Translations under genes and position numbers: made by a program | Part shown: in pieces, positions 1-64,000 of the stretch | How positions within the stretch are numbered: position 1 is the first letter of the stretch | Layout of the letters: each line of letters opens with the position of its first letter | Source: Bispira polyomma | Lineage: Eukaryota | Assembly: GCA_965649765.1 (NCBI GenBank) | Contig: OZ287748.1 | Coordinates: 43,524,001-43,588,000, forward strand | Reading direction: 5' to 3' | DNA length: 64,000 nt | The notes under the pieces: model-generated | Told to the model about the DNA's origin: nothing | Seen by the model: the letters and a program-made list of their open reading frames with translations, nothing else | Database searches by the model: none

Positions 1-2451
1 TTATTCTTCTGAATCAATTGACTTGTATACTCCAAATTCACAACATATCCATTTCTACAAAGACAGGCAACGTCAATGTGAATGTATTGTAATTCCTAGC
101 TCGGGAACACAGACAATCTTATTGGAAGAATTGTTTTTAGCCAGTGCTACCAGAAATCTATTTGATCACGCGACACAGGAAACACTACGATTCATTGGCT
201 ATTTTGAGAAAAATAAAACCAAATGGGAGAAGGAATATATCGCAATGACTCAGACGACAGCCACCATTGAAGAAGTAGTAGCAGCAAAAATGCTGAATGT
301 GTCCATAACCTATACGAAATTGGGATATTCTCTAAATGGATCACTTTATCTTTCTTTTATTGGTAATAAACTGTACATTTCGTACAAATAGTTATGTATC
401 TGTGTCAGTTGTAATGCTTGTAACAATAAATATTCTCATATCACACCTATTTATTTGATGACTTTTTTATTCAAGTGAAACTTTTTAAAATACTGTAGTG
501 TATAAACTTTAAATTTTTATAAAGTTTGAGTTTTGATAGATGCTTGTCCCATGTAATATGCACTCTGAGGGACCTGACTAGAGTTTAGACTACAACATAT
601 AGACAGTATTGTGTTTTAATTTTTTCTAGGTGATGATTCTAAACCTTACTTGCTACAATATATCAACAAGTGAACAACACTACGCCTCTGACGACGGTGA
701 AACCACCCTGTTGGTAACCAAAAATATTAAAGACAACACGCGAACAAGCGAGCCATTCACACACACAAATGCAACATTATTTGGCTCCATCACCAACAAC
801 AAATCCTCTAACACATTGACAGGTATGTAACATAACTACAATTGTCACAGATAATAAATTCACAGATAAACAAGTGTGTTTTCTCGACACACAACACTTT
901 TCAGTGTCCAATACAGAGAATACAGAAAGTAGTCTTATGCCATCATTGTCAGAAGTATAATTATAATTATTTTTGTTCCATCGATCGATATATTCAACAT
1001 CATTAGAAGGCTCACCAATCTATTCAAGTGATACTAGATCTATGAATGCATTTTTTATTTGCAATATTATTAATTTGACTTCTGTTTTAACACTAGTATT
1101 TAGTTAAATAGTTAAATACATTTTATATTGTAAAGGTTAGAAATCTTTCTGTTACAATTACAGAATAAACATCAGTTCAACTTGGTAAAAGATATAAAAG
1201 GTCAAGTTTGGAGGCCAAAGTAGTAAGTTTAATAATTGTAACCAGAAGACAGTGAAACTAGGGATTGAAGTATTACTTTAAATGATGTACATGTTACTTA
1301 GGGAAGTCTATAAAGGTAGAGGTAAAAAGATATAGTAATTTTAAAAACACCAAAGCCAAACTAAGAAAATTTATGTAAAGAGGAAGCAAAGGTAAGTGGT
1401 ACAGCAAATGTAGCTTGAGAATTCTGATGGAGAAATGATCAAACTGCAGATAACCTCCAATGACCATGTGCCATGACCATAGAGTGACACGTTATTATTG
1501 AAGGCATATGATCTCCTAAATTTGTGAAAGCTATGTGATCTAGTTTTTATGAAACCTGAAGTTTTGTGAAAACCTGTGAGTCTCTCTACATATTATTTAA
1601 TATTTTAGAGGGAACTTTTAAACCTGCCTTATTACAATTAGATACTCTGTTGGGGGATCATAACCTTACTTTCAGAACATCATATTTAGTTGTCTGAACC
1701 AAGCCCTTCTGAGTACTGTTCTTTCTTTAACTTATGATGAAATTCCGTATTATTATGGGTTAGTGCATTATCGCAGGTTAGTGGTTCGCAGTTCAATCAT
1801 TCACAAATTGTCCATCAAGATATAGACCAACATGATTGTGATTTATCTCATTTTTGTTAACTAAATGCATTTAATCAGACATATAAGACTAAGGGCCTTT
1901 CTTCTGTTATTCCTGCACCATTGTTAAATGTAATATGCAATATTGTTTAGGTGTTATAGCTGGTGTTGTATCCTGTGTTATACTGTTGCTGATATGTTTT
2001 GTAACTCTTAATAGAAAATTGGGCAATTTTATATTTTATTGCATCTTTTCTTTGAGAATTAGTTATGATAATGTTTTGTTCTTTTAGGCATCAGAAAAAG
2101 AATAGCCCAGAAGAACATACCTATGAAAACTCATCTGGTCCAAACATAGAGATAACAAGTCTTGATACAGTTAAACATACAAGTGGAATTGCAGATATAA
2201 TATCAACAAACATTGACAGACCAAATGAGACTGCAGAAGCTAAGAAGGATGGAGAGTATGAGGATGTTTGGGTACACCATGGCGAGGAAGCAGAAACAAA
2301 TAGAAATGGGAATGTTCTAAAATGTAATGCTGCAGAATCAATCGTAAGGGAACCTGAAGGTCACTATGCTCCTTTAACAACATATGAAAATAAACCTAGG
2401 AATACACAAGATAATATGTCAAATAGGGAGTATCAGAAGTTGAAGAAATAG
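1..2451 (+). pseudogene. Receptor paralogue copy 1 (5' part outside window), disabled: domain-2 exon <1-362, stalk exon 630-822, truncated TM exon 1951-~2006, cytoplasmic exon 2088-2451
   Basis: Exons align to intact copy 3. The stalk exon is 193 nt, from a 2-nt deletion (GATGATT-CTA vs GATGATTTTCTA) that shifts the frame. The TM exon 3' end and its donor are deleted (gtaact joined to cttaatagaaaattggg at ACT microhomology). The tail carries YENS, YEDV, YAPL, YENK and YQKL. Confidence 0.8.
1173..1545 (-). mobile_element. Relic of the 3' end (YR C-terminus plus B repeat) of an Ngaro-like element in the stalk-TM intron of copy 1
   Basis: 1380-1530 aligns with the YR 3' end of element 2 (25015-25170). 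The fragment starts at cagttcaactt, like the element-2 terminus cagttccacttt. It is absent from the equivalent intron of copy 3. Confidence 0.7.
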
Positions 2452-3542
2452 TGATGAAAGGAATTTCTGACAGTTCACTCACGTTTAAATGACATACCAT
2501 GTACAAAGTTTTCAATGTTGTCATAGTTTTAGAGCACTATGGTAGTGAAAAACTTGCATTAGATCATTTGTTAGCTTTTAATAGAAAACTTTGGGCGCCT
2601 TTGTTCTCATTAACTGCTTGTTTTATGAACACAACCAGTCCTGGATATCCCCTTGATATCACTATTCAGCCATTTCTGTTTGATATTGTTCTACAACAAA
2701 ATTTGAATATTCTCTGCACTGTAGAAGGAATTATGTTACTTCAAATTACATCAGGTGATAATTCCCTAAGTCAAGGTCAAAATGTCAGTTCCAAAATAAA
2801 AACAATTGACATGACTGTAGTGTGCACCATTTGTGCCATTACAAAATATGAACATTGCTGTCACGGAATCCTGTTTTTTAAAAAGTCAAATGTGAACAAA
2901 TTATAAAACAAAAAGGAACTGGGACCTTTGCTTTATGTAGTACAGCTTTAATTGATTGCTAATTGCCCACTGCTGAAAATGGTGACTTATGTTTTCAGTA
3001 ACCTTTTAAAGTCCAGCTCTAGCCAACTATACGTGTCATACATGTGGCAGTTACACCTGCCTAATGTAAGTTAAACTGGCTCAGTGTAGATAAACCTGTC
3101 CACTAGATGAAAATGTTTTTTTTTCTTTATTGGGCGTATTATAGCTCATTTTTTGGTGAAATATATCAGTTCAACAATTTAAAATACTTAAAGATCATCA
3201 ATTCTTGTGATAAGTTTTTACAAATACATGTTGACATTTGCATAGCTGGTTCATGCTTTAACTATTTAAACTATTTTATTCTATTTACTAGAACTGGAAG
3301 TTTGTTTCATTTTGGTACATAAGTTATGTATATATATTATTAAACCTTTAAATTTAAAACATATACAGAATATCAGATAAACTCATGGTGATGATATTGT
3401 TTACTAATTTATACTGATATAGACTGATAGATTTACTAATTTATAGTGAAATAGAATGATAACTACATACGTTAGACATATACATTATTTAACCTATTTT
3501 TAAATGATAGCTTTACTATTTTTTGCTGAATTAAATATCACC

Positions 3543-4430
3543 TGGTAAGGCTCCAGTTATTAAAGCACTTACCTGACTATTCTCATCTGACTTTTGACCT
3601 CACTTTACTATTCCTTGGTTTACTTCATCAATTCACTTACCTATAGCAAGGTCTCATTCACCTACCTGAATTTGTCTGACTTGTCTGACCTTAAATAGTT
3701 ACATTACGTGAATTTCTCACCTTCTCACATGTATAGTACAACCAATCTAGGGGTCTGCTTCCTCATTTCCTACCTCTCTACCTTAAAGCCCATTTCATGA
3801 TTCCTCCATCATCAATAACCAATCAGCTTTAGTTCCCCTTTATATTCCATGTTTGTCCCCAGAATAGATCAATATTGAATCTAGTCATTGATGTGTAATC
3901 AAGGACACCATTCTCAAACTCCACCTTCCCATTGTCTGCCAGTTCTATTAATGGCTATATTCTTACTATGCTTTCTGTACTATGCTTGGCTGTTCTTGGT
4001 GAAGTTTTTTTAAGCTTGCACGTTTCTGCTAATCCTAACGTTTATGATAAGGATATTACTTACAGTACTGACATGGCTAGGCCTACCGCTTTGCACCTGG
4101 AATATATTGTGGGTATATTTTAAAAAAAAATTTAATTCTTTAAACTTAGAAACCCTTTCTTTTATTTATACATGTAAAAAGTGTCACGTTTTACTAAATG
4201 TGTACAGAATAAATCCTCTAACTAGTTCTTTTCCTGTGTTCAATTAAATAAAACCTCATATGGCAAGGCTTCAGGTATTTGATGACCCACCCCATAATTC
4301 TTGTCTGACCTTTGCCTACACGTGACTTCTCCTTAGTTTACTATATTATTTCACTTACAAATAGCAAGGTATTATCAACCTACTGGTATTTGAATTCATC
4401 TCACCTCTGACTTTATTTAATTTGACCTTT
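3543..4430 (+). repeat. Degenerate direct repeat (3543-3690 / 4261-4430) around a CCAAT- and ccacc-containing segment; possible B1-A2-B2 relic of a YR retroelement; partly repeated at ~21070-21720
   Basis: Shared blocks tgg(t/c)aaggct..cag, tctgac(t/c)tttg and ttcactta....tagcaaggt occur in both arms. The layout resembles the 3' module of element 2. Confidence 0.4.
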
Positions 4431-5823
4431 GGACCTTCACCCGATGTTTTCACATTCAAAGGTCATAAACTGATATAGAAAGGTAAATTTTTAAATTCTG
4501 TTGCTCAACAAAGTATAATCTTATGATGTAGCTTTCTGACCAATGCACTGAAGGTGTCTGTTCAGTTCTTGCGTTCACATATTTTATCACGTATCCTTAA
4601 CCATAATAATTTTGTTTATCTGTCTTTATCAAATGAACTTGAAGTTCATGCAACCTGATTATTTTGTTATCATGCTTTTTAAATGGGGAACTGTATTCCT
4701 CTAATGTTCCTCCTCAGAACACAGATAAACACCAAGTGGCACCACATGGTTTACGAGACCCAACCCAACTAAAACAACATTTTTGGTTGAAAATTTAAAT
4801 TAAGAATTCTTCTTAAAATATTTACTTTATTCAATAGTAGAAAAACACTACCACTACATTATTTTCTAATGCTCCATTATTAGACAATAAAGATGTGACA
4901 GTTCCTTAAGAATGTATACCGCTTTGGTTTTATTGGTGTAAATATGCAAATTTGTTATTTATGTTAGTTTAAGTATAGAATTTCTTTTTAATATAGAGTA
5001 AATATATTGAGTTCAAAATTCAACAATACTGCATCAATGAACATTTTCACTAGGGATAAAAACTGGCCATGTTTGTCAATGAAGTCAAACAATGAAAAAT
5101 AATTTACACTTAAAATTACAACTAAGTTATTCAGTAAACTAAATAAGTAAACTAATTAGTAAACTAAATAAACTTTAGTAAACTAAATAAAGTAAAATAA
5201 ATTACACTGAAATTCCTAAAAGTTGTAACTTAAGGCTGATTCTGGCTACAATTTCCACTTGTGTATTTAACCACTTTTATTAATATACAAATAGAATCAC
5301 TTGGTTGGGTCCACATAATAGAAAACACAAACTTTTCCACATTATTAAGAGCTGTCCCTTGGTTTTATACTTCAGTAAACAAGAAGTTTTTTTGATATGT
5401 TTCAAAACACAAGGTTATATTTTCACATTTCTTTCAACACAAAAGGTTGAGCTTAATCACATTTAAGACTGCTCCTACAAAACTCCCCTCAAACACATAA
5501 CTTTTGGTTCTAATTGTCTTCCTTGTTATAAACATTTATGTATTTATAGTTATTAAAAATTCTATACCAGGCTGTGAAACCAATGTTAGGAATACTAAAG
5601 GAGTTTCATGTGTACCGTTTTTCACAGGCTTTCTTTGTGTGTATTCTTTGAGTTTATTCATGTAAAAACTTTCCTTTGTACACTGTATATGAAATAATTA
5701 AAATGTAATCCCAAGAAGAGTGTCTATCTGTACCTTTCTTGGTTTTCCTAATGTGGCAGTTCCACATTGCAAATTTGGTCCCCAATCGTTCCAATTTTGA
5801 GGTCCAGGGCGTGTTCGTATAGT

Positions 5824-7523
5824 CCGGTGTAGCGCCAGATTTTTACTCCCCTTTTTTTTCTTGGGGGGTGTGGATTTGGCAAGGGGGGTGCCATATTTTC
5901 ACCCCCCCCCTTGCCAAATTTTTACTCCCCTAATCATAATGGCTATATGGGCATTATAGCTATTATAGATCAATAGGAGGTAACACTGTGGTATGGGGGT
6001 TTCATTGATGATTGATGGCAAATTCATCTAAGTAGTGAACCTACTATTATAATGTTTTTAACAGATTTGAGGGGTATGGTAATGTAATGTGTTTGGTTAA
6101 AACATTAAAAAAACATTACTTTCATTGAACTATGAAATATTTTGTTTTAAATTATTTATATCTTAACCATTTCTGTACGTACAAATCTAAATTTACATGT
6201 AAGATTACATTACAAATAACATGCTGTTCATACTGAAACTCATCAGTGCCTTGATTACTTGATTGTCTGATTAACTGGATTAAAAGATGATTGCATGTAG
6301 CTTCTCATAATGAAAGTCATCAGTACCTTGATTGTTTGATTAACTGGATTACTAGATTATTGAATGTGGCTCCTCATTGTGGTATGTACTACATAAATTT
6401 TTAAAGTTAACTTGGCTATTAGATAATTGGCCTCTCATTGTGGGTTGAGACAAAGCTGACTTGATCATTTAATAACTGAATGTGGCTTTTCATACTGAAA
6501 CTCATCAGTGCCTTGATTACTTGATTGTTTGATTAACTGGATTACCGGATGATTGGATGTGACTTTTCATAGTGAAACTCATCAGTACCATGACTACTTG
6601 ATTCTTTGATTAACTGGATTACTAGATGATTGGTTGTGGCTTCTCATAGTGAAAGTCATCAGTACCTTGATTACTTGATTGTTTGATTAACTAGATTACT
6701 AGATGATTGAATGTGGCTCCTCATTGTGGTATGTAATACCACAAAACTGGCTTGATTACTTAATAGCTGAATGTAGCTTATCATAGTGAAAGTCATCAGT
6801 ACCTTGATTACTTGATTACAAGTGGCTTCACATAATATAGTTGATTACTTTACTAAATGTGATTTCTCATAGTGTGGTTAACATTTTTTATGGTAACTTC
6901 AAGAAATACCCTTTGAAATTATCTTAATAGTGGCTTCTTAAGTGTATATAAAGAGGTGATGTAAAAGTTAACTTCAATATATTTCATGTGATAGTTAATA
7001 AAAGATTTGTATGAAGTGATTTTTATTTAATTTAAGTATCACTACCCTCTTATCAGTACCAGCCATACCTGCAAAGTTATCAGCCGTGTCCAAGTCATCC
7101 TATTCCATATCAACAATAAACCAGTACTTTTACAATCATTATTTGTTTTACAATCAATATTTTAATCATTGTTTTATTTATCTTTAATATTTCTAATGCC
7201 TATAAATCCCACAAATACCAATGACAGTGTCCCACATAACCTGTCAATAAATGCACATAATTAATTATCACTCTGATTGTAATTGAATGCAAGAGCAAGT
7301 CAGTGGTAATCAGTGTAATTGGATTAATCTTGAAAAAATCACCCAAGGGGGGTCAGTTTTTGGCAGGGGGCTCAGTATTTGGAAAGTTGGCTGCCATATT
7401 TTTCCCCCTTTAATCCTCCTATTGTTTGGGGGTGCAAAATTTGTTTGCCAAATACTCACCCCCCAAAAGATCAAATAGGGGAGTAAAAATATGGCAGGGG
7501 GTGATTTTATGGCATTACACCGG
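5824..7523. mobile_element. Non-autonomous DNA-transposon-like element with long imperfect terminal inverted repeats
   Basis: The left end ccggtgta..gcca..tttttactcccct..ttggggggtg..tttggcaa is the reverse complement of 7445-7523 (ttgccaaatactcaccccc..ggggagtaaaaat..ggcattacaccgg). No ORF; no clean TSD seen. Confidence 0.65.
6220..6870. repeat. Minisatellite, ~65-75 bp unit, inside the TIR element
   Basis: Recurrent catagtgaaa(g/c)tcatcagtaccttgattacttgattgtttgattaactggattactagatgattg, with about 6-8 degenerate copies. Confidence 0.85.
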
Positions 7524-8299
7524 GAGACCAAAACGGGGCATACACGGTAATTGGTAAGATGTTTGATATTTCCTGAAAGTCCCCCGGACTAGCTCCCTGG
7601 ACCCCAAAAACGTATGGCTGAATATGTTCGATGGTATTGTCAATACGTTCTGTCGGATAGGTCTTATCACACTCCAGGCCTGTCCTAACACTGGCCCGTT
7701 CTATCCTACTGGGAGTTTCCCCTTTTTTTGTAGGACAATACGGGTTACTTTAGGATCAAATTTATTGATATCCTGATCTGACGGATTGCGCCCTGATCGA
7801 ACTTATTGTCACCCTGTTAGAACTTGAACAAGATACGTTTTTGACACCCTCCACCCAGTCAAATTGTTTTTATCATGAGTAACCTTTTAATAACCTTTCA
7901 TTGTTCCATGTAACGTAAATCATACGTACATCTTGGGTCATTTAAAAATGTACCCTGATTTGATTATATTATACATTTTATAAAACCTTTACGGTTATAT
8001 TTAACACTATATGTGTATGTTGGATCAATTAATATGTGCCCATATATGTTTATATACAAGTGATGCAATTTGATTGTTTTTACACTGATATTTACATTAA
8101 TTTACGCTTAAAGATATTTATTTTTACGAGGTTTTATATTTTTTAGTTAATCTATGTATGCTTATTGAAAATTATAAAAATTCATTTTTATATTTTTAAA
8201 ATTATGTAAAGTTGACATATACGATGTAAATAAAATACTCCAAACTTGTTTTAATCCAGTCTTATACCTTGCTTTGATCTACACTAGTCAGAAACTTTA

Positions 8300-8986
8300 A
8301 AGCGACTGATTGATAAAGGCATTTGTCGACAATTTATAATAAGTGAATTTAGACTTGAGCGCATAGTTTACCATGTGAACACTCATTATTACACAAAAAC
8401 TGCAAAAACGCAATTATAAGTTCACTTGAATTTCACTTGTAATGGTGTAATGGTTCACTTGTAATGGTAAACATTAAAAAACATATTACAGTAACAACTG
8501 CTCTGGCCAGTAAAAATAAGACTATCCAAATGTGGGTTGCCTTAAAACAGAACATTTTAGGAATCAAAGTTGGGGAGGAAGCAGTCCATAGTCTCCAAAT
8601 TAGTGCAGCATCTGTAATTCAAGGCCAGGTGGCTCACAAATCTAAAGGGAGACTGTCTGAACCCGACCAGTAGTTCGTCCCAAATGCATATTTAAATATT
8701 GTAATCAATATCTAGATTGTGAGCTTGCACAGTATATAACACAGGTGATTTAATGAACATATATAATTTGTGATGGGGTCCTTGCACTGTGACCAACGTG
8801 ACATAAGGTCGGCGATGACAATATTTTTAGGAAATGAATAGCTGAATTGTGGTTGCCTGAACCTTGGCCCAGAACAAAATCTACCTGTGAGAAGTGTAGC
8901 GGAAATCAAGATGTTGAAACCCCAACAGCCCTGTAATCAAAACTGCCGTGTTTTAAAGTTCATGATTGTATGAACTTATAATATCC

Positions 8987-9017
<31 letters not shown>

Positions 9018-10700
9018 AAATAAATAATAAAATAAACCCTTTTATATTCCCATTCACATTTTTTCTTACTTTAACAGAGACCCTGAAATGTTTTGGGGTA
9101 ATTCTAAACTATGACCATATTATACTTAGAGTCGTTTTGGTGCTTTAAAGTTTTTGGCCCTTTTTTTTATTTATGACACTTGTTAGCCCATTTGCAAAGC
9201 ACATTTGACATATATGTTTTAAGGACATGTTTGCATACTAATTATCTGCATTTTGAGAACAATTGCTGCTATTGCAGCCCTTGCATGATAAAACCAAAGT
9301 TAAATAATAATATGCCAAACGCCCCCTGGTTTTTTCTTACCAAACTAGATTCTCACAGCCATTTGCCCGCGACCATTACATTAATTTTGGAGTTAGGGTC
9401 TCCTCTGCCCAATTTTAAGTTTTTTTCACATTTTGACAAGTTACTACAGTACTGGTGTTATTACCTGAAGATGCTGGTGTCAATTTAGCAGTCAGTGTAG
9501 CTAGGCACTCTTCTACCTGCTGTATCGCAGATAAAAAAGTTGTTCAAGTGAGAAATGCTCCTGTATAGGCTGCTGTAGCTTCCCCCAGTTTTGGGTAAGT
9601 TCTGTTGTACCTTGGTGGCTTTTTGGTTACCCAAGAGACCTGCTTGCATCAGGCTCTGTTGCTGTAGTAGTAAGGATGTACTGGGCACATTAATAGTATT
9701 CATCATATGAGCGTACCCTGTAAATATGATAAGGCTTTGAGACGCAAACACTGTCGACATTGTGGTAACTGCCGCCTTTCTCCCTAGAGGACCTGCCTGG
9801 GTCTGACACACTGGTGTGGTTGTGAATTTTAATTTAAAATACTTAGATTAATCAGACCTTGTATAATAAGAGTCTGTGGATCTACCATTCCGAGTTCCTG
9901 AGCTTCAGTGTGTCAATCCTGAGTCTGAAGTGCAGGCATCCACTGGAGTGGTCTGTGAACAGTGAACTCTGTTTTCCGGATTTACTGGGCCCTGTTGAGC
10001 ATTACCCGTGGGCTTTCTGCTTCACTTGTGTTGCTCGGATGTAGATATACAGGACGCCTCCCTGTGCATACTAGATTGTAGCACATCCATCTAACTGGAC
10101 AATGCATTGAGTTCCTGAATAATCAATGTGTTTTCAGATACTGTTTTATCTGTTGTTTCCTTAGACTTAGCTTAGACAGCACAGTACTTACAGCGTTGGT
10201 TGCCACCTCAGTGGAAATAATCTGTCATCCATCATTGATTGCTGAGACACATTCATACTGTCAGCTGCTGTTACGCCTTGTATTCTGAATCACTGCTCTG
10301 TTTTTTTGCCACCGTGCACTTTTTCTGGCTGGCTGTGGAAGAAAGACGTTACACCACCGACAAAAACACAAATTTTTTCATTTGACAGTGAATTTTTTAA
10401 CTTTCACTATATTATGTGACATACTTTAATGTAAAATTACTTTAGAGTTGGGTGCTAGGATCACAAATTAAACAGTTTAGAACACTTTTCATTTTTCCCC
10501 GTCTTTCTAACATTTACAGTATTATGTAAAAACTTTATATACATGAATTACTTTTTAAATTTTAAAATCCCTAAAATTCAAACATGGCATCTCAAACCAA
10601 AGGAATAGCTTGAACAAATTGTCCTTAAAGTATTGTTGCCCCACTAAAATAGAAGAGAACAGAGGCCAGGCCAATCAGAAAGGTGAGAACATTGTTACTT
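8300..10700 (-). mobile_element. Heavily decayed Ngaro-like YR retrotransposon (gag, RT, RNase H and YR remnants)
   Basis: Minus-strand remnants occur in the expected order: gag Zn-knuckle CRWCNVFxPQPAxKKC (~10315-10365), RT KLGRG (~9400-9415), RNase H NIVIADLMSRW (~8790-8825) and YR N-terminal AFLQFLCNN (~8380-8410). Each matches a motif in element 1 or 2. Confidence 0.6.
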
Positions 10701-10769
10701 AAATTTAAACATATCATGAATAAATAATAAGTATCAAAATAAATCGGATGTTTCATATCCAACACAACC

Positions 10770-11075
10770 ACCTTTCAGACCTCTGGTCAATTTTACCGCC
10801 ACCTCCCAGACGCCCCAGGTTATTTTAGAGTCACCTCCCAGAACCCTGGGCAATTTTACAGCCACCTCACAGACCCCCAGGTTATTATAGAGCCACTTCC
10901 CAGAGCCCTTGGAAAGTTTACTGCCACCTCCAGACACCAACTAGGCTGTTTTTAAGCCACCTCCCAGACCCCTAGGCAATTTCTTTACACCTCCCAAATT
11001 TCTTGGCGATTTTACAATCGTGAAACTGATTTATAGGCAAATTAACAGCCACACTCCCGAGCCCTGGGCGATTTC
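10770..11075. repeat. Minisatellite, ~30 bp unit, ~9-10 copies
   Basis: Recurrent gccacctcccagaccc(c)(t/a)gg(g)caattttaca. Confidence 0.85.
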
Positions 11076-12108
11076 TGCAACAACTAGGCTATTTTACCTA
11101 AGCATGTTTCAGAAGGTACCCACATACATTCAATATATACTAATCAAAACAGAAACCATGACTAACGTATCCAGTTTTAAAAGAGGGCTTTAAACTCTGA
11201 AGAGTAGGTAGACCATGGCAGAAGATGGCGGCCCCGAGCTGTCTGGACCACAGTAGTATCGCAAACTGCTTATACGCAGTGTATTTTACAGTATCAACCA
11301 TGATATCAACTAGAGAAAAAATATTGAATTGATCTTTAATTGGATTTTCTGATTTTGAAAAATGTTTTGATCTCACCGCTACAATAATAAAATTTCCTAA
11401 TTGTCATATTCCATAGAAACATTTTTCGTATTAATGTTGCACAGTATGTAGAATAGAGCTTTTCCCAAAAGTTGTAAGATGTCCATTTATATTAGTAAGA
11501 AATCATTTGTACAGAGTTCTAAATAAGTGTGAGATGCAGCATGGGCCATGTTAGGTGTAGTTGAACATGTTGTTCATATATATATTTGTCATGTATTATT
11601 TACTCTTTCAGCATATTTCCTCTGATTATTTGTATCTATTTTCTTACAGAGTCTTCAATACTGAGGATGTGTTCAGGATTCAGTCATTCTTCTCACTCAA
11701 TAAACATATACAATCCAAATTCACAGCATATCCATTTCTACAAAGACAGGCAGTGTGGATGTGAATGTATTGTATTTCCTAGCTTGGGAACACAGACAAT
11801 TTTATTGGAAGAACTGTTTTAGCCAGTGCTATCAGCAATCTATTTGACCACGAGACAAAGTGGACACTACAATTCATTGGCTATTTTGAGAAAAATAAAA
11901 CAAAATGGGAGAAGGAATATAATGCAATGACTGCGATGACAGCCACCAATCATAAAGTAGTAGTAGAAAAAATGCTAAATTTGTCCATAACCTATACAAA
12001 ATTGGGAGATTCATTAAATGGATCGTTTCATCTTTCTTTGATAGGTAATAAACTGTACATTTCGTAAAGGTTTTCACAAATAGCCTTGTATCTGTGACAG
12101 TTGTAGGG

Positions 12109-12299
12109 TTAATTAAGTTAAGTAGGGTACCAGACCATTTAACAGGTAAAAAGTTAAGTAAGTAAACATCCCTCCCTGTTGTTAAGGAAAGTTGTTTACA
12201 AGCATGCTGATTGGTTAAGTCAATAAACAAGTAATTTAAGTGAAAATATATGGTCAGTTTGAATTTAGTCACTGACAGAGTGACATTGAAAAACAATTT
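12109..12299 (+). repeat. Element 1 repeat A1 (about 45 bp missing at the 5' end)
   Basis: 191 bp, near-identical to 17798-17988. Confidence 0.9.
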
Positions 12300-12661
12300 G
12301 AATTCAATCCGGTTTTATTTTGCTTGTGCATACAAAATGATGTTATTTTACTATACGTTATTTTAGTTGGATTTTATACATTTTATATTTTAAACAGACG
12401 GTCATTTAATTGAACATACTGGAGTCACGAGAATTGAACTTATATAAAGGAGAATAGTGATCGACTGTGTGCCTGCTGTAGCTCTCTTTTGACGACCTCA
12501 TGCTTGGCTTGACCTTAAGTGGTCGCATTTAAGGAACGGTCTAAACTTATTATACATTCTTGCAATTTCTGGGGTTCTAAAAAAGCTAGGCTGTGAAGTG
12601 GTCAAAACAGAGCACTCAGAGCTGTTTTTGTGTCAATTTTCAGAGACGTTGACTTAATAAA

Positions 12662-13740
12662 ATGCCTAAAAAGGCTAATTGCAGTAAATGTGGCGAGAAA
12701 CACATTCCACCAACAGGGAAAAAATGTGCTTTTGTGAATGAAATCGGGACTGGAATGTTAACGGACAACGTACAAGATTCACGAACAATGACGGCTGTGG
12801 AGGACGGATCCGGACCGAGAGCGGTAGCAGGACAGCCTGATGTGCAGCTACAGATCCTGCAGGAACTGAAGAGAGTCAACTCGAGACTGGATGTGGTTGA
12901 ACACAGAGTGGCCGAAGCTGGAATAGGAATAAGTAGAAAGAAAAAAGGACAAAACTTAAGTACTCGGTATAATCATGAAATGAATGACACTGTTAGTAGT
13001 AAAACCAAAATACAGTCTGACAGTAGTAGTGAGTCGTCAGATGACGAACAAATCCTCCCAAGTTTGGCTTCTCTTAGAATTTCAGCCAGTATTCAGCGAC
13101 AAATTGATACTAGAGTCAGAGAATTGCAGCAGTGCAGTCATAGCTCAGGTATTGAATGTACAGGTAAAATAAAGTCAAAAAGGGGAGGGTCAATTGATGT
13201 AGTTGTAAAACATAAAGTAGCGTGGCCTCATGAGGCCATTGTAGGTGGTAACAAAAGAACACGTCTTTCTTATGATGCAAGGTTTCAGTAAAATTATGTT
13301 AGATGAAAAAGATGAGAAAAAGCGCGAAAAAATGTTGAGCTATTTATCAGACTTAATGGAGGACGCTACGGATTTCAGCTGGCAAGGCGCTAAGGCTGCA
13401 CATGCAGTATTATTATGCGAAATGGAAAGGGGCACCCTCGATTGGTATGATACAAATAGAATTGACAGAATAAGACGGGCGCATGCGCAAAGGCATTCCA
13501 CATATGGTAGTGGGGGTAGTAGTAAAAATTAGGTTAAGGGAAATGAGAGTCAGAATCCAAAAAAAGCCATGGTTTTGTAAATTTTTCCAAAATGGCACTT
13601 GCCAGCAGCAAAAAGATCACGAGGTAAATGGAAAACTTCATAGGCATATTTGCTCCTATTGTGTGACCTTAGGTAGAATTTTAGGGCATCCAGAAAAAGA
13701 TTGTCTCTTCACAAAAAAGGTACAGCCAAAAAACGATTAG
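12662..13740 (+). pseudogene. gag: Element 1 gag-like ORF1 (two frameshifts)
   Basis: N-terminal CSKCGEKHIPPTGKKC, then KIKSKRGG, DRIRRAHAQR and C-terminal CKFFQNGTC..H..H.C..C. Split across ORFs 12662-13291, 13245-13532 and 13483-13740. Homologous to 44748-45755. Confidence 0.85.
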
Positions 13741-16223
13741 GTAGCTGTCTCCCACGTATACACCAGGATGGCAGCTACACTAGTGCTCCAGGTGTAAAGT
13801 ATTGTAAAGACAGATGTTTTAAAAGTTTTAGTGTTTGTAAAAATATTACTGGTTATAGTGCAGGCTATGTAGGCCAAAGTAGCAAACAGAGTGAGAAAGA
13901 GAAAGCCTCTCAGCAAGACATAAGTAGACGTGTAAGTCGTTATGTGTATTATTCTGGCTGTAGGAAGGCTGATATTGAAAGCTTAATAGCACGTCCTTTA
14001 ACGAGTGCATTATGTGTTTTTAGAACCACTAATTGTGACGTGAGTACGAAAACATATGCAAACGCAGTGAAGGTGTCAAAAATAACTCCAATCAAGTGAT
14101 TAACCAAAAGCAAATCACTCAGGTGTCATTTCCCAAGGGTGGAAAAATTATCAGTAAAACATTTGGAATGTGTAAGTAAAACTAAGAAACCTGACACGCA
14201 AAGACTGACAGTTAAAAACACCACTCACGACAGTAGTAGGCTAGATCAAAAAATCAATCATGCAAATATTGACCAAAGTGACACGTCAACGGACGGTAAC
14301 AAATCAATGAAACATGACGGTACAAGTCAAAGCAAACTCGATGAAACGGGTAAAAGTGAATTCAAAACACCAGATACAAATGGTTGCAAAAAAATCTTTG
14401 ACATAAATGGGGAAGACAAATTTCTCAATTCCATCCTATTTCATACCAATATAGGTGGTAAAAAGAAAGTACAATCTGATTGCAAAAGTTTGGCCAGATG
14501 GCAGGAACAATCTGATTTCTCATTCGGCTTTGTGCCATTGACTGAACCGTTATTGCCAAGTAAAGAAAATGTACAATCGCACATAGAATGTCCGATAGCA
14601 CTGCATACAGCAGTTAAGCAATTTGGTCAACCTAATTTTTTAGGTGCACGCATTCCCCTACACTCTCAACTAAACATAAGCCAGTGGAAAACAATGTTAG
14701 ATGGCTATTGGGACCAACACCTTCTTCAATTAATACAGTTTGGTTTCCCCTTAGGTTTTAATAGACATTGTAAGTTGAATAGTGACAAGGACAATCATAA
14801 ATCGGCCTCAGATTATCCAAAAGATGTGGATGTGTACATTGCTGAAGAAAGTAAACATGGGGCCATTATTGGCCCATTTGAAAAAAATCCCATTGCTGAT
14901 TGTCATTCCTCACCATTCATGACACGTCATAAGCCGGACTCGGTTAACAGAAGGGTCATCATTGACCTTAGCTGGCCTAAAGGTCTATCGGTCAACGCTG
15001 GAGTAGATAAAAATAGCTATCTGGGTGCTGAGTTCAATCTCAGTTTCCCTACTATAGATGACCTTACAAATGAGCTTACAAAATTGGGCAAAGGTGCCCA
15101 CATATATAAACTGGACGTCAGTAGGGCATTCAGATATTTGAAAATTGATTCGTTAGACTATGATTTACTTGGTTTGAATTGGAAAGGATCATATATCGAT
15201 ACCTGCTTGCCATTTGGCAGCAGACATGGCAGTCAATTTTTTCAGCGCATAAGCGACGCTGTGCGTCACGTCATACGACGCAACGGATATGGCGTCATCA
15301 ACTATGTCGACGATTTTCTAGGGTTCGGTACGCCTAGCGTAGCAGAAAAGTCTTTTAATTGTCTATATGAAGTTATGGAAAAATTAGGTTTGACAATCAG
15401 TAAAAACAAAACTGTTATTCCTAGTACTCAGTCAGTATGCTTGGGCATTCTAGTGGATACAATTGAAGGTACAGTATGAATACCTAAACTAAAACTGTAT
15501 CAGATAAAGCAAACAATCAAAGAATGGCAAAGTAAGGCTCATTGCACGAAAAAGCAATTACAATCATTGCTAGGGCAACTATTGTACATACATAAATGTG
15601 TAAAACCAGCGAGGGTATTTTTAAACCGAATGCTGGAAGTCCTTAGAGGTATTACCAATGTTAACAAAGTTATACTCAGTGAAGACTTTAGAAGAGACCT
15701 GAGGTGGTTTCAAAAGTTTCTGCCCCTGTATGATGGTGTCTCAATGTATGGACACAAAATTATCGACTATACTTAGGAATTAGATGCTTGTCTGGTGGGT
15801 CTTGGTGGTAGATGCAGAAATTTGGTTTACCATTTGGCTATACCGTTTAACTTTAAAAATCTGACCATAGTCCATCTGGAGATGGTCAACATAGTAGTCG
15901 CGTTGAAATTGTATAAAAGTTACTGGAAAGGCACAAAAGTGCTAGTGAAATGTGATAACCAGGCGGTAGTAAACGTGCTAAAATCTGGTCGGGCTAGAGA
16001 TCCATTTTTGGCAGCTTGCGCAAGAAATATTTGGCAGTTAGCTGCTGTGGCTGACATTGACATGCAGTACGTCCATATCATGGGCAAAGACCATATGGTG
16101 GCAGACTTGCTCTCAAGGTGGAAAAATTCCAGTCAAGACATCAGTGAATTGCATTCATTAGTATATAGTCCAATATGGATGAGGACAAATATAGGAATAA
16201 CAGATATTGATGTGCAAGTATAA
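13701..16223 (+). pseudogene. pol: Element 1 pol (reverse transcriptase plus RNase H), single frame with three in-frame stops
   Basis: ORFs 13701, 14139, 15567 and 15795 are all in one frame. Motifs: RVIIDLSWP..SVN, KLDVSRAF, LPFG, YVDDF, CDNQAVV, ADLLSR. Confidence 0.92.
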
Positions 16224-16264
16224 AAGTTAACAGGTGGCTCTAGATACTATGCTTTGTTTTGTAG

Positions 16265-17243
16265 ATTCAAAAGTCCTACAAGGGTTGAAACAAAAAGCTT
16301 GCCTCAGGACACATACAGCCTTCAGACCCAAAACAAAAAAGTGCTATGCCATGTTGTTCAGGACTTTCATTGGGTTTTGAATATGTCTTAAAATTAAATT
16401 GGATATTTTTATAGTAGATTGTGTCATTTCATATCTAGAATATCTAGTGGTAAATGGTGTTTCTGTACATATGGTGAACAATCATGTCTCAGCCATAAAG
16501 GCTATGTGTGTATTATACAACATGCAATTTGAAATATTGGAGCATCCAAAAATTAGATACTTTATTAAAGCTTTAAAAATAAATAGACCTATCACAGTTA
16601 CAAAACGTAATAAAATGGATGTTAACACCCTTAAGCAATTGATTCTGGCATGTGAACATGTAGAAAATTTTCAAGTGTTTAGGGCCATATTTCTAACAGG
16701 TTTTTTGGGATTTTTGAGACTTTCTAATATTGCACCACATTCGGTGGCAGAATTTGATCATACCCGCCATCTGACGGGTGGAGATGTATTTTTCCAAAAG
16801 AACTCGGTGCAGATTTTAATTAAATGGTCGAAAACCATTCAAACTAGGGACCAAATTAAGTTATTAACTCTGCCACGTCTGGGCAAGAGCCTTATTTGCC
16901 CTTATCAGGCTCTGAAAGAAGTATTTAGATTGTATGCTCCAGCTAACAACTTACCATTATTCCAATGTCATACTGCAAAGGGTAGCATAGTGGTCACAGA
17001 TACTAGAGTTAGAAAAGTTTGGCAAACTTAAATCAAAAAATGGGTTTTCCATCAAATTATTATACTTTCCATTCCTTCCGGCGTTCAGGTGCCTCGTTAG
17101 CATATAATGCAAAAGTGCCTATCCAGGAAATTAAAGAGCATGGCACCTGGACGTCGGATTGTGTCTGGACCTATATTCAATCTGATAGTTCAAAAGGTTC
17201 ACAAGTGGCTACCACTTTCCAGAAGATATTGGCTTCAACCTGA
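16265..17243 (+). pseudogene. Element 1 tyrosine recombinase (stop at 16378, frameshift at ~17020)
   Basis: Catalytic motifs FLRLSN (R), WSKT (K), FHSFRR (HxxR), HGTW and VWTY (Y). The frame opens at the tttgttttgtag acceptor. Confidence 0.9.
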
Positions 17244-17268
17244 TGTGGGCTACTTCTACTGTTGGGTT

Positions 17269-17752
17269 TGAGGTTGTGTATACTTCCATACCTAAAAAGC
17301 ACAGGTAAAATTGGAGCCTGATGCCAAGCTAAGGTCACCTTAACTTCATACTGGACCCTCAAGTTAGGGTCACCCCAAAAAATTTGGAAACACAATGTCA
17401 AAAGTTTTACCTTAAGGTAATATGACCTTAGCTTAAGGTTGTAGATGTCAACTTAAAGTCAATATGTAAAATGTAAATTAAAGAATTATATGAGTCAAGT
17501 TAATACTTAACTTGATGGTCCAATTTAAAGATTAATGTAAGTTAAGTTCAAACTTAACTGGAAGATTTAAATGTGTTATAGACTTAAACTGAATGTGTAA
17601 TCTTATCACGAGATGTAAATACATATGGTAGTTATATATATATATATATATATATATACTTTACAATATTACTTATTTAATATACACATATATAACAAAA
17701 TATATATACCCTCACTTAGCTTTGTCATTCCGATTAGTTGTGTTGGGGACTG
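17269..17752 (+). repeat. Element 1 repeat B1
   Basis: Matches 18303-18727; contains a (TA)n tract and ends in ggggactg. Confidence 0.9.
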
Positions 17753-17988
17753 TCGGGTACGGTGTCTAGGCACGGAACATGTCAGTCCTGCACAACCTTA
17801 ATTAAGTTAAGTAGGGTACCAGACCATTTAACAGGTAAAAGGTTAAGTAAGTAAACATCCCTCCCTGTTGTTAAGGAAAGTTGTTTACAAGCATGCTGAT
17901 TGGTTAAGTCAATAAACAAGCAATTTAAGTGAAAACATATGGTCAGTTTGAATTTAGTCACTGACAGAGTGACATTGAAAAACAATTT
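17753..17988 (+). repeat. Element 1 repeat A2
   Basis: 17798-17988 matches A1; followed by cccacccaccctttt. Confidence 0.88.
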
Positions 17989-18302
17989 CCCACCCACCCT
18001 TTTCCCTATGGAGAAGGACAATGTTCAATAGGATATGAATTGATTAAATATAGGAAAATTGACAATTGAGATGTGCATGTTTGCACTTAGGTCTGATAAT
18101 TATTAGAATCTTAGATGACCCAATAAGTGGAGGCATCCCTTGAATTGCATCTAATTGTTAATTGTTTAATTAGCAAACAATAACTTTATAAAATTGAATC
18201 CTATACATTGTTAGTGCAAAGACGTTGGCACCATAACCAGTATATTATTGTTTTTAGTCTTTTTCTTTTATACATGTATTAGTCTGTGTTGTCTTTTTAT
18301 AG

Positions 18303-18727
18303 TGAGGTTGTGTATACTTCCATACCTAAAAAGCACAGGTAAAATTAGAGCCTGATGCCAAGCTAAGGTCACCTTAACTTCATACTGGACCCTCAAGTTA
18401 GGGTCACCCCAAAAAATTTGGAAACTCAATGTCAAAAGTTTTACCTTAAGGTAAGGTGACCTTAGCTTAAGGTTTTAGATGTCAACTTAAAGTCAATATG
18501 TAAAATGTAAATTAAAGAATTATATGAGTCAAGTTACTTAACTTGACGGTCCAATTTAAAGAATAATATAACTGAATGTGTAATCTTATCACGAGATGTA
18601 AATATATATGGTAGTTAGATATATATATATATACTTTACAATATTACATATTTTATATACACATATATAATAAAATATATATACCCTCACTTAGCTTTGT
18701 CATTCGGATTAGTTGTGTTGGGGACTG
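18303..18727 (+). repeat. Element 1 repeat B2 (internal deletion relative to B1)
   Basis: Matches B1; ends in ggggactg and abuts the host stalk exon. Confidence 0.9.
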
Positions 18728-19200
18728 ATAACAGTGAAACCACCCCTTTGGTAACCAAAAATGTTAAAGACATGACGCAAACAAGTGAGTCATCCATACA
18801 CACAAATTCAACGTTATTGGGCTCTATCATCAACAACCAATCCTCTAAGACATTGACAGGTATGTAACATAACTAAAATTGTCACAGATAATTAATTCAC
18901 AGATGAACAAGGAGTTATCTCGACACACAACATATTTCAGTGTCCAAAACAGAGAATACAGAAAGTGGTCTTATGCCATCATTGTCAGAAGTATTTGTAT
19001 CACTATTTTTGTTCCATCGATCGATATATTCAACATCATTGGAAGGCTGACCAATTTATTCAAGTGATACTAAATCTATGATTGTATTTTTTATTTGCAA
19101 AATTATTAATTTACCTTATGTTTTCACACTTGTATTTAATTAAATACATTTTATATAATGAAAGTTAGAAATCTTTCTGTTACATTTACCGAATAAACAT

Positions 19201-19600
19201 CAGTTCAACTTGGTAAAAGATATAAAAGGTCAAGTTTGGAGGCCAAAGTAGTAAGTTTGATGATTGTAACCAGAAGACAGTGAAACTAAGGTTTGAGGTA
19301 TTTATTTAAATTATGTAAATGTTAGTTAAGTAAGTCTATACAGGTAGGGGTAAAAAGGTATAGTAACTTTTAAAATACAAAGTAATTTTAAAAACACCCA
19401 ACCAAACTAAGAAAATTTAGGTAAAGATGAAGCAAAGGTAAGTGGTACAGCAAATGTAGCTTGGGAATTCTGTTGGAGAAATGACCAAACTGCAGATAAC
19501 CTCCAAGGACCATGTGCCATGTTGTTCTGGAGTGACATGTTATTATTGAAGACATATATGGCTACTGATCTCCTAAATGTGTGAAAGCTGTGTGATCTAG
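19201..19600 (-). mobile_element. YR C-terminus plus B relic in the stalk-TM intron of copy 2 (same insertion as 1173-1545)
   Basis: The minus strand reads HSFHTFRRSVAIYVFNNNMSLQNNMAHGPWRLSAVWSFLQQNSQATFAVPLTFASSL, matching the element-2 YR segment HGFHTFRRSGASLAFNNNVSLQQIMSHGLWRSSAVW...VPLTFAS. Confidence 0.8.
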
Positions 19601-22194
19601 TTTGTTTTATGAAGCCCTGAAGTTTCGTGAAAAGCTGTTATTTAATATTTTAGAGGGAACTTTTAAACCTGCCTTATGACAATTAGATACACTGTTGAGG
19701 GATCATAACCTTACTTTTCAAATTTAGTTCTCTGGACCAGGCCTTTCTGAGTACTGTTATTTCTTTAGCTTACGATGAAATTCCGTATAAGGGTTAGTGC
19801 ATTATCGCAGGTTAGTGGCTCGCAGTTGAATCATTCACAGATTGTCCATCAAGATATAGACTAACATGATTGTGATTTTTCTCATTTTTGTTAATTGAAT
19901 GCATTTAATCAAACATATAAGACTAAGGGCCTTCCTTCTGTTATTTCTGAACCATTGTTAAATGTAATATACAATATTGTTTAGGTGTTATAGCTGGTGT
20001 TGTATCCTGTGTGATACTGTTGCTGATATGTTTTGTAACTGGAGCAGCCTGTTGCTACAAAACATATGTTTCTTGGAACTCATTTATCGAAAGATAGAGG
20101 ACCAGTTGTTCATTAATAATATAATTGAAATTATGTCATTCTTTCAATGTGTAACTTGTTTTTAAAACACAAAATACTTCATATTTACTCTTAATAGAAA
20201 ATTGGGCAATTTTATATTTTATTGCATCTTTTCTTAGAGAATTAGTTATGATAAGGTTTTGTTCTTTCAGGTGTCAGAAAAAGAATAGCCCAGAAGAACA
20301 TACATATGAAAACTCATCTGCTACAAACATAGAGATAACAAGTCATGATACAGTTAAACATACAAGTGGAATTGCAATTATAACATCAACAAACATTGAC
20401 AGCCCAAATGAGACTGCAGTAGCTAAGAAGGATGGAGAGTATGAGGATGTTTGGGTACATCATGGCGAGGAAGCGGAAACAAATACAAATGGGAATGTTC
20501 TAAAATGTAATGCTGCAGAATCAGTCGTAAGGGAACCTGAAGGTCACTATGCTCCTTTAACAACATATGAAAATATACCCAGGAATACACAAGATATTAT
20601 GTCAAATAGTAAGTATCAGAAGTTGAAGAAATAGTAATGAAACCAATTTCTGGCAGTTCACTCACGTTTAAATGGCATACCATGTACTAAGTTTTCAATG
20701 TTTTCATAGTTTTAGAGCACTATTGTAGTGATAAACTTGCATTAGATCATTTGTTGGCTTTTAGCAGAAAACTTTTGGAGCCTTTGTTCTCATTAGCTGC
20801 TTGTTTTATGCATACAACCAGTCCTGGATATCCCCTTGATACCACTATTCAGCTATTTCTGTTTGATATTGTTCTACAACAAAATTTGAATATTCTCTGA
20901 ACTGTAGAAGTAATTATGTTACTTTAAATTACATCAGGTGATAATTCCCGAAGTCAAGGTCAAAATGGCAGTTCCAAAATAAATAAATTTGATATGACTG
21001 TAGTGTGCATCATTTGCACCATTACATAATATGAACATTGGTGTCATAGTGTATAGTACAATCAATAGGGGGGGGGGGGGGTGCTTCCTCATTTCTACCC
21101 TCTCTTCCTTAAAGCACTTTTTATTGATCCCTCTCTGTTTCACCTTCTGTTTATCATCAATAACCAATCAGCTCAGCCACCCCGTATATTCCATGTTTTT
21201 ACTCAGAATCGATCACCATATGGAATATAATGATTGACATGTAATCAAGTACCAGTTTCGTTAATGGCTGTTTTCTTACAGTATGTATGCTGTGCCATGC
21301 TTGGGTATTCTTTGTGAAGTTGTTTCTGTTAATATAATGTTTGTGACACAGATATTACGCAGAGTAGTAATTTGGTTATTCCTACTACTTCAAACCCCTT
21401 ACATATTGTGGGTATATTTGAAAATTTCAATATTAATATTAAAACCTTTTTTTTACTTGTAAATGTAAAACGTGTCATGTTTTACTAAATGTGTGCAGAA
21501 TAAATCCTCTATCTAGTTCTTTTCCTGTGTTCAACTAAATAAAACCTCATATGGCAAGGATTCAGTTATTTAATTACCCTATAATTCTTATCCGACCTTT
21601 GCCCTTTCGTCACCTCAGCTTAGTTTACCATATGATTTCACTTACCAATAGTAAGGTATTATTAACCTACTGGTATTTTAATTCATCTCGCCCCTGACTT
21701 TACTTAATTTGACACATTCTCACATTCAAAGGTCATAAACTAATGTGGAAAAGTAACTCTTAAATGTGGCTTGTCAAAAAGGTGTAATCTTGTAATGTAG
21801 CTTTCTGACCAAAACACTACAGGTGTCTGTTCAGTTCCTGCATTCACTTATTTTATCACATATCCTTAACTATAATCATTTATTTATCTGTCTGTATCAT
21901 CAAATTAACTTGAAGTACATGCTATCCAAGCTCACACCTAATACTCTCTCAACATATTTTTTATTAATTTGTATTCATGCGTTTAAAACAGGGAATTGTA
22001 TTCCTATGTTCCTTTAACCCAAATATCTGGATTAAATGACGTTTCTGTCAATTTGGAGCATTGATCACCAGTGACTAGGCCATATTTGTAGCATAACCTG
22101 ATTCATACTCACTAAAAGAGAAGACTGCCTTGAATTTAGACTTGCCTCAATTGCTTGCTTCAAGTCTCTGTCTAGTTTTTATGCACTCTATCAA

Positions 22195-22428
22195 TTGAAT
22201 TTGAATTAGGATATTTAACGTCCACTTTAGTACCTGTTTAGGTTATATTGGGACGGGTAGTTTGAAACGCTGGAGGAAACACTACATACAGTTGATCAAG
22301 ATTCTGCACTGAAACCAGCGGCCCACCTTTCCCACATAGGCATCGACGGGATTCAAATCACGCCAGCCGATCCAAGAGGTATGAGACCAGTGATTGTGAA
22401 GCACAATGCTTGCTCACCACTAGGCAAT
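22195..22428 (-). mobile_element. tRNA-derived SINE (same family as 57576-57788)
   Basis: The reverse complement matches the 57.6 kb copy. TSD ctctatcaa at 22186-22194 and 22429-22437. Confidence 0.85.
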
Positions 22429-23019
22429 CTCTATCAACTAAAAGACTCAATGTAGGTTTATTACCATTTTGAAGAAACAGACTAAGGTACAATAATGTTG
22501 TAACTGTATAATCTATTACCAAAAACTACGTATTGCACATAATGAGAATTTAACTCACTTACTTAATTATGCACCCATTCAGAAAACAAAACGAGTAAAT
22601 GTTGAATGCAGCCCTACACATAGGCAGAGCACCTATGTGTAATGTATTAGTACATTGTAATTCCTATAAAAGTATAAATTTAGCATGCAAGGTTTGGAAG
22701 AAAACAAACATTCATGATTGAATTTACAATACAATATACTGCGATATATTTGTTTTAGTTCTATTACGAAGAAATACACAAAGACAATAAAATAAGGATC
22801 AAAAGTAATTATAAATTAGACTGAAATTCCATAAAGTTGTCAATCAGTGACATTTTATTTTGGTAAAATTTCACCTGTATACAAGACATGTATCTATACT
22901 TTAGTAAACATGAAGGTTTCATATATCTTTCAACACACAGTCACTTGGCTGTATACTTCAGTAAACATGAAGGTTTGATATAGCTTTTAACACACAAACA
23001 CATGAGTGTGAATGGCATA

Positions 23020-23500
23020 CCACTTTAGGGGCATGCTACATCAGTTACAAAGCTACCCTAAATGTTAACCATTTATAAAAGGTTATTCTTGTTTTCTTGT
23101 CTGTCTATCAGCAGAAACCCCTTGACCAATCACAAACTGCCAACTGGTCAAATCATGTGTGAGACCCCACATTTGGGTGCCATATTGAAACTGGAAGGCA
23201 AGCATTATATATCAAAACGAATCCCATCACCAACCCCTTTACTACCTCCACGTAGCTGACTTACTTAACTCATATGTCAGAGCCCAGATTCCGTGTGGAG
23301 GGTTCTGTCTCCTAGACCTCCCTGAGTCCACCTTTAGGGAGTCAGGGTTGAATAGGAGCTCTGGGAGGCAGAACCCTCTGCTAGGCGATTCGGTGGCCTA
23401 GATGTCGGGCTCCTTACTGTGTCACTTAAGTTAAGACTTTACTTAAGCCAGACCTAGGCTTACACGGGAGCATTTAAGACATTGTGGGCTAGTCCCAAGA
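23020..23500 (+). repeat. Interspersed repeat with a GC-rich structured core (second copy at ~39700-40380, - strand)
   Basis: The core 23279-23417 aligns to the reverse complement of 39818-39955. Upstream blocks tttagggg?ca..gctac.tcagt, ccaatcac and atattgaaact are also shared. Confidence 0.75.
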
Positions 23501-24015
23501 TTTTATGTGTAACGGTATACTTATTTTAACATATTTGTTTTACGTATAGTTATGTCCGCTACAGTGGGTTTTTTGTTTTGCTGTGTGAGTGTATTTTAAA
23601 AATTCAAAACTTCAATTTTAAAATTTTAAAATGGCGTGTACATGAACCTTAACTTTGCACATATGCTAACATTGTACAGAATAAAACTCCAAACAGATTA
23701 TTTATTATTTATCCACCAAAAATCTACCAATAACTTCAACCTTGGTAATTTAATTGCAAATCTGCATTTGGATGTTCACCAAAAATTTCATACCTCAACT
23801 TATATCCATACCTCACTTTGGTAACTGTGGTGCTTTTTAAATTATTTCTTGTGCAGATTTGTAATTTGTTTATATTTATATAACTGTGAACACTACTATG
23901 TTTAGAAAATGACACAGACATGATATTTTTAATAATTAGTGTTAAAAAATTTGTATTTTATGAGCTTTGTTTCCACATTTCTTTTAACACCGCCGAGATC
24001 AAGAACAAACATGAC

Positions 24016-24193
24016 CAGTTCCACTTTAAGGCCAGGTGAGGTTGAGGTCAGTTAAGTAAAGGTGACCTTGAGAAGTCAATGAAAGATGTGTTTGCAGAAT
24101 TTATTCTGTACAAGTTAGTATTAATTTTACATATACAATTATAAAAACTAAGGTTTAAAATTGAAACCTTGGTAGAGATTTTAAATATACCCA
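24016..24193 (-). repeat. Element 2 repeat B2
   Basis: Appears identical to 24808-24985. Confidence 0.92.
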
Positions 24194-24587
24194 TGACTAG
24201 CATGTGCAACACCGTGTAAACGGGACTAGCCCTGGTTAAAACATAGTATACAACGTCCCTGTAAAATAACTAGGAATAATAGAGTGGCTCTCACCACAAT
24301 AGCACAAAAGATAAAGTATAATAGTACTTGCCTTTTAGCAAAACAACAATAACAATAGTAAGAAAATAAGTTGCTAGAGTAAAACGTTACATGTTAAAAG
24401 TAGGAAGAGACAAGTTAAAAATTTTTGTATAATTTTTGGAAAACTTACAGCTGCAAAGTGATGAGGCCAGCAAGAAATGAACACAAAACTGAACCTGCTA
24501 GCATTAGAGTGTGTTGTTGAAAAGTAAATAATAAGATAAATGGAAAGAGAAACCTTAGATAAGGTGGAATGAGGGGAGGAAGGTGGG

Positions 24588-24985
24588 AATTAAAAAGAAA
24601 TAAATTTTCCACTTGTTGATGGATGTAAACATAAATGTAAAATGGTGGAATGCTAAGGGAAAGCTATCCCCAAAGACAGGGTAGCTATATGATTGGCTAA
24701 TCGTGATAGAGAGAAGAGGGGGATAACAGAGTGAACCTAGCTAATTAAGGTTATACATAAATAAAGTCGAACTGAACCAGCAGACCCCTCCATGGTCGTG
24801 CTAAGCACAGTTCCACTTTAAGGCCAGGTGAGGTTGAGGTCAGTTAAGTAAAGGTGACCTTGAGAAGTCAATGAAAGATGTGTTTGCAGAATTTATTCTG
24901 TACAAGTTAGTATTAATTTTACATATACAATTATAAAAACTAAGGTTTAAAATTGAAACCTTGGTAGAGATTTTAAATATACCCA
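24588..24985 (-). repeat. Element 2 adjacent B1 (24985-24808) and A2 (24807-24588)
   Basis: The junction ctaagca|cagttcc joins the two element termini. Confidence 0.92.
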
Positions 24986-24993
24986 AACCCAAA

Positions 24994-25970
24994 CTAGGAA
25001 GAAGGGGGGATGATGGAAGCAAAAGTAAGTGGAACTATAGAAGCTTGGGAAGAAGAATTTTGAAGATAAGCCCACACAGCTGAGCTGCGCCAAAGGCCAT
25101 GTGACATAATCTGTTGGAGAGAAACATTATTGTTGAAAGCTAGGGAAGCCCCGGACCTACGGAAAGTGTGGAACCCATGGTAACTATGGTCCACCCCTAA
25201 ATGTTGGAGGACTAACTTTAGCGCAGATCTGATGTGAGAGTCTACAATAGGGTGATGAGGAGGGGCTAAGCAAGCAAAGAGGGGTTGGAAAGGTTTAAGG
25301 GGTCTAGAATGTAATATTTTTTGTAAAGCAGCTACTGGGCAGAGGACTTTATCCTGTAGAGAAGGGAGCTGGATGATGTGTGTGTCAGACCTGTTCTGCA
25401 TGTTCTTTGCCCACTTAAGGATCAAATGTGCCCCTGGAGGGCCAAAAACAACATCTTGCCGCAAGAAATGTCTGGAATGGTCAAATTTAGTTCTCGAATG
25501 GGGGGCGATATTTGACATCCTGAGGAAACCAAAGAAAGCGACTAAGAAAGAAGCTCGGAATAGCTGTGGGTCGTCTAAAATTTCACAAGCTTTGGAAATG
25601 TCCCTAAGAAGGTTGATGTCAAATATCCCTTTCTTTTGGGGTTTAAATTTAGAAGAAAGTGAAATGCTACGACAGAACAATGAAACTGAGTTGTGAGTGA
25701 GTGGACGAACGTCCAGGTTATATTTAGCAAACATGAATTTTAAAGCTGCCAGGTAATTGTTGACTACTCTGGGAGAAATACTGTTCTGTACTAGGTACTC
25801 AAGGAAAGCTAATACTGAAGTGACAGAGAGCTGCTGCAGCCCTGAGTAATGAAGAAAAGCTAAAAATGTCTTAAACTGTGATGTGTAAGCACCAGTGGTG
25901 GAAGGCCTCAGAGCAGAGTTGATTCTCTGTATGGCAGCCAGCCCCAGATGTAATGTGGAAGAGGAAGAAC
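24994..25970 (-). CDS. Element 2 tyrosine recombinase (intact frame; first in-frame ATG only at 25734)
   Basis: Motifs FLRMSN, WAKN, FHTFRR, HGLW and VWAY. The frame is open from the ttgtag acceptor at 25971. Confidence 0.92.
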
Positions 25971-25976
25971 CTACAA

Positions 25977-28945
25977 TTATATAGCATAATTAAGATTGAA
26001 GAAATCTAGTGGTATATGTTTGTAACAATACTGACTAAGTTCTTTCATTACTTGGCCACTAGGTGGCTTACTTGAGTAAATACGAGATAAAGCATCTGCC
26101 TTAACATTTTGTTTTCCCTTAATGTGCTGTATGTGCAATGTAATGTCGAAACTTGAAGTTAGTAACCATATGTTCCTTATACATGTGGCTAAGAATGAAT
26201 CTTTAGTTTTACCCGTGTCAACAACTAACACCACCGCCAGATTGTCGCATCTTACTGTGACTCTCTGGTGGGCCCAGTGCTTACCCCAAAGCCTTAGGGC
26301 TATAATGATATTCAACATTTCTAGTTGAGTAATTGCAAGGTCACGCCCATAAATGTTATGTATCGGTGTAGCGTAAACTTCCTTGTTCCAGATACCGCCG
26401 AAACCTGTCAGGCAAGCATCCAAGTGAAACTCTTGCATATTTGGTATATCTGTAGGTGATATGTATGTTATGCCGTTAAAGTGAGGTAAGAACGAAATGA
26501 ACCATGTGATGTCTTGTCTGATATTATTGGTGATTTTGAATCTCTTGACACCTGGATTGTCTCTAAAGACAGCCAGTAATCTATTAACAAATGTCCTTGC
26601 AGGCTTGACGCACTTATGAATATATAGTAGCTTTCCTAACATGCTCTGGTATTTGGTACGTGAAAGCCAGGTTTTGGTGATAATATGCTGCAGTTCTTGG
26701 TAAATTTGGTCAATCTTATCTTGGTTGATGCTGATGGTGCCCTTAATGATATCATTGTCAATGCCTAGAAAAGTCATGAATGTGCCAGGAGTAACAGATT
26801 TCTCGTCATTGATTGGAAGACCTAATTTGTTCAAAATGTTATGTAGGATAGTGTAACCTGCACTTGCCTTACTTCTGGTACATACGCAGGCGTAATCGTC
26901 TATGTAACAAAACAAAGTAAACCCATGTGATCTCATATAATCAGCAATAATATCTGAGCAACGCTGGAACGCCGCACTGCCGTGGGCTCAGCCAAACGCC
27001 ATGGCAGCGTCGACGTAGTAGTTACTATCCCAATTTATGCCCAACTTTATGGCATCTACGGGGTCTACCCTCAGGTTACGGAAAGCTCGTGAGACATCTG
27101 TTTTAAATACTACTGGGTCATTAATGTCTCTGATTTCCTTAGTGATATGGTCAATTGTGGGGAATCTAAGTACAAACTTTGTGTTATCAAAAGAATCCCT
27201 GACTACTTGGCTGTTGACAGATAAGTTATGTGGGTAGGAAAGATTGAGTATCACTCTACGTTTACCTAAGTCTTTTGGCCTAGTTAACAACGGTGAAGAA
27301 TGGAAATGTGTATCATTGATTGTGCTAACTGGGCCCAACATGGCACCCTTGGACTTTTCCTTTTCAAGATATTGAAGCACCTCTAGAGGGTATTGTATTG
27401 CAGATTGGTGATTAATGCTGTTGCTATTATGAAGTAACTTAGGATCATCTAAGGAGAGGGGAAACCCAAACTTTATGTATTGTAAGAGCAACTTATCAGA
27501 GTGGTGAAGCAGAAGTTCTTCCCACGCTGCCACATTAAGACCATACTTAAGTGGTATCCTAGCTGATCGATAATTGGGTAATCCTGTATCTCTTATTATC
27601 TCAGCAGTGTGAAACATATCGTCAACACTGTTGATAGCTATAGGCTCCCTGTCTGGGCCAATAAATTCATAATCTGTATTGGAAAGTCTAATGAATCCTA
27701 CTGTACCTATATCATAATGAACATCTGTTGTCTCAGTTTTCGAAGAAGAGCGACTTACCTTATCTCAGTTTTCGAAGAAGAGCGACTTACCTTAGCCTTA
27801 AGTGTAACATTACACGTATAAGCATGATCAATGACTGGATTATGAGTATGGTCGACCGACCAACCCATAATGTTCTCTTGAGCCACACGGACGGACGTCG
27901 AGTTAGTAATGTTAACATTATGTGTTAGAACATTTTTACCATTTATGGGTGCATTATGACTAGCACTTTGGTTGTCATCACATTCAGTTAATTTATCTAT
28001 TATGTTCTCAATATGTTGTGTGTAACCACAACCATAAACTTTACTGCACTCGCAGTCTCTGTTGTAATAATAGTAAGCCAGTTCAGCTTGTTCTTTTTGA
28101 GCACTATTATATTGTTGATACGCCCATTGGGCTGGATTTATTGTGACAACCATTTCTGTAACACATAAAATTTGCAAAAACTCGATAGGAATTTCAGTTA
28201 CTTTCCTGTAGAAAATAGTGCCATCTGTCCAATTATACTCCTGACAACAAAAACTCGAGGCAGCTTCAAGACCATGCACTTTAAAGTGTATGACATTCTG
28301 AATTCCGAGACTACTTTCCATTAACCAGTTACAAACTGATGCTGTGGCAGTGTATGTCAGTAAACCACATGTGCCCTTACTATCAGCTGTCTGTGCAGCT
28401 TGCACTTCATTATTTACATAGCATCTAGTATCAGCACTTATGTTACATGAATTAGCTGCACCCTTAACTACCTGGTTACTGTTAGTGTAACAAATGTTAT
28501 TGTCAAGAAAAGGTTTAGCGCTGTCATATCCAGAGCTACCTGCATCTGCCATCTCCTCAGTGGAAGACTGCTGAGCCACAGGCTGACTGTCTCTGTAAGT
28601 ATTAATACGTGCAATACTGAGTGAACAATCTGAAAAACTCATGTGATTGTCAGTATTAACATACTTATGATCTATTAACTGAGCTGTATTTATAATCCTA
28701 TCATAATTGCCAATATCTAATTCCTGTAAATTAGCATTATTTTCTTTCTCTTCTATGACAATTTGACTATCACTGCTCATAATGTTCTCATCTAAAGCTT
28801 TATTGTTTAAAGTCCAACATTTAACACTACTGTCTGATTCATTACTAGCATCTACTAAGTCTACTTCATTAACACCTTTACACACATTACTGCCATAATA
28901 CCCGCACTCTCTGATTGTTCTACTAGTTAGTTGCTGACAAACTTC
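25977..28945 (-). pseudogene. pol: Element 2 pol (long N-terminal extension, RT, RNase H); disrupted by a 32-bp tandem duplication (27731-27794) and one TGA (26988-26990)
   Basis: Motifs RVILNLSYP..SVN, KTDVSRAF, AFG*AHG, YIDDY, LDAC, CDNLAVV and ADALSR. Removing one 32-bp copy joins ORF 28885 to the RT frame. Confidence 0.9.
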
Positions 28946-30136
28946 CTATTCCTTCTGATTAAACCCCTGCCCCTGCTGTTTAGGTACACTATTTTTTTCA
29001 CACTTAGCTGCTGAGTGAGGTAGTTCTTTGTTCAACATTCTGCTACAGTTGGAACACACATGTTTATATTGCCCATGGTCCCCCTCATGGTGACACTTGC
29101 CTAGATTGAAATATTTACAAATCATTTTACCCCTACTATTGCCCGGCCCTTGAGTTTGCTGCGAATTTTGGGTATTTACTAATGTGAGTTGTGATACGTT
29201 CATACGTGATAATGCCCACTGTGTAGCGTCTTCCCATGTGAGACGCCCCTCTTCGACCTCCTGCATGTTGGCTGCCCATGCAGCCCTAACAGCCGACCAT
29301 GGGAGAGAGGAAGCATCACGTAGCGAATATATAACTTGATTTAACATCTGTTTGAGCAACACTGGGTCCTGTACTTGTGAGATATTAAAAAGCTGACCTG
29401 CCGCCCATTGGGGCAGCGTCAGCTCATCAAAGTTAGGCCGCTTTCGTGTGGCTACTCCCACACAGCCCTCGTTGGGCCATCTAAGTTGTGGTTCAGCTCC
29501 CGCTATGTCCGTAGTGTTATAACGACCCGATTTTTTCCTTGTAGCCGTCTTACCTTGAATAATGTCACTCCTTAATAGTGCATCATAACTGGCCAGACGC
29601 TCATTCACGGCAGCCGTCACTTCAGGTAATGAGCGTAGCACGTCGACCCGGGGAATGATCCCATCCCGTTGATAATCTTGGTGTCCGGATTGGAGGGGAG
29701 CATGGCTGACTAGACCCCGTGTGTGATCTCTGAGGGGGGGAGGTAACGCAAAATCTGTTGCCTGTCTGTGGTCCGTTATTGAACCATTGCGAGAAGCCCC
29801 TGTAGGAGAACCTAGGGGAGTTGAATTACACGAGCCACGGGCCTCCACCCGGTCCAGACGTTTATGTATATCTGCATTAGCTGATTCAAGCTTTTTTAAG
29901 ACGGATAGGACTTCACCCATACTCGACTGCACAGAAGTTGTATCGGGGACTGTAGCCGCTTCCACTAGCACACTTTGAAGATTTAAAGCCAAGGGGTCAG
30001 AATTAGTAACAATAGTACCTTGTCTAAGTTGGCCATTCACACTATTTGGCTTTCTAACCGTCGTCTTCTTTTTCCCCTGTTGAGGCACGCTAACTGGTGT
30101 TTTCTTTGTCCTTCCCATGACACACAAATTAAACAC
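28946..30136 (-). CDS. gag: Element 2 gag-like ORF1 (probable ATG at ~30118, MGRTKK)
   Basis: 396-aa ORF with a coiled-coil, WPNE, WAAG and C-terminal CKYFNLGKC..H..H.C..C..H..C. Located directly after A1. Confidence 0.88.
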   Translation of the reverse strand: MFNLCVMGRTKKTPVSVPQQGKKKTTVRKPNSVNGQLRQGTIVTNSDPLALNLQSVLVEAATVPDTTSVQSSMGEVLSVLKKLESANADIHKRLDRVEARGSCNSTPLGSPTGASRNGSITDHRQATDFALPPPLRDHTRGLVSHAPLQSGHQDYQRDGIIPRVDVLRSLPEVTAAVNERLASYDALLRSDIIQGKTATRKKSGRYNTTDIAGAEPQLRWPNEGCVGVATRKRPNFDELTLPQWAAGQLFNISQVQDPVLLKQMLNQVIYSLRDASSLPWSAVRAAWAANMQEVEEGRLTWEDATQWALSRMNVSQLTLVNTQNSQQTQGPGNSRGKMICKYFNLGKCHHEGDHGQYKHVCSNCSRMLNKELPHSAAKCEKNSVPKQQGQGFNQKE

Positions 30137-30157
30137 TCAATCAGTTAAAATCAGTTT

Positions 30158-30377
30158 AATTAAAAAGAAATAAATTTTCCACTTGTTGATGGATGTAAAC
30201 ATAAATGTAAAATGGTGGAATGCAAAGGGAAGGCTATCCTCAAAGACAGGGTAGCTATATGATTGGCTAATCGTGATAGAGAGAAGAGGGGGATAACAGA
30301 GTGAACCTAGCTAATTAAGGTTATACATAAATAAAGTCGAACTGAACCAGCAGACCCCTCCATGGTCGTGCTAAGCA
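30158..30377 (-). repeat. Element 2 repeat A1
   Basis: Matches 24588-24807. Confidence 0.92.
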
Positions 30378-31189
30378 AAGTTGTCATTTTCTTTTCATAC
30401 AACGAAACAAGTGGATGTATAATACATAGTATTATATACAATGTAATATAAAGAAAGTAAACATTTCTTAAAACCTTTTTCAGGTTAAAAATTCATATAG
30501 ATTTTGGCTAAGCTCCAATTAATAGTATGTCAGCCGCGAGTCATGCATGTCTTATTAAGTACTTGTTTACACCAAGTATAATTTACTTCCTCATTTAAAA
30601 AAAAACAACATTGGTTTACACTGACTTGGTATATTTTTGTTGTTGTAATGTTATGTTTGTGTTGAATACCTTTCAAAGTTAACAGGCTGTAACCAAGTTA
30701 TTATCTAAAAGCCTTCAAATGGATTACTTATCTATTGACAAGTAATATTTGTTAATTTTATATCAGACACATTGGAAATTTGATGGATGATTTTAATTGA
30801 TCACTGGAGTCATACAGTAACCTAGCCAAACCACGTCACTGTGAGTAAAAATTTGTGTCTTCATTCATGCAATTCTTATAAAAATGTAGTAAAACTTAAA
30901 ACCATATTACTTTGCATTTCTATGTTCTTATACTCAGATTATTAAGGTAAGAAAAATGATAAAAAATTTAAATGTAGATCCAGGTAATGTTTAGATCAGT
31001 TTGGCATCACTTCATCAGCTGACATAAAACTTTTTTACAAAACTGAAGTACCCAATTTTCGTTGCACATCTTAACTAAACAAAAAAACTGTATTTTGTGC
31101 CAGTTTTCTTTATAGATTTTTCGACAGGGAATTATGAAAGTTATATAGATTAATATACGACATAATACAGTATATCGAGCATGTAAATA

Positions 31190-34100
31190 TTCTAGGGCTT
31201 CTGATGCTTGTAAACTTTGAGAAGGCTTTTGATTCTCTTTCATGGAGGTTCCTATATTCAGTATTAAAATTCTTAGGTTTTGGTCATAGTATGATACGTT
31301 GGATTAAAACTTTCAATAAAAATATTAAGGCAACTGTGATGCAATGTGGTATATTGTCTGATTTTAAACGGTTAAAAAAGGTTACAGGCGACCCAATAGC
31401 ATCATATTTATTAATTTTCTGTGCACAGATACTAATTCGTATGGTTGAGCAAAACGAAAGTATTAAAGGAATAACAATTGGTCAAAATGAATTAACACAG
31501 TTTGCTGATGACACGACCCTAATGTTAGATGGCACAACTGATTCTCTGTTGGCAGCATTAAATACGTAAGAAATATATGGCTCAATATCAGGTTTAAAAG
31601 TAAACACTGACAAAATACAGTTGATATGGATAGGTAAAAAAAAATATTCAAAAGACAAATTGAATGAAGGTAGAATTTTGAATTGGGGGTTGACCGAATT
31701 CAATTTATTAGAAATAATATTATTAGTTGACTGGGATAATGTTATTGATCTCAACTATAAACTGGTATTAATAAAAGTAGAAAAACTTCAAATATAACTA
31801 TATAATGTTATAAAGAGATCTATATCTTTCATTAAAAATTTCAAGTTTACCATGTTGGGTATATACTCTAATGTCTAAGCTTAATCTATACTTTAATAAA
31901 TACAAGAACTTTTGAAAAGGCAAATCTTTATCAATTTTCTTACGCTTACTAATATAATATTTTCCACTCAATATAACATAATTAATAACATAAAAATATT
32001 TTCTTTCAATAGTGGGTTTACCAAACAGAACATTAAGAATAGCAAGTCTTACAGTAAATGGTACAAGGTTACTTAGCCATATATCTACCTGATTCCAAAA
32101 GTACTTTGCGTCTAAGCAATACTAAAAATAATGCTCTAGGTTATCTACATGGTTACAAATATTACAGTTTGGTGAATCTTTAATTTTCCATAGATGCAGT
32201 TTATAATTACATGCATATACACGGTGTAAAATTTTATACTGTATGCCTAATAAGTACGGATCTAAAATTATTTTATGAGGAAGCAGATACACATCTTTCC
32301 AATCAATTGATTCTAAAAAGGGATAATATTCAACCCATTTGTTTTAACTGGCTGGGGTTGTATATAACCTGATAGCCAAGAACTGGTTTACTTCAGAAGA
32401 TTAACATTGGATATGTCTGATAAGGATTTCTTGGGAATAGTATTTGAAAATATTGAAAAACTCTTTTTTTTTAGTCTTCGATAGTTTACGAAACATATCA
32501 GATAAACAGCTTATAATTTTATTGTATTTCAAATGTGGAATAACAATATTGTATATATCTTCTAGTTCTGTTTTATTCTTAAAAATTTTTAAATCCATAG
32601 TTGAAATATCTCTCACATAAGTAATACCTGTCGCTTCCCAGTCACGATATTCAGTTCCTATAGGCTTATTATCAATTAAGAGTAAAGGATTATAAAAAAG
32701 ACTTTCTTCTAGCAAGTCATCTAGACTTTCAATGTCGCTTAGAATAAAATCAAACCGTATTCTTAACAAATCAGAATAAAAATGGGACTTAACATTCTTT
32801 TGAATATTTGCAAATAATTGTTTTTTAAGAATTTCCGATTTGGCTAGTCCCATAAGGTTTTCTGCTAAAACCTTCCATTTAGCTTCAATACTGTTATTCA
32901 GTCTCTTGATCCACATAATTTTTGCAGAGTATATAATGTTCTTTGTCGTTATCATTGATAAACCGCCAAGTTCTGGAGGCTGTATTAACATTTGTTTGGA
33001 AATTAAATGTTTTTTCCCGCTCCAAAGAAAGTTGAAGAACATAGAATCTAAATCTGCCAGAAGTTTCTGACTGAATGGCAATACATATGCCAATTGCAAG
33101 AGGTGTGGAATCACTAAAGATTTGATAAAAGTATAAAAAAATAGTAGAAAAATTTTTGAATAGTTAGATGAGCCGGTATTTAACACCAATAGGGAAAATC
33201 ACAGTATTAATAACTATAATCTTACCCAAAATTTAATCATCTCTTCATGGCTATTCCAAGTCCTAAAATTGAATTGATACGGCAGCTGAACACATATTTC
33301 TATTTGGGATGGTAAACCGGATAAAACCAAAAGAAAACAATTAACCCAGGGATACTTACAAGGAGGATTGAAAATGTTAGATCTCAACTGCTTTATTAAA
33401 GGACTTAAAATATCTTGGCTTCATCGACTGCAATTAAACCATGGAGCTCCTTGGATGAACTTAGTTCCATTTAATCTAGATTCAGTTAATAAAGTACTAT
33501 ATTTTGGGTCTCAGTGGTCTTTGTCAGTTGCTCAAAGAACAGAAAACAAATTTTGCAAGGATGTCCTTGCATCTTGGAGTGATGCTCCAGAAATTGATAA
33601 AAATCCTAAAAGACTTTATGGACCACTATGGTACAATCAAAGTATCTCAAAAACTAACTTTTTTGTTCCACAGCTATACCAAAAGGTTTCACCTGCTGAT
33701 CTTATCACAAATAAAGGAATCTTAATGACCTGGCACTACATAAAGCAGCATTTGAATACATCTGTGGACTTCCTTACCTACCACAGGACACATTTTTCTG
33801 TTAAAGAATATTTGAAAAGTATTGATTTGTCAAAATATCTTAATCAAAGACCATACCTCCATAATCATACCTATTTATTAATTAAATCAAAAAGAGGTAG
33901 TCAAGATTTTTATCGAGTTTTGAATGTTGATGAAGGAACTGATAGTGTAAATTATCTCAACAAGTGGGTAAGAGAGCTGATGATAACAATAGATCAAAAT
34001 TCATGGAAAAACATACATAAAATAATCTTTACTTCTATTCAGGATAATGCTTTAATTTGGTTCCAATATAAAATTATATACAGATTATTAGGTACAAAGT

Positions 34101-34500
34101 AGTTTCGGCACAAAATTAATCAATCTGAAAGTTCTGAATGTTCTCTCTGTGGCCAGCATGAAGAAACTATCCTACATTTATTTACCTGCTGTGAAAAAAG
34201 CATTAACTTTTGGAATAATATTAAAATATGGCTTAAATGATCAATAGATAAAAATATTGATATTTTGCCTGGCACCGTTTGTACCAAATGCTCCTTTAAA
34301 TTGCATCTACATCACAGCAAAACAATATATTTTCCATTGTTCTAGAAAGAATGTACAATTAATATTTTAGAATATCAAGGTCAACTGAGGTCAAAATTTC
34401 TTGACCAGAGTCACCTATCCAAAATTGAAATGCGTAACAAAGAATTTAAGAAAACATGGTCAGTGTTTGCTAACCCTTTTGACGAAATTGAATATGTAAT
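31190..34500 (+). mobile_element. Degenerate 5'-truncated L1/Tx1-like LINE ORF2 (RT to C-terminal Zn finger), interrupted at ~31790-33130
   Basis: Motifs NFEKAFDSLSW, GDPIAS, QFADD, LTPIGKITV, GGLKM, LWYN, WFQYKIIYRLL and CSLC...ETILHLF. Confidence 0.85.
31790..33130 (-). mobile_element. Second L1/Tx1-like LINE 3' fragment inserted antisense into the first
   Basis: ORF 32401-33189 has IKSLVIP, FNFLWSGK, GGLSM and LFYNP, with C-terminal C.IC...D.L.H. Similar agtagaaaaa sequences occur on both flanks. Confidence 0.8.
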
Positions 34501-35901
34501 ATAATATTATTGAACAAGAAAGTTTTGTAACCTGATATTGCTGGTTCATTAATAATTAGTCTGAAAGGTACTTATACCATTAATATATACTTGAGCCTTT
34601 ATAATGTGTTTAAATGGAATTTATGTGATAATTATTGTTAATCTGCAAAATAATGTGTACCAGTCTCATTTTTTTATGTAGTATATAGTATGACTCATAC
34701 TGTGTATGAGATATTTTGTAAGACCTCAATAGGGGGTTGACTACCAATTGTGAAAATTATAGAAATCTAATATGGGTCTACCTAAGTTCATAATTAATTA
34801 CTTTGATATAACATATACATCGCAATTTTTCTGTGCTTTGCCATCTCACCTAAAAATGATGCAAATACATTGAACATAAGTTTAATTTTAAATTAATATA
34901 TTGGTTAAAATTTAAAGAAAATATATGATAATGCTTTTTAAGACTGCAAGTATATTTATAGAATCATACAAGAAATTATTCTTCTGATCTTATATGTTAT
35001 TTAAAGTCACTATAAACTGATGTAAATAAGTTATGATTACAAACACAGGCTCACGAGCGTGTTAAATATGACAACCCCCTTCATGCACAAAGAAAAGACT
35101 ACTGCAGAATAACTGGGCTCTTGCAAAAAAGGCATGTACAACTTCACCCTGATTTAGTTTCTAAGTAGGATTTACATCACTTCAAGCTTTCCTTGTGTCA
35201 TATCATAACAGGATTATTGATAGATGAAATCAGAGCAAGGTAGTTAGTCATTCTTTTCTACTCTGGAAACTACCAACCTTCAGCAAGTCTATTGCCAACT
35301 TTCCCATATGCACAACAGTACCAAGATTAAAAACCCACAACTGCAGATGAGGAATGCAAGTGTGTTACCACTACACCACCAAGTGTGGTACACTACTGTA
35401 TTAAACAATATTATAATAATTGGTACATATTTCCTAATTGGTACAGGTTACAAAAAATCAGTTTGTCAATGAAAGTAGTACACTTCTAACAACATTTGAA
35501 ATTTGTCCGTTCTTGCCACATTTGCATAGGTTTAATAGGTCAAATTAATTAAGATTAAATTGTTTGTTTTTTTTTTGTTTGCAGCTTTATTTGGCAATTA
35601 CTTAAAAAAGACGGTCTTTAAACTATGATTGTTTTTCACACCACCAACTCTATTCCAATGCCAATATCAACACCAGATTTTGTATACTGAGACTAACTGA
35701 ATGTGTGGACACAAGTATGATCGATTAAAACTTTGGGTTTCCCAATATTATTAAAGACTGTAATACACAATTGAAGTGTTTTTATTGTATTTTAATCATA
35801 TGGTATTTTTAAGAGACAAAGTTTGTAAGAGTTCAAGGCAAAGTTTATTAGATTTCACGAAAAAGTTAAATTTATTAGGTCTGTGTTTATATTTTGTAGA
35901 C

Positions 35902-38900
35902 ATGGAGAAGTTAATAATACATTTGTGTTATCTCTTGATTTTGTCGGAATCACTAAAAGGTTAGTCATACACAAACAAATGTTTACATTTTATCTATATT
36001 GTCTGCTGGATCCATAGTGAGCTCATACTTGATAGGAGGAGAAATACAAAATGAGGTATAGGAGGAGAAATGCAAATGCTTAAGCAAATTTAGATCAATG
36101 CATGATTATGTATGTAAAACTGAGTTGTTATGTTTTATGGTGGGAGACTTAGGTTAGAGGGAAAGGTGAAAAAAATACATTACACACTTTTGCAATGTTT
36201 GGTCCCACCTGGACCTGTTTTTCACATTGCCAAAAGTTGGGCTAATCTTACAATATTAGCAGTTTGACTACCTGACCATTTACCAGGTGGTTCTTGTATT
36301 GTTGTAGTATACCTTCCTGTAAGTTTTCAACCAGAAAGTGTTAAAGACGAGAAAATAAATGTTTTTCTACACAAGAGTTTGAACACTTACCAATAAACTA
36401 AACTATCTTTCAGTAGAAAATTCATTAAAGGTCTCTTGTGATAAAGTGAATTCTTTTATGTTGTGAAATGAACCATATTGAGATATTATAGATATGAATG
36501 GGATTTTTAGAACTTTAACTTTTTGCTTATTCAGTTACAATAAAATAACTTAATTGGCTGATATTCATTGTATTTACTGCAATGTTATATTTCATACATA
36601 TCTTTGTAAAAGTTGTTATTTGACAATAGTGGCAGAACATAATACATTCATATGTATGTATTTTATAGCATGTGATGAGTCCAACTGCCAATTTACAACA
36701 ACATACACTGAGGACAGTGGATGGACAAATAAAGTCATGACGTGTTCCACTGCATCATATGTGATAGAGATTCGACTAATTAAGGAAAGTTGCCACTCTG
36801 TCTATCGTGATGTTACATCTCAACAGCTAAACATTGTCAAAAGGTTGTGTAATACACATAACAGATGTGATATTTCTGATGATGACATTACTAGAGAATT
36901 AAAAAGCAGTTGCCAGTATAATGTTCAGATAATTGCAATACAGTATACATGTAAGCAAGGTGTGTAGCAACATAAATTTATTGTTTACTTTTTTGTAAAA
37001 TAAGCATGGGCAGAAATACTATATTTTTTAAACATAAAATTTTTGAAACCTGAAATCTAACTTATTTTATTATAATAACACAAATATTGCTGTGATATTT
37101 TTGGTAGATTAAGTATTGGCAGGAATATTGTCTAAACCATGTTTGAACTCAATATTGACTAAAATTGACAACAAATTAAAATAACTATTTTTGCATATTA
37201 AATCAAGAATCAATTTTTATTTAATTGCTGTTGTCTATTATGTAAACATATATAAGTACAACATTAAATAATATACAAAATATTAATGCTGATCTAAACA
37301 CATCCAAAACAGCAAGTTAAATGCTTTATGTCTAAAAGTGTTACAGAAATTGATGTATTTCATAAATTACTTTTGTTTATTCTGATTTTAGAAGCTATGC
37401 CAACTTCTCTGGTTAAAAAGTACATTTACAATATATTTTGAGCCAGCACTAAACAGTGTATTATATTTCTATGACATTTTTCTATGACGTTGCTCAGACA
37501 AAAAAAAACATTTAGTGAAGACTTATATTTTAACTGCTTATTTAACCTGTAAACATTAATAGAGCAGTGTTCAGATAATATACCTACCCAATACTGGTTC
37601 ATTATGCCATTAGCCCATAGTGATGGGACACAAGACATGTTGAACGCAACATCAAACTTCAAATGTAAACTAAGTATGCTAATTACTGATATTAAAATGC
37701 AAACAGGAGATTAAACCTCTAATTTACATTTAACTAAGTCATTCACGATTAGTTTGAAGCATTTCTGTGTCCTCAGACATCAGATGTCATTGACCTAATT
37801 TCATGTAGTTAAATAACTACAAAATCTTACATGTCCCTGAATGGATCTCATTTGTTGTACATGTACTTTAATTAATAGTATCTGTGTCCATGTAATGGTA
37901 ACCTACATGTATATGGATCTATGCGCTGCTTTTGACACTATTGACCATCACATTCTACCGCACTGCCTTGCTTCTTGGTATGGTTTAAGTGGTTCTGTCC
38001 TTGCTTGGTTCAATTCCTATTTAGTCAATAGATATCAAGCAGTTAAAATGGGTTATCTTTTTCCGACTTTATTTAGTTCGAATTCGGTGTCCCTCTGGGT
38101 TCAGATCTCCACCCAATCCTTTTCTCATTATATACAGAACCACTCGCTTTATCAATGCATCTAGTTCAATTAAATATCACTTTTATGCTGAAGATACCCA
38201 GTTATACATTCACCTCTCATCATCACTTAAACTGCTTTGATACGATTAAAACCTGCCTTAAAGAGGATGTTATCAAATAAGCTCAAGCTTAATCCTGACA
38301 AAACAGAATTTATTGCCTTTGGCACAAGTATACAACATACCAAATTATCGAGTTTTTTTCTAATAAACATTCTTGAGAATATTATATTACTCTCAGATGT
38401 TGTACGTAATGCTGGAGTAATGTTTGACGTTGATTTTTCGTCCAGCAAACATGTCACTGCTGTCTGTGAATCCTGTTTAGTCAGTCTGAAAGATCTCAGA
38501 CAAAACAGACCGCTATTTGTCACGGGATACAGCTGTGTTTTTGGCTAATGCACTTGTAAGCAGTCTCATTGACTATTGTAACTCATAGTTAAGCAGTTTC
38601 TCTACCAACGACATGTCTTGCCTTCAGGCAATACAGAATGAGCTGGATTTGTATACCCACTCATACATCGAAGTATTCCCATGTATCTGTTCCAAAATAT
38701 TTACACTTGCCTGATGTTAAATTTTGATGTATGTTCAAAACTGCCACATTGGTCTTCAAGTCTGTCAATACGGGCCTCCCAAATATGGCAATAGTTCATA
38801 TCTCACCCCTTAGTCTGGTAATCCTAACAAATTCATTCTCAATTTCCCTACCTTTGATCGCTGCATACACAGATCAAAAGTCCATTTTAATCATAGTTTC

Positions 38901-41900
38901 TTATATGCTGCACGCTAGAATGATCTATCGCAAGATATTAGGTGTTGTCATTTTCTTTTAACCTTCATAAGCAAGCTCAAGACCTGTCCCTATCAAAAAG
39001 CTTATCCCTCCTGACATGGTTTTACCATCAGCGGTTCACTCTCCGGTAACCTCCCAAAGTATTTTCCCATGACATTTCTTGTTATAAACAGTTTGTAATA
39101 ACAATAACAAAAACATTTAAAAATTTCTTGTAGAGTTTCAGACTTCAAAAATATTTTTGATTTTTTTAAAGAATTTTTCTTTCGAACATTTTGTTATGTG
39201 TCCATTTAAATGAATGAAACCAGTCCCTAAGGTAGTGTCAAGTTCAAAGGTGATATTGGCCAAGGTCAAGTTGATATTATTTGATATTATTTATTGGTAG
39301 GATGGTATGAAGTGTAACACAGGTAATGAAAAGATTCCGTTTGAGGTTTTATTATTCACATATTAGTTTCTCTATATGAACATTTAACAGTTAGATAGTT
39401 ATTAAAGATGCTTAAAATTATAAAAATTGTATAAATATTAAAGCCACATAAGGCACGCTTGACAATAACAAATAGCTCAATCCAAGCTATACAAATCAGT
39501 AATACACAAATAGATACATAATGCCTCTAACACAAATATAAAATAATACTCCATAATAATAGGACTAGCCATAACATATGTAAACGTAACTTCGCGTAGA
39601 ACTGAGGCTACACACATGGCTATTATTGCTCGTCCATTTCACTTTGTATTCTAGACCAATTACAAGAATCACACTTGGGTACGCTTACTCCTATACAAGG
39701 CATACACTCCAACATGTTATACAGATGTACCCTTATTAGGTGGCCATAAGCCAGCCATAAACAGTCATACTAATTCTAAAAAGTCATGTCATTGTCATTA
39801 TTTAAACTTTGCCTGGTGCAAGGAGCCCGAGACCCGGGCCACCTAATCGCCTAGCAGAGAGTCCTGCCTTTTGGAGCTCCTATTTAACCCTGGCCCCCTA
39901 GACATGTAGCTCAAGGGGGTTAGGAGACAGGATCCACACGGGCTATAGGCTCTGGCTACCAAGGCAATTTTTAACATTCTGTAATTCAACATGTCATAAG
40001 TCATGTATTAAGACGTGATGGTCATGCCTCTCTGCCATCCGTAATCCCTATAGGATTCGGAGAGAGGCTGCTAGTTCATTACTAAATTTGTCACAAGTCT
40101 TTGTATCTGATAACTTTTAAATACTGGAAAACTTTATAATAGCTTAGGTAAAGGGGAGGGGGTGGGAAAAATAAAATGTACTTGTTGTTGCTTCAAGTTT
40201 CAATATGGAAGCTTAAATTAGCGGGAACATAATTAAGTAGCTTATGCTGTGATTGGTTGAATTGTTGATTGACAGGAGGTCAGCATAAAAGAAGTCTAGT
40301 CAAAATAAATGTTTTAAGGTTGTACAGAAGTATTAACCTGTGGACTGAGGTAGCAGTGCCCTAAAGGTGTTCTGCTTACCAAACCAACAGAAATCTTATC
40401 ATTGCTGAGAAAGAGTTTGCCTGTTGTTTTTTCCAAAATTGTACTCGAATGCATATCTCTATATCATTTTTGCTTGTGAGTGATAATTATTGGCCAAAAC
40501 TTCAAGAATGTTTACATTATGCTCATATATGCATTTCATATGTATTATATACTCTTTCAGCTTGTTTGTTTCATATGTCCTTATCCATTTTCTTTCAGAG
40601 TCAGAGCTACTTCGGATGTGTTCAGCATTTACTGTTTTTTCCACTTTAATTAACTTATATCATCCCAATTCAGATGTCCATTTCTTCAAAAACAGGCAAC
40701 GAGAATGTGAATGTCTTGTGATTCCTAGCATGCTTAAAGTTAAAGTCAAATTGGAAAAACTGTTATTGGCAAATGTTAATACCACCAACATTATATACGA
40801 CCACATAGTATATGAAACACTACGATTTGCTGGCTATTTTAAGCGAAATCTAACTAAATGGGAGAAGGAATATAGCAACATAACAACGACTGTAGCCACC
40901 AATGAAGTAGTATTTTATGAAAATTTTCCTAATGTGTCGATAACCTTCACAAAGATAGGATTTTCATCAAATGGATTATTTCATATTACTTTGGAAGGTA
41001 ATACCCTAGATGTTTTGTATCTGTGATAATTGCAGTGCTTGTAACAATAAATATTCTAATATCACGTTTTATTTGATATTTTTTTTTTTTTCTTTTAAAG
41101 CAAATCCATCTTGCTAAAGCTTCTTTTAAATATATTAGCCTGCAAAATTGTTTAAAATTGCAACTTAACAAGCTTATTAGAAATTGCTGCTTCAGTAATA
41201 TGAATACATTTCTGAGGTATTTGCTCTTTGAAAAGGAAAAAATATATATAACATAAATCAACCTAATATATTTATAATTGTAGATGTAATCCTTCTTACT
41301 TCCTTATGTCAGTCCTGTGGTACTTTTTACATGTAGGTGTAATGTTTACAATTTCAATGGAATTTCGATTACAATAACTAGTCAGTATTATGTGTTTATA
41401 TTTAACCAGGTGATGATTTTCTACACCTTACTTGCTACAATATATCAACACGTAAACAAGACTACACCACTGACAGCAGTGAGTCACCCACACACACAAA
41501 TGCAACATTAATTGGCTTAACCACCACGTCAGTGTCTAATACAGAAACTACACAAACTAGTTTTAAACCACCAACATCTACAGAATCAGTATCACTCTCT
41601 ACCCAGAAATTGCCACACTTAACCTCATCAAAAGGCACATTAGGATATTCAACTGAAGTTTCTTTAAAGATGGATTCCTCTGTGAACCAGGATTATGGAT
41701 TGACATCACCAAAAAGTGCCATGTCAGATTCACGTGAAAACAACCAATCCTCCAAGACATGGACAGGTATGTAACATAACATAAATAGGTAATTAATTAA
41801 TTCACAGATAAACAAGTGTGTTATCTTGACACTGTACTCCAATCATGTTGACTCCATCACTGATATTTCAGTGTTCGATACAGAGAATAGAGAAAGTAGT

Positions 41901-43595
41901 CTCACGGCATCACTGTCAGAAGTACTTGTATCATTAGTTTAGTTCAATCAATCGATATATTTAACATCATTAGAAGGTACACCAGTGATACCACATCCAT
42001 GAATGTATTTTAGTTCCATCAATCGATATATTTAACATCATTAGAAGGTACACCAGTGATACCACATCCATGAATGTATTTTATTGCAAAATTATTTAAT
42101 TTAACTTGTGTTTTTACAGGTATGTTTAGTTCAATACATAAATATGATATATTCAACATTATTGGAAAGTAAAAAAGGTCATTTAAGTGATACTACATCT
42201 GTGAATGTATTTTTTGTTTAAAAAATTATTAATTTGACTTGTGTTTCCACATTCTTATAATTGAATACACTTTATATATTGAAGGTTGGAAACCTTTCTG
42301 TTACATTTTACATAATAAACATGTGTCAAACATGATTAAATTATAAAACCCTGAAGTTTCAATGCTTATGTTACAAATAGATAGTTTTGGTAGATGACAA
42401 TCTTACATATTTTTTAATATTTCAGAAAGAACCTTTAAACCTGCCTTATGACAATAAGTAAAACTGTTGTAGGGTCTTTTTAGAACAGCATCTTTAAGAG
42501 TTCTCTGAACCAGGCCTTTCTGAGTACTGTTATTTCTTTATCTTATGATGAAATTCCGTATAAGGGTTAGTGCATTATCGCAGGCTAGAGGTTCGGAATT
42601 TAGTCATTCACAGATTGTCCTACAAAATATAGACTAATATGATTGTGATTTATCCAATTTTGTTACTTAAATAAGCGTTAGTGCATTAAATCAGATATTC
42701 AAAACTAAGAGTCTTTCTCTTGGAGAGTTATTTCAACAATAATGTAATATGCAATAATGTTTAGGTGTTATAGCTGGTGTTGTATCCTGTGTGATACTGT
42801 TGCTGATATGTTTTGTAACTGGGGCAGCCTGGTGGTACAAAAGGTATGTCTCTTATAACTCATTCATCAAAAGAGAGAGGACCAGGGCCCGTATTCTTGA
42901 ATGTATACTCAGCTTAAACTCATACTCAACTCAAATACAGGACATGTGGAAATCATTGTACATGGAAATAACCTCTACTTGTGACCATTCGTTTTAATAG
43001 AGATTTTAACACTGAATTCAAATATGAAGTCAGATTTTAGATATTTTTGCTGTATCCAGAATTGTAGTGAATCCAGATTTGAGTTGAGTATACGTTTGAG
43101 AATACCAGCCCTGTTATTTATTAAAGCCATCAAGGAAAATATTCATTATTTCAATGTGTAACGTGTTAGTTCTTAGAACAAAAGTTACTTTATTTTTACT
43201 CTTAATAGAAAATTGGGCCGTTTTAGATTTTATGGTATTTTTTCTTAGGAATTGGTTATTATAATATTTTGTCTTTCAGGCATCAGAAAAAGAATAGCCC
43301 ACAAAAACATACATATGAAAACACATCTGCTCCAAGCATAGAGGAGACCAGTCTTGATACAACTGGATTTGCAGATATAACATCAACATACATTGACAGA
43401 CCAAATAAGAGTGAGGATGTTTGTATACACTATGGCGAGGAAGCAGAAATAAACACAAATGAGAATGTTCTAGAAAATAGTGCTGCAGAATCAGTTGTAA
43501 GAGAAACTGAAGGTCACTATGCTCCTCTGACAACATATGAAAATATACCTAGAAATACACAAGATAACATGTTAACCAATGAGTATCAAATGTGA
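35902..43595 (+). CDS. Receptor paralogue copy 3, intact 499-aa type I membrane protein: signal peptide, SUEL-lectin-like domain, Cys-containing domain 2, S/T stalk, TM, Tyr-motif tail
   Basis: Exons 35902-35959, 36669-36959, 40599-40997, 41410-41766, 42765-42843 and 43280-43595. All introns are GT-AG, phases 1,1,1,1,2, giving 1500 nt with no internal stop. Splice sites are conserved in the paralogues. TM: VIAGVVSCVILLLICFVTGAAWWYKR. Confidence 0.82.
37910..39010 (+). mobile_element. Degenerate L2/CR1-like LINE RT fragment in intron 2 of copy 3
   Basis: Motifs DLCAAFDTIDH, LAWFNSYL, FYAEDTQLY, LKLNPDKTEF and FKTATLVFK. Related to 51780-52860. Confidence 0.85.
39700..40380 (-). repeat. Second copy of the structured-core repeat
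   Basis: The reverse complement aligns with 23020-23500. Confidence 0.7.
41935..42085. repeat. ~71-bp tandem duplication in the stalk-TM intron of copy 3
   Basis: tcaatcgatatatttaacatcattagaaggtacaccagtgataccacatccatgaatgtatttta occurs twice. Confidence 0.85.
42886..43110. mobile_element. MITE with GGCCCGTATTC TIR and CWG target site (PIF/Harbinger-like)
   Basis: TIRs ggcccgtattc / gaataccagcc, flanked by cag and ctg. The empty site is visible in copy 2 (gaggaccag|ttgttc, ~20105). Confidence 0.8.
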
Positions 43596-44180
43596 GTGTT
43601 GGGCTCCAGCTTCCAGAGTGCCACAATATAGCTTTTTACTAATTTGGGGATTTATTTGAAACTATAACCAACCAAATTTAATTCAAAATTAACGTTCTGT
43701 GAACAATTACCTCCACTGCAGAAAGCATTGAGGGGGTAATGTAGTGTAAGTTCCTTTCTCAGGAATAGTATGTACTTCCAGGGGAATGTAATATTCTCCT
43801 TGGGGATTGGATTTACTAGCATGCAAGCGTTTATCTTGTATATAATTTAGTGATATACTGATTAGAAAATAATAATGTTCTCATGTAGTGGACATAGTTT
43901 TAATATGATTGTGTATGATGCACAAATGTACAATAGACTAGTGCAAGATTTATGTTGGAATATAATGATGTATAAAATTACTTTGCATCTTAGTTTGTAT
44001 TATAATGCAATACTTTGTAATGTGATGCCTAGGGGTGATTAACGTATTTCATTATTGATTTATATTTTATTATATAACTTTTAACATGTTCTTAGTATAT
44101 TTTATTATGTAACCAATATTAGGCTGTGAAGTTCTCTCGATTAGAAATTCATGGAGGTTATCTTGTTGGTCACTTCGCTT

Positions 44181-46146
44181 ATTATGTACTAACATGTATA
44201 GTGTTTGGTATAGAGATGTAGATAAAGTAATACAAATATAAATGATATTATGGTGTTCTCTCTAGATTGGGGGGATTAGGGGGGGCGGGGGGGGGGGGTG
44301 TTGCTGTAACCACTTTTGATCAGTTCACAAATCAGAATGACTTGGCGATGACCCTGTAAAACCCACCTTTTCCCCTTTTTAGGACTTGTCACTTGGCTGT
44401 ATACTTCAGTAAACATGGAGGCTTCATATATTTTTCAACACAAAAAAACATGTGTGTGGTGTTTGTTAATTATTCCTGGTGTAGTTGTTATGGGTTTTTT
44501 CTATTGGAAAACTAAAATGACCAATGTTAATTTATACTGGTGGGCTGACACCGAGGTGTCAGCCCCCTCAGTTCTGGTACCAGGCTACTGGGGGCCAATT
44601 AGGCCACCTGGGGTCACGAGGGCACATATATAAGGGTTTGGCGCCAACCAGCGCCATCATTAAAACTTCAACTGGTCAAAGTGACAGTGCTTTTACAATT
44701 GGGCGTTTACTACCCTTTTTAATATTTTAAAGCTTTTAAATTCTGTCATGGCTCCAAAACGAGAATACCAGTGTAATGCATGTATGGGGAGACATGAACG
44801 CCCTGTGGGCAAAAAATGACGATTTATTGATGCCAGCGTCGCCGAGGATGTACCTACGGTTGAATCCAGTGCTGGTCAGTCGGATTCGGTGTCTGAGCTA
44901 ATTTTACAACAATTGCAGTCTCTCAATAGTAAAATGGACAGCATGGATCAATGCGTTAAGATGACGGAGGCGGCGCTGTGCACACCCAGCGCCAATAAGG
45001 CTAGTATCTTACCTACTACCAGTGCTAATGTAGTTTCCAATGTTGTTACCCCAAGTATAATTGAACCAGTGGTGGAGGCAGTAGTTCCGTCTCTAGATTT
45101 TCTGCGGTCAAACGAAAATTTACAAAACCAGGTAGACCAATGGCTACTCCAGCTCCAGCAGCTCAATCAACTGACTGGAGCAGGTAAACTTAAGTCCCAA
45201 CGTGGGGGTACAGATGCTCCAATCAAGAAGGCAGTCGATTGGCCTCAAAATTTTGTGCTCTCGGGGGCTAAGAAGGTTAGACCCACCTACAACGACTTAA
45301 CCTTGGTTCAGTTTACTTTGGGATTCATAAGGTGTGTGCAAGAACAAAAATTCCCGGAAATTAAAGAAGCCATGTTGGAATATTGTGCCAATCTTATGGA
45401 TGACGCACACGACTTTTCGTGGGAAGCTGCTAAAGATTCCCATGCCATCCTTTTAACCAACACGGAATTGGACCGCCTTAAGTGGACCGATGTGGACAAG
45501 GTCGATCGAATCCGTCGGGCACATGCCCAACGTCATATATCGGGCAGTTCCAGTAGTGGTACGGGTACCAAATCCATTGGTAGTAAAACAAAGTTGCCAA
45601 GCAAGAGTCAGGGCGTGATATGTAGATTTTTTCAGGAGGGGACCTGTAAGTTCAATGCTACTCATAGAACCTCCGGTCAACTCTTCAAACATTGTTGTGA
45701 AACTTGTGATGGCAGCCATCAAACAAAATTGTGTCCAAAAAAGTAAAAAAACTAAGGGCCCACTGCAGAAATGCAGTGGGGAAACCAGTATTTAGCCATT
45801 ATGTATTAACATGTATAGTGTACTGTATAGAGATGTAGATAAAGTAATACAAACATAAATGACATTATGGTGTTCTCTCTGACTTGGGAGGATTAGGGGG
45901 TGGTGGGGCTGTGACCACTTTTAATCAGTACACAAATCATAATGATTTGGCAGATGACCCTATAAAACCCACCTTTTCCCCTTTTTAGGACTTGTCACAA
46001 GGCTGAATACTTCAGTAAACATGGAGGCTTCATATATCTTTCAACACACAAAAACATGTCTGTGGTGTTTGTATATTTACTCCTGGTGTAGTTTTTATGG
46101 TTTTGTTTTACATTGGAAAACTAAAATGACCAATGTTAAATTATAC
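44181..46146 (+). repeat. ~350-bp direct repeats (44181-44537 and 45798-46146) flanking the gag fragment
   Basis: The two copies align throughout with scattered mismatches and include the host intergenic motif atacttcagtaaacatg. Confidence 0.85.
44536..45790 (+). mobile_element. Ngaro-like element 3: 5' end plus gag only (pol and YR missing)
   Basis: Starts ACTG-N29-CAGT. gag 44748-45755 (MAPKREYQCNACMGRHERPVGKK*, KLKSQRGG, DRIRRAHAQR, CRFFQEGTC) has two premature stops and ends in a slippery site plus hairpin. Confidence 0.85.
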
Positions 46147-48110
46147 CTATTTGTATTGTGTTGCATGCTCACATTCTATTGAAGATTCCAATAAAAGAAA
46201 AGAGAACAGACAAAACAAAATTGATATGGGGCATAACATAATGTTACTGCTTCTCAAATGGAGTTTACTTGATAAACCTTCCAATCTTAATAAAACACTC
46301 TGTAAAAATCTTCCCACTGTCATATCTGATAAACTGGTGGCTCAAGTCTCATTTTATTGTGTCACAATGCCAACATTTAATAAAAAGTGAACAATATGCT
46401 TGAAAGGGTCGTGGGAAAATACATTTTGAAGTAATTTTATTTGGAGAAGTATGAGGTTACATAATAAAATTGTGTGTCTGTGTGTAAATATAGATATATA
46501 TGTGTGTGTTTGTTCACCAAGTGCTTTATGTTAACCTCAAACTCATAGAACGGTGTGTGATTTTGCTTATGGCTAGATTATTTTTAACTCAATGCAGTTG
46601 TGATGTGTTTCTTGGATAAAAATAAATATTATTTCCAGCCATAAGCCTTTTTCTGCAGTGACCTTTTAGCTTCAACCTTAATACCTCAGTGATTACAACA
46701 ATGTTTAATGAAGACTCTTCTTTGGAAACTTGAGTGAGTCGTATCTTTGTTTAGTACTCCATGTATAATTTACCATTTATAATTTACTTCCTTGGTTGAA
46801 AAACACCCATTGGGGTACCTTAACGTGTTATGTTTCCCTCATTATAATATTATATTCATGTTGAATATATTTAAAAGCAAACTGGTTGTAACCAAGTTAT
46901 TATCTGAAAGCCTTCAAGTGATTAATAATATATGTACTAGTAATATTTGTTAATTTTAAATCAGATACTTTATTTAGACTTTTCACAAGGGATAAAGATT
47001 AGCTATTTTTGATGATGACATTAGTGATTGTGTTTATGGATAGATTATTTGTTACTTCAATACATTTGGATGTGTTTATTGGAGAAAAATTAAATAATAT
47101 TTCCAGTTATCAGCTACTTTGGAGTGACCTTTTAGCTTGAACCTAAATATCTCAGTGATTACAACAATGTTTAATGAAGACACTTTGTTCGAAACTTGAG
47201 TGAGTCATATATTTGTTTAGTACTCAACTTTTTTATACCATGTACAATTTAATTCTTTTTGTAGAAAAAGCCATTAGTGTATATTGGCGCGTACATTCTT
47301 CATTGTGATGTTATATTTATATTGTATATATTTAATAGATGACTGGTTGTAACCAAGTTATTATCGGAAAATTTTTGAATATTTATTAATACATGTACAA
47401 GTAATATTTGTCAATTTTATATAAGACCCTTTATTTAGACTTTTCACAAGGGATAAAATATTAGCTATTTTTGCTAATGAAGCTAAATAATGGAAGATAA
47501 TTCCCACTTAACACAAGCTTTTTAGCAACAAATATGTAAGTAAAAATATGTGACACTAAAATTTCTTGAAATTGTAAATTAGTGACTGGATAAAATTTGG
47601 CTTGCATACAGTACTTGTATCTATATAAGCACTTTTTATCAGTACACAATTCATATATATTTCAACTCACAAAAACTTAGCTGTAGTTTTTATTAATTTA
47701 TTTCTTGTGTAAGTTTACAAAATTTGTTTTGTATTGATATAACTGTGACAAAATAATATGTTTTGGAAAATACACAGAAGTAAAACTTTAAAACAATCAG
47801 TATAAAAAAATTTACTAAGATTTGCATCCAATCTGAATATTAGAAAGAAATATATGAACATGTTAAATATCAACTAAAACCAACCTACCAAAAGTTTACA
47901 AGACTCTTAAAGGTTTCTCCCAAGCACATAATTTGTTCAATGTCAACAAGTGCATCTTTTTCAAAGTAATGACTATATTGGCCCATGACATAAACATAAA
48001 CATATACGTACTGTGTCTTTAAGACAGGCAGTGATCCATTGAATTTTATTTTTTATATTATTTCAATTCACACAAAAAAATCTCCTAGATGTTAAACTTT
48101 TAATTGTGTA

Positions 48111-48953
48111 CGGAAAATTGGCCTCCTGGCAAACTGGCCTTCTAGAAAATTGGCCTCCTGGAAAACTGGCCTCCCCCAAATTTGTGGTGGTGGAAAATTG
48201 GTCTCCCTGAAATTTTTTAATGTAAAACTGCAGTTGACTAAACACTAAAGAAAAAAAGCATAACACATTTTTTTACATTGACAACACATTAATCACATAA
48301 TAATTAAATAACCTAATACCTAGTTAAGTTTATTACACAAAGATATAAATCAGTTAACATAGCATAGAAAGCAATATAATACATACTATAACTTTGTCAT
48401 CTTAACCAACCTTTATACAATAAGTAGTTGTACAAAGAAATAAAACCTTTGGTCTTGCAATCCTGAGTATAGTTCAATCACATACTGCTGTCTTTGAAAG
48501 TAGATGTAACATTTAGATATTTAAAATTGTGAGAGTATTATTTTGCAGAAATGGTAAAATTCACAATTTATTGAACTTTCTATATCTTCAATTCTTTAAA
48601 TATTTTGATTTCCTATATTCTCATAATTTACACAAACATTTTGCAAATGTTTAATATGTTTGTCTCTGAGTAACATTCAATTGAAAATTTTTCCTCTGAA
48701 CTCCAAATATTAAATTACTATTATCAAATTTACTTCCACATTGTTAACAACATAATCAAAGAACACTTTTCTATCTCTATGATAAACTGTAATAACAATT
48801 AAAACATGCTGTTCATCTTCTATAGAATTTGAATTACACCTTACTCCATTATTAATTAAAAAAACTTCAGGGAGGCCAATTTTCCACCCCCACAAATTCG
48901 GGGAGGAGGCCAACTTTCTAGGAGGCCAATTTTCTAGGAGGCCAATTTTACCG
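48111..48953. mobile_element. MITE/non-autonomous DNA element with repeated subterminal 17-bp motifs
   Basis: Left end (g)aaaattggcctcct repeated about 5 times; right end ggaggccaatttt about 4 times in inverted orientation. Confidence 0.8.
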
Positions 48954-49374
48954 GATTCACTTTTAATACAAAAGAAAGTAAATATCTCACAAAACCTTTT
49001 TCGGTTAAAATATTCATACACAATTCAAATAAGCCCAACAGTGTGTTACTTCCTAAATATATTTAATGATAATCTTTGTTAGCACTAGATTATGTCAAAA
49101 AGTCTAATATATATTCTTCAGAATCAGGTATAAACACTGGTACAATTAGTCAGCACATAGCCTTGCTTAAGGCTGAAGTTTGTTCCAAAGCCATTTTTAT
49201 TCATTTAAAAAAGGCATATGAATGAGTTTGTGCATTTAAATTTGAAAGACGTGTGTATACCTTTAATTTATCAACATCTACTCATATCAGTAACGGCTAT
49301 TACCTATTTCCTTAAATAACAATATACTAAATTAAATGTAAACTTATTCTAAATTAGCTAAAAATTCATTTCTG

Positions 49375-49491
49375 GGCCCGTATTCACTAATGGACTTAGC
49401 CAAGTCTTAGGCTTAAATCAATGCTTCGTTAAATCTAATATACTTTTGTGCTAGCCTAAGACTTTACTAAGTCCATTTGTGAATACGGGCC
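49375..49491. mobile_element. 117-bp foldback MITE with GGCCCGTATTC TIR and CTG TSD
   Basis: ctg|ggcccgtattcactaatggacttag...ctaagtccatttgtgaatacgggcc|ctg. Confidence 0.85.
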
Positions 49492-51779
49492 CTGACAAAC
49501 ACAAGTCTTGAATAAGACTTATGTTGTGAAATTTAAATGTTATTACATGCAAATTTTATATAAATAAATGAAGCAATGTAAACATAAAAAGAAAAAGAAA
49601 AAAGAGAAAATATGACCACAAAGTTGATGAGGGCTCAACATAATATGAGTCATTCTTAAATATAGTTCATACACATGTCCTTCCTTAATATAACATTGTG
49701 TATGTTTTTCCCCTATCGCACCTGCTGAAGTTTGGCTCAAGTCCCATTTTAGTCGACCCATATTCAATTTATGTGTATAACTAGCTCAAAATTAAGAAAC
49801 AAACAAAATAAAACTAAAAACATAAAACCAATGTATAAAGTAAATGTAAATATAAACGTGGATTTCACAATATAATTTTCCCTGGTGTTACTTCTTCAGA
49901 GCCACGTTTTGCAATGTGTGGGAAAATGTATTGTCCTTCCTCACAAAGAGAATGGCTGTATGCATGGCTGGATAGACAGAGTATATAATTGGTCAACTCG
50001 CCGCTAGGTGCTAAGGTGGTTATATAATAATTTATGTTATATGGGGGAACTGAAGTAAGAGAACCCTTTATGGTCGTGCTTGCCAAAGTCTCTTTACACA
50101 CGGAAAATGTATAAAAGACAAAAAATATGCTTGATGGGGTTGTGAAAAAACACCTTTTGAATTAATGGAAATAGTTACCATTGTTTTTAGATTAAAATTG
50201 GTTCATTGTAATTTTTATATATTGCTATATTACTTCTAACTATTGCTATAACAACAAATTTAATGGGTATGTTGTCAGCCTCCTCAGGGATCAAAATTGA
50301 AATATAAAAACAATACCTTATCAAACAGATCGCAGAAAACAGGCCTTTCCAGTATTTGAAGTCAAGGATAATGATGTACAGTGTCTTACAGACTCAATCA
50401 TTTGTATCTTTAAGTACTTATTTCAGTAGGGCCTACGTCATTGTAGGTTTGGGAGCTTTACAAATTGTGTTAAAATTCATAAAGATTTTGTTTAGGTCTT
50501 ATTTTGTTCCTTTTATATATATTTTTCAGGTACCTGTTTTATACCACAACTGATAGTCAATTTACGGCTACCTAAATACCCTTAATACCCTGATCATCTA
50601 ATGATAGTAATCAGATATGCACAAAGCTTATAGTTTATAAATTAGGAATGTTGTAAATAAACCAATATTCCCCAATTTTTGTCACTTTAACGACAAGACA
50701 TTTTCACTGGGGATAAATTTTACTAATTTTACTTGAATAAGGCTTTTACTAATGGACTTAAATAGTAGAAATTAATTCTACTAATATTCCTGACAATTTA
50801 AAATTACTGAAATTTTATTTTGACTAAAATTTTCACTTATATACTGCCTCACTGTATGTAATCACATTTTATCAGTATGCAATTCAGAACCACATGGCCA
50901 AACATTATATAAAAAACACACTTCCCCTTTCTAAAGAGCTGTCAGTTGGTTTTATACTTCAGCAATTATCGAGGTTTCAGTTATCTTTCAACACACAAAG
51001 AACCTGGTAGTAGATTTAGTTGATTTATTTTCTGGTGTAGGTTTAATATTTTTAGTATTTATGTAACTGTGATATGCTTAAAAATGGCACAGAAATTATA
51101 TTTTTACTAATCAGTGTGAAAAATCTGATAGATATTTTTATCCACTCTTCTTTCAAAACTGACTATTGTAAGACAATATATGAGAAGTTGATACATAAAT
51201 TAAGCCAGCCTCTAAAAACGGTAACATAACTATTCCTGAATGATTATTCCCAAGCATATAAGTTTAGTTCTTGTTAAGGTCCTTGTTGTAAATGTTTGTT
51301 TATGTCTTGAGAGTTTTTAAAGACAATCACACTAGCTATGAAATATGCATTCGAATATTAAAGGAGTTTTTATGTGTTTGTTTTAATGTAAAATAAATGT
51401 CACATTTTTTTTAAGCTGTATATGATTTAAGAATATATTCTATACTTTAAGAATTAATTATCACAATACATGGTAGTAAAGACACATAAATTGCTCAGTG
51501 TAAACAAGTGCATTTTTTCAAAGTAATGACTATATTTATTTCACAGTATAAACATATAGGAGATATAAGTACTGTGTCTTTAAGACCACCAGGGATCTCT
51601 TGAATTTTCAGTGTACAATAACATCACATAGATGTCTCATAAGCAGATAGTTCAGCGTATATAACTTAGAGATATAGGAAGTAAAGCTTTATGCAGTGTA
51701 ATCATTTATCCACAACTTAGATAAACCTGTATAAACAGTGTGTACAATGTGTCACTCTTTAAGGGTCATCCTACGGCTG

Positions 51780-52860
51780 TGGTTCTACTGGATCTATCCG
51801 CTGCTTTTGACACTATTGACTATCACATTCTCCTATGTTGCCTTGCTTCTTAGTACAGTTTCAGTGGTACTGCTCTTGCTTGGTTCAAATCATATTTAAC
51901 CGACATATATTAAGCAGTTAAAATTGGTTTATCTGTTTCTGACTTTATCAAGCTTAAATTTGGTGTCCCTCAGGCTTCAGCTCTCAGTCCAATCCTTTTC
52001 TCATTTTACACAAAACCACTTAGTCGCATCATCAGTGCATTTAGTTCAATTAAATATCATTTTTATGGTAATAACAGTTATACATTCATATTACATTATC
52101 AAACACTGCCACTGCTTTTGATACTCTTAAAACTTAAATGAAAGAGATGCAGGAATGGATGTTATCAAATAAGCTTTAGCTTAATCCTGACAAAACAGAA
52201 TTATTGTTTGGCACTAGTAAACAACATACTGAATTATCAAGTTTCTTCTCAATAAACATCTTGAGAATATAATATCACCTTCAGATGTACATAGTCTCGT
52301 AGCAATGTTTGACACTGATTGTTCATTCAGCAAACATGTCACTTCTGTCTGTAAATCCTGTTTTGTCAGTCTGAAAGACAAAGACAAGCGATTTGTCATG
52401 GGAAACAGCTGTGTTGTTGGCTTATGCACTTGTAAGCAATCGAACTGACTATTCTAACTCATTGCTGAGCAGTTTGTCTAGCAAGGACATGTCACACTTT
52501 CATGCAATACAGAATATTCTAGCTAACATCATCAATCATACCCCCAAATATTCCCCCATATCTTCAGTTCTAAAATATTTGCACTGACTTTCTGTTTTTA
52601 TGTATGTTTAAAACTGCCACATTGGTCTACAAGTCTCTCAATACAAGCCTCCTAAAATACCTCAGCCCATATCTCACCACTTACTCTCAGCAAGTCAATA
52701 CCTGTCGTGGTAATCCTAACAAATTATTTCTCACTGTCCCTACCTTTGATGTCTGCATACACAAATCAAAAATCCTTTTCAATCATAGTTATTCATATGC
52801 TGCGCGCAAGTTATGGAATAACCTACTACAAGATATTAGCTGCTCCACTTATTTTTGAGA
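51780..52860 (+). mobile_element. Degenerate L2/CR1-like LINE RT fragment
   Basis: Motifs LLDLSAAFDTID, FGVPQ, LNPDKTE, NRTDYSNSLL and FKTATLVYK. Confidence 0.85.
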
Positions 52861-54730
52861 GAACAACTTTCATTTCCATTACCTTTTCATGTAAGTATGT
52901 ATGTATTCTTGCCTGTAAATTAAACAGCCGGTCATTGTGTCTTGATTTATGTTACAAGTGTCTGTCATTAGCAATGTCCATAGACTAATGGTGGGTGGGA
53001 GGAGGGGTCAATATGTATTAAATTTGATTTTGATAGTGTGGTGTCATGTTTGATAGGAATAGTACTGTCGTAGTGTCGTGTAGAGTAGTTTTTGTGAAAC
53101 CCTTTACTCTTAATAAAATGATGGCAATATATAAGCTATTTTATATTTTTGCTACTGTTTTCATTAAACTGTCATCCTTTCATTAAGTAGTACCAGAACC
53201 ATTGACGGTTCCTGAGACTAATACTTTTGGGAACTGACTACTGTTTCAAAAGTCACTTCGTGGGTTTAATTTACCAAAATCATTTTAAGTGTCTAACGGC
53301 TGTTACTTATTTGACAACCTATACTCAATTCCATGTTACATTTACATATGTGAGCTATAAGCCAGAGTAAATATCTGACATAATTTATGAAGATTGAAAT
53401 AACCAATATTAATACAAAGAAACTTCATATAAAAAATGTAAACATAAGAGAAGCCCTAACAAGTTGATGTGGCTTAACATAATGTATCCTTTTCATATCT
53501 AATGAAATTTGGCTAAAGTTCAATTTTTATTGGGACTTCTTTACATGGTGACAATGTTTAATATAACTAAACAGTATGATTGAAAGGGTCGTGGGAAAAG
53601 ATCCTTTGACGTGACTTTACTTGGACAAGGATGAGGTTTGCTTTTATTCATAATCATTAGACAAAAAGTGTGTGTGTGTATGTGTGTGTTGTTTACTAGG
53701 TATAAGTTGTACTGAAAGTCATACTACATAAAGAAGAAAGTTAAATTATTATATTTATGGATGGATATTTAAAACATAATTAAGTACACATATATTAGTG
53801 CTGTTTTGGTGTGTTTATAAGAGCAAATAATGGTATGAATAATCGTCTTCCAAGATATATCTAGCGTTTTGGAGGTTCGTGTTTTCGTGTAAAACATTAA
53901 AAGAATATGGTAACTGTCAAAGAGGAGTGTCAATGAGTTTTGGTACAGGAGTTGTGTATCAAATTAAAGCACTCAACTCTTTGAAAAGAAACTCTACTTT
54001 TCATTGCTTCATCTTGTATTTATTTTGTATTTGATACGGCAGCTCTGTTCCAAAAGGTAGATAGGCTGTATTGAACATACTGCAGGCCGAACTGAATTGG
54101 ATAATTTAGCTAAATTAAATTAGCATTGTTTTTGAATATTGAACAAGAGTATTTGAATTTTGTTATAGAAAATGATAAAGTGGAAACTACACAGACTACT
54201 TAACTGTGAGTAAATATGTCTAGCTCTGTGTAAATTTTATCATATTAATATGTCATTTATCTATGAGTTGTATTATGTCCGTTAAAGAAGTCTCTGACCA
54301 ATACTGACATGGCTTTATTGTGACAGTGGTTTCAATGCACCTTTATGGATTTGTGTGTACATTTTGTCTTTAATAGACCTCCTATTTTCACCTCAAGGTT
54401 TTGCCTCAAATTGACTATTGACTTATGGTCACAAACTATCAATTTTGACATATCAAAACTGTTCTTATGACTAGAGTTTGCATTTTAAAGCCAATGTCAT
54501 ACATAAAATCTGATCAGCCCATTAAAATCACTGACCTTAATTTCCAATACGCTTAGAACATGTTTCAAGGTTCTAAAAGCAAAAATTAAGTAGATATGAA
54601 TGCAATATATTGTATTTTAGCATCAGTAATATACTTATAAGCCAATAATTTATCAAAATAAACATAGTTTATTGTAGTTCAAGAAACAACTTTATTTGTT
54701 AAGTATGTTTTTGTTTAATATTTTGTAGAA

Positions 54731-57700
54731 ATGGAGAAATTGTTTATCTATTTGTATTATATGTGGCTCTTGTTGGAATCACTGCAAGGTTAGTAATAAT
54801 CCATACAAATGTGGGTTTTTTTATCAAATACAGTATATCTCCCCAAACAATCACTAAAACACTGAAACAATTTGGACCAATTTGCCTGAACTTCCATCAA
54901 CAATGACCTATGTTTACAATGTTGTGACTAAAATTATTGTCACCTGCCACTTAAACAAATATCTCTGGAAGGAGGAGTGTGGTGACTGATTAAGTATGTA
55001 AAAAGTATGTAAAACTCAGTTTTAACTGCTGACATCTAGGCTATATAGATATGCTAACAAACAAATTTTAAAACAATGTTAGATGTTCCTAACACAATAG
55101 TGATTTGGGTAACGAACAACTGTTCTTTGGTCACCAGACCATTTGCTGGACATCGGTTCTCGTATAAATTACATGGTTCTGCACCAGAAACCATTTTGGT
55201 GATAAATAAACATGGGGTCTCTAAGAGCAGAACAGAATATTATTGCAGGGATAAATTCAAAGAAATAGTAGATTTTGCTAACAAGTACGTAATATAATTT
55301 AAGTACATGAGTATTTCTAAAATGTAATTGAAAATGAGAAATTTTAATAATCAATTAATAATCAATTAAACAAAACTTTCAACACTTTAAGTTGTTCTAG
55401 TCTGTAACTATATCACATCTGCAGTGTTTAATATAACTGCTGTACTGCTTATTTATGCAGATACAATAATCTTAATATTAAAAACATCTACAGAGTGAAT
55501 CGATTGCCAAAATGTTTCTGTATTTGTTTAATAAAAACTATTTAGAAAAGTTGCTTCTCAATAACACTACATCAGGATCTAGTTAGGATTCAGGGTATCC
55601 AGTTGTAAACGAGTAATGTTAGGATCAATGGTATCATTGAATTTTAGGTCTACAAAGTAACTGTTGTCAAATTAACCATATTAAGATACCACAGGATTCT
55701 TAGGACATTGACAGCAATAAGGTGTAAACTTAACTCTTTGATTTGTCAAATAAAAATACACAAAACTTGTTCAGATCAAATATAATTATATAATTAGCTG
55801 ATAGGTAACAAATGTATTTACCTTAATGTTATATAACATACATATATTTATAAAACTTGTTTTATGGCAAAAGTGGCAGTACATATTACATTTATATGTA
55901 TGAAATTTATAGCATGTGATGAATCTGACTGTCAATTTGCAACAACATACACTGAGGGCGGAGGATGGACAAATAAAGTCATGACATGTTCTCCTGCATT
56001 ATATGTAATAGAGATTGAAACAATAAGGGAAAGTTGTCCCTCTTTCTATCGCTATGTTACCTCTGATCAACTAAATAGTGTTAAAAGGTTGTGTAATACA
56101 CATAACAGTTGTGTTTTTTCTGATGATGGCACTACCCAAGCATTAAGAAGTAGTTGTCAGAATAATACCCAGACAATTGCAATATGGTATGCATGTAAGC
56201 AAGGTGAGCAGCAACATCTTTTTTTGTTTTACTTCTTTTTGTAGATTAAAGTTGGGCAGCAGGACTATATTCTTGGAACATGAAAAAAGTTAAAGTACTT
56301 CATTAAAATGCCACATATATTGCTGTGATGTTTTTGATAGATTAAGTATTGGCAGGAATATTGTGCATTCGAAACAAGAATTTATTTTGATACTTTAATA
56401 ATGCTACAAATACTGCAGCATTTATAGTCACAATGGCTGAAATGCAAACCATGTCTGAAATCATTATTGACTAATATCAACTACACCAAATTAACATGAA
56501 CATTTTTTTCTATTTTCTTAAATCAAGAAACACTTTTTATTTATTTGCTGTTATCTATTAAGTAAACATATGGCTGACGTCACTGCCACAAAGTTTTAGA
56601 TAACGGACGAGAATGGGACGAAATTTCATTGATTTTCGAAGTTGGTGAAGTTTTTATGAACATGTCTTCGAGGAGGTTCAATGAGAGATGTATATATGTA
56701 TATATATATTATATAGTCGTTATATACTGATATATGGTCCATTTGGAATCTTTATTTAAGAGATAATATGCAAAGACATTAATATTTGAAAAGTAAAAAC
56801 CATATAAAACATTTAAAAGTATGATCCTTTAAAAACACATAGTATAAAAAGGCATTAACATAAAACCATCTAAACATATGAACAAAAATCTAAATATTGG
56901 GTTTACTCTAACTTAAAACATGTGATGTTTTAAATCGATTTAACTTATTCCCTAAATATCTTAATATGGGTTAGTAAAAAGCAGATAAGCAATGTTTTAT
57001 TAATGAAACAATAAACAAAAATGCATCTTAAATATATTCCTTTCCAATAATTAGTCAATAAATAATTAAGAGACTATCTTAAGATAGGCCTGACTTAGGA
57101 TAGAAAAATCGGTAAATCTTTCGAGTGTAGTGTATTTGCAAATTCGGAAGACGGATTCGGAAGACAAAACGGAGTGTTATTTTTGCCCCTTAAAACGTAT
57201 ATTTTGAGCCACCACTAAATGATGTAATATTTTACTGTGATGTTTCAAAACCCTCATATACAATTAATGTTGTGGTGAGCGATATTACTCAGACAAGAAA
57301 CCTCCTTTGATGAAAATTTTTATTTTAACAGCTTATTCAACCCGCAAACATAAATAGAACGGTGTTCAGAAAATATTACCCACTCTAAACATGTTCAGTG
57401 TGCCATTAAGACCCTCATAATATGACACAAGACTTGTGAATGTGACGTTAAAACCCAAAAGTAAACTAACTGTGCCCTTACTGTGTTAAAATGCAAACTA
57501 AACATTTAAAGCTTTATTTCAAGCTTAACTAAGTCATTCCTGATAAGTTTGATGCATTTCTTCGTCATACAACTTGAGGCCGCAGTGGCGGAGTGGTTAG
57601 CAAGCATTGCGCTTCACAATCACTGGTCTCTCACCTCTGGGCGGCGTGAGTTCGAATCTCGTCGATGCCTATGTGAGAAAGGTGGTAGTTCCTTACTGTG

Positions 57701-60700
57701 GGCTGCTGGTTTCTCTGCAGAATCTTGACCAACTAAATATATAACCTACTAAAAAAGTGGACGTTAAATATCCAAATTCAAATTCAGATTCGTCATCCAA
57801 CTTCATATCTCATTGACTTAATTTCATGTAGTTATTTAAGTCTGCATAGGGTTTTACATGTCTTTGCAGGGACTTTATGACACTGAAATAAGAAGTGACC
57901 ATGTTCTCTAAACTTATTGACTCTCAAGATATCCAGAAAAATTTCAAAACAAATTAAATTGAAAACTATTAAAATGTCCAGCATCTGAAAAATTCAGTGA
58001 GATATAAATAAGTAATCACAGGCAATTTGTAGGTTTAATCAGAGTTTACAGGTAATCATCTGAATTTTTAATTGTGGTAGCCATTTGAGAAATCCTAAGC
58101 CACTGTCCTTATATAATACTGTCCTTAGCAAGGGTTTCCAAAGTTTCGTACCCAGGTCTTACTTACTGCATGAACTGTTGTATCTGTCTGTTTTCCTGAC
58201 ACATATGCTTCGAAGCCCAAAAAGCACCGCCCTATATTATTCAAAATTGTCTGTTAATAATATCATGCAAATAACGGTTTACTTTTAACAAGCATTTGTA
58301 TACAAATCAAAGCCTTCCATGTGCCACCCTAGTTTTTCACAGAGTACCTTGTTAAATAATTCAGGTTGTAGATTCTTATTCTTTTAGAGATAGAACAACA
58401 TGTAAAGTGGTATTGACATATGTTATTGACAGAGACAAACAAGGACTTGTTATTATAGATTCACTACCTCTAATGGTTACAATAATACAAGATTGTGGAA
58501 CACATTAACCGAATAATAAAAGTTGGTTTGGTTTCAAAAAAGCACAGCACATTACAGGGCCTTTAACTGACCTTGGTTTAGACAAATAACTGCCATAAAA
58601 CTAAATTTCTATGTGCGTAAGATACATTTACCATTAAACATAAGTTTGCACAAATTTTAGTTACATAATGCTATCCTATAAAACAATATCCTCTTATGCT
58701 CCAGGTCCCAGAGGACAGTGATAAGTTGTGATGCATGAATTTTATTATTATAGAATATAGAAACTTCATACATATAAAATGTTACATTGTACATAAATCA
58801 TGAAATATACAAAAAATAAAATTGCTTACCTACATAACAGTAGCCTCTCTGGAAGGACTAATCTACTATATCTTTACACACAGGATTGGCTAGATATAAA
58901 CCTAAAATAAAGCCCAAACCCTTCAAATGTTTGTTTGGGTTATGAGAAAGACCTCAGGCTGAATGATTAAAGACATGCTAAAATATATCAATTAATGTGA
59001 TACTCATAACAGGCCCTACTTGTGGACATTGTCAGCCAAAAGGCGACATGACATAAGACATACTAAAATATATAAACTTTACAAAACCAATACAGTGCCT
59101 ACATTTTTAAAATATAAAATAAAATACACATTTTGTATGAGAAGCAATACAGTACACATATGGGGCTATTCCTAGTTATAGTATCCTATGTGGGTTTAAA
59201 TATAAGCATGAACTCTAACTGGGTTACCATAACATTAAATCTGTGTTTGATTTAACTGGGACAAGTATTAAGCAGTTTGATACAAATAGTTTTAAGTACT
59301 ATGCTGTGCTTTAAGTCCAACCTATTTATTCCAATTTTTTTTCTATTGTAATACTACTGTGGACTGTGTCATATTAACATATTAACATACTATAACAGTA
59401 ATAACATATACTAGATACTTTGGACTGCTTCTCCAAGTTTAAAGCAAGTATAGTATATTAAAAGCAGTTAATAATAAATAAATAATAATAGTTATATAGC
59501 GCCCTATCCATTCATACAAATGCTCTAAAGTGCTTTACAATATAACATTGAATAAAAATAATTATATAATACAGTACAATAAAAATACATAATGTTTGAT
59601 ACAACAGTATAGAATTTAACGACCCTGCTTACAGCTAGGGGTTTCACTAAGAAAATAAGCTAAAATTTGTTTTTCCAAGGCTATTTTACATTTTAATATA
59701 TTTCATAAGCTGTTTTAAAAAGATATGTTTTAAGTTAAGACTTGAAGGACCCTACAATTATTTGACATTTTCTGGCGAATCATTCCATAATGCAGCTGCA
59801 GATTTGTTGAAACATCTGTTGCCATAGGTTGCAGTGTGTTTTTGGTACGACCAGAAGATTTTTTTGTTTGGGATCGTAGGGATCGGGATGGTTGATATCT
59901 TTGGACAAGATCAGTAAGGTATGCAGGAGCCAGTCCTTTTAGTGCCTTGTATGTGTAGCGTAAGATCTTGTACCCTGGCCTGTACTTTACTGGAAGCCAA
60001 TGCAAGGTGTAGAGTACTGGTGTAATGTGATCCCGTGTGTGTATACGTGTTACAAGGCGAGCAGCACAATTCTGTATCAGTTGAACACGCCCGGTATGTG
60101 GCTTGGGAATACCATGGATTAATGCATTCCTATAATCCAGACAAGAGATCACCAATACTTGCATCAGTGTTTTACAGGCATCTTCTGTAATATATTGGCG
60201 GATTTGGCCAATATTTTGAATCTGGTAGTAGCATGACTTTGATATGAAATTCACCTGTTTTTCCATTGTTAGGTAAAAAAAAAATAGTCACTTTAATTTA
60301 ATTTAAATTTATTTACTGTACTTCACTGCATATTTTCCTATACATGGTGTAATTGAAGATAAATGGATTCATCTTCAACAATAAAACCAGCTCTAATTTT
60401 GCCTTAATTTATTTTACTGTATAAACATAGCACTCTAGTTTTGGGTGCTTCTCTAACCTGACTGTACTGAAGCGGTTTAGCAGTTGCTATCTTGGCCAAT
60501 AGGTCGTCATTGGAGTCCTGATTACTCAAGCCATCAGTAATTAGTCATATTAAAGTTTTGTTGACTTGTGATTTCAATGCTGTAGATCATACAAATAACA
60601 ATGCAGTGTGTCTGCAATATCAGATCCTCGTGTAATGCTGGCAATGTTGAAGTTACTTAATATCAGTCCATCTGTCAGGATATCAGGTCATCTGTAGAAA

Positions 60701-63700
60701 TGGTGCTTAGTTAGTTTTATGGTGTTATGTAAATGTAGTTATAGTGACCCAGTAAGTTGTTAAAAGTTAAATACAATAGAGTCTTTTGTAAGAGAGACAA
60801 GGTGTATTGTGTCAAAAATGACTGAACAGTCATGTGTATTTACAACATTTGTACTTTTCTTACAGAAATGTCTACATATATGTATATATACATATAAATA
60901 CAACACTTGTACTTTTCTGACAGATATGTCCACATATATGTATAAACTGAATACTTAGCATTTAGTATAGAAATATATTAAGAGTATGTAGATGACCTAT
61001 GATTTACAGTAAAATGTATGAAGTTAACTAAAATTATCCAGTAGTTCAAAAAAAAACAAAAAAACAATCTCACTGTCTGTTGCCAATTAAATTAAGTGCT
61101 ACAGGGAAATTATAGCTGGGTCAGTAAATAAGTAGATCCTCTATATGAATGTTGACACAAGTACATGCTAATATTTCATAATTACTGCAGATCCCATTCA
61201 CCATGTATATTCTATGCTAAGTTAGAAATAATATTCCTTATTATCCGGACAAAGGGTAAAAATAAGTATTTAAACAACATAAAGAAATTCACTCATATTA
61301 AATGTCTATCACTTGTGATGTTTGGTGATTTCTTATACATTTTTTACTATTTATAGTAAATTGTAGCCAAGTGTGGTAAATTCACATCTGCTATTATCCA
61401 GTAGTAGGCCAAAAGGGGTGTTGATAAAGGTTGATAAAGCTGTTCTTATTCATATTCTTTATCTAGATTCTAAAGCTGATGTTGAATCAATGGAGTTCAT
61501 AGCTAAACTACCAAAATGACCTAGATAATTGCTAATTTAAAGGCCCTACTCTGATTTACCCTGGTTTCCTGTCTAAATATGACCCACATTTTCATTGGCT
61601 GACCTTACTCCGACATGTGTTGGATCTATTCTCAGTTATGTGCAATCAAAACCCAAAATATTATAACATAGCTTTCTGTAGAAAATCAAATAAATTATGC
61701 TGATGCCTCATTCATTTCCTTACAAGCCCAGTAGTATGCACTAGTGTACTGCCAGTTTCTTATTTGAGGCACCCGACTAAAAGTAGCAAACACTGCTTCA
61801 CACCAGATATTATTACCTCTTAAAGTATTTTTCTACGACCTATCTCTCTGGACATGTTATTGTTTATAAAACATAAACCTAAAACAAAATGCAAACAGAA
61901 TTTTCCACAATTTTGGAATATAAACATTTATTTTTGTATGCAATCAGCATCTCCCTTCTTCTTACTGCGAGAAATATATGTGTTTGGAGTTCTGAATTCG
62001 TGTGGGATACAGCACATGTCATGTTAGGTGTAGTTGAACATGGCACCAGATTACACTTTTATCTATCATATGTCCATATATATATATATATACTATATAT
62101 TACTCACTCTTTCAGCATATGTGTTCTAAATGTTTTTATTCTTTTTTTTCAGAGTCATCAATACTGAGGATGTGCTCAGGATTCAGTTATTTTTCTGCAT
62201 CACTTAACCTATATAATCCAAATTTACAACATGTACATTTCTACAAAGACAGACAACGTGAATGTGAATGTATTGTAATTCCTGGCATGGGAGGACTGAC
62301 AATATTAGCAGAACGACTTGTTTTAGCGCATGCCACCGCCAGTACCTATGACCATGACACACAGGAGACATTAGGATTTATTGGCTATTTTAGGCCAAAT
62401 ATAACAGAATGGGAAAAGAAATATAATGCACCGACTAAGATGACAGTTGTCAATGAAGAAGTAGTGAGAGAACAAATGGTCAATGTCTCCATAACCTTCA
62501 CGAAATTGGGATATTCTTCAAATGGTTCATTTCATCTTTTTTTGACAAGTAATAATCTTTGTACTTTGCGTGATAATTGTCACTAGTGTATATTTATATA
62601 GTTGATTACTAGTATTATTGGATTGTTGTTTTGTGTCTTAACATACGTATGCCACATTTTAGTGTGTATGTCAGTGCTGGGATACTCCTTACATCATATC
62701 AGTGTAATAATACCATTTCTCACTACGATTCATACTAGAATTAATAGAAAGTGCTATGTTTTATGTATTACCAGGTGAACACCCTTTAAACCTTACTTGC
62801 TACAATATACCAACAAATGAACAACAATACACCACCATTGACAACAGTGAAACAACCCGATTAGTAACCGACAATGTTGAAGACAACACTCAAACTAGTG
62901 AGTCATTCACACACACAAATACAATTTTATTTGACAATACTGTGTCAGTATCTGATAGAGAAACTACACAAACTAGTTTTAAACCACTAATATCTACAGG
63001 ATTGGTATCACTCTCTACCCAAAACTCGACACATTCAACCTTGTCAAAAGGCACATTAGGATTTTCAACAGAAGTTTCTTCAAAGATGGATTCCACTGTG
63101 AACCATGATTATAGATTTACCTCACCAAAAAGTGTGTTACATTCACCTGAAAATAACCAATCCCCTAACACATGGACAGGTATGTAACATAACATAATAC
63201 AGATAATTAATTCACAGATAAAGTCATTACGTAAACTTATTAAGAGCTAGATGTGATCTAGGTCTGCATAAACTCAGGCTTTTAAATACTATATACTAAC
63301 ATTTTATGTCAATGCATATTTAATTCCATGCAGTACTTTTATTTTTTGAATTTGTTTTGGGTTTCAGATATTATTGCAGGGGTCACTGTGGCTCTCATCA
63401 TTGTTTGTCTGATTATCACTCTGGTGATAATTTGCATCTGTAAAAGGTAAACTCGACATATTATAATGCACTACATTTTGGAGTCTATCAAGGTTGATGG
63501 CATATAAGTATATAGTTTACATATATAGTTTATAAAACATATTATACACACAAATTTACAATATTCATCCGATCAGTATATGTATCGTAAATATTGTATT
63601 ATATGTATGATGATTCATTCACAATTAAAAATATTTTATTAAACCTTATAATAAAATATTTTCTATTAATTGTCACTGACTGGAAAGTAATTTCTATTGG

Positions 63701-64000
63701 TAAAATATATTGTATTTATTTTATTGTTAAAGGAAGAAAAAGCGCCATAAACATAACAAACCAGAGACTGTTGAAATGATAAATGGACAAAATGCAGATA
63801 TTAATCACTTGCATCATTTTTTAAGTGAAGCCACAGCAAATGAAGATTTTGTGTCTGTACAGGTTCTTAACCACAAACCACATGCTCCTGTTACATCAGT
63901 ATCATCACAATCATTACAAACAAAACAGAATAGGAACATACAGCACTCAGATTGTGAAGAAACTGGAAACCATGGTTTCATTGAATTCGTAGAAGTAATC
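54731..64000 (+). CDS. Receptor paralogue copy 4 (3' end outside window): same ectodomain architecture, divergent TM and cytoplasmic exons
   Basis: Exons 54731-54788, 55913-56203, 62153-62548, 62775-63179, 63368-63446 and 63733->64000. GT-AG introns with the same phases as copy 3; frame open. TM IIAGVTVALIIVCLIITLVIICICKR, then KKKRHKHNKPET... Confidence 0.8.
57576..57788 (+). mobile_element. tRNA-derived SINE in intron 2 of copy 4
   Basis: A box tggcggagtgg, B box gttcgaatc and a (caaatt)n tail. 15-bp TSD ttcgtcat(a/c)caactt at 57561-57575 and 57789-57803. Absent from the equivalent intron of copy 3 (~37770). Confidence 0.9.
59468..60270 (-). mobile_element. L2-like LINE 3' end (ORF2 C-terminus, 3' UTR, (TAT)n tail)
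   Basis: Motifs ISCLDY, IQNCAARLV, LHWLPV and LAPAYL; 3' end gcgctatataactattattatt. Confidence 0.88.

Follow-up and report, generated by a model that had tools for sequence, protein, structure and literature searches.

A tandem array of candidate recognition receptors with a positively selected SUEL-fold tip and two types of tyrosine-motif tail in an invertebrate genome

How worms and molluscs distinguish many microbes and parasites without antibodies is an open question, and few receptor families with signalling tails of their own are known in these animals. The window, a stretch of 64,000 nucleotides from a 1.0-Gb invertebrate genome, raises the question of whether a tandem receptor family serves such recognition. 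As the original prediction had it, the window holds four paralogous units in tandem; all lie on the + strand (Table 1). Genome-wide profile searches extended them to an array of about 20 units spanning about 0.7 Mb on one chromosome (C1 43.43-44.14 Mb, all on the + strand), with 14 exon-2, about 18 exon-3, 15 tail-A and 5 tail-B matches. The cluster is thus real and larger than the four copies first described. The array was seen as small stretches and profile matches, and each database search used one exon as the query.

Table 1. Coordinates of the receptor units and the inserted element in the window.
Feature	Positions	Strand	Remarks
Copy 1 exon 3, jelly-roll/CUB-like domain	1..362	+	starts 33 nt upstream of window; frame open
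Copy 1 exon 4, short stalk	630..822	+	2-nt deletion near 640, early stop
Copy 1 TM exon	1951..2003	+	donor removed by 149-nt deletion
Copy 1 tail A exon	2088..2451	+	
Copy 2 exon 3	11650..12044	+	1-nt deletion near 11,816
Tyrosine-recombinase retrotransposon within copy 2	12105..18725	+	split direct repeats
Copy 2 exon 4 remnant	18725..18860 (end approximate)	+	without acceptor
Copy 2 TM exon A	19985..20063	+	donor GT lost
Copy 2 tail A exon	20271..20634	+	
Copy 3 exon 1, signal peptide	35902..35959	+	ATG 2 nt after acceptor-like AG
Copy 3 exon 2, SUEL-fold domain with 8 Cys, lacking YGR/DPC/KYL	36669..36959	+	positively selected sites here
Copy 3 exon 3, 132-aa all-beta jelly-roll, CUB-like by motif	40599..40997	+	low-confidence model
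Copy 3 exon 4, Ser/Thr stalk (41% S+T) preceded by a conserved L-T-C-Y strand	41410..41766	+	
Copy 3 exon 5, TM type A	42765..42843	+	
Copy 3 exon 6, tail A	43280..43595	+	YENT, YAPL, TTYENI kept
Copy 4 exon 1, signal peptide	54731..54788	+	
Copy 4 exon 2, SUEL-fold domain	55913..56203	+	
Copy 4 exon 3	62153..62548	+	
Copy 4 exon 4, stalk	62775..63179	+	
Copy 4 TM type B, unlike type A	63368..63446	+	
Copy 4 tail B exon, start	63733..64000	+	continues about 930 nt beyond window

The predicted model of copy 3 was open, with six exons, 499 aa, GT-AG introns and phases 1,1,1,1,2. Copy 4 had the same phases at its predicted junctions, in agreement with the shared phases proposed before. The design was signal peptide, SUEL-fold domain, jelly-roll and probably CUB-like domain, Ser-Thr stalk, TM and tail. 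Perhaps 3 to 5 of the about 20 units are open and the majority are broken. Two intact copies had been expected in the window, but only copy 3 was open, and copies 1, 2 and 4 were broken. In the assembly sequence, 1 nt is missing near 63,983 from the tail exon of copy 4 relative to three open paralogues, and the frameshifted tail ends after 100 aa, at a stop 34 nt beyond the window end and upstream of any Tyr. Furthermore, copies 1 and 2 carry several lesions each, not one, and lack exons 1 and 2, so that a signal peptide and 8-Cys domain are not common to all four copies. These exons were absent from the window and from 8 kb upstream, and the genome-wide profile gave no exon 2 between C1:43,466,407 and copy 3. 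On insertion, the 6.6-kb retroelement of copy 2 took out what remained of intron 3 together with the first part of exon 4. The exon-3 frameshift of copy 2 is also present in two other array units, which indicates that broken copies themselves underwent duplication. Birth and death of units, as originally proposed, was supported by the array-wide copies, the lesions and these duplicated broken copies. In three units the TM acceptor shows an AG-to-AT change, which was left out of the lesion count because an alternative in-frame AG lies 9 nt downstream.

Exon 2 has, as modelled, the alpha/beta fold of SUEL/RBL domains. The structure model had a pLDDT of 85, and only one of five models exceeded 60. 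The best 15 Foldseek and best 12 VIA rows obtained with it were all SUEL-type domains, with Z of 8.6 to 6.0 compared with 5.2 for the next fold. The closest structures were latrophilin lectin domains, several in protein-bound form, and ADGRL3 gave a Z of 8.6 and an rmsd of 2.2 A over 81 residues. In addition, all 12 exons matched the Pfam SUEL family (PF02140) weakly (best E 0.0014). Pfam scores of 16.7-17 bits were obtained, about half of the 31.4-bit cut-off. The SUEL/RBL resemblance noted in the original prediction was thus upheld by the agreement of structure model and fold searches. The modelled fold is the same as that of the PF02140 domains of latrophilin, CSL3, SUL-I, EVA-1/C21orf63 and Plasmodium P113. 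YGR, DPC and KYL are the motif criteria of RBLs (PMC10817417). Unlike RBLs, none of the 12 aligned exon-2 sequences had any of the three, in keeping with the earlier observation on YGR and DPC. Exon 2 has eight Cys, six of them invariant; in a sequence alignment, the last four match those of SUL-I, the two at the N-terminal end stand at other places than in RBLs, and one Cys lies in the middle loop. Because the sugar-binding motifs are gone, the ligand is more likely to be a protein or non-rhamnose glycan than rhamnose.

Exon 3 probably encodes a CUB-like jelly-roll domain, judging from its model and motifs. The model was an all-beta jelly-roll of nine strands with a pLDDT of 52. Its fold matches included CUB, GOLD and nucleoplasmin, with GOLD and nucleoplasmin scoring at least as high as CUB, and a spermadhesin was present among the weak matches. 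The N-terminal Cys, I-x-L-Y-x-P, CxC and the terminal 'S-I-x-F ... F-x-L' stand at CUB motif positions, and one relative in a second species has two further Cys at CUB-like places. Unlike CUB (PF00431), exon 3 matched neither the PF00431 profile nor solved CUB sequences. No relatives were found in 5.8 billion proteins, 1.84 billion representatives, Pfam, PDB sequences or ESM Atlas features, where length limits weaken some of the blanks, and the second species gave the only match in the exon-3 library searches.

The SUEL tip is under positive selection. In our own implementation of the site models, the M1a/M2a LRT of exon 2 was 44, with 16% of sites at omega 3.75 and about 60% at omega 0.2. This signal held in halves, in thirds (each with its own tree), and without the broken copies, and five mosaic null simulations, a small sample, gave an LRT of at most 5.3. 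The LRT of exon 3 was 16, and no positive-selection signal was obtained for tail A (1.6), TM (1.3) or tail B (0.1). The stalk LRT of 14 was distrusted because of low complexity, indels and only seven sequences. Whole-exon omega was 0.5-0.7 in ectodomain and tails alike, and near 1 in the stalk. The amino acid identity of copies 3 and 4 was 72% in exon 2, 53% in exon 3 and 57% in exon 4, with all Cys of exons 2-4 kept, so the described divergence of the two ectodomains with retained Cys was correct. This divergence was not accepted as a sign of positive selection, as the pairwise dN/dS was about 0.5.

The two-tail organisation, absent from the original prediction, is the most informative feature of the array. 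A single common tail had been assumed, but in copy 4 the TM exon differs and the tail is unrelated, and no sequence similarity was found between tails A and B. With exons assigned to genes by position, tail type followed neither the exon-2 nor the exon-3 tree. The grouping of B-tail genes as a single clade was rejected for exon 3 (AU p 1e-5) and exon 2 (AU p 1e-7). Moreover, exon-2 and exon-3 distances were not correlated, and the identity between an A-tail gene and a B-tail gene was 98.6% in exon 2 and 79.9% in exon 3.

Tail A, of about 115 aa, has ITSM-, ITIM- and YxN-like motifs, which are short and within the species no more conserved than their background. In copy 3, YEDV is lost and the terminal YxxL is without its last residue, so that two of the five shared Tyr motifs are gone. 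A strict ITAM (Yxx[IL]x6-9Yxx[IL]) was not found in the tails; a form with a spacer of 11-12 residues occurs in 8 of 13 A tails. Tail B, of about 408 aa, contains YxxM. Of its 19 Tyr, 16 remain invariant when the second species is included, compared with 37% of all residues (Fisher p 2e-5). The second species has exon 3, stalk, TM and tail B in the same phases, and no SUEL exon was found in the short flanks. Cross-species identity was 23-36% for exon 3 and 63-68% for the C-half of tail B; this contrast and the site models bear out the rapid ectodomain evolution proposed earlier. A Tyr-rich tail adjoining the tail-B gene of the second species resembled tail A by eye and was rejected as its homologue, with a score below shuffles. 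Tail B had no match in metagenome contigs.

In vertebrate paired receptors (KIR, Ly49, Siglec-5/14 and PIR), a near-identical ligand-binding exon occurs on two tail types, with positive selection on the tip and birth and death. The array is alike in these respects, and a selected tip with swapped tails is, by analogy, a pattern known from immune receptors. It differs in its folds, in having no charged residue for an adaptor in either TM, and in that both tails are long and Tyr-rich. Hydractinia Alr genes are also clustered and single-pass, with one domain per exon, exon shuffling, pseudogenes and divergent Tyr-motif tails, as in the array; their ectodomains are Ig V/I-set plus Fn3-like, and some tails have an ITAM (10.1101/2022.03.04.482883). 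The array has a SUEL fold and jelly-roll in their place, with neither Ig nor Fn3-like domain, and no strict ITAM. Alr is marked by allele-specific homophilic binding and allelic hyperpolymorphism. Biomphalaria PTC1/GRC and PTC2 are likewise clusters of divergent single-pass TM genes with a proposed recognition role in an invertebrate, and their defining marks are allelic hyperdiversity and a link with resistance to parasites (PMC7494358). Known domains are absent from PTC2 genes, whose paralogues are less than 50% similar (PMC7494358), a description from which the array is set apart by its SUEL fold and paralogues 50-75% identical. The original caution in claiming analogy with Alr or PTC without demonstrated homology was right. 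The kind of system is already known from Alr, PTC and paired receptors, and the architecture is a variant, not a new principle. The searches gave no one-to-one counterpart among characterised genes, and an incomplete literature search gave no paper describing the SUEL, jelly-roll and two-tail architecture.

We consider it fairly likely that the array is a tandem, lineage-specific family of type I recognition receptors at the cell surface, with two tails, whose tip is exchanged as in paired receptors. The SUEL-fold tip would stand on the CUB-like spacer and a glycosylated stalk and bind a variable outside ligand, a protein or non-rhamnose glycan sooner than rhamnose. Binding may lead to tyrosine phosphorylation of tail A or tail B. 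Tail A, by its ITSM-, ITIM- and YxN-like sites, would plausibly recruit a phosphatase or Grb2; tail B, long and with YxxM and many fixed Tyr, would plausibly recruit PI3K or adaptors. Unequal crossing-over and exon exchange would join the same tip to either tail. The two tails may have opposite signs, and the role may be towards microbes or parasites. A more specific reading, which we hold only tentatively, is an invertebrate (probably annelid) paired-receptor system on the SUEL fold in place of Ig or C-type lectin. Recurrent exon exchange would keep the same pathogen-driven tip on two tails, one of the ITSM/ITIM type and inhibitory, the other long and activating, converging on KIR/Ly49/Siglec logic. 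The array offers candidates with a testable design, in which a lectin fold carries a few surface positions that change fast and each of the two tails can be assayed by itself. It also presents a reuse of the SUEL fold as a diversifying, putative recognition tip.

It is unlikely that the units are gamete-recognition or other reproductive receptors, with a tip driven by sperm-egg or mate conflict in place of defence. CUB domains occur in gamete proteins, and the positive selection on a surface domain and the weak spermadhesin match would fit such receptors. RBL/SUEL domains were, moreover, initially isolated from marine species' eggs (PMC2430599). However, twenty copies in two tail classes, with exons exchanged and many of the copies pseudogenes, would fit defence families better, and long conserved Tyr tails suggest signalling in active cells. 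An equally improbable explanation is a mostly decaying, transposon-ridden array under relaxed selection, in which gene conversion gave rise to the selection signal and the mosaicism as by-products. Most units, including three of four in the window, are broken, and the high whole-exon omega with a stalk near 1 is consistent with decay. The constraint on about 60% of exon-2 sites and the six invariant Cys argue against it, as do the limitation of the excess class to the ectodomain, the failure of the mosaic nulls to reproduce the signal, and the conservation of tail B and exon structure in the second species.

Homophilic, allele-specific binding between individuals, as at an allorecognition locus like Hydractinia Alr, is less probable still. 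No genetic allorecognition system is known to us in annelids, to which the animal probably belongs, and the array has no Ig domains. The same outline as in Alr is the point in favour of this explanation (10.1101/2022.03.04.482883). A similarly slight chance is given to adhesion or guidance co-receptors that, like EVA-1 or the latrophilin lectin domain, bind an endogenous protein ligand, and to these the best structural matches, several of them protein-bound, would point. Such a ligand poorly explains positive selection and turnover, and EVA-1 is a conserved, low-copy gene. EVA-1 resembles the array in being single-pass with RBL domains, and the RBL domains of receptors have often lost the sugar residues, so that proteins may be their ligands (PMC2430599). 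With two RBL domains (PMC2430599), EVA-1 is unlike the array, which has a single SUEL domain, a jelly-roll domain and multiple copies. Recognition receptors with an exchanged tip remain our preferred reading.

An Rfam search gave no match. Three sequencing runs, from no more than two samples of a single study, contained many exact pieces of copy 3 and behaved as DNA; the locus was found in no RNA run. The acceptor-like AG before the ATG was kept in all five units checked, which makes it likely that a non-coding exon comes first.

The self-comparison of the window (33% GC, spliceosomal introns, zero N; source genome of 1.035 Gb in 75 contigs) revealed four tandem units, all on the + strand. The original prediction of four tandem paralogues thus held, and its interpretation was partly supported and sharpened, but its count of two intact copies did not stand, since only one unit of the four (copy 3) was open. 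Six exons, with GT-AG introns in phases 1,1,1,1,2, encode the predicted copy 3 product of 499 aa. It carries seven N-glycosylation sequons and a single hydrophobic peak, and Ser+Thr account for 41% of its stalk; in the tail, the YEDV site is missing and the terminal YxxL has lost its last residue. Short-read contigs matched copy 3 in many pieces with zero differences. The read runs matching the locus were DNA, all from one study and no more than two samples, and the locus was not found in any RNA run searched.

Copy 4 shared exons 1–4 and phases with copy 3, but its TM exon was different and its tail unrelated, so the single tail of the proposed common architecture was not borne out. Compared with three paralogues with open tails of 408–409 aa, copy 4 in the assembly carried a 1-nt deletion near 63,983, and its tail ended after 100 residues with zero Tyr; the stop lay just beyond the window end and was therefore invisible in the original prediction. 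Copy 1 had a 2-nt deletion in exon 4 and a 149-nt deletion removing the TM donor. In copy 2, a 1-nt deletion in exon 3, the loss of the exon 4 start to a 6.6-kb tyrosine-recombinase retrotransposon and the loss of the TM donor were observed. The 8-Cys exon was not common to all four units: neither exon 1 nor exon 2 was found in the flanks of copy 1 or copy 2, and the genome-wide search placed no exon 2 near them. Between these two copies, identity was 87% for exon 3 and 94.5% for the tail; they are duplicates of one kind, truncated at the 5' end.

Predicted exons of copy 3, transposable elements and tandem repeats (window positions, nt)
Feature	Position	Strand	Remarks
Copy 3 signal peptide exon	35,902-35,959	+	predicted model
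Copy 3 8-Cys domain exon	36,669-36,959	+	predicted model
Copy 3 132-aa domain exon	40,599-40,997	+	predicted model
Copy 3 stalk exon	41,410-41,766	+	predicted model
Copy 3 TM exon	42,765-42,843	+	predicted model
Copy 3 tail exon	43,280-43,595	+	predicted model
Tyrosine-recombinase retrotransposon	12,105-18,725	+	in copy 2; gag-like, RT, RNase H, recombinase frames; split direct repeats 12,109-12,299 = 17,798-17,988 and 17,269-17,502 = 18,303-18,536
Second, divergent element of same layout	24,016-30,382	-	split direct repeats 24,588-24,812 = 30,158-30,382 and 24,016-24,193 = 24,808-24,985
Gag-only remnant	44,181-46,146		between direct repeats of 88-93% identity
Very high-copy short element	42,883-43,090		copy 3 intron 5; internal inverted similarity
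LINE-like fragments	31,200-34,100; 37,914-38,915 = 51,789-52,807; 59,730-60,266		judged from translations
Intergenic tandem repeats	6,223-6,817; 10,764-10,982; 46,557-47,480		periods 77, 31/62, 461 nt

The array was sampled as exon-wise matches and small stretches, with database searches run exon by exon. The genome contained 14 exon-2, about 18 exon-3, 15 tail-A and 5 tail-B matches. Every one lay on the same strand, within 43.43–44.14 Mb of the contig of the window (C1). By position, these correspond to about 20 units; the majority bear stops, frameshifts, truncations or insertions, and perhaps three to five are open. The copy 2 frameshift recurred in two further units, in agreement with the predicted tandem birth-and-death cluster. 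Three A-tail units had a common AG-to-AT change at the TM acceptor (L045:475, L046:406 and L047:596), where splicing might be rescued by an AG lying in frame 9 nt downstream; skipping of the TM exon would yield a secreted form. Furthermore, in three units (C1:43,968,659, 44,008,831 and 43,604,889), a partial tandem duplicate of the first part of exon 3 preceded the complete exon by about 300 nt, possibly as an alternative acceptor or through decay.

With exons allotted to genes by chromosomal order, exon-2 and exon-3 distances were uncorrelated, and the B-tail genes as one clade were rejected (AU p 1e-5 for exon 3; p 1e-7 for exon 2). One gene with tail A (43.87 Mb) and one with tail B (43.96 Mb) were 98.6% identical in exon 2, in a tract no shorter than 2.1 kb, but 79.9% in exon 3; another pair was closer in exon 3 (96%) than in exon 2 (86%). 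Moreover, a second, distant SUEL-like subfamily lay at the distal array end (seven matches, C1 44.04–44.15 Mb, in stretches L061:1545-1919 and L060). At least one of its genes had a SUEL-like exon and a different stalk, followed by TM A and tail A as in the main family; therefore, the tail module moved between ectodomain types. Elsewhere in the genome (contigs C2, C3, C4, C8 and C12), about 140 canonical SUEL matches scored above the Pfam cut-off; many of them stood in tandem runs, and the domain is greatly expanded in this genome.

Whole-exon omega was 0.5–0.7 in all parts except the stalk. Copies 3 and 4 alone gave about 0.5. The site models (implemented by us, using scaled branch lengths and naive empirical Bayes) were positive on exon 2, with an LRT of 44 and 16% of sites at omega 3.75. 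The LRT was 16 for exon 3, compared with 1.6 for tail A, 1.3 for TM and 0.1 for tail B (three sequences only), consistent with the predicted rapid ectodomain evolution. The exon-2 LRT was 34.7 without broken copies, the signal was kept in both halves and all thirds, each with its own tree, and neutral mosaic simulations (n=5) reached at most 5.3. By alignment, the selected exon-2 sites (5, 35, 36, 38, 44, 46, 51, 75 and 85) fell at the YGR-equivalent position, in the loop behind it and to either side of the Cys equivalent to that of DPC, places that probably make up the ligand face of rhamnose-binding lectins (RBLs).

Exon 2 has a SUEL/RBL fold in the structure model (pLDDT 85; 50–58 for four other exon-2 models). 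Pfam SUEL matches were weak in 12 of 12 copies and Atlas neighbours stood at 0.91, while the top rows of the fold searches were all latrophilin lectin domains, CSL3, SUL-I or Plasmodium P113. Sugar-binding RBLs are marked by YGR, DPC and KYL motifs (PMC10817417), and protein binding has been proposed for receptor RBL domains without such residues (PMC2430599). None of the three motifs occurred in the aligned exon-2 copies, which share the fold of these lectins but fail their motif test, as predicted for YGR and DPC. The model of exon 3 was an all-beta jelly roll of low confidence (pLDDT 52), for which GOLD, nucleoplasmin and CUB folds were matches of similar quality. In our reading, the exon-3 motifs and further Cys in one relative are placed as CUB motifs are, and the extracellular position also favours CUB; profile searches gave it zero support.

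Tail A (about 115 aa) contained YEN(T/S), YE/DDV, YAPL, TTYENI and a terminal YxxL. TTYENI fitted the ITSM consensus in 11 of 13 A tails, the terminal YxxL was ITIM-like in about half, and the motif scan found no strict ITAM. Tail B (408 aa) carried YESM, YEGI, two YSYA and repeated YD(Q/E)AL, with zero detectable similarity to tail A. Neither TM A nor TM B had charged residues. The search with tail B retrieved two relatives in ENA assembly ERZ22147071, each preceded, in the same phases, by a homologue of exon 3 and by stalk and TM exons; no SUEL exon was found upstream, within the 2.5 and 7.6 kb available. Across species, identity was 23–36% in exon 3 and 63–68% in the C-half of tail B, and 16 of 19 tail-B Tyr were invariant, compared with 37% of all residues (p 2e-5). 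Between the two genes of this assembly, the tail (89% identity) was more alike than exon 3 (41%). A further gene with TM and Tyr-rich tail lay 7 kb behind one of them (L058:18,074-18,603); its resemblance to tail A was without statistical support, and homology was rejected.

A paired-receptor-like recognition family is the best-supported reading of the array, in which a diversifying SUEL-fold tip on a spacer would be attached to either of two interchangeable Tyr-based tails. Layout and evolution are like those of Hydractinia Alr (10.1101/2022.03.04.482883), snail PTC (PMC7494358) and vertebrate paired receptors. The array is not a member of Alr because Ig domains are absent, and its likeness to PTC may be analogy, as originally proposed. 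The literature search, with incomplete coverage, found no published description of this architecture.

Defence would be the likeliest driver of such a recognition family. Its rivals are recognition between gametes, allorecognition, a role as guidance co-receptor, and a decaying array; the mostly broken units speak for the last of these, and a site-model signal confined to the ectodomain and the conservation of tail B in the second species speak against it.

The element in copy 2 had a DIRS/Ngaro-type layout. The insertion at 24,016-30,382 was probably recent, because its repeats were 98–100% identical, and the gag-only remnant is a deleted relative of these tyrosine-recombinase elements. The LINE-like fragments gave zero significant Pfam matches. 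The short element in copy 3, which the corresponding introns of copies 1 and 2 lack, was MITE-like, with a read depth about 10,000x that of its flanks.

Follow-up and report, generated by a model that had tools for sequence, protein, structure and literature searches.

We consider it likely that copy 4, one of four receptor genes in the stretch of DNA analysed here, is a regular member of the long-tail (B) subfamily within a tandem array of receptor genes, in which ectodomain and stalk have been exchanged across two old tail modules. The boundary at approximately position 63222, where the similarity of copy 4 to copy 3 ends, is not specific to copy 4; it is common to all A genes (those with a copy-3-type tail) and B genes that we read. 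The original prediction took this boundary as the trace of copy 4's own module swap at the intron between the stalk and transmembrane (TM) exons, a reading that did not hold, since copy 4 follows the B-type genes B1-B3 on both sides of it.

The window, i.e., the whole 64-kb stretch (G000:C1:43524001-43588000), comes from a 1.04-Gb, AT-rich animal genome and carries, on the + strand, four intron-containing copies of a gene for a single-pass membrane protein. We also read the 20 kb that follow it, together with 17 other stretches of this contig; the copies belong to a tandem array of approximately 700 kb (G000:C1, 43.43-44.14 Mb) with about 20 single-pass receptor genes. In each gene, a Cys-rich exon of lectin-like character is followed by the all-beta exon exA, by an exon for a mucin-like stalk, by the TM exon of 79 nt and by a single exon for the tail. 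A whole-genome DNA search with positions 63230-64000 as the query located B1-B4, in which the intron, TM exon and tail are alike, 75-450 kb downstream of copy 4, and with the tail as a protein query, exactly five B-tail loci were found genome-wide, namely copy 4 and B1-B4. The A tail is present at 15 loci, all within 43.43-44.14 Mb and interleaved with the B loci on one contig; copy 5, the next gene after copy 4, is A-type. Decayed genes are common in this array: stops interrupt both exA and the tail of B3, a stop lies in the stalk of B4, c1 is missing the 3' part of the TM exon, exA of c2 is broken and its donor lost, and stops are present in g735 and g782.

The Cys-rich lectin-like exon at 55913-56203 (+ strand, as are all features below unless a range in an intron is given), which is kept in copies 3, 5, B1 and B4, is probably that of copy 4. 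It weakly resembles the SUEL/rhamnose-binding lectin domain (Pfam SUEL_Lectin, PF02140), below the gathering threshold (E 0.013; 16.2 and 15.4 bits vs a cut-off of 31.4). Upstream of it, a signal-peptide exon was looked for and not identified. Upstream of the B1 lectin exon lies an ATG-led hydrophobic ORF, a mere candidate, where copy 4 has ATC, and only B1 and copy 4 align there. The exA of copy 4 (62153-62548, 131 codons) is of the beta lineage, and its fold model is all-beta, at low confidence (pLDDT 61.6); the best Foldseek matches of this model include the CUB domains of MASP, PCPE and Neto, at a non-significant level (E ~0.02, TM 0.48-0.54). Pfam searches of exA, the stalk, the A tail and the B tail, run (as were all protein searches) exon by exon rather than on a joined spliced model, returned nothing significant.

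The Ser/Thr-rich stalk exon of copy 4 spans 62775-63179 (405 nt); it is present as originally described, except that it ends at 63179 and not at 63180. It is followed by the B-type TM exon (63368-63446, 79 nt), whose membrane span contains no charged residue, and by the single B-type tail exon, which starts at 63733 and is cut by the window end at 64000. The remainder of the tail was found downstream: the homologous coding sequence extends to G000:C1:43588932, i.e., 932 nt past the window end, and there is no copy-3-like TM or tail exon before copy 5. For comparison, the A-type exons of copy 3 lie at 42765-42843 (TM, 79 nt) and 43280-43595 (tail). The junctions of copy 4 are no assembly artefact, since they lie inside error-free short-read contigs from two samples (three DNA-type contig runs, which carry no splice joints); L001 positions 1-1164 correspond to window 61730-62893, and positions 1354-1730 to window 63083-63459.

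A blastn comparison aligned copy 4 (62883-63222) with copy 3 (41464-41812) at 82.8% identity and found no similarity beyond, which agrees with the original observation that the two match through the stalk and about 40 nt into the following intron. However, the 3' end of the stalk and the first ~42 bases of the intron are common to every A and B gene read, as seen in nine- and fifteen-gene alignments. The common intron head (63180-63222) reads gtatgtaacataac...aattcacagata, and the sequence shared by A and B genes ends with ...ttcacagata(aa) at 63220-63222. Over the last ~200 nt of the stalk and the intron head, the identity of copy 4 to other genes is 84-89%, whether these are of A or of B type. 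Since this segment is common to all, the close match of copy 4 to copy 3 reflects family-wide conservation and no special tie between the two. Past the ~42 intronic bases, the A genes have one sequence and the B genes another, forming two unalignable classes; the B-specific rest of the intron (63223-63367) is 82-88% identical between copy 4 and B1-B3 and unalignable with any A gene. Moreover, from 62668 onwards copy 4 aligns collinearly with B1-B3, across the stalk, both introns and the TM exon and on past the tail (76-85% identity).

In comparisons of A with B genes, the dS of the stalk is 0.19-0.20, e.g., 0.19 for c3 (A) vs B2 (B), no deeper than among B genes. With an omega of ~0.8-1.0, the stalk evolves nearly neutrally, and selection thus fails to account for this low value, which points to homogenisation of, or recombination between, the ectodomains. 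We propose that the B module is old and that ectodomain and stalk have been swapped between A and B genes, presumably via gene conversion or unequal crossing-over. Such exchange would be limited to homology, and the edge of homology in the intron would act as a fixed stop; the boundary would be sharp and family-wide because exchange reaches only as far as homology. The originally suggested intronic recombination or ectodomain conversion is thus supported by the sharp intronic boundary and the low A-B stalk dS, but not as an event peculiar to copy 4.

The TM exons of copy 4 and copy 3 (products IIAGVTVALIIVCLIITLVIICICK(R) and VIAGVVSCVILLLICFVTGAAWWYK(R), respectively) are both 79 nt long with identical phases and, apart from the xIAGV...KR ends, divergent, as had been noted from the sequence of the window. 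Compared with B1-B4, the TM exon of copy 4 is 84-92% identical, and its tail exon reaches 86-89% identity with B1-B3 and 82% with B4 (MAFFT alignment). No K, R, D or E was found within the TM span of either type. The A tail comprises ~105-118 aa, with two YEN motifs and HYAPLTTYENI; full-length copies also have YENI-x12-YQML, the spacer of which exceeds the 6-8 residues of a canonical ITAM. TTYENI in the A tails is ITSM-like, and VEYDDV is present in g876 only. The B tail is much longer (~408 aa) and contains 19 Tyr, starting at residue 99; B1, B2 and B4 read it in one open frame of 408-410 codons. By pattern, the B tail contains YESM and YEGI, and a scan of it for ITIM ([SIVL]xYxx[ILV]), ITSM, ITAM and NPxY found none of them. 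Both types may signal via putative phosphotyrosine docking. The A and B tails share no similarity (hhalign probability 0.05%), which supports the earlier view that the family combines similar outer parts with unrelated TM/tail modules.

Among 1.84 billion representative proteins, the B tail has two real relatives, which come from two further organisms and are 55% and 32% identical; another match, P0003, was discarded as a spurious ARM-repeat hit. The blocks that even the 32% relative retains are YDEAL (twice), PYFLYD, DYAxSYxKTKG, YSYADxRG..GITxHIxGEGY, EY(E/Q)xI.F and NEVY. At the locus of the closer relative (L032), an exA-like exon is followed by a Ser/Thr stalk exon and by a TM exon, likewise of 79 nt, that ends TGTAAAAG|gt; the tail again occupies one exon, and the order matches that of the array genes. 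Judged from these comparisons, the B tail appears to be old, and the equal size of the TM exon in A, B and L032 suggests that both types stem from one gene and not from the capture of a foreign module. For the A tail, a word search returned no relatives, which is weak evidence given the length window of that search.

The 89 tail codons of copy 4 inside the window (63734-64000) contain no Tyr, as originally stated, but this turned out to be an effect of the window edge: intact B tails carry 19 Tyr, and since the first of these stands at residue 99 in the homologous tails, a Tyr-free start is a general feature of the B tail. Further on, copy 4 differs from its relatives by a lesion. Compared with B1-B4, one base is missing between 63984 and 63985, outside any homopolymer, and a 27-nt in-frame deletion is seen further along the tail. 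The assembled frame runs into a stop 17 codons after the lesion (...VISPVLMKLLVIH*), at the window-equivalent of 64034-64036, giving a predicted tail of 101 aa without any of the 19 Tyr, and the 315 homologous codons past the shift are still open, out of frame. Hence, where a B-type tail has one open frame of ~408 codons, the frame of copy 4 is split into 100 + 315 codons. A 'tag|A' acceptor at ~63986 joining the TM exon to the Tyr-rich frame was considered and rejected, since the tail stays in one frame throughout in B1, B2 and B4, and copy 4 merely lacks one base with respect to their open frames. At the deletion site, one short-read contig of run X2, which may derive from the individual that was assembled, agrees with the assembly, the sole X1 contig represents the paralogue B1, and X3 provides no coverage. 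Because no stop interrupts these 315 codons, the lesion is either recent, or an allele, or an error. The branch omega of copy 4 is ~0.75 vs 0.42 for B1 (by arithmetic from pairwise values). On these data, copy 4 is probably a recently inactivated gene, i.e., a young pseudogene. The original argument for a decoy or activating partner without Tyr therefore rested on the window edge, and the Tyr-less end of copy 4 is due to a frameshift that resembles decay.

Exon phylogenies suggest a more complex history of the outer part of copy 4. The exA tree comprises two clades with 100/100 support; copy 4 falls with the A-tailed c1, c2, g701, g735 and g782, and B1-B4 fall with the A-tailed c3, c5 and others. 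In AU tests, for which the groups were chosen after the trees had been viewed, exA monophyly of the B genes was rejected (p 2e-57), as was a c4+B2+B3 clade (p 5e-31), and the exA of copy 4 is 76-81% identical (nt) to the A-tailed beta genes. In the 5' part of the stalk, copy 4 groups with B2/B3 (95/95 support, 90% identity, a common 3-nt insertion), and holding it with its exA partners was rejected (p 0.016, this group also being named after viewing the trees). From the TM exon to the tail, the topology is (B4,((c4,B1),(B2,B3))). The nearest relatives of copy 4 switch from beta-lineage A-tailed genes to B2/B3 at ~62571-62667, in the exA-stalk intron, according to the ends of blastn HSPs and to sliding-window identity. 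Consistently, dS between copy 4 and B2 is 0.67 in exA, 0.15 in the stalk and 0.18 in the tail. Copy 4 thus appears, by its exon trees, as a mosaic with the exA of an otherwise A-tailed lineage, a stalk nearest to B2/B3 and a TM/tail part nearest to B1. The incongruence of exon trees that the original prediction proposed to look for was indeed found; the switch is located in the exA-stalk intron instead of the stalk-TM intron. Partial duplicates of exA lie ~290 nt upstream of the main exA in c5, B2, B3, g476 and g760, and differential retention of duplicated exons could contribute part of the exA incongruence.

We regard it as most improbable that copy 4 alone underwent a recent recombination in the stalk-TM intron, which would have joined an A-type ectodomain to a foreign TM/tail part and produced a Tyr-less decoy or activating partner. 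The end of the copy 3 similarity at ~63222 fits such an event, as does the segment 63050-63222, where copy 4 is slightly nearer to c3, c5 and g928 (89-92%) than to B1-B3 (75-87%) and matches the A consensus at 6/6 semi-diagnostic sites. Nevertheless, each of these six 'A-like' sites also occurs in one of B1-B3 (a small A-to-copy-4 conversion tract at 63005-63222 was rejected on the same ground), the boundary is identical in B1-B4, and the 5' part of the stalk places copy 4 in one clade with B2/B3, to which it is 90% identical. Moreover, the B tails are Tyr-rich, the interval from copy 4 to copy 5 contains no TM or tail exon of A type, and the exA and stalk trees exclude that B1-B4 are recent copies of copy 4. 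At the other extreme, A and B could be old paralogous subfamilies without any exchange between genes, their ectodomain and stalk being kept alike by purifying selection alone. The TM exons of the A and B genes and the foreign B-type TM exon, alike in size (79 nt), phases and ends (xIAGV...KR), suggest common descent of whole genes and agree with that view, which we still find very unlikely: the stalk is near-neutral yet its A-B dS is only ~0.2, ~42 intronic bases are conserved like an exon before similarity drops to nothing, the exA tree conflicts with tail type (p 2e-57), and the A and B ectodomains diverge less deeply than the tails do, both at synonymous sites and in introns.

The exA incongruence itself might have arisen in another way, if the stalk was homogenised and the exA of copy 4 reflects differential retention of tandem exA duplicates in an ancestral B gene. 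The partial copies in c5, B2, B3, g476 and g760 would be the remnants of such duplicates; those of c5 and B2 are nearer to the exA of copy 4 (63% and 78% aa, respectively) than to their own exA, and the upstream intron of copy 4 aligns with the region preceding the B2 fragment. We judge this rather unlikely, given that the 5' part of the copy 4 exA is 85-90% identical to the A-tailed g735 and g701 and only ~73% identical to the B2 fragment, below the ~85% expected from a dS of 0.15-0.18 between copy 4 and B2, and that the partial copies may be scars of unequal crossing-over. It also seems unlikely that the array is a working combinatorial system, in which the fixed edge of homology in one intron would allow variable outer domains to move between ITAM-like short A tails and long multi-Tyr B tails, and frameshifted members such as copy 4 would be expressed as tail-less decoys instead of being dead. 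Finally, an assembly error could be blamed for the mosaic or the frameshift, as the array is repetitive and the only X1 contig at the deletion site derives from B1; we hold this to be extremely improbable, because error-free contigs from two samples span 61730-62893 and 63083-63459 of the window, X2 covers the deletion site without a difference, and the missing base is outside a homopolymer. Exchange of ectodomain and stalk between A and B genes, with copy 4 as a regular B member, is therefore the reading we prefer.

Comparable arrangements are known from vertebrate paired receptors. In Siglec-11/16, gene conversion homogenises the extracellular exons between genes of differing tails (PMC5701461), and in CEACAM families extracellular exons are likewise converted across different tails (PMC2832619, PMC5112662). 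The array resembles both systems in that clustered genes combine near-identical outer parts with unrelated cytoplasmic parts, exchange appears to halt before the TM exon, and pseudogenes are common and take part. In contrast to Siglec-11/16 and the CEACAMs, its ectodomain is non-Ig, its B tail has no ITIM and both of its tails bear Tyr. Similar ectodomains with different cytoplasmic parts, as expected of paired receptors, were found (stalk 84-89% nt identity, tails unrelated); an inhibitory partner with an ITIM was not (the B tails have none), nor was an activating one that combines a short tail with a charged residue in its TM span. Unlike in vertebrate pairs, such a short-tailed partner is absent, and any opposite signalling outputs would be putative. 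Since the TM spans are uncharged and the B tail contains neither ITIM nor ITAM, the array is no classical activating/inhibitory pair, and the paired activating/inhibitory interpretation initially given to copy 4 is not supported in its classical form.

The point of interest is hence the old, family-wide boundary rather than copy 4 itself. The array would represent a hitherto undescribed invertebrate receptor family built on non-Ig modules, in which one outer domain is kept and the inner signalling part alternates, a feature that in vertebrates is a hallmark of immune recognition. Its evolutionary logic may be the same as in vertebrates, with the exchange of ectodomains halted at a single intronic boundary.

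Inside copy 2 of the receptor gene, we found a pair of 191-nt direct repeats (98.4% identical; window 12109-12299 and 17798-17988), and the approximately 5.5 kb that they enclose is placed between exA, the all-beta ectodomain exon, and a remnant of the stalk exon. These repeats resemble LTRs, as if a retroelement had inserted in the gene. The exA of this copy is broken at about 11810, and 3' of its TM exon (window 20066) the GT donor is replaced by ATATGT. In copy 1, a deletion of approximately 380 bp leaves 54 nt of the TM exon (window ~2004) and fuses them to the tail intron; consequently, neither the last part of the membrane span nor the donor is present in this copy. Transposon insertions comprise a gag-like ORF of 285 aa between copies 3 and 4 (window 44889-45746, forward strand) and a reverse-transcriptase-tail-like ORF within the lectin-exA intron of copy 4 (window 59730-60266, reverse strand); these insertions widen the spacing of the genes.

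Elsewhere in the array on the same contig, partial duplicates of exA, from its 5' half, are found approximately 290 nt 5' to the main exon in copy 5 (L010:6889-6999, a stretch outside the window; 80889-80999 if window numbering is carried on past 64000), B2, B3, g476 and g760. Those of copy 5 and B2 are closer to the exA lineage of copy 4 than to the exA of their own gene. These partial copies may have been left behind by unequal crossing-over, or they may be what remains of tandem exons. Three A-type genes that are close relatives, g476, g760 and g876, carry TAT (L020:3535-3544, L023:2795-2804 and L027:4564-4573) instead of the TAG acceptor of the TM exon seen in the others. Gene g782 possesses two tandem copies of the A-type TM exon, 138 nt apart (L024:2569-2643 and 2707-2781).

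Upstream of the lectin-like exon of B1, a short ATG-led hydrophobic ORF (L011:4665-4715) is a possible signal-peptide exon. This region is alignable in copy 4 and B1 only, and copy 4 has ATC in place of the ATG (window 55405-55450).

The stalk exon of copy 5 is split by approximately 500 bp (L010:8166-8660; window-equivalent 82166-82660) of sequence missing from the other genes. When the stalk donor is read through, the sequence is GGT ATG TAA (window 63177-63185, and at the same place in all copies), so that the reading frame of every copy ends at a stop two codons inside the stalk-TM intron. Hence, intron retention at this donor would be predicted to yield a soluble ectodomain from every member of the family.
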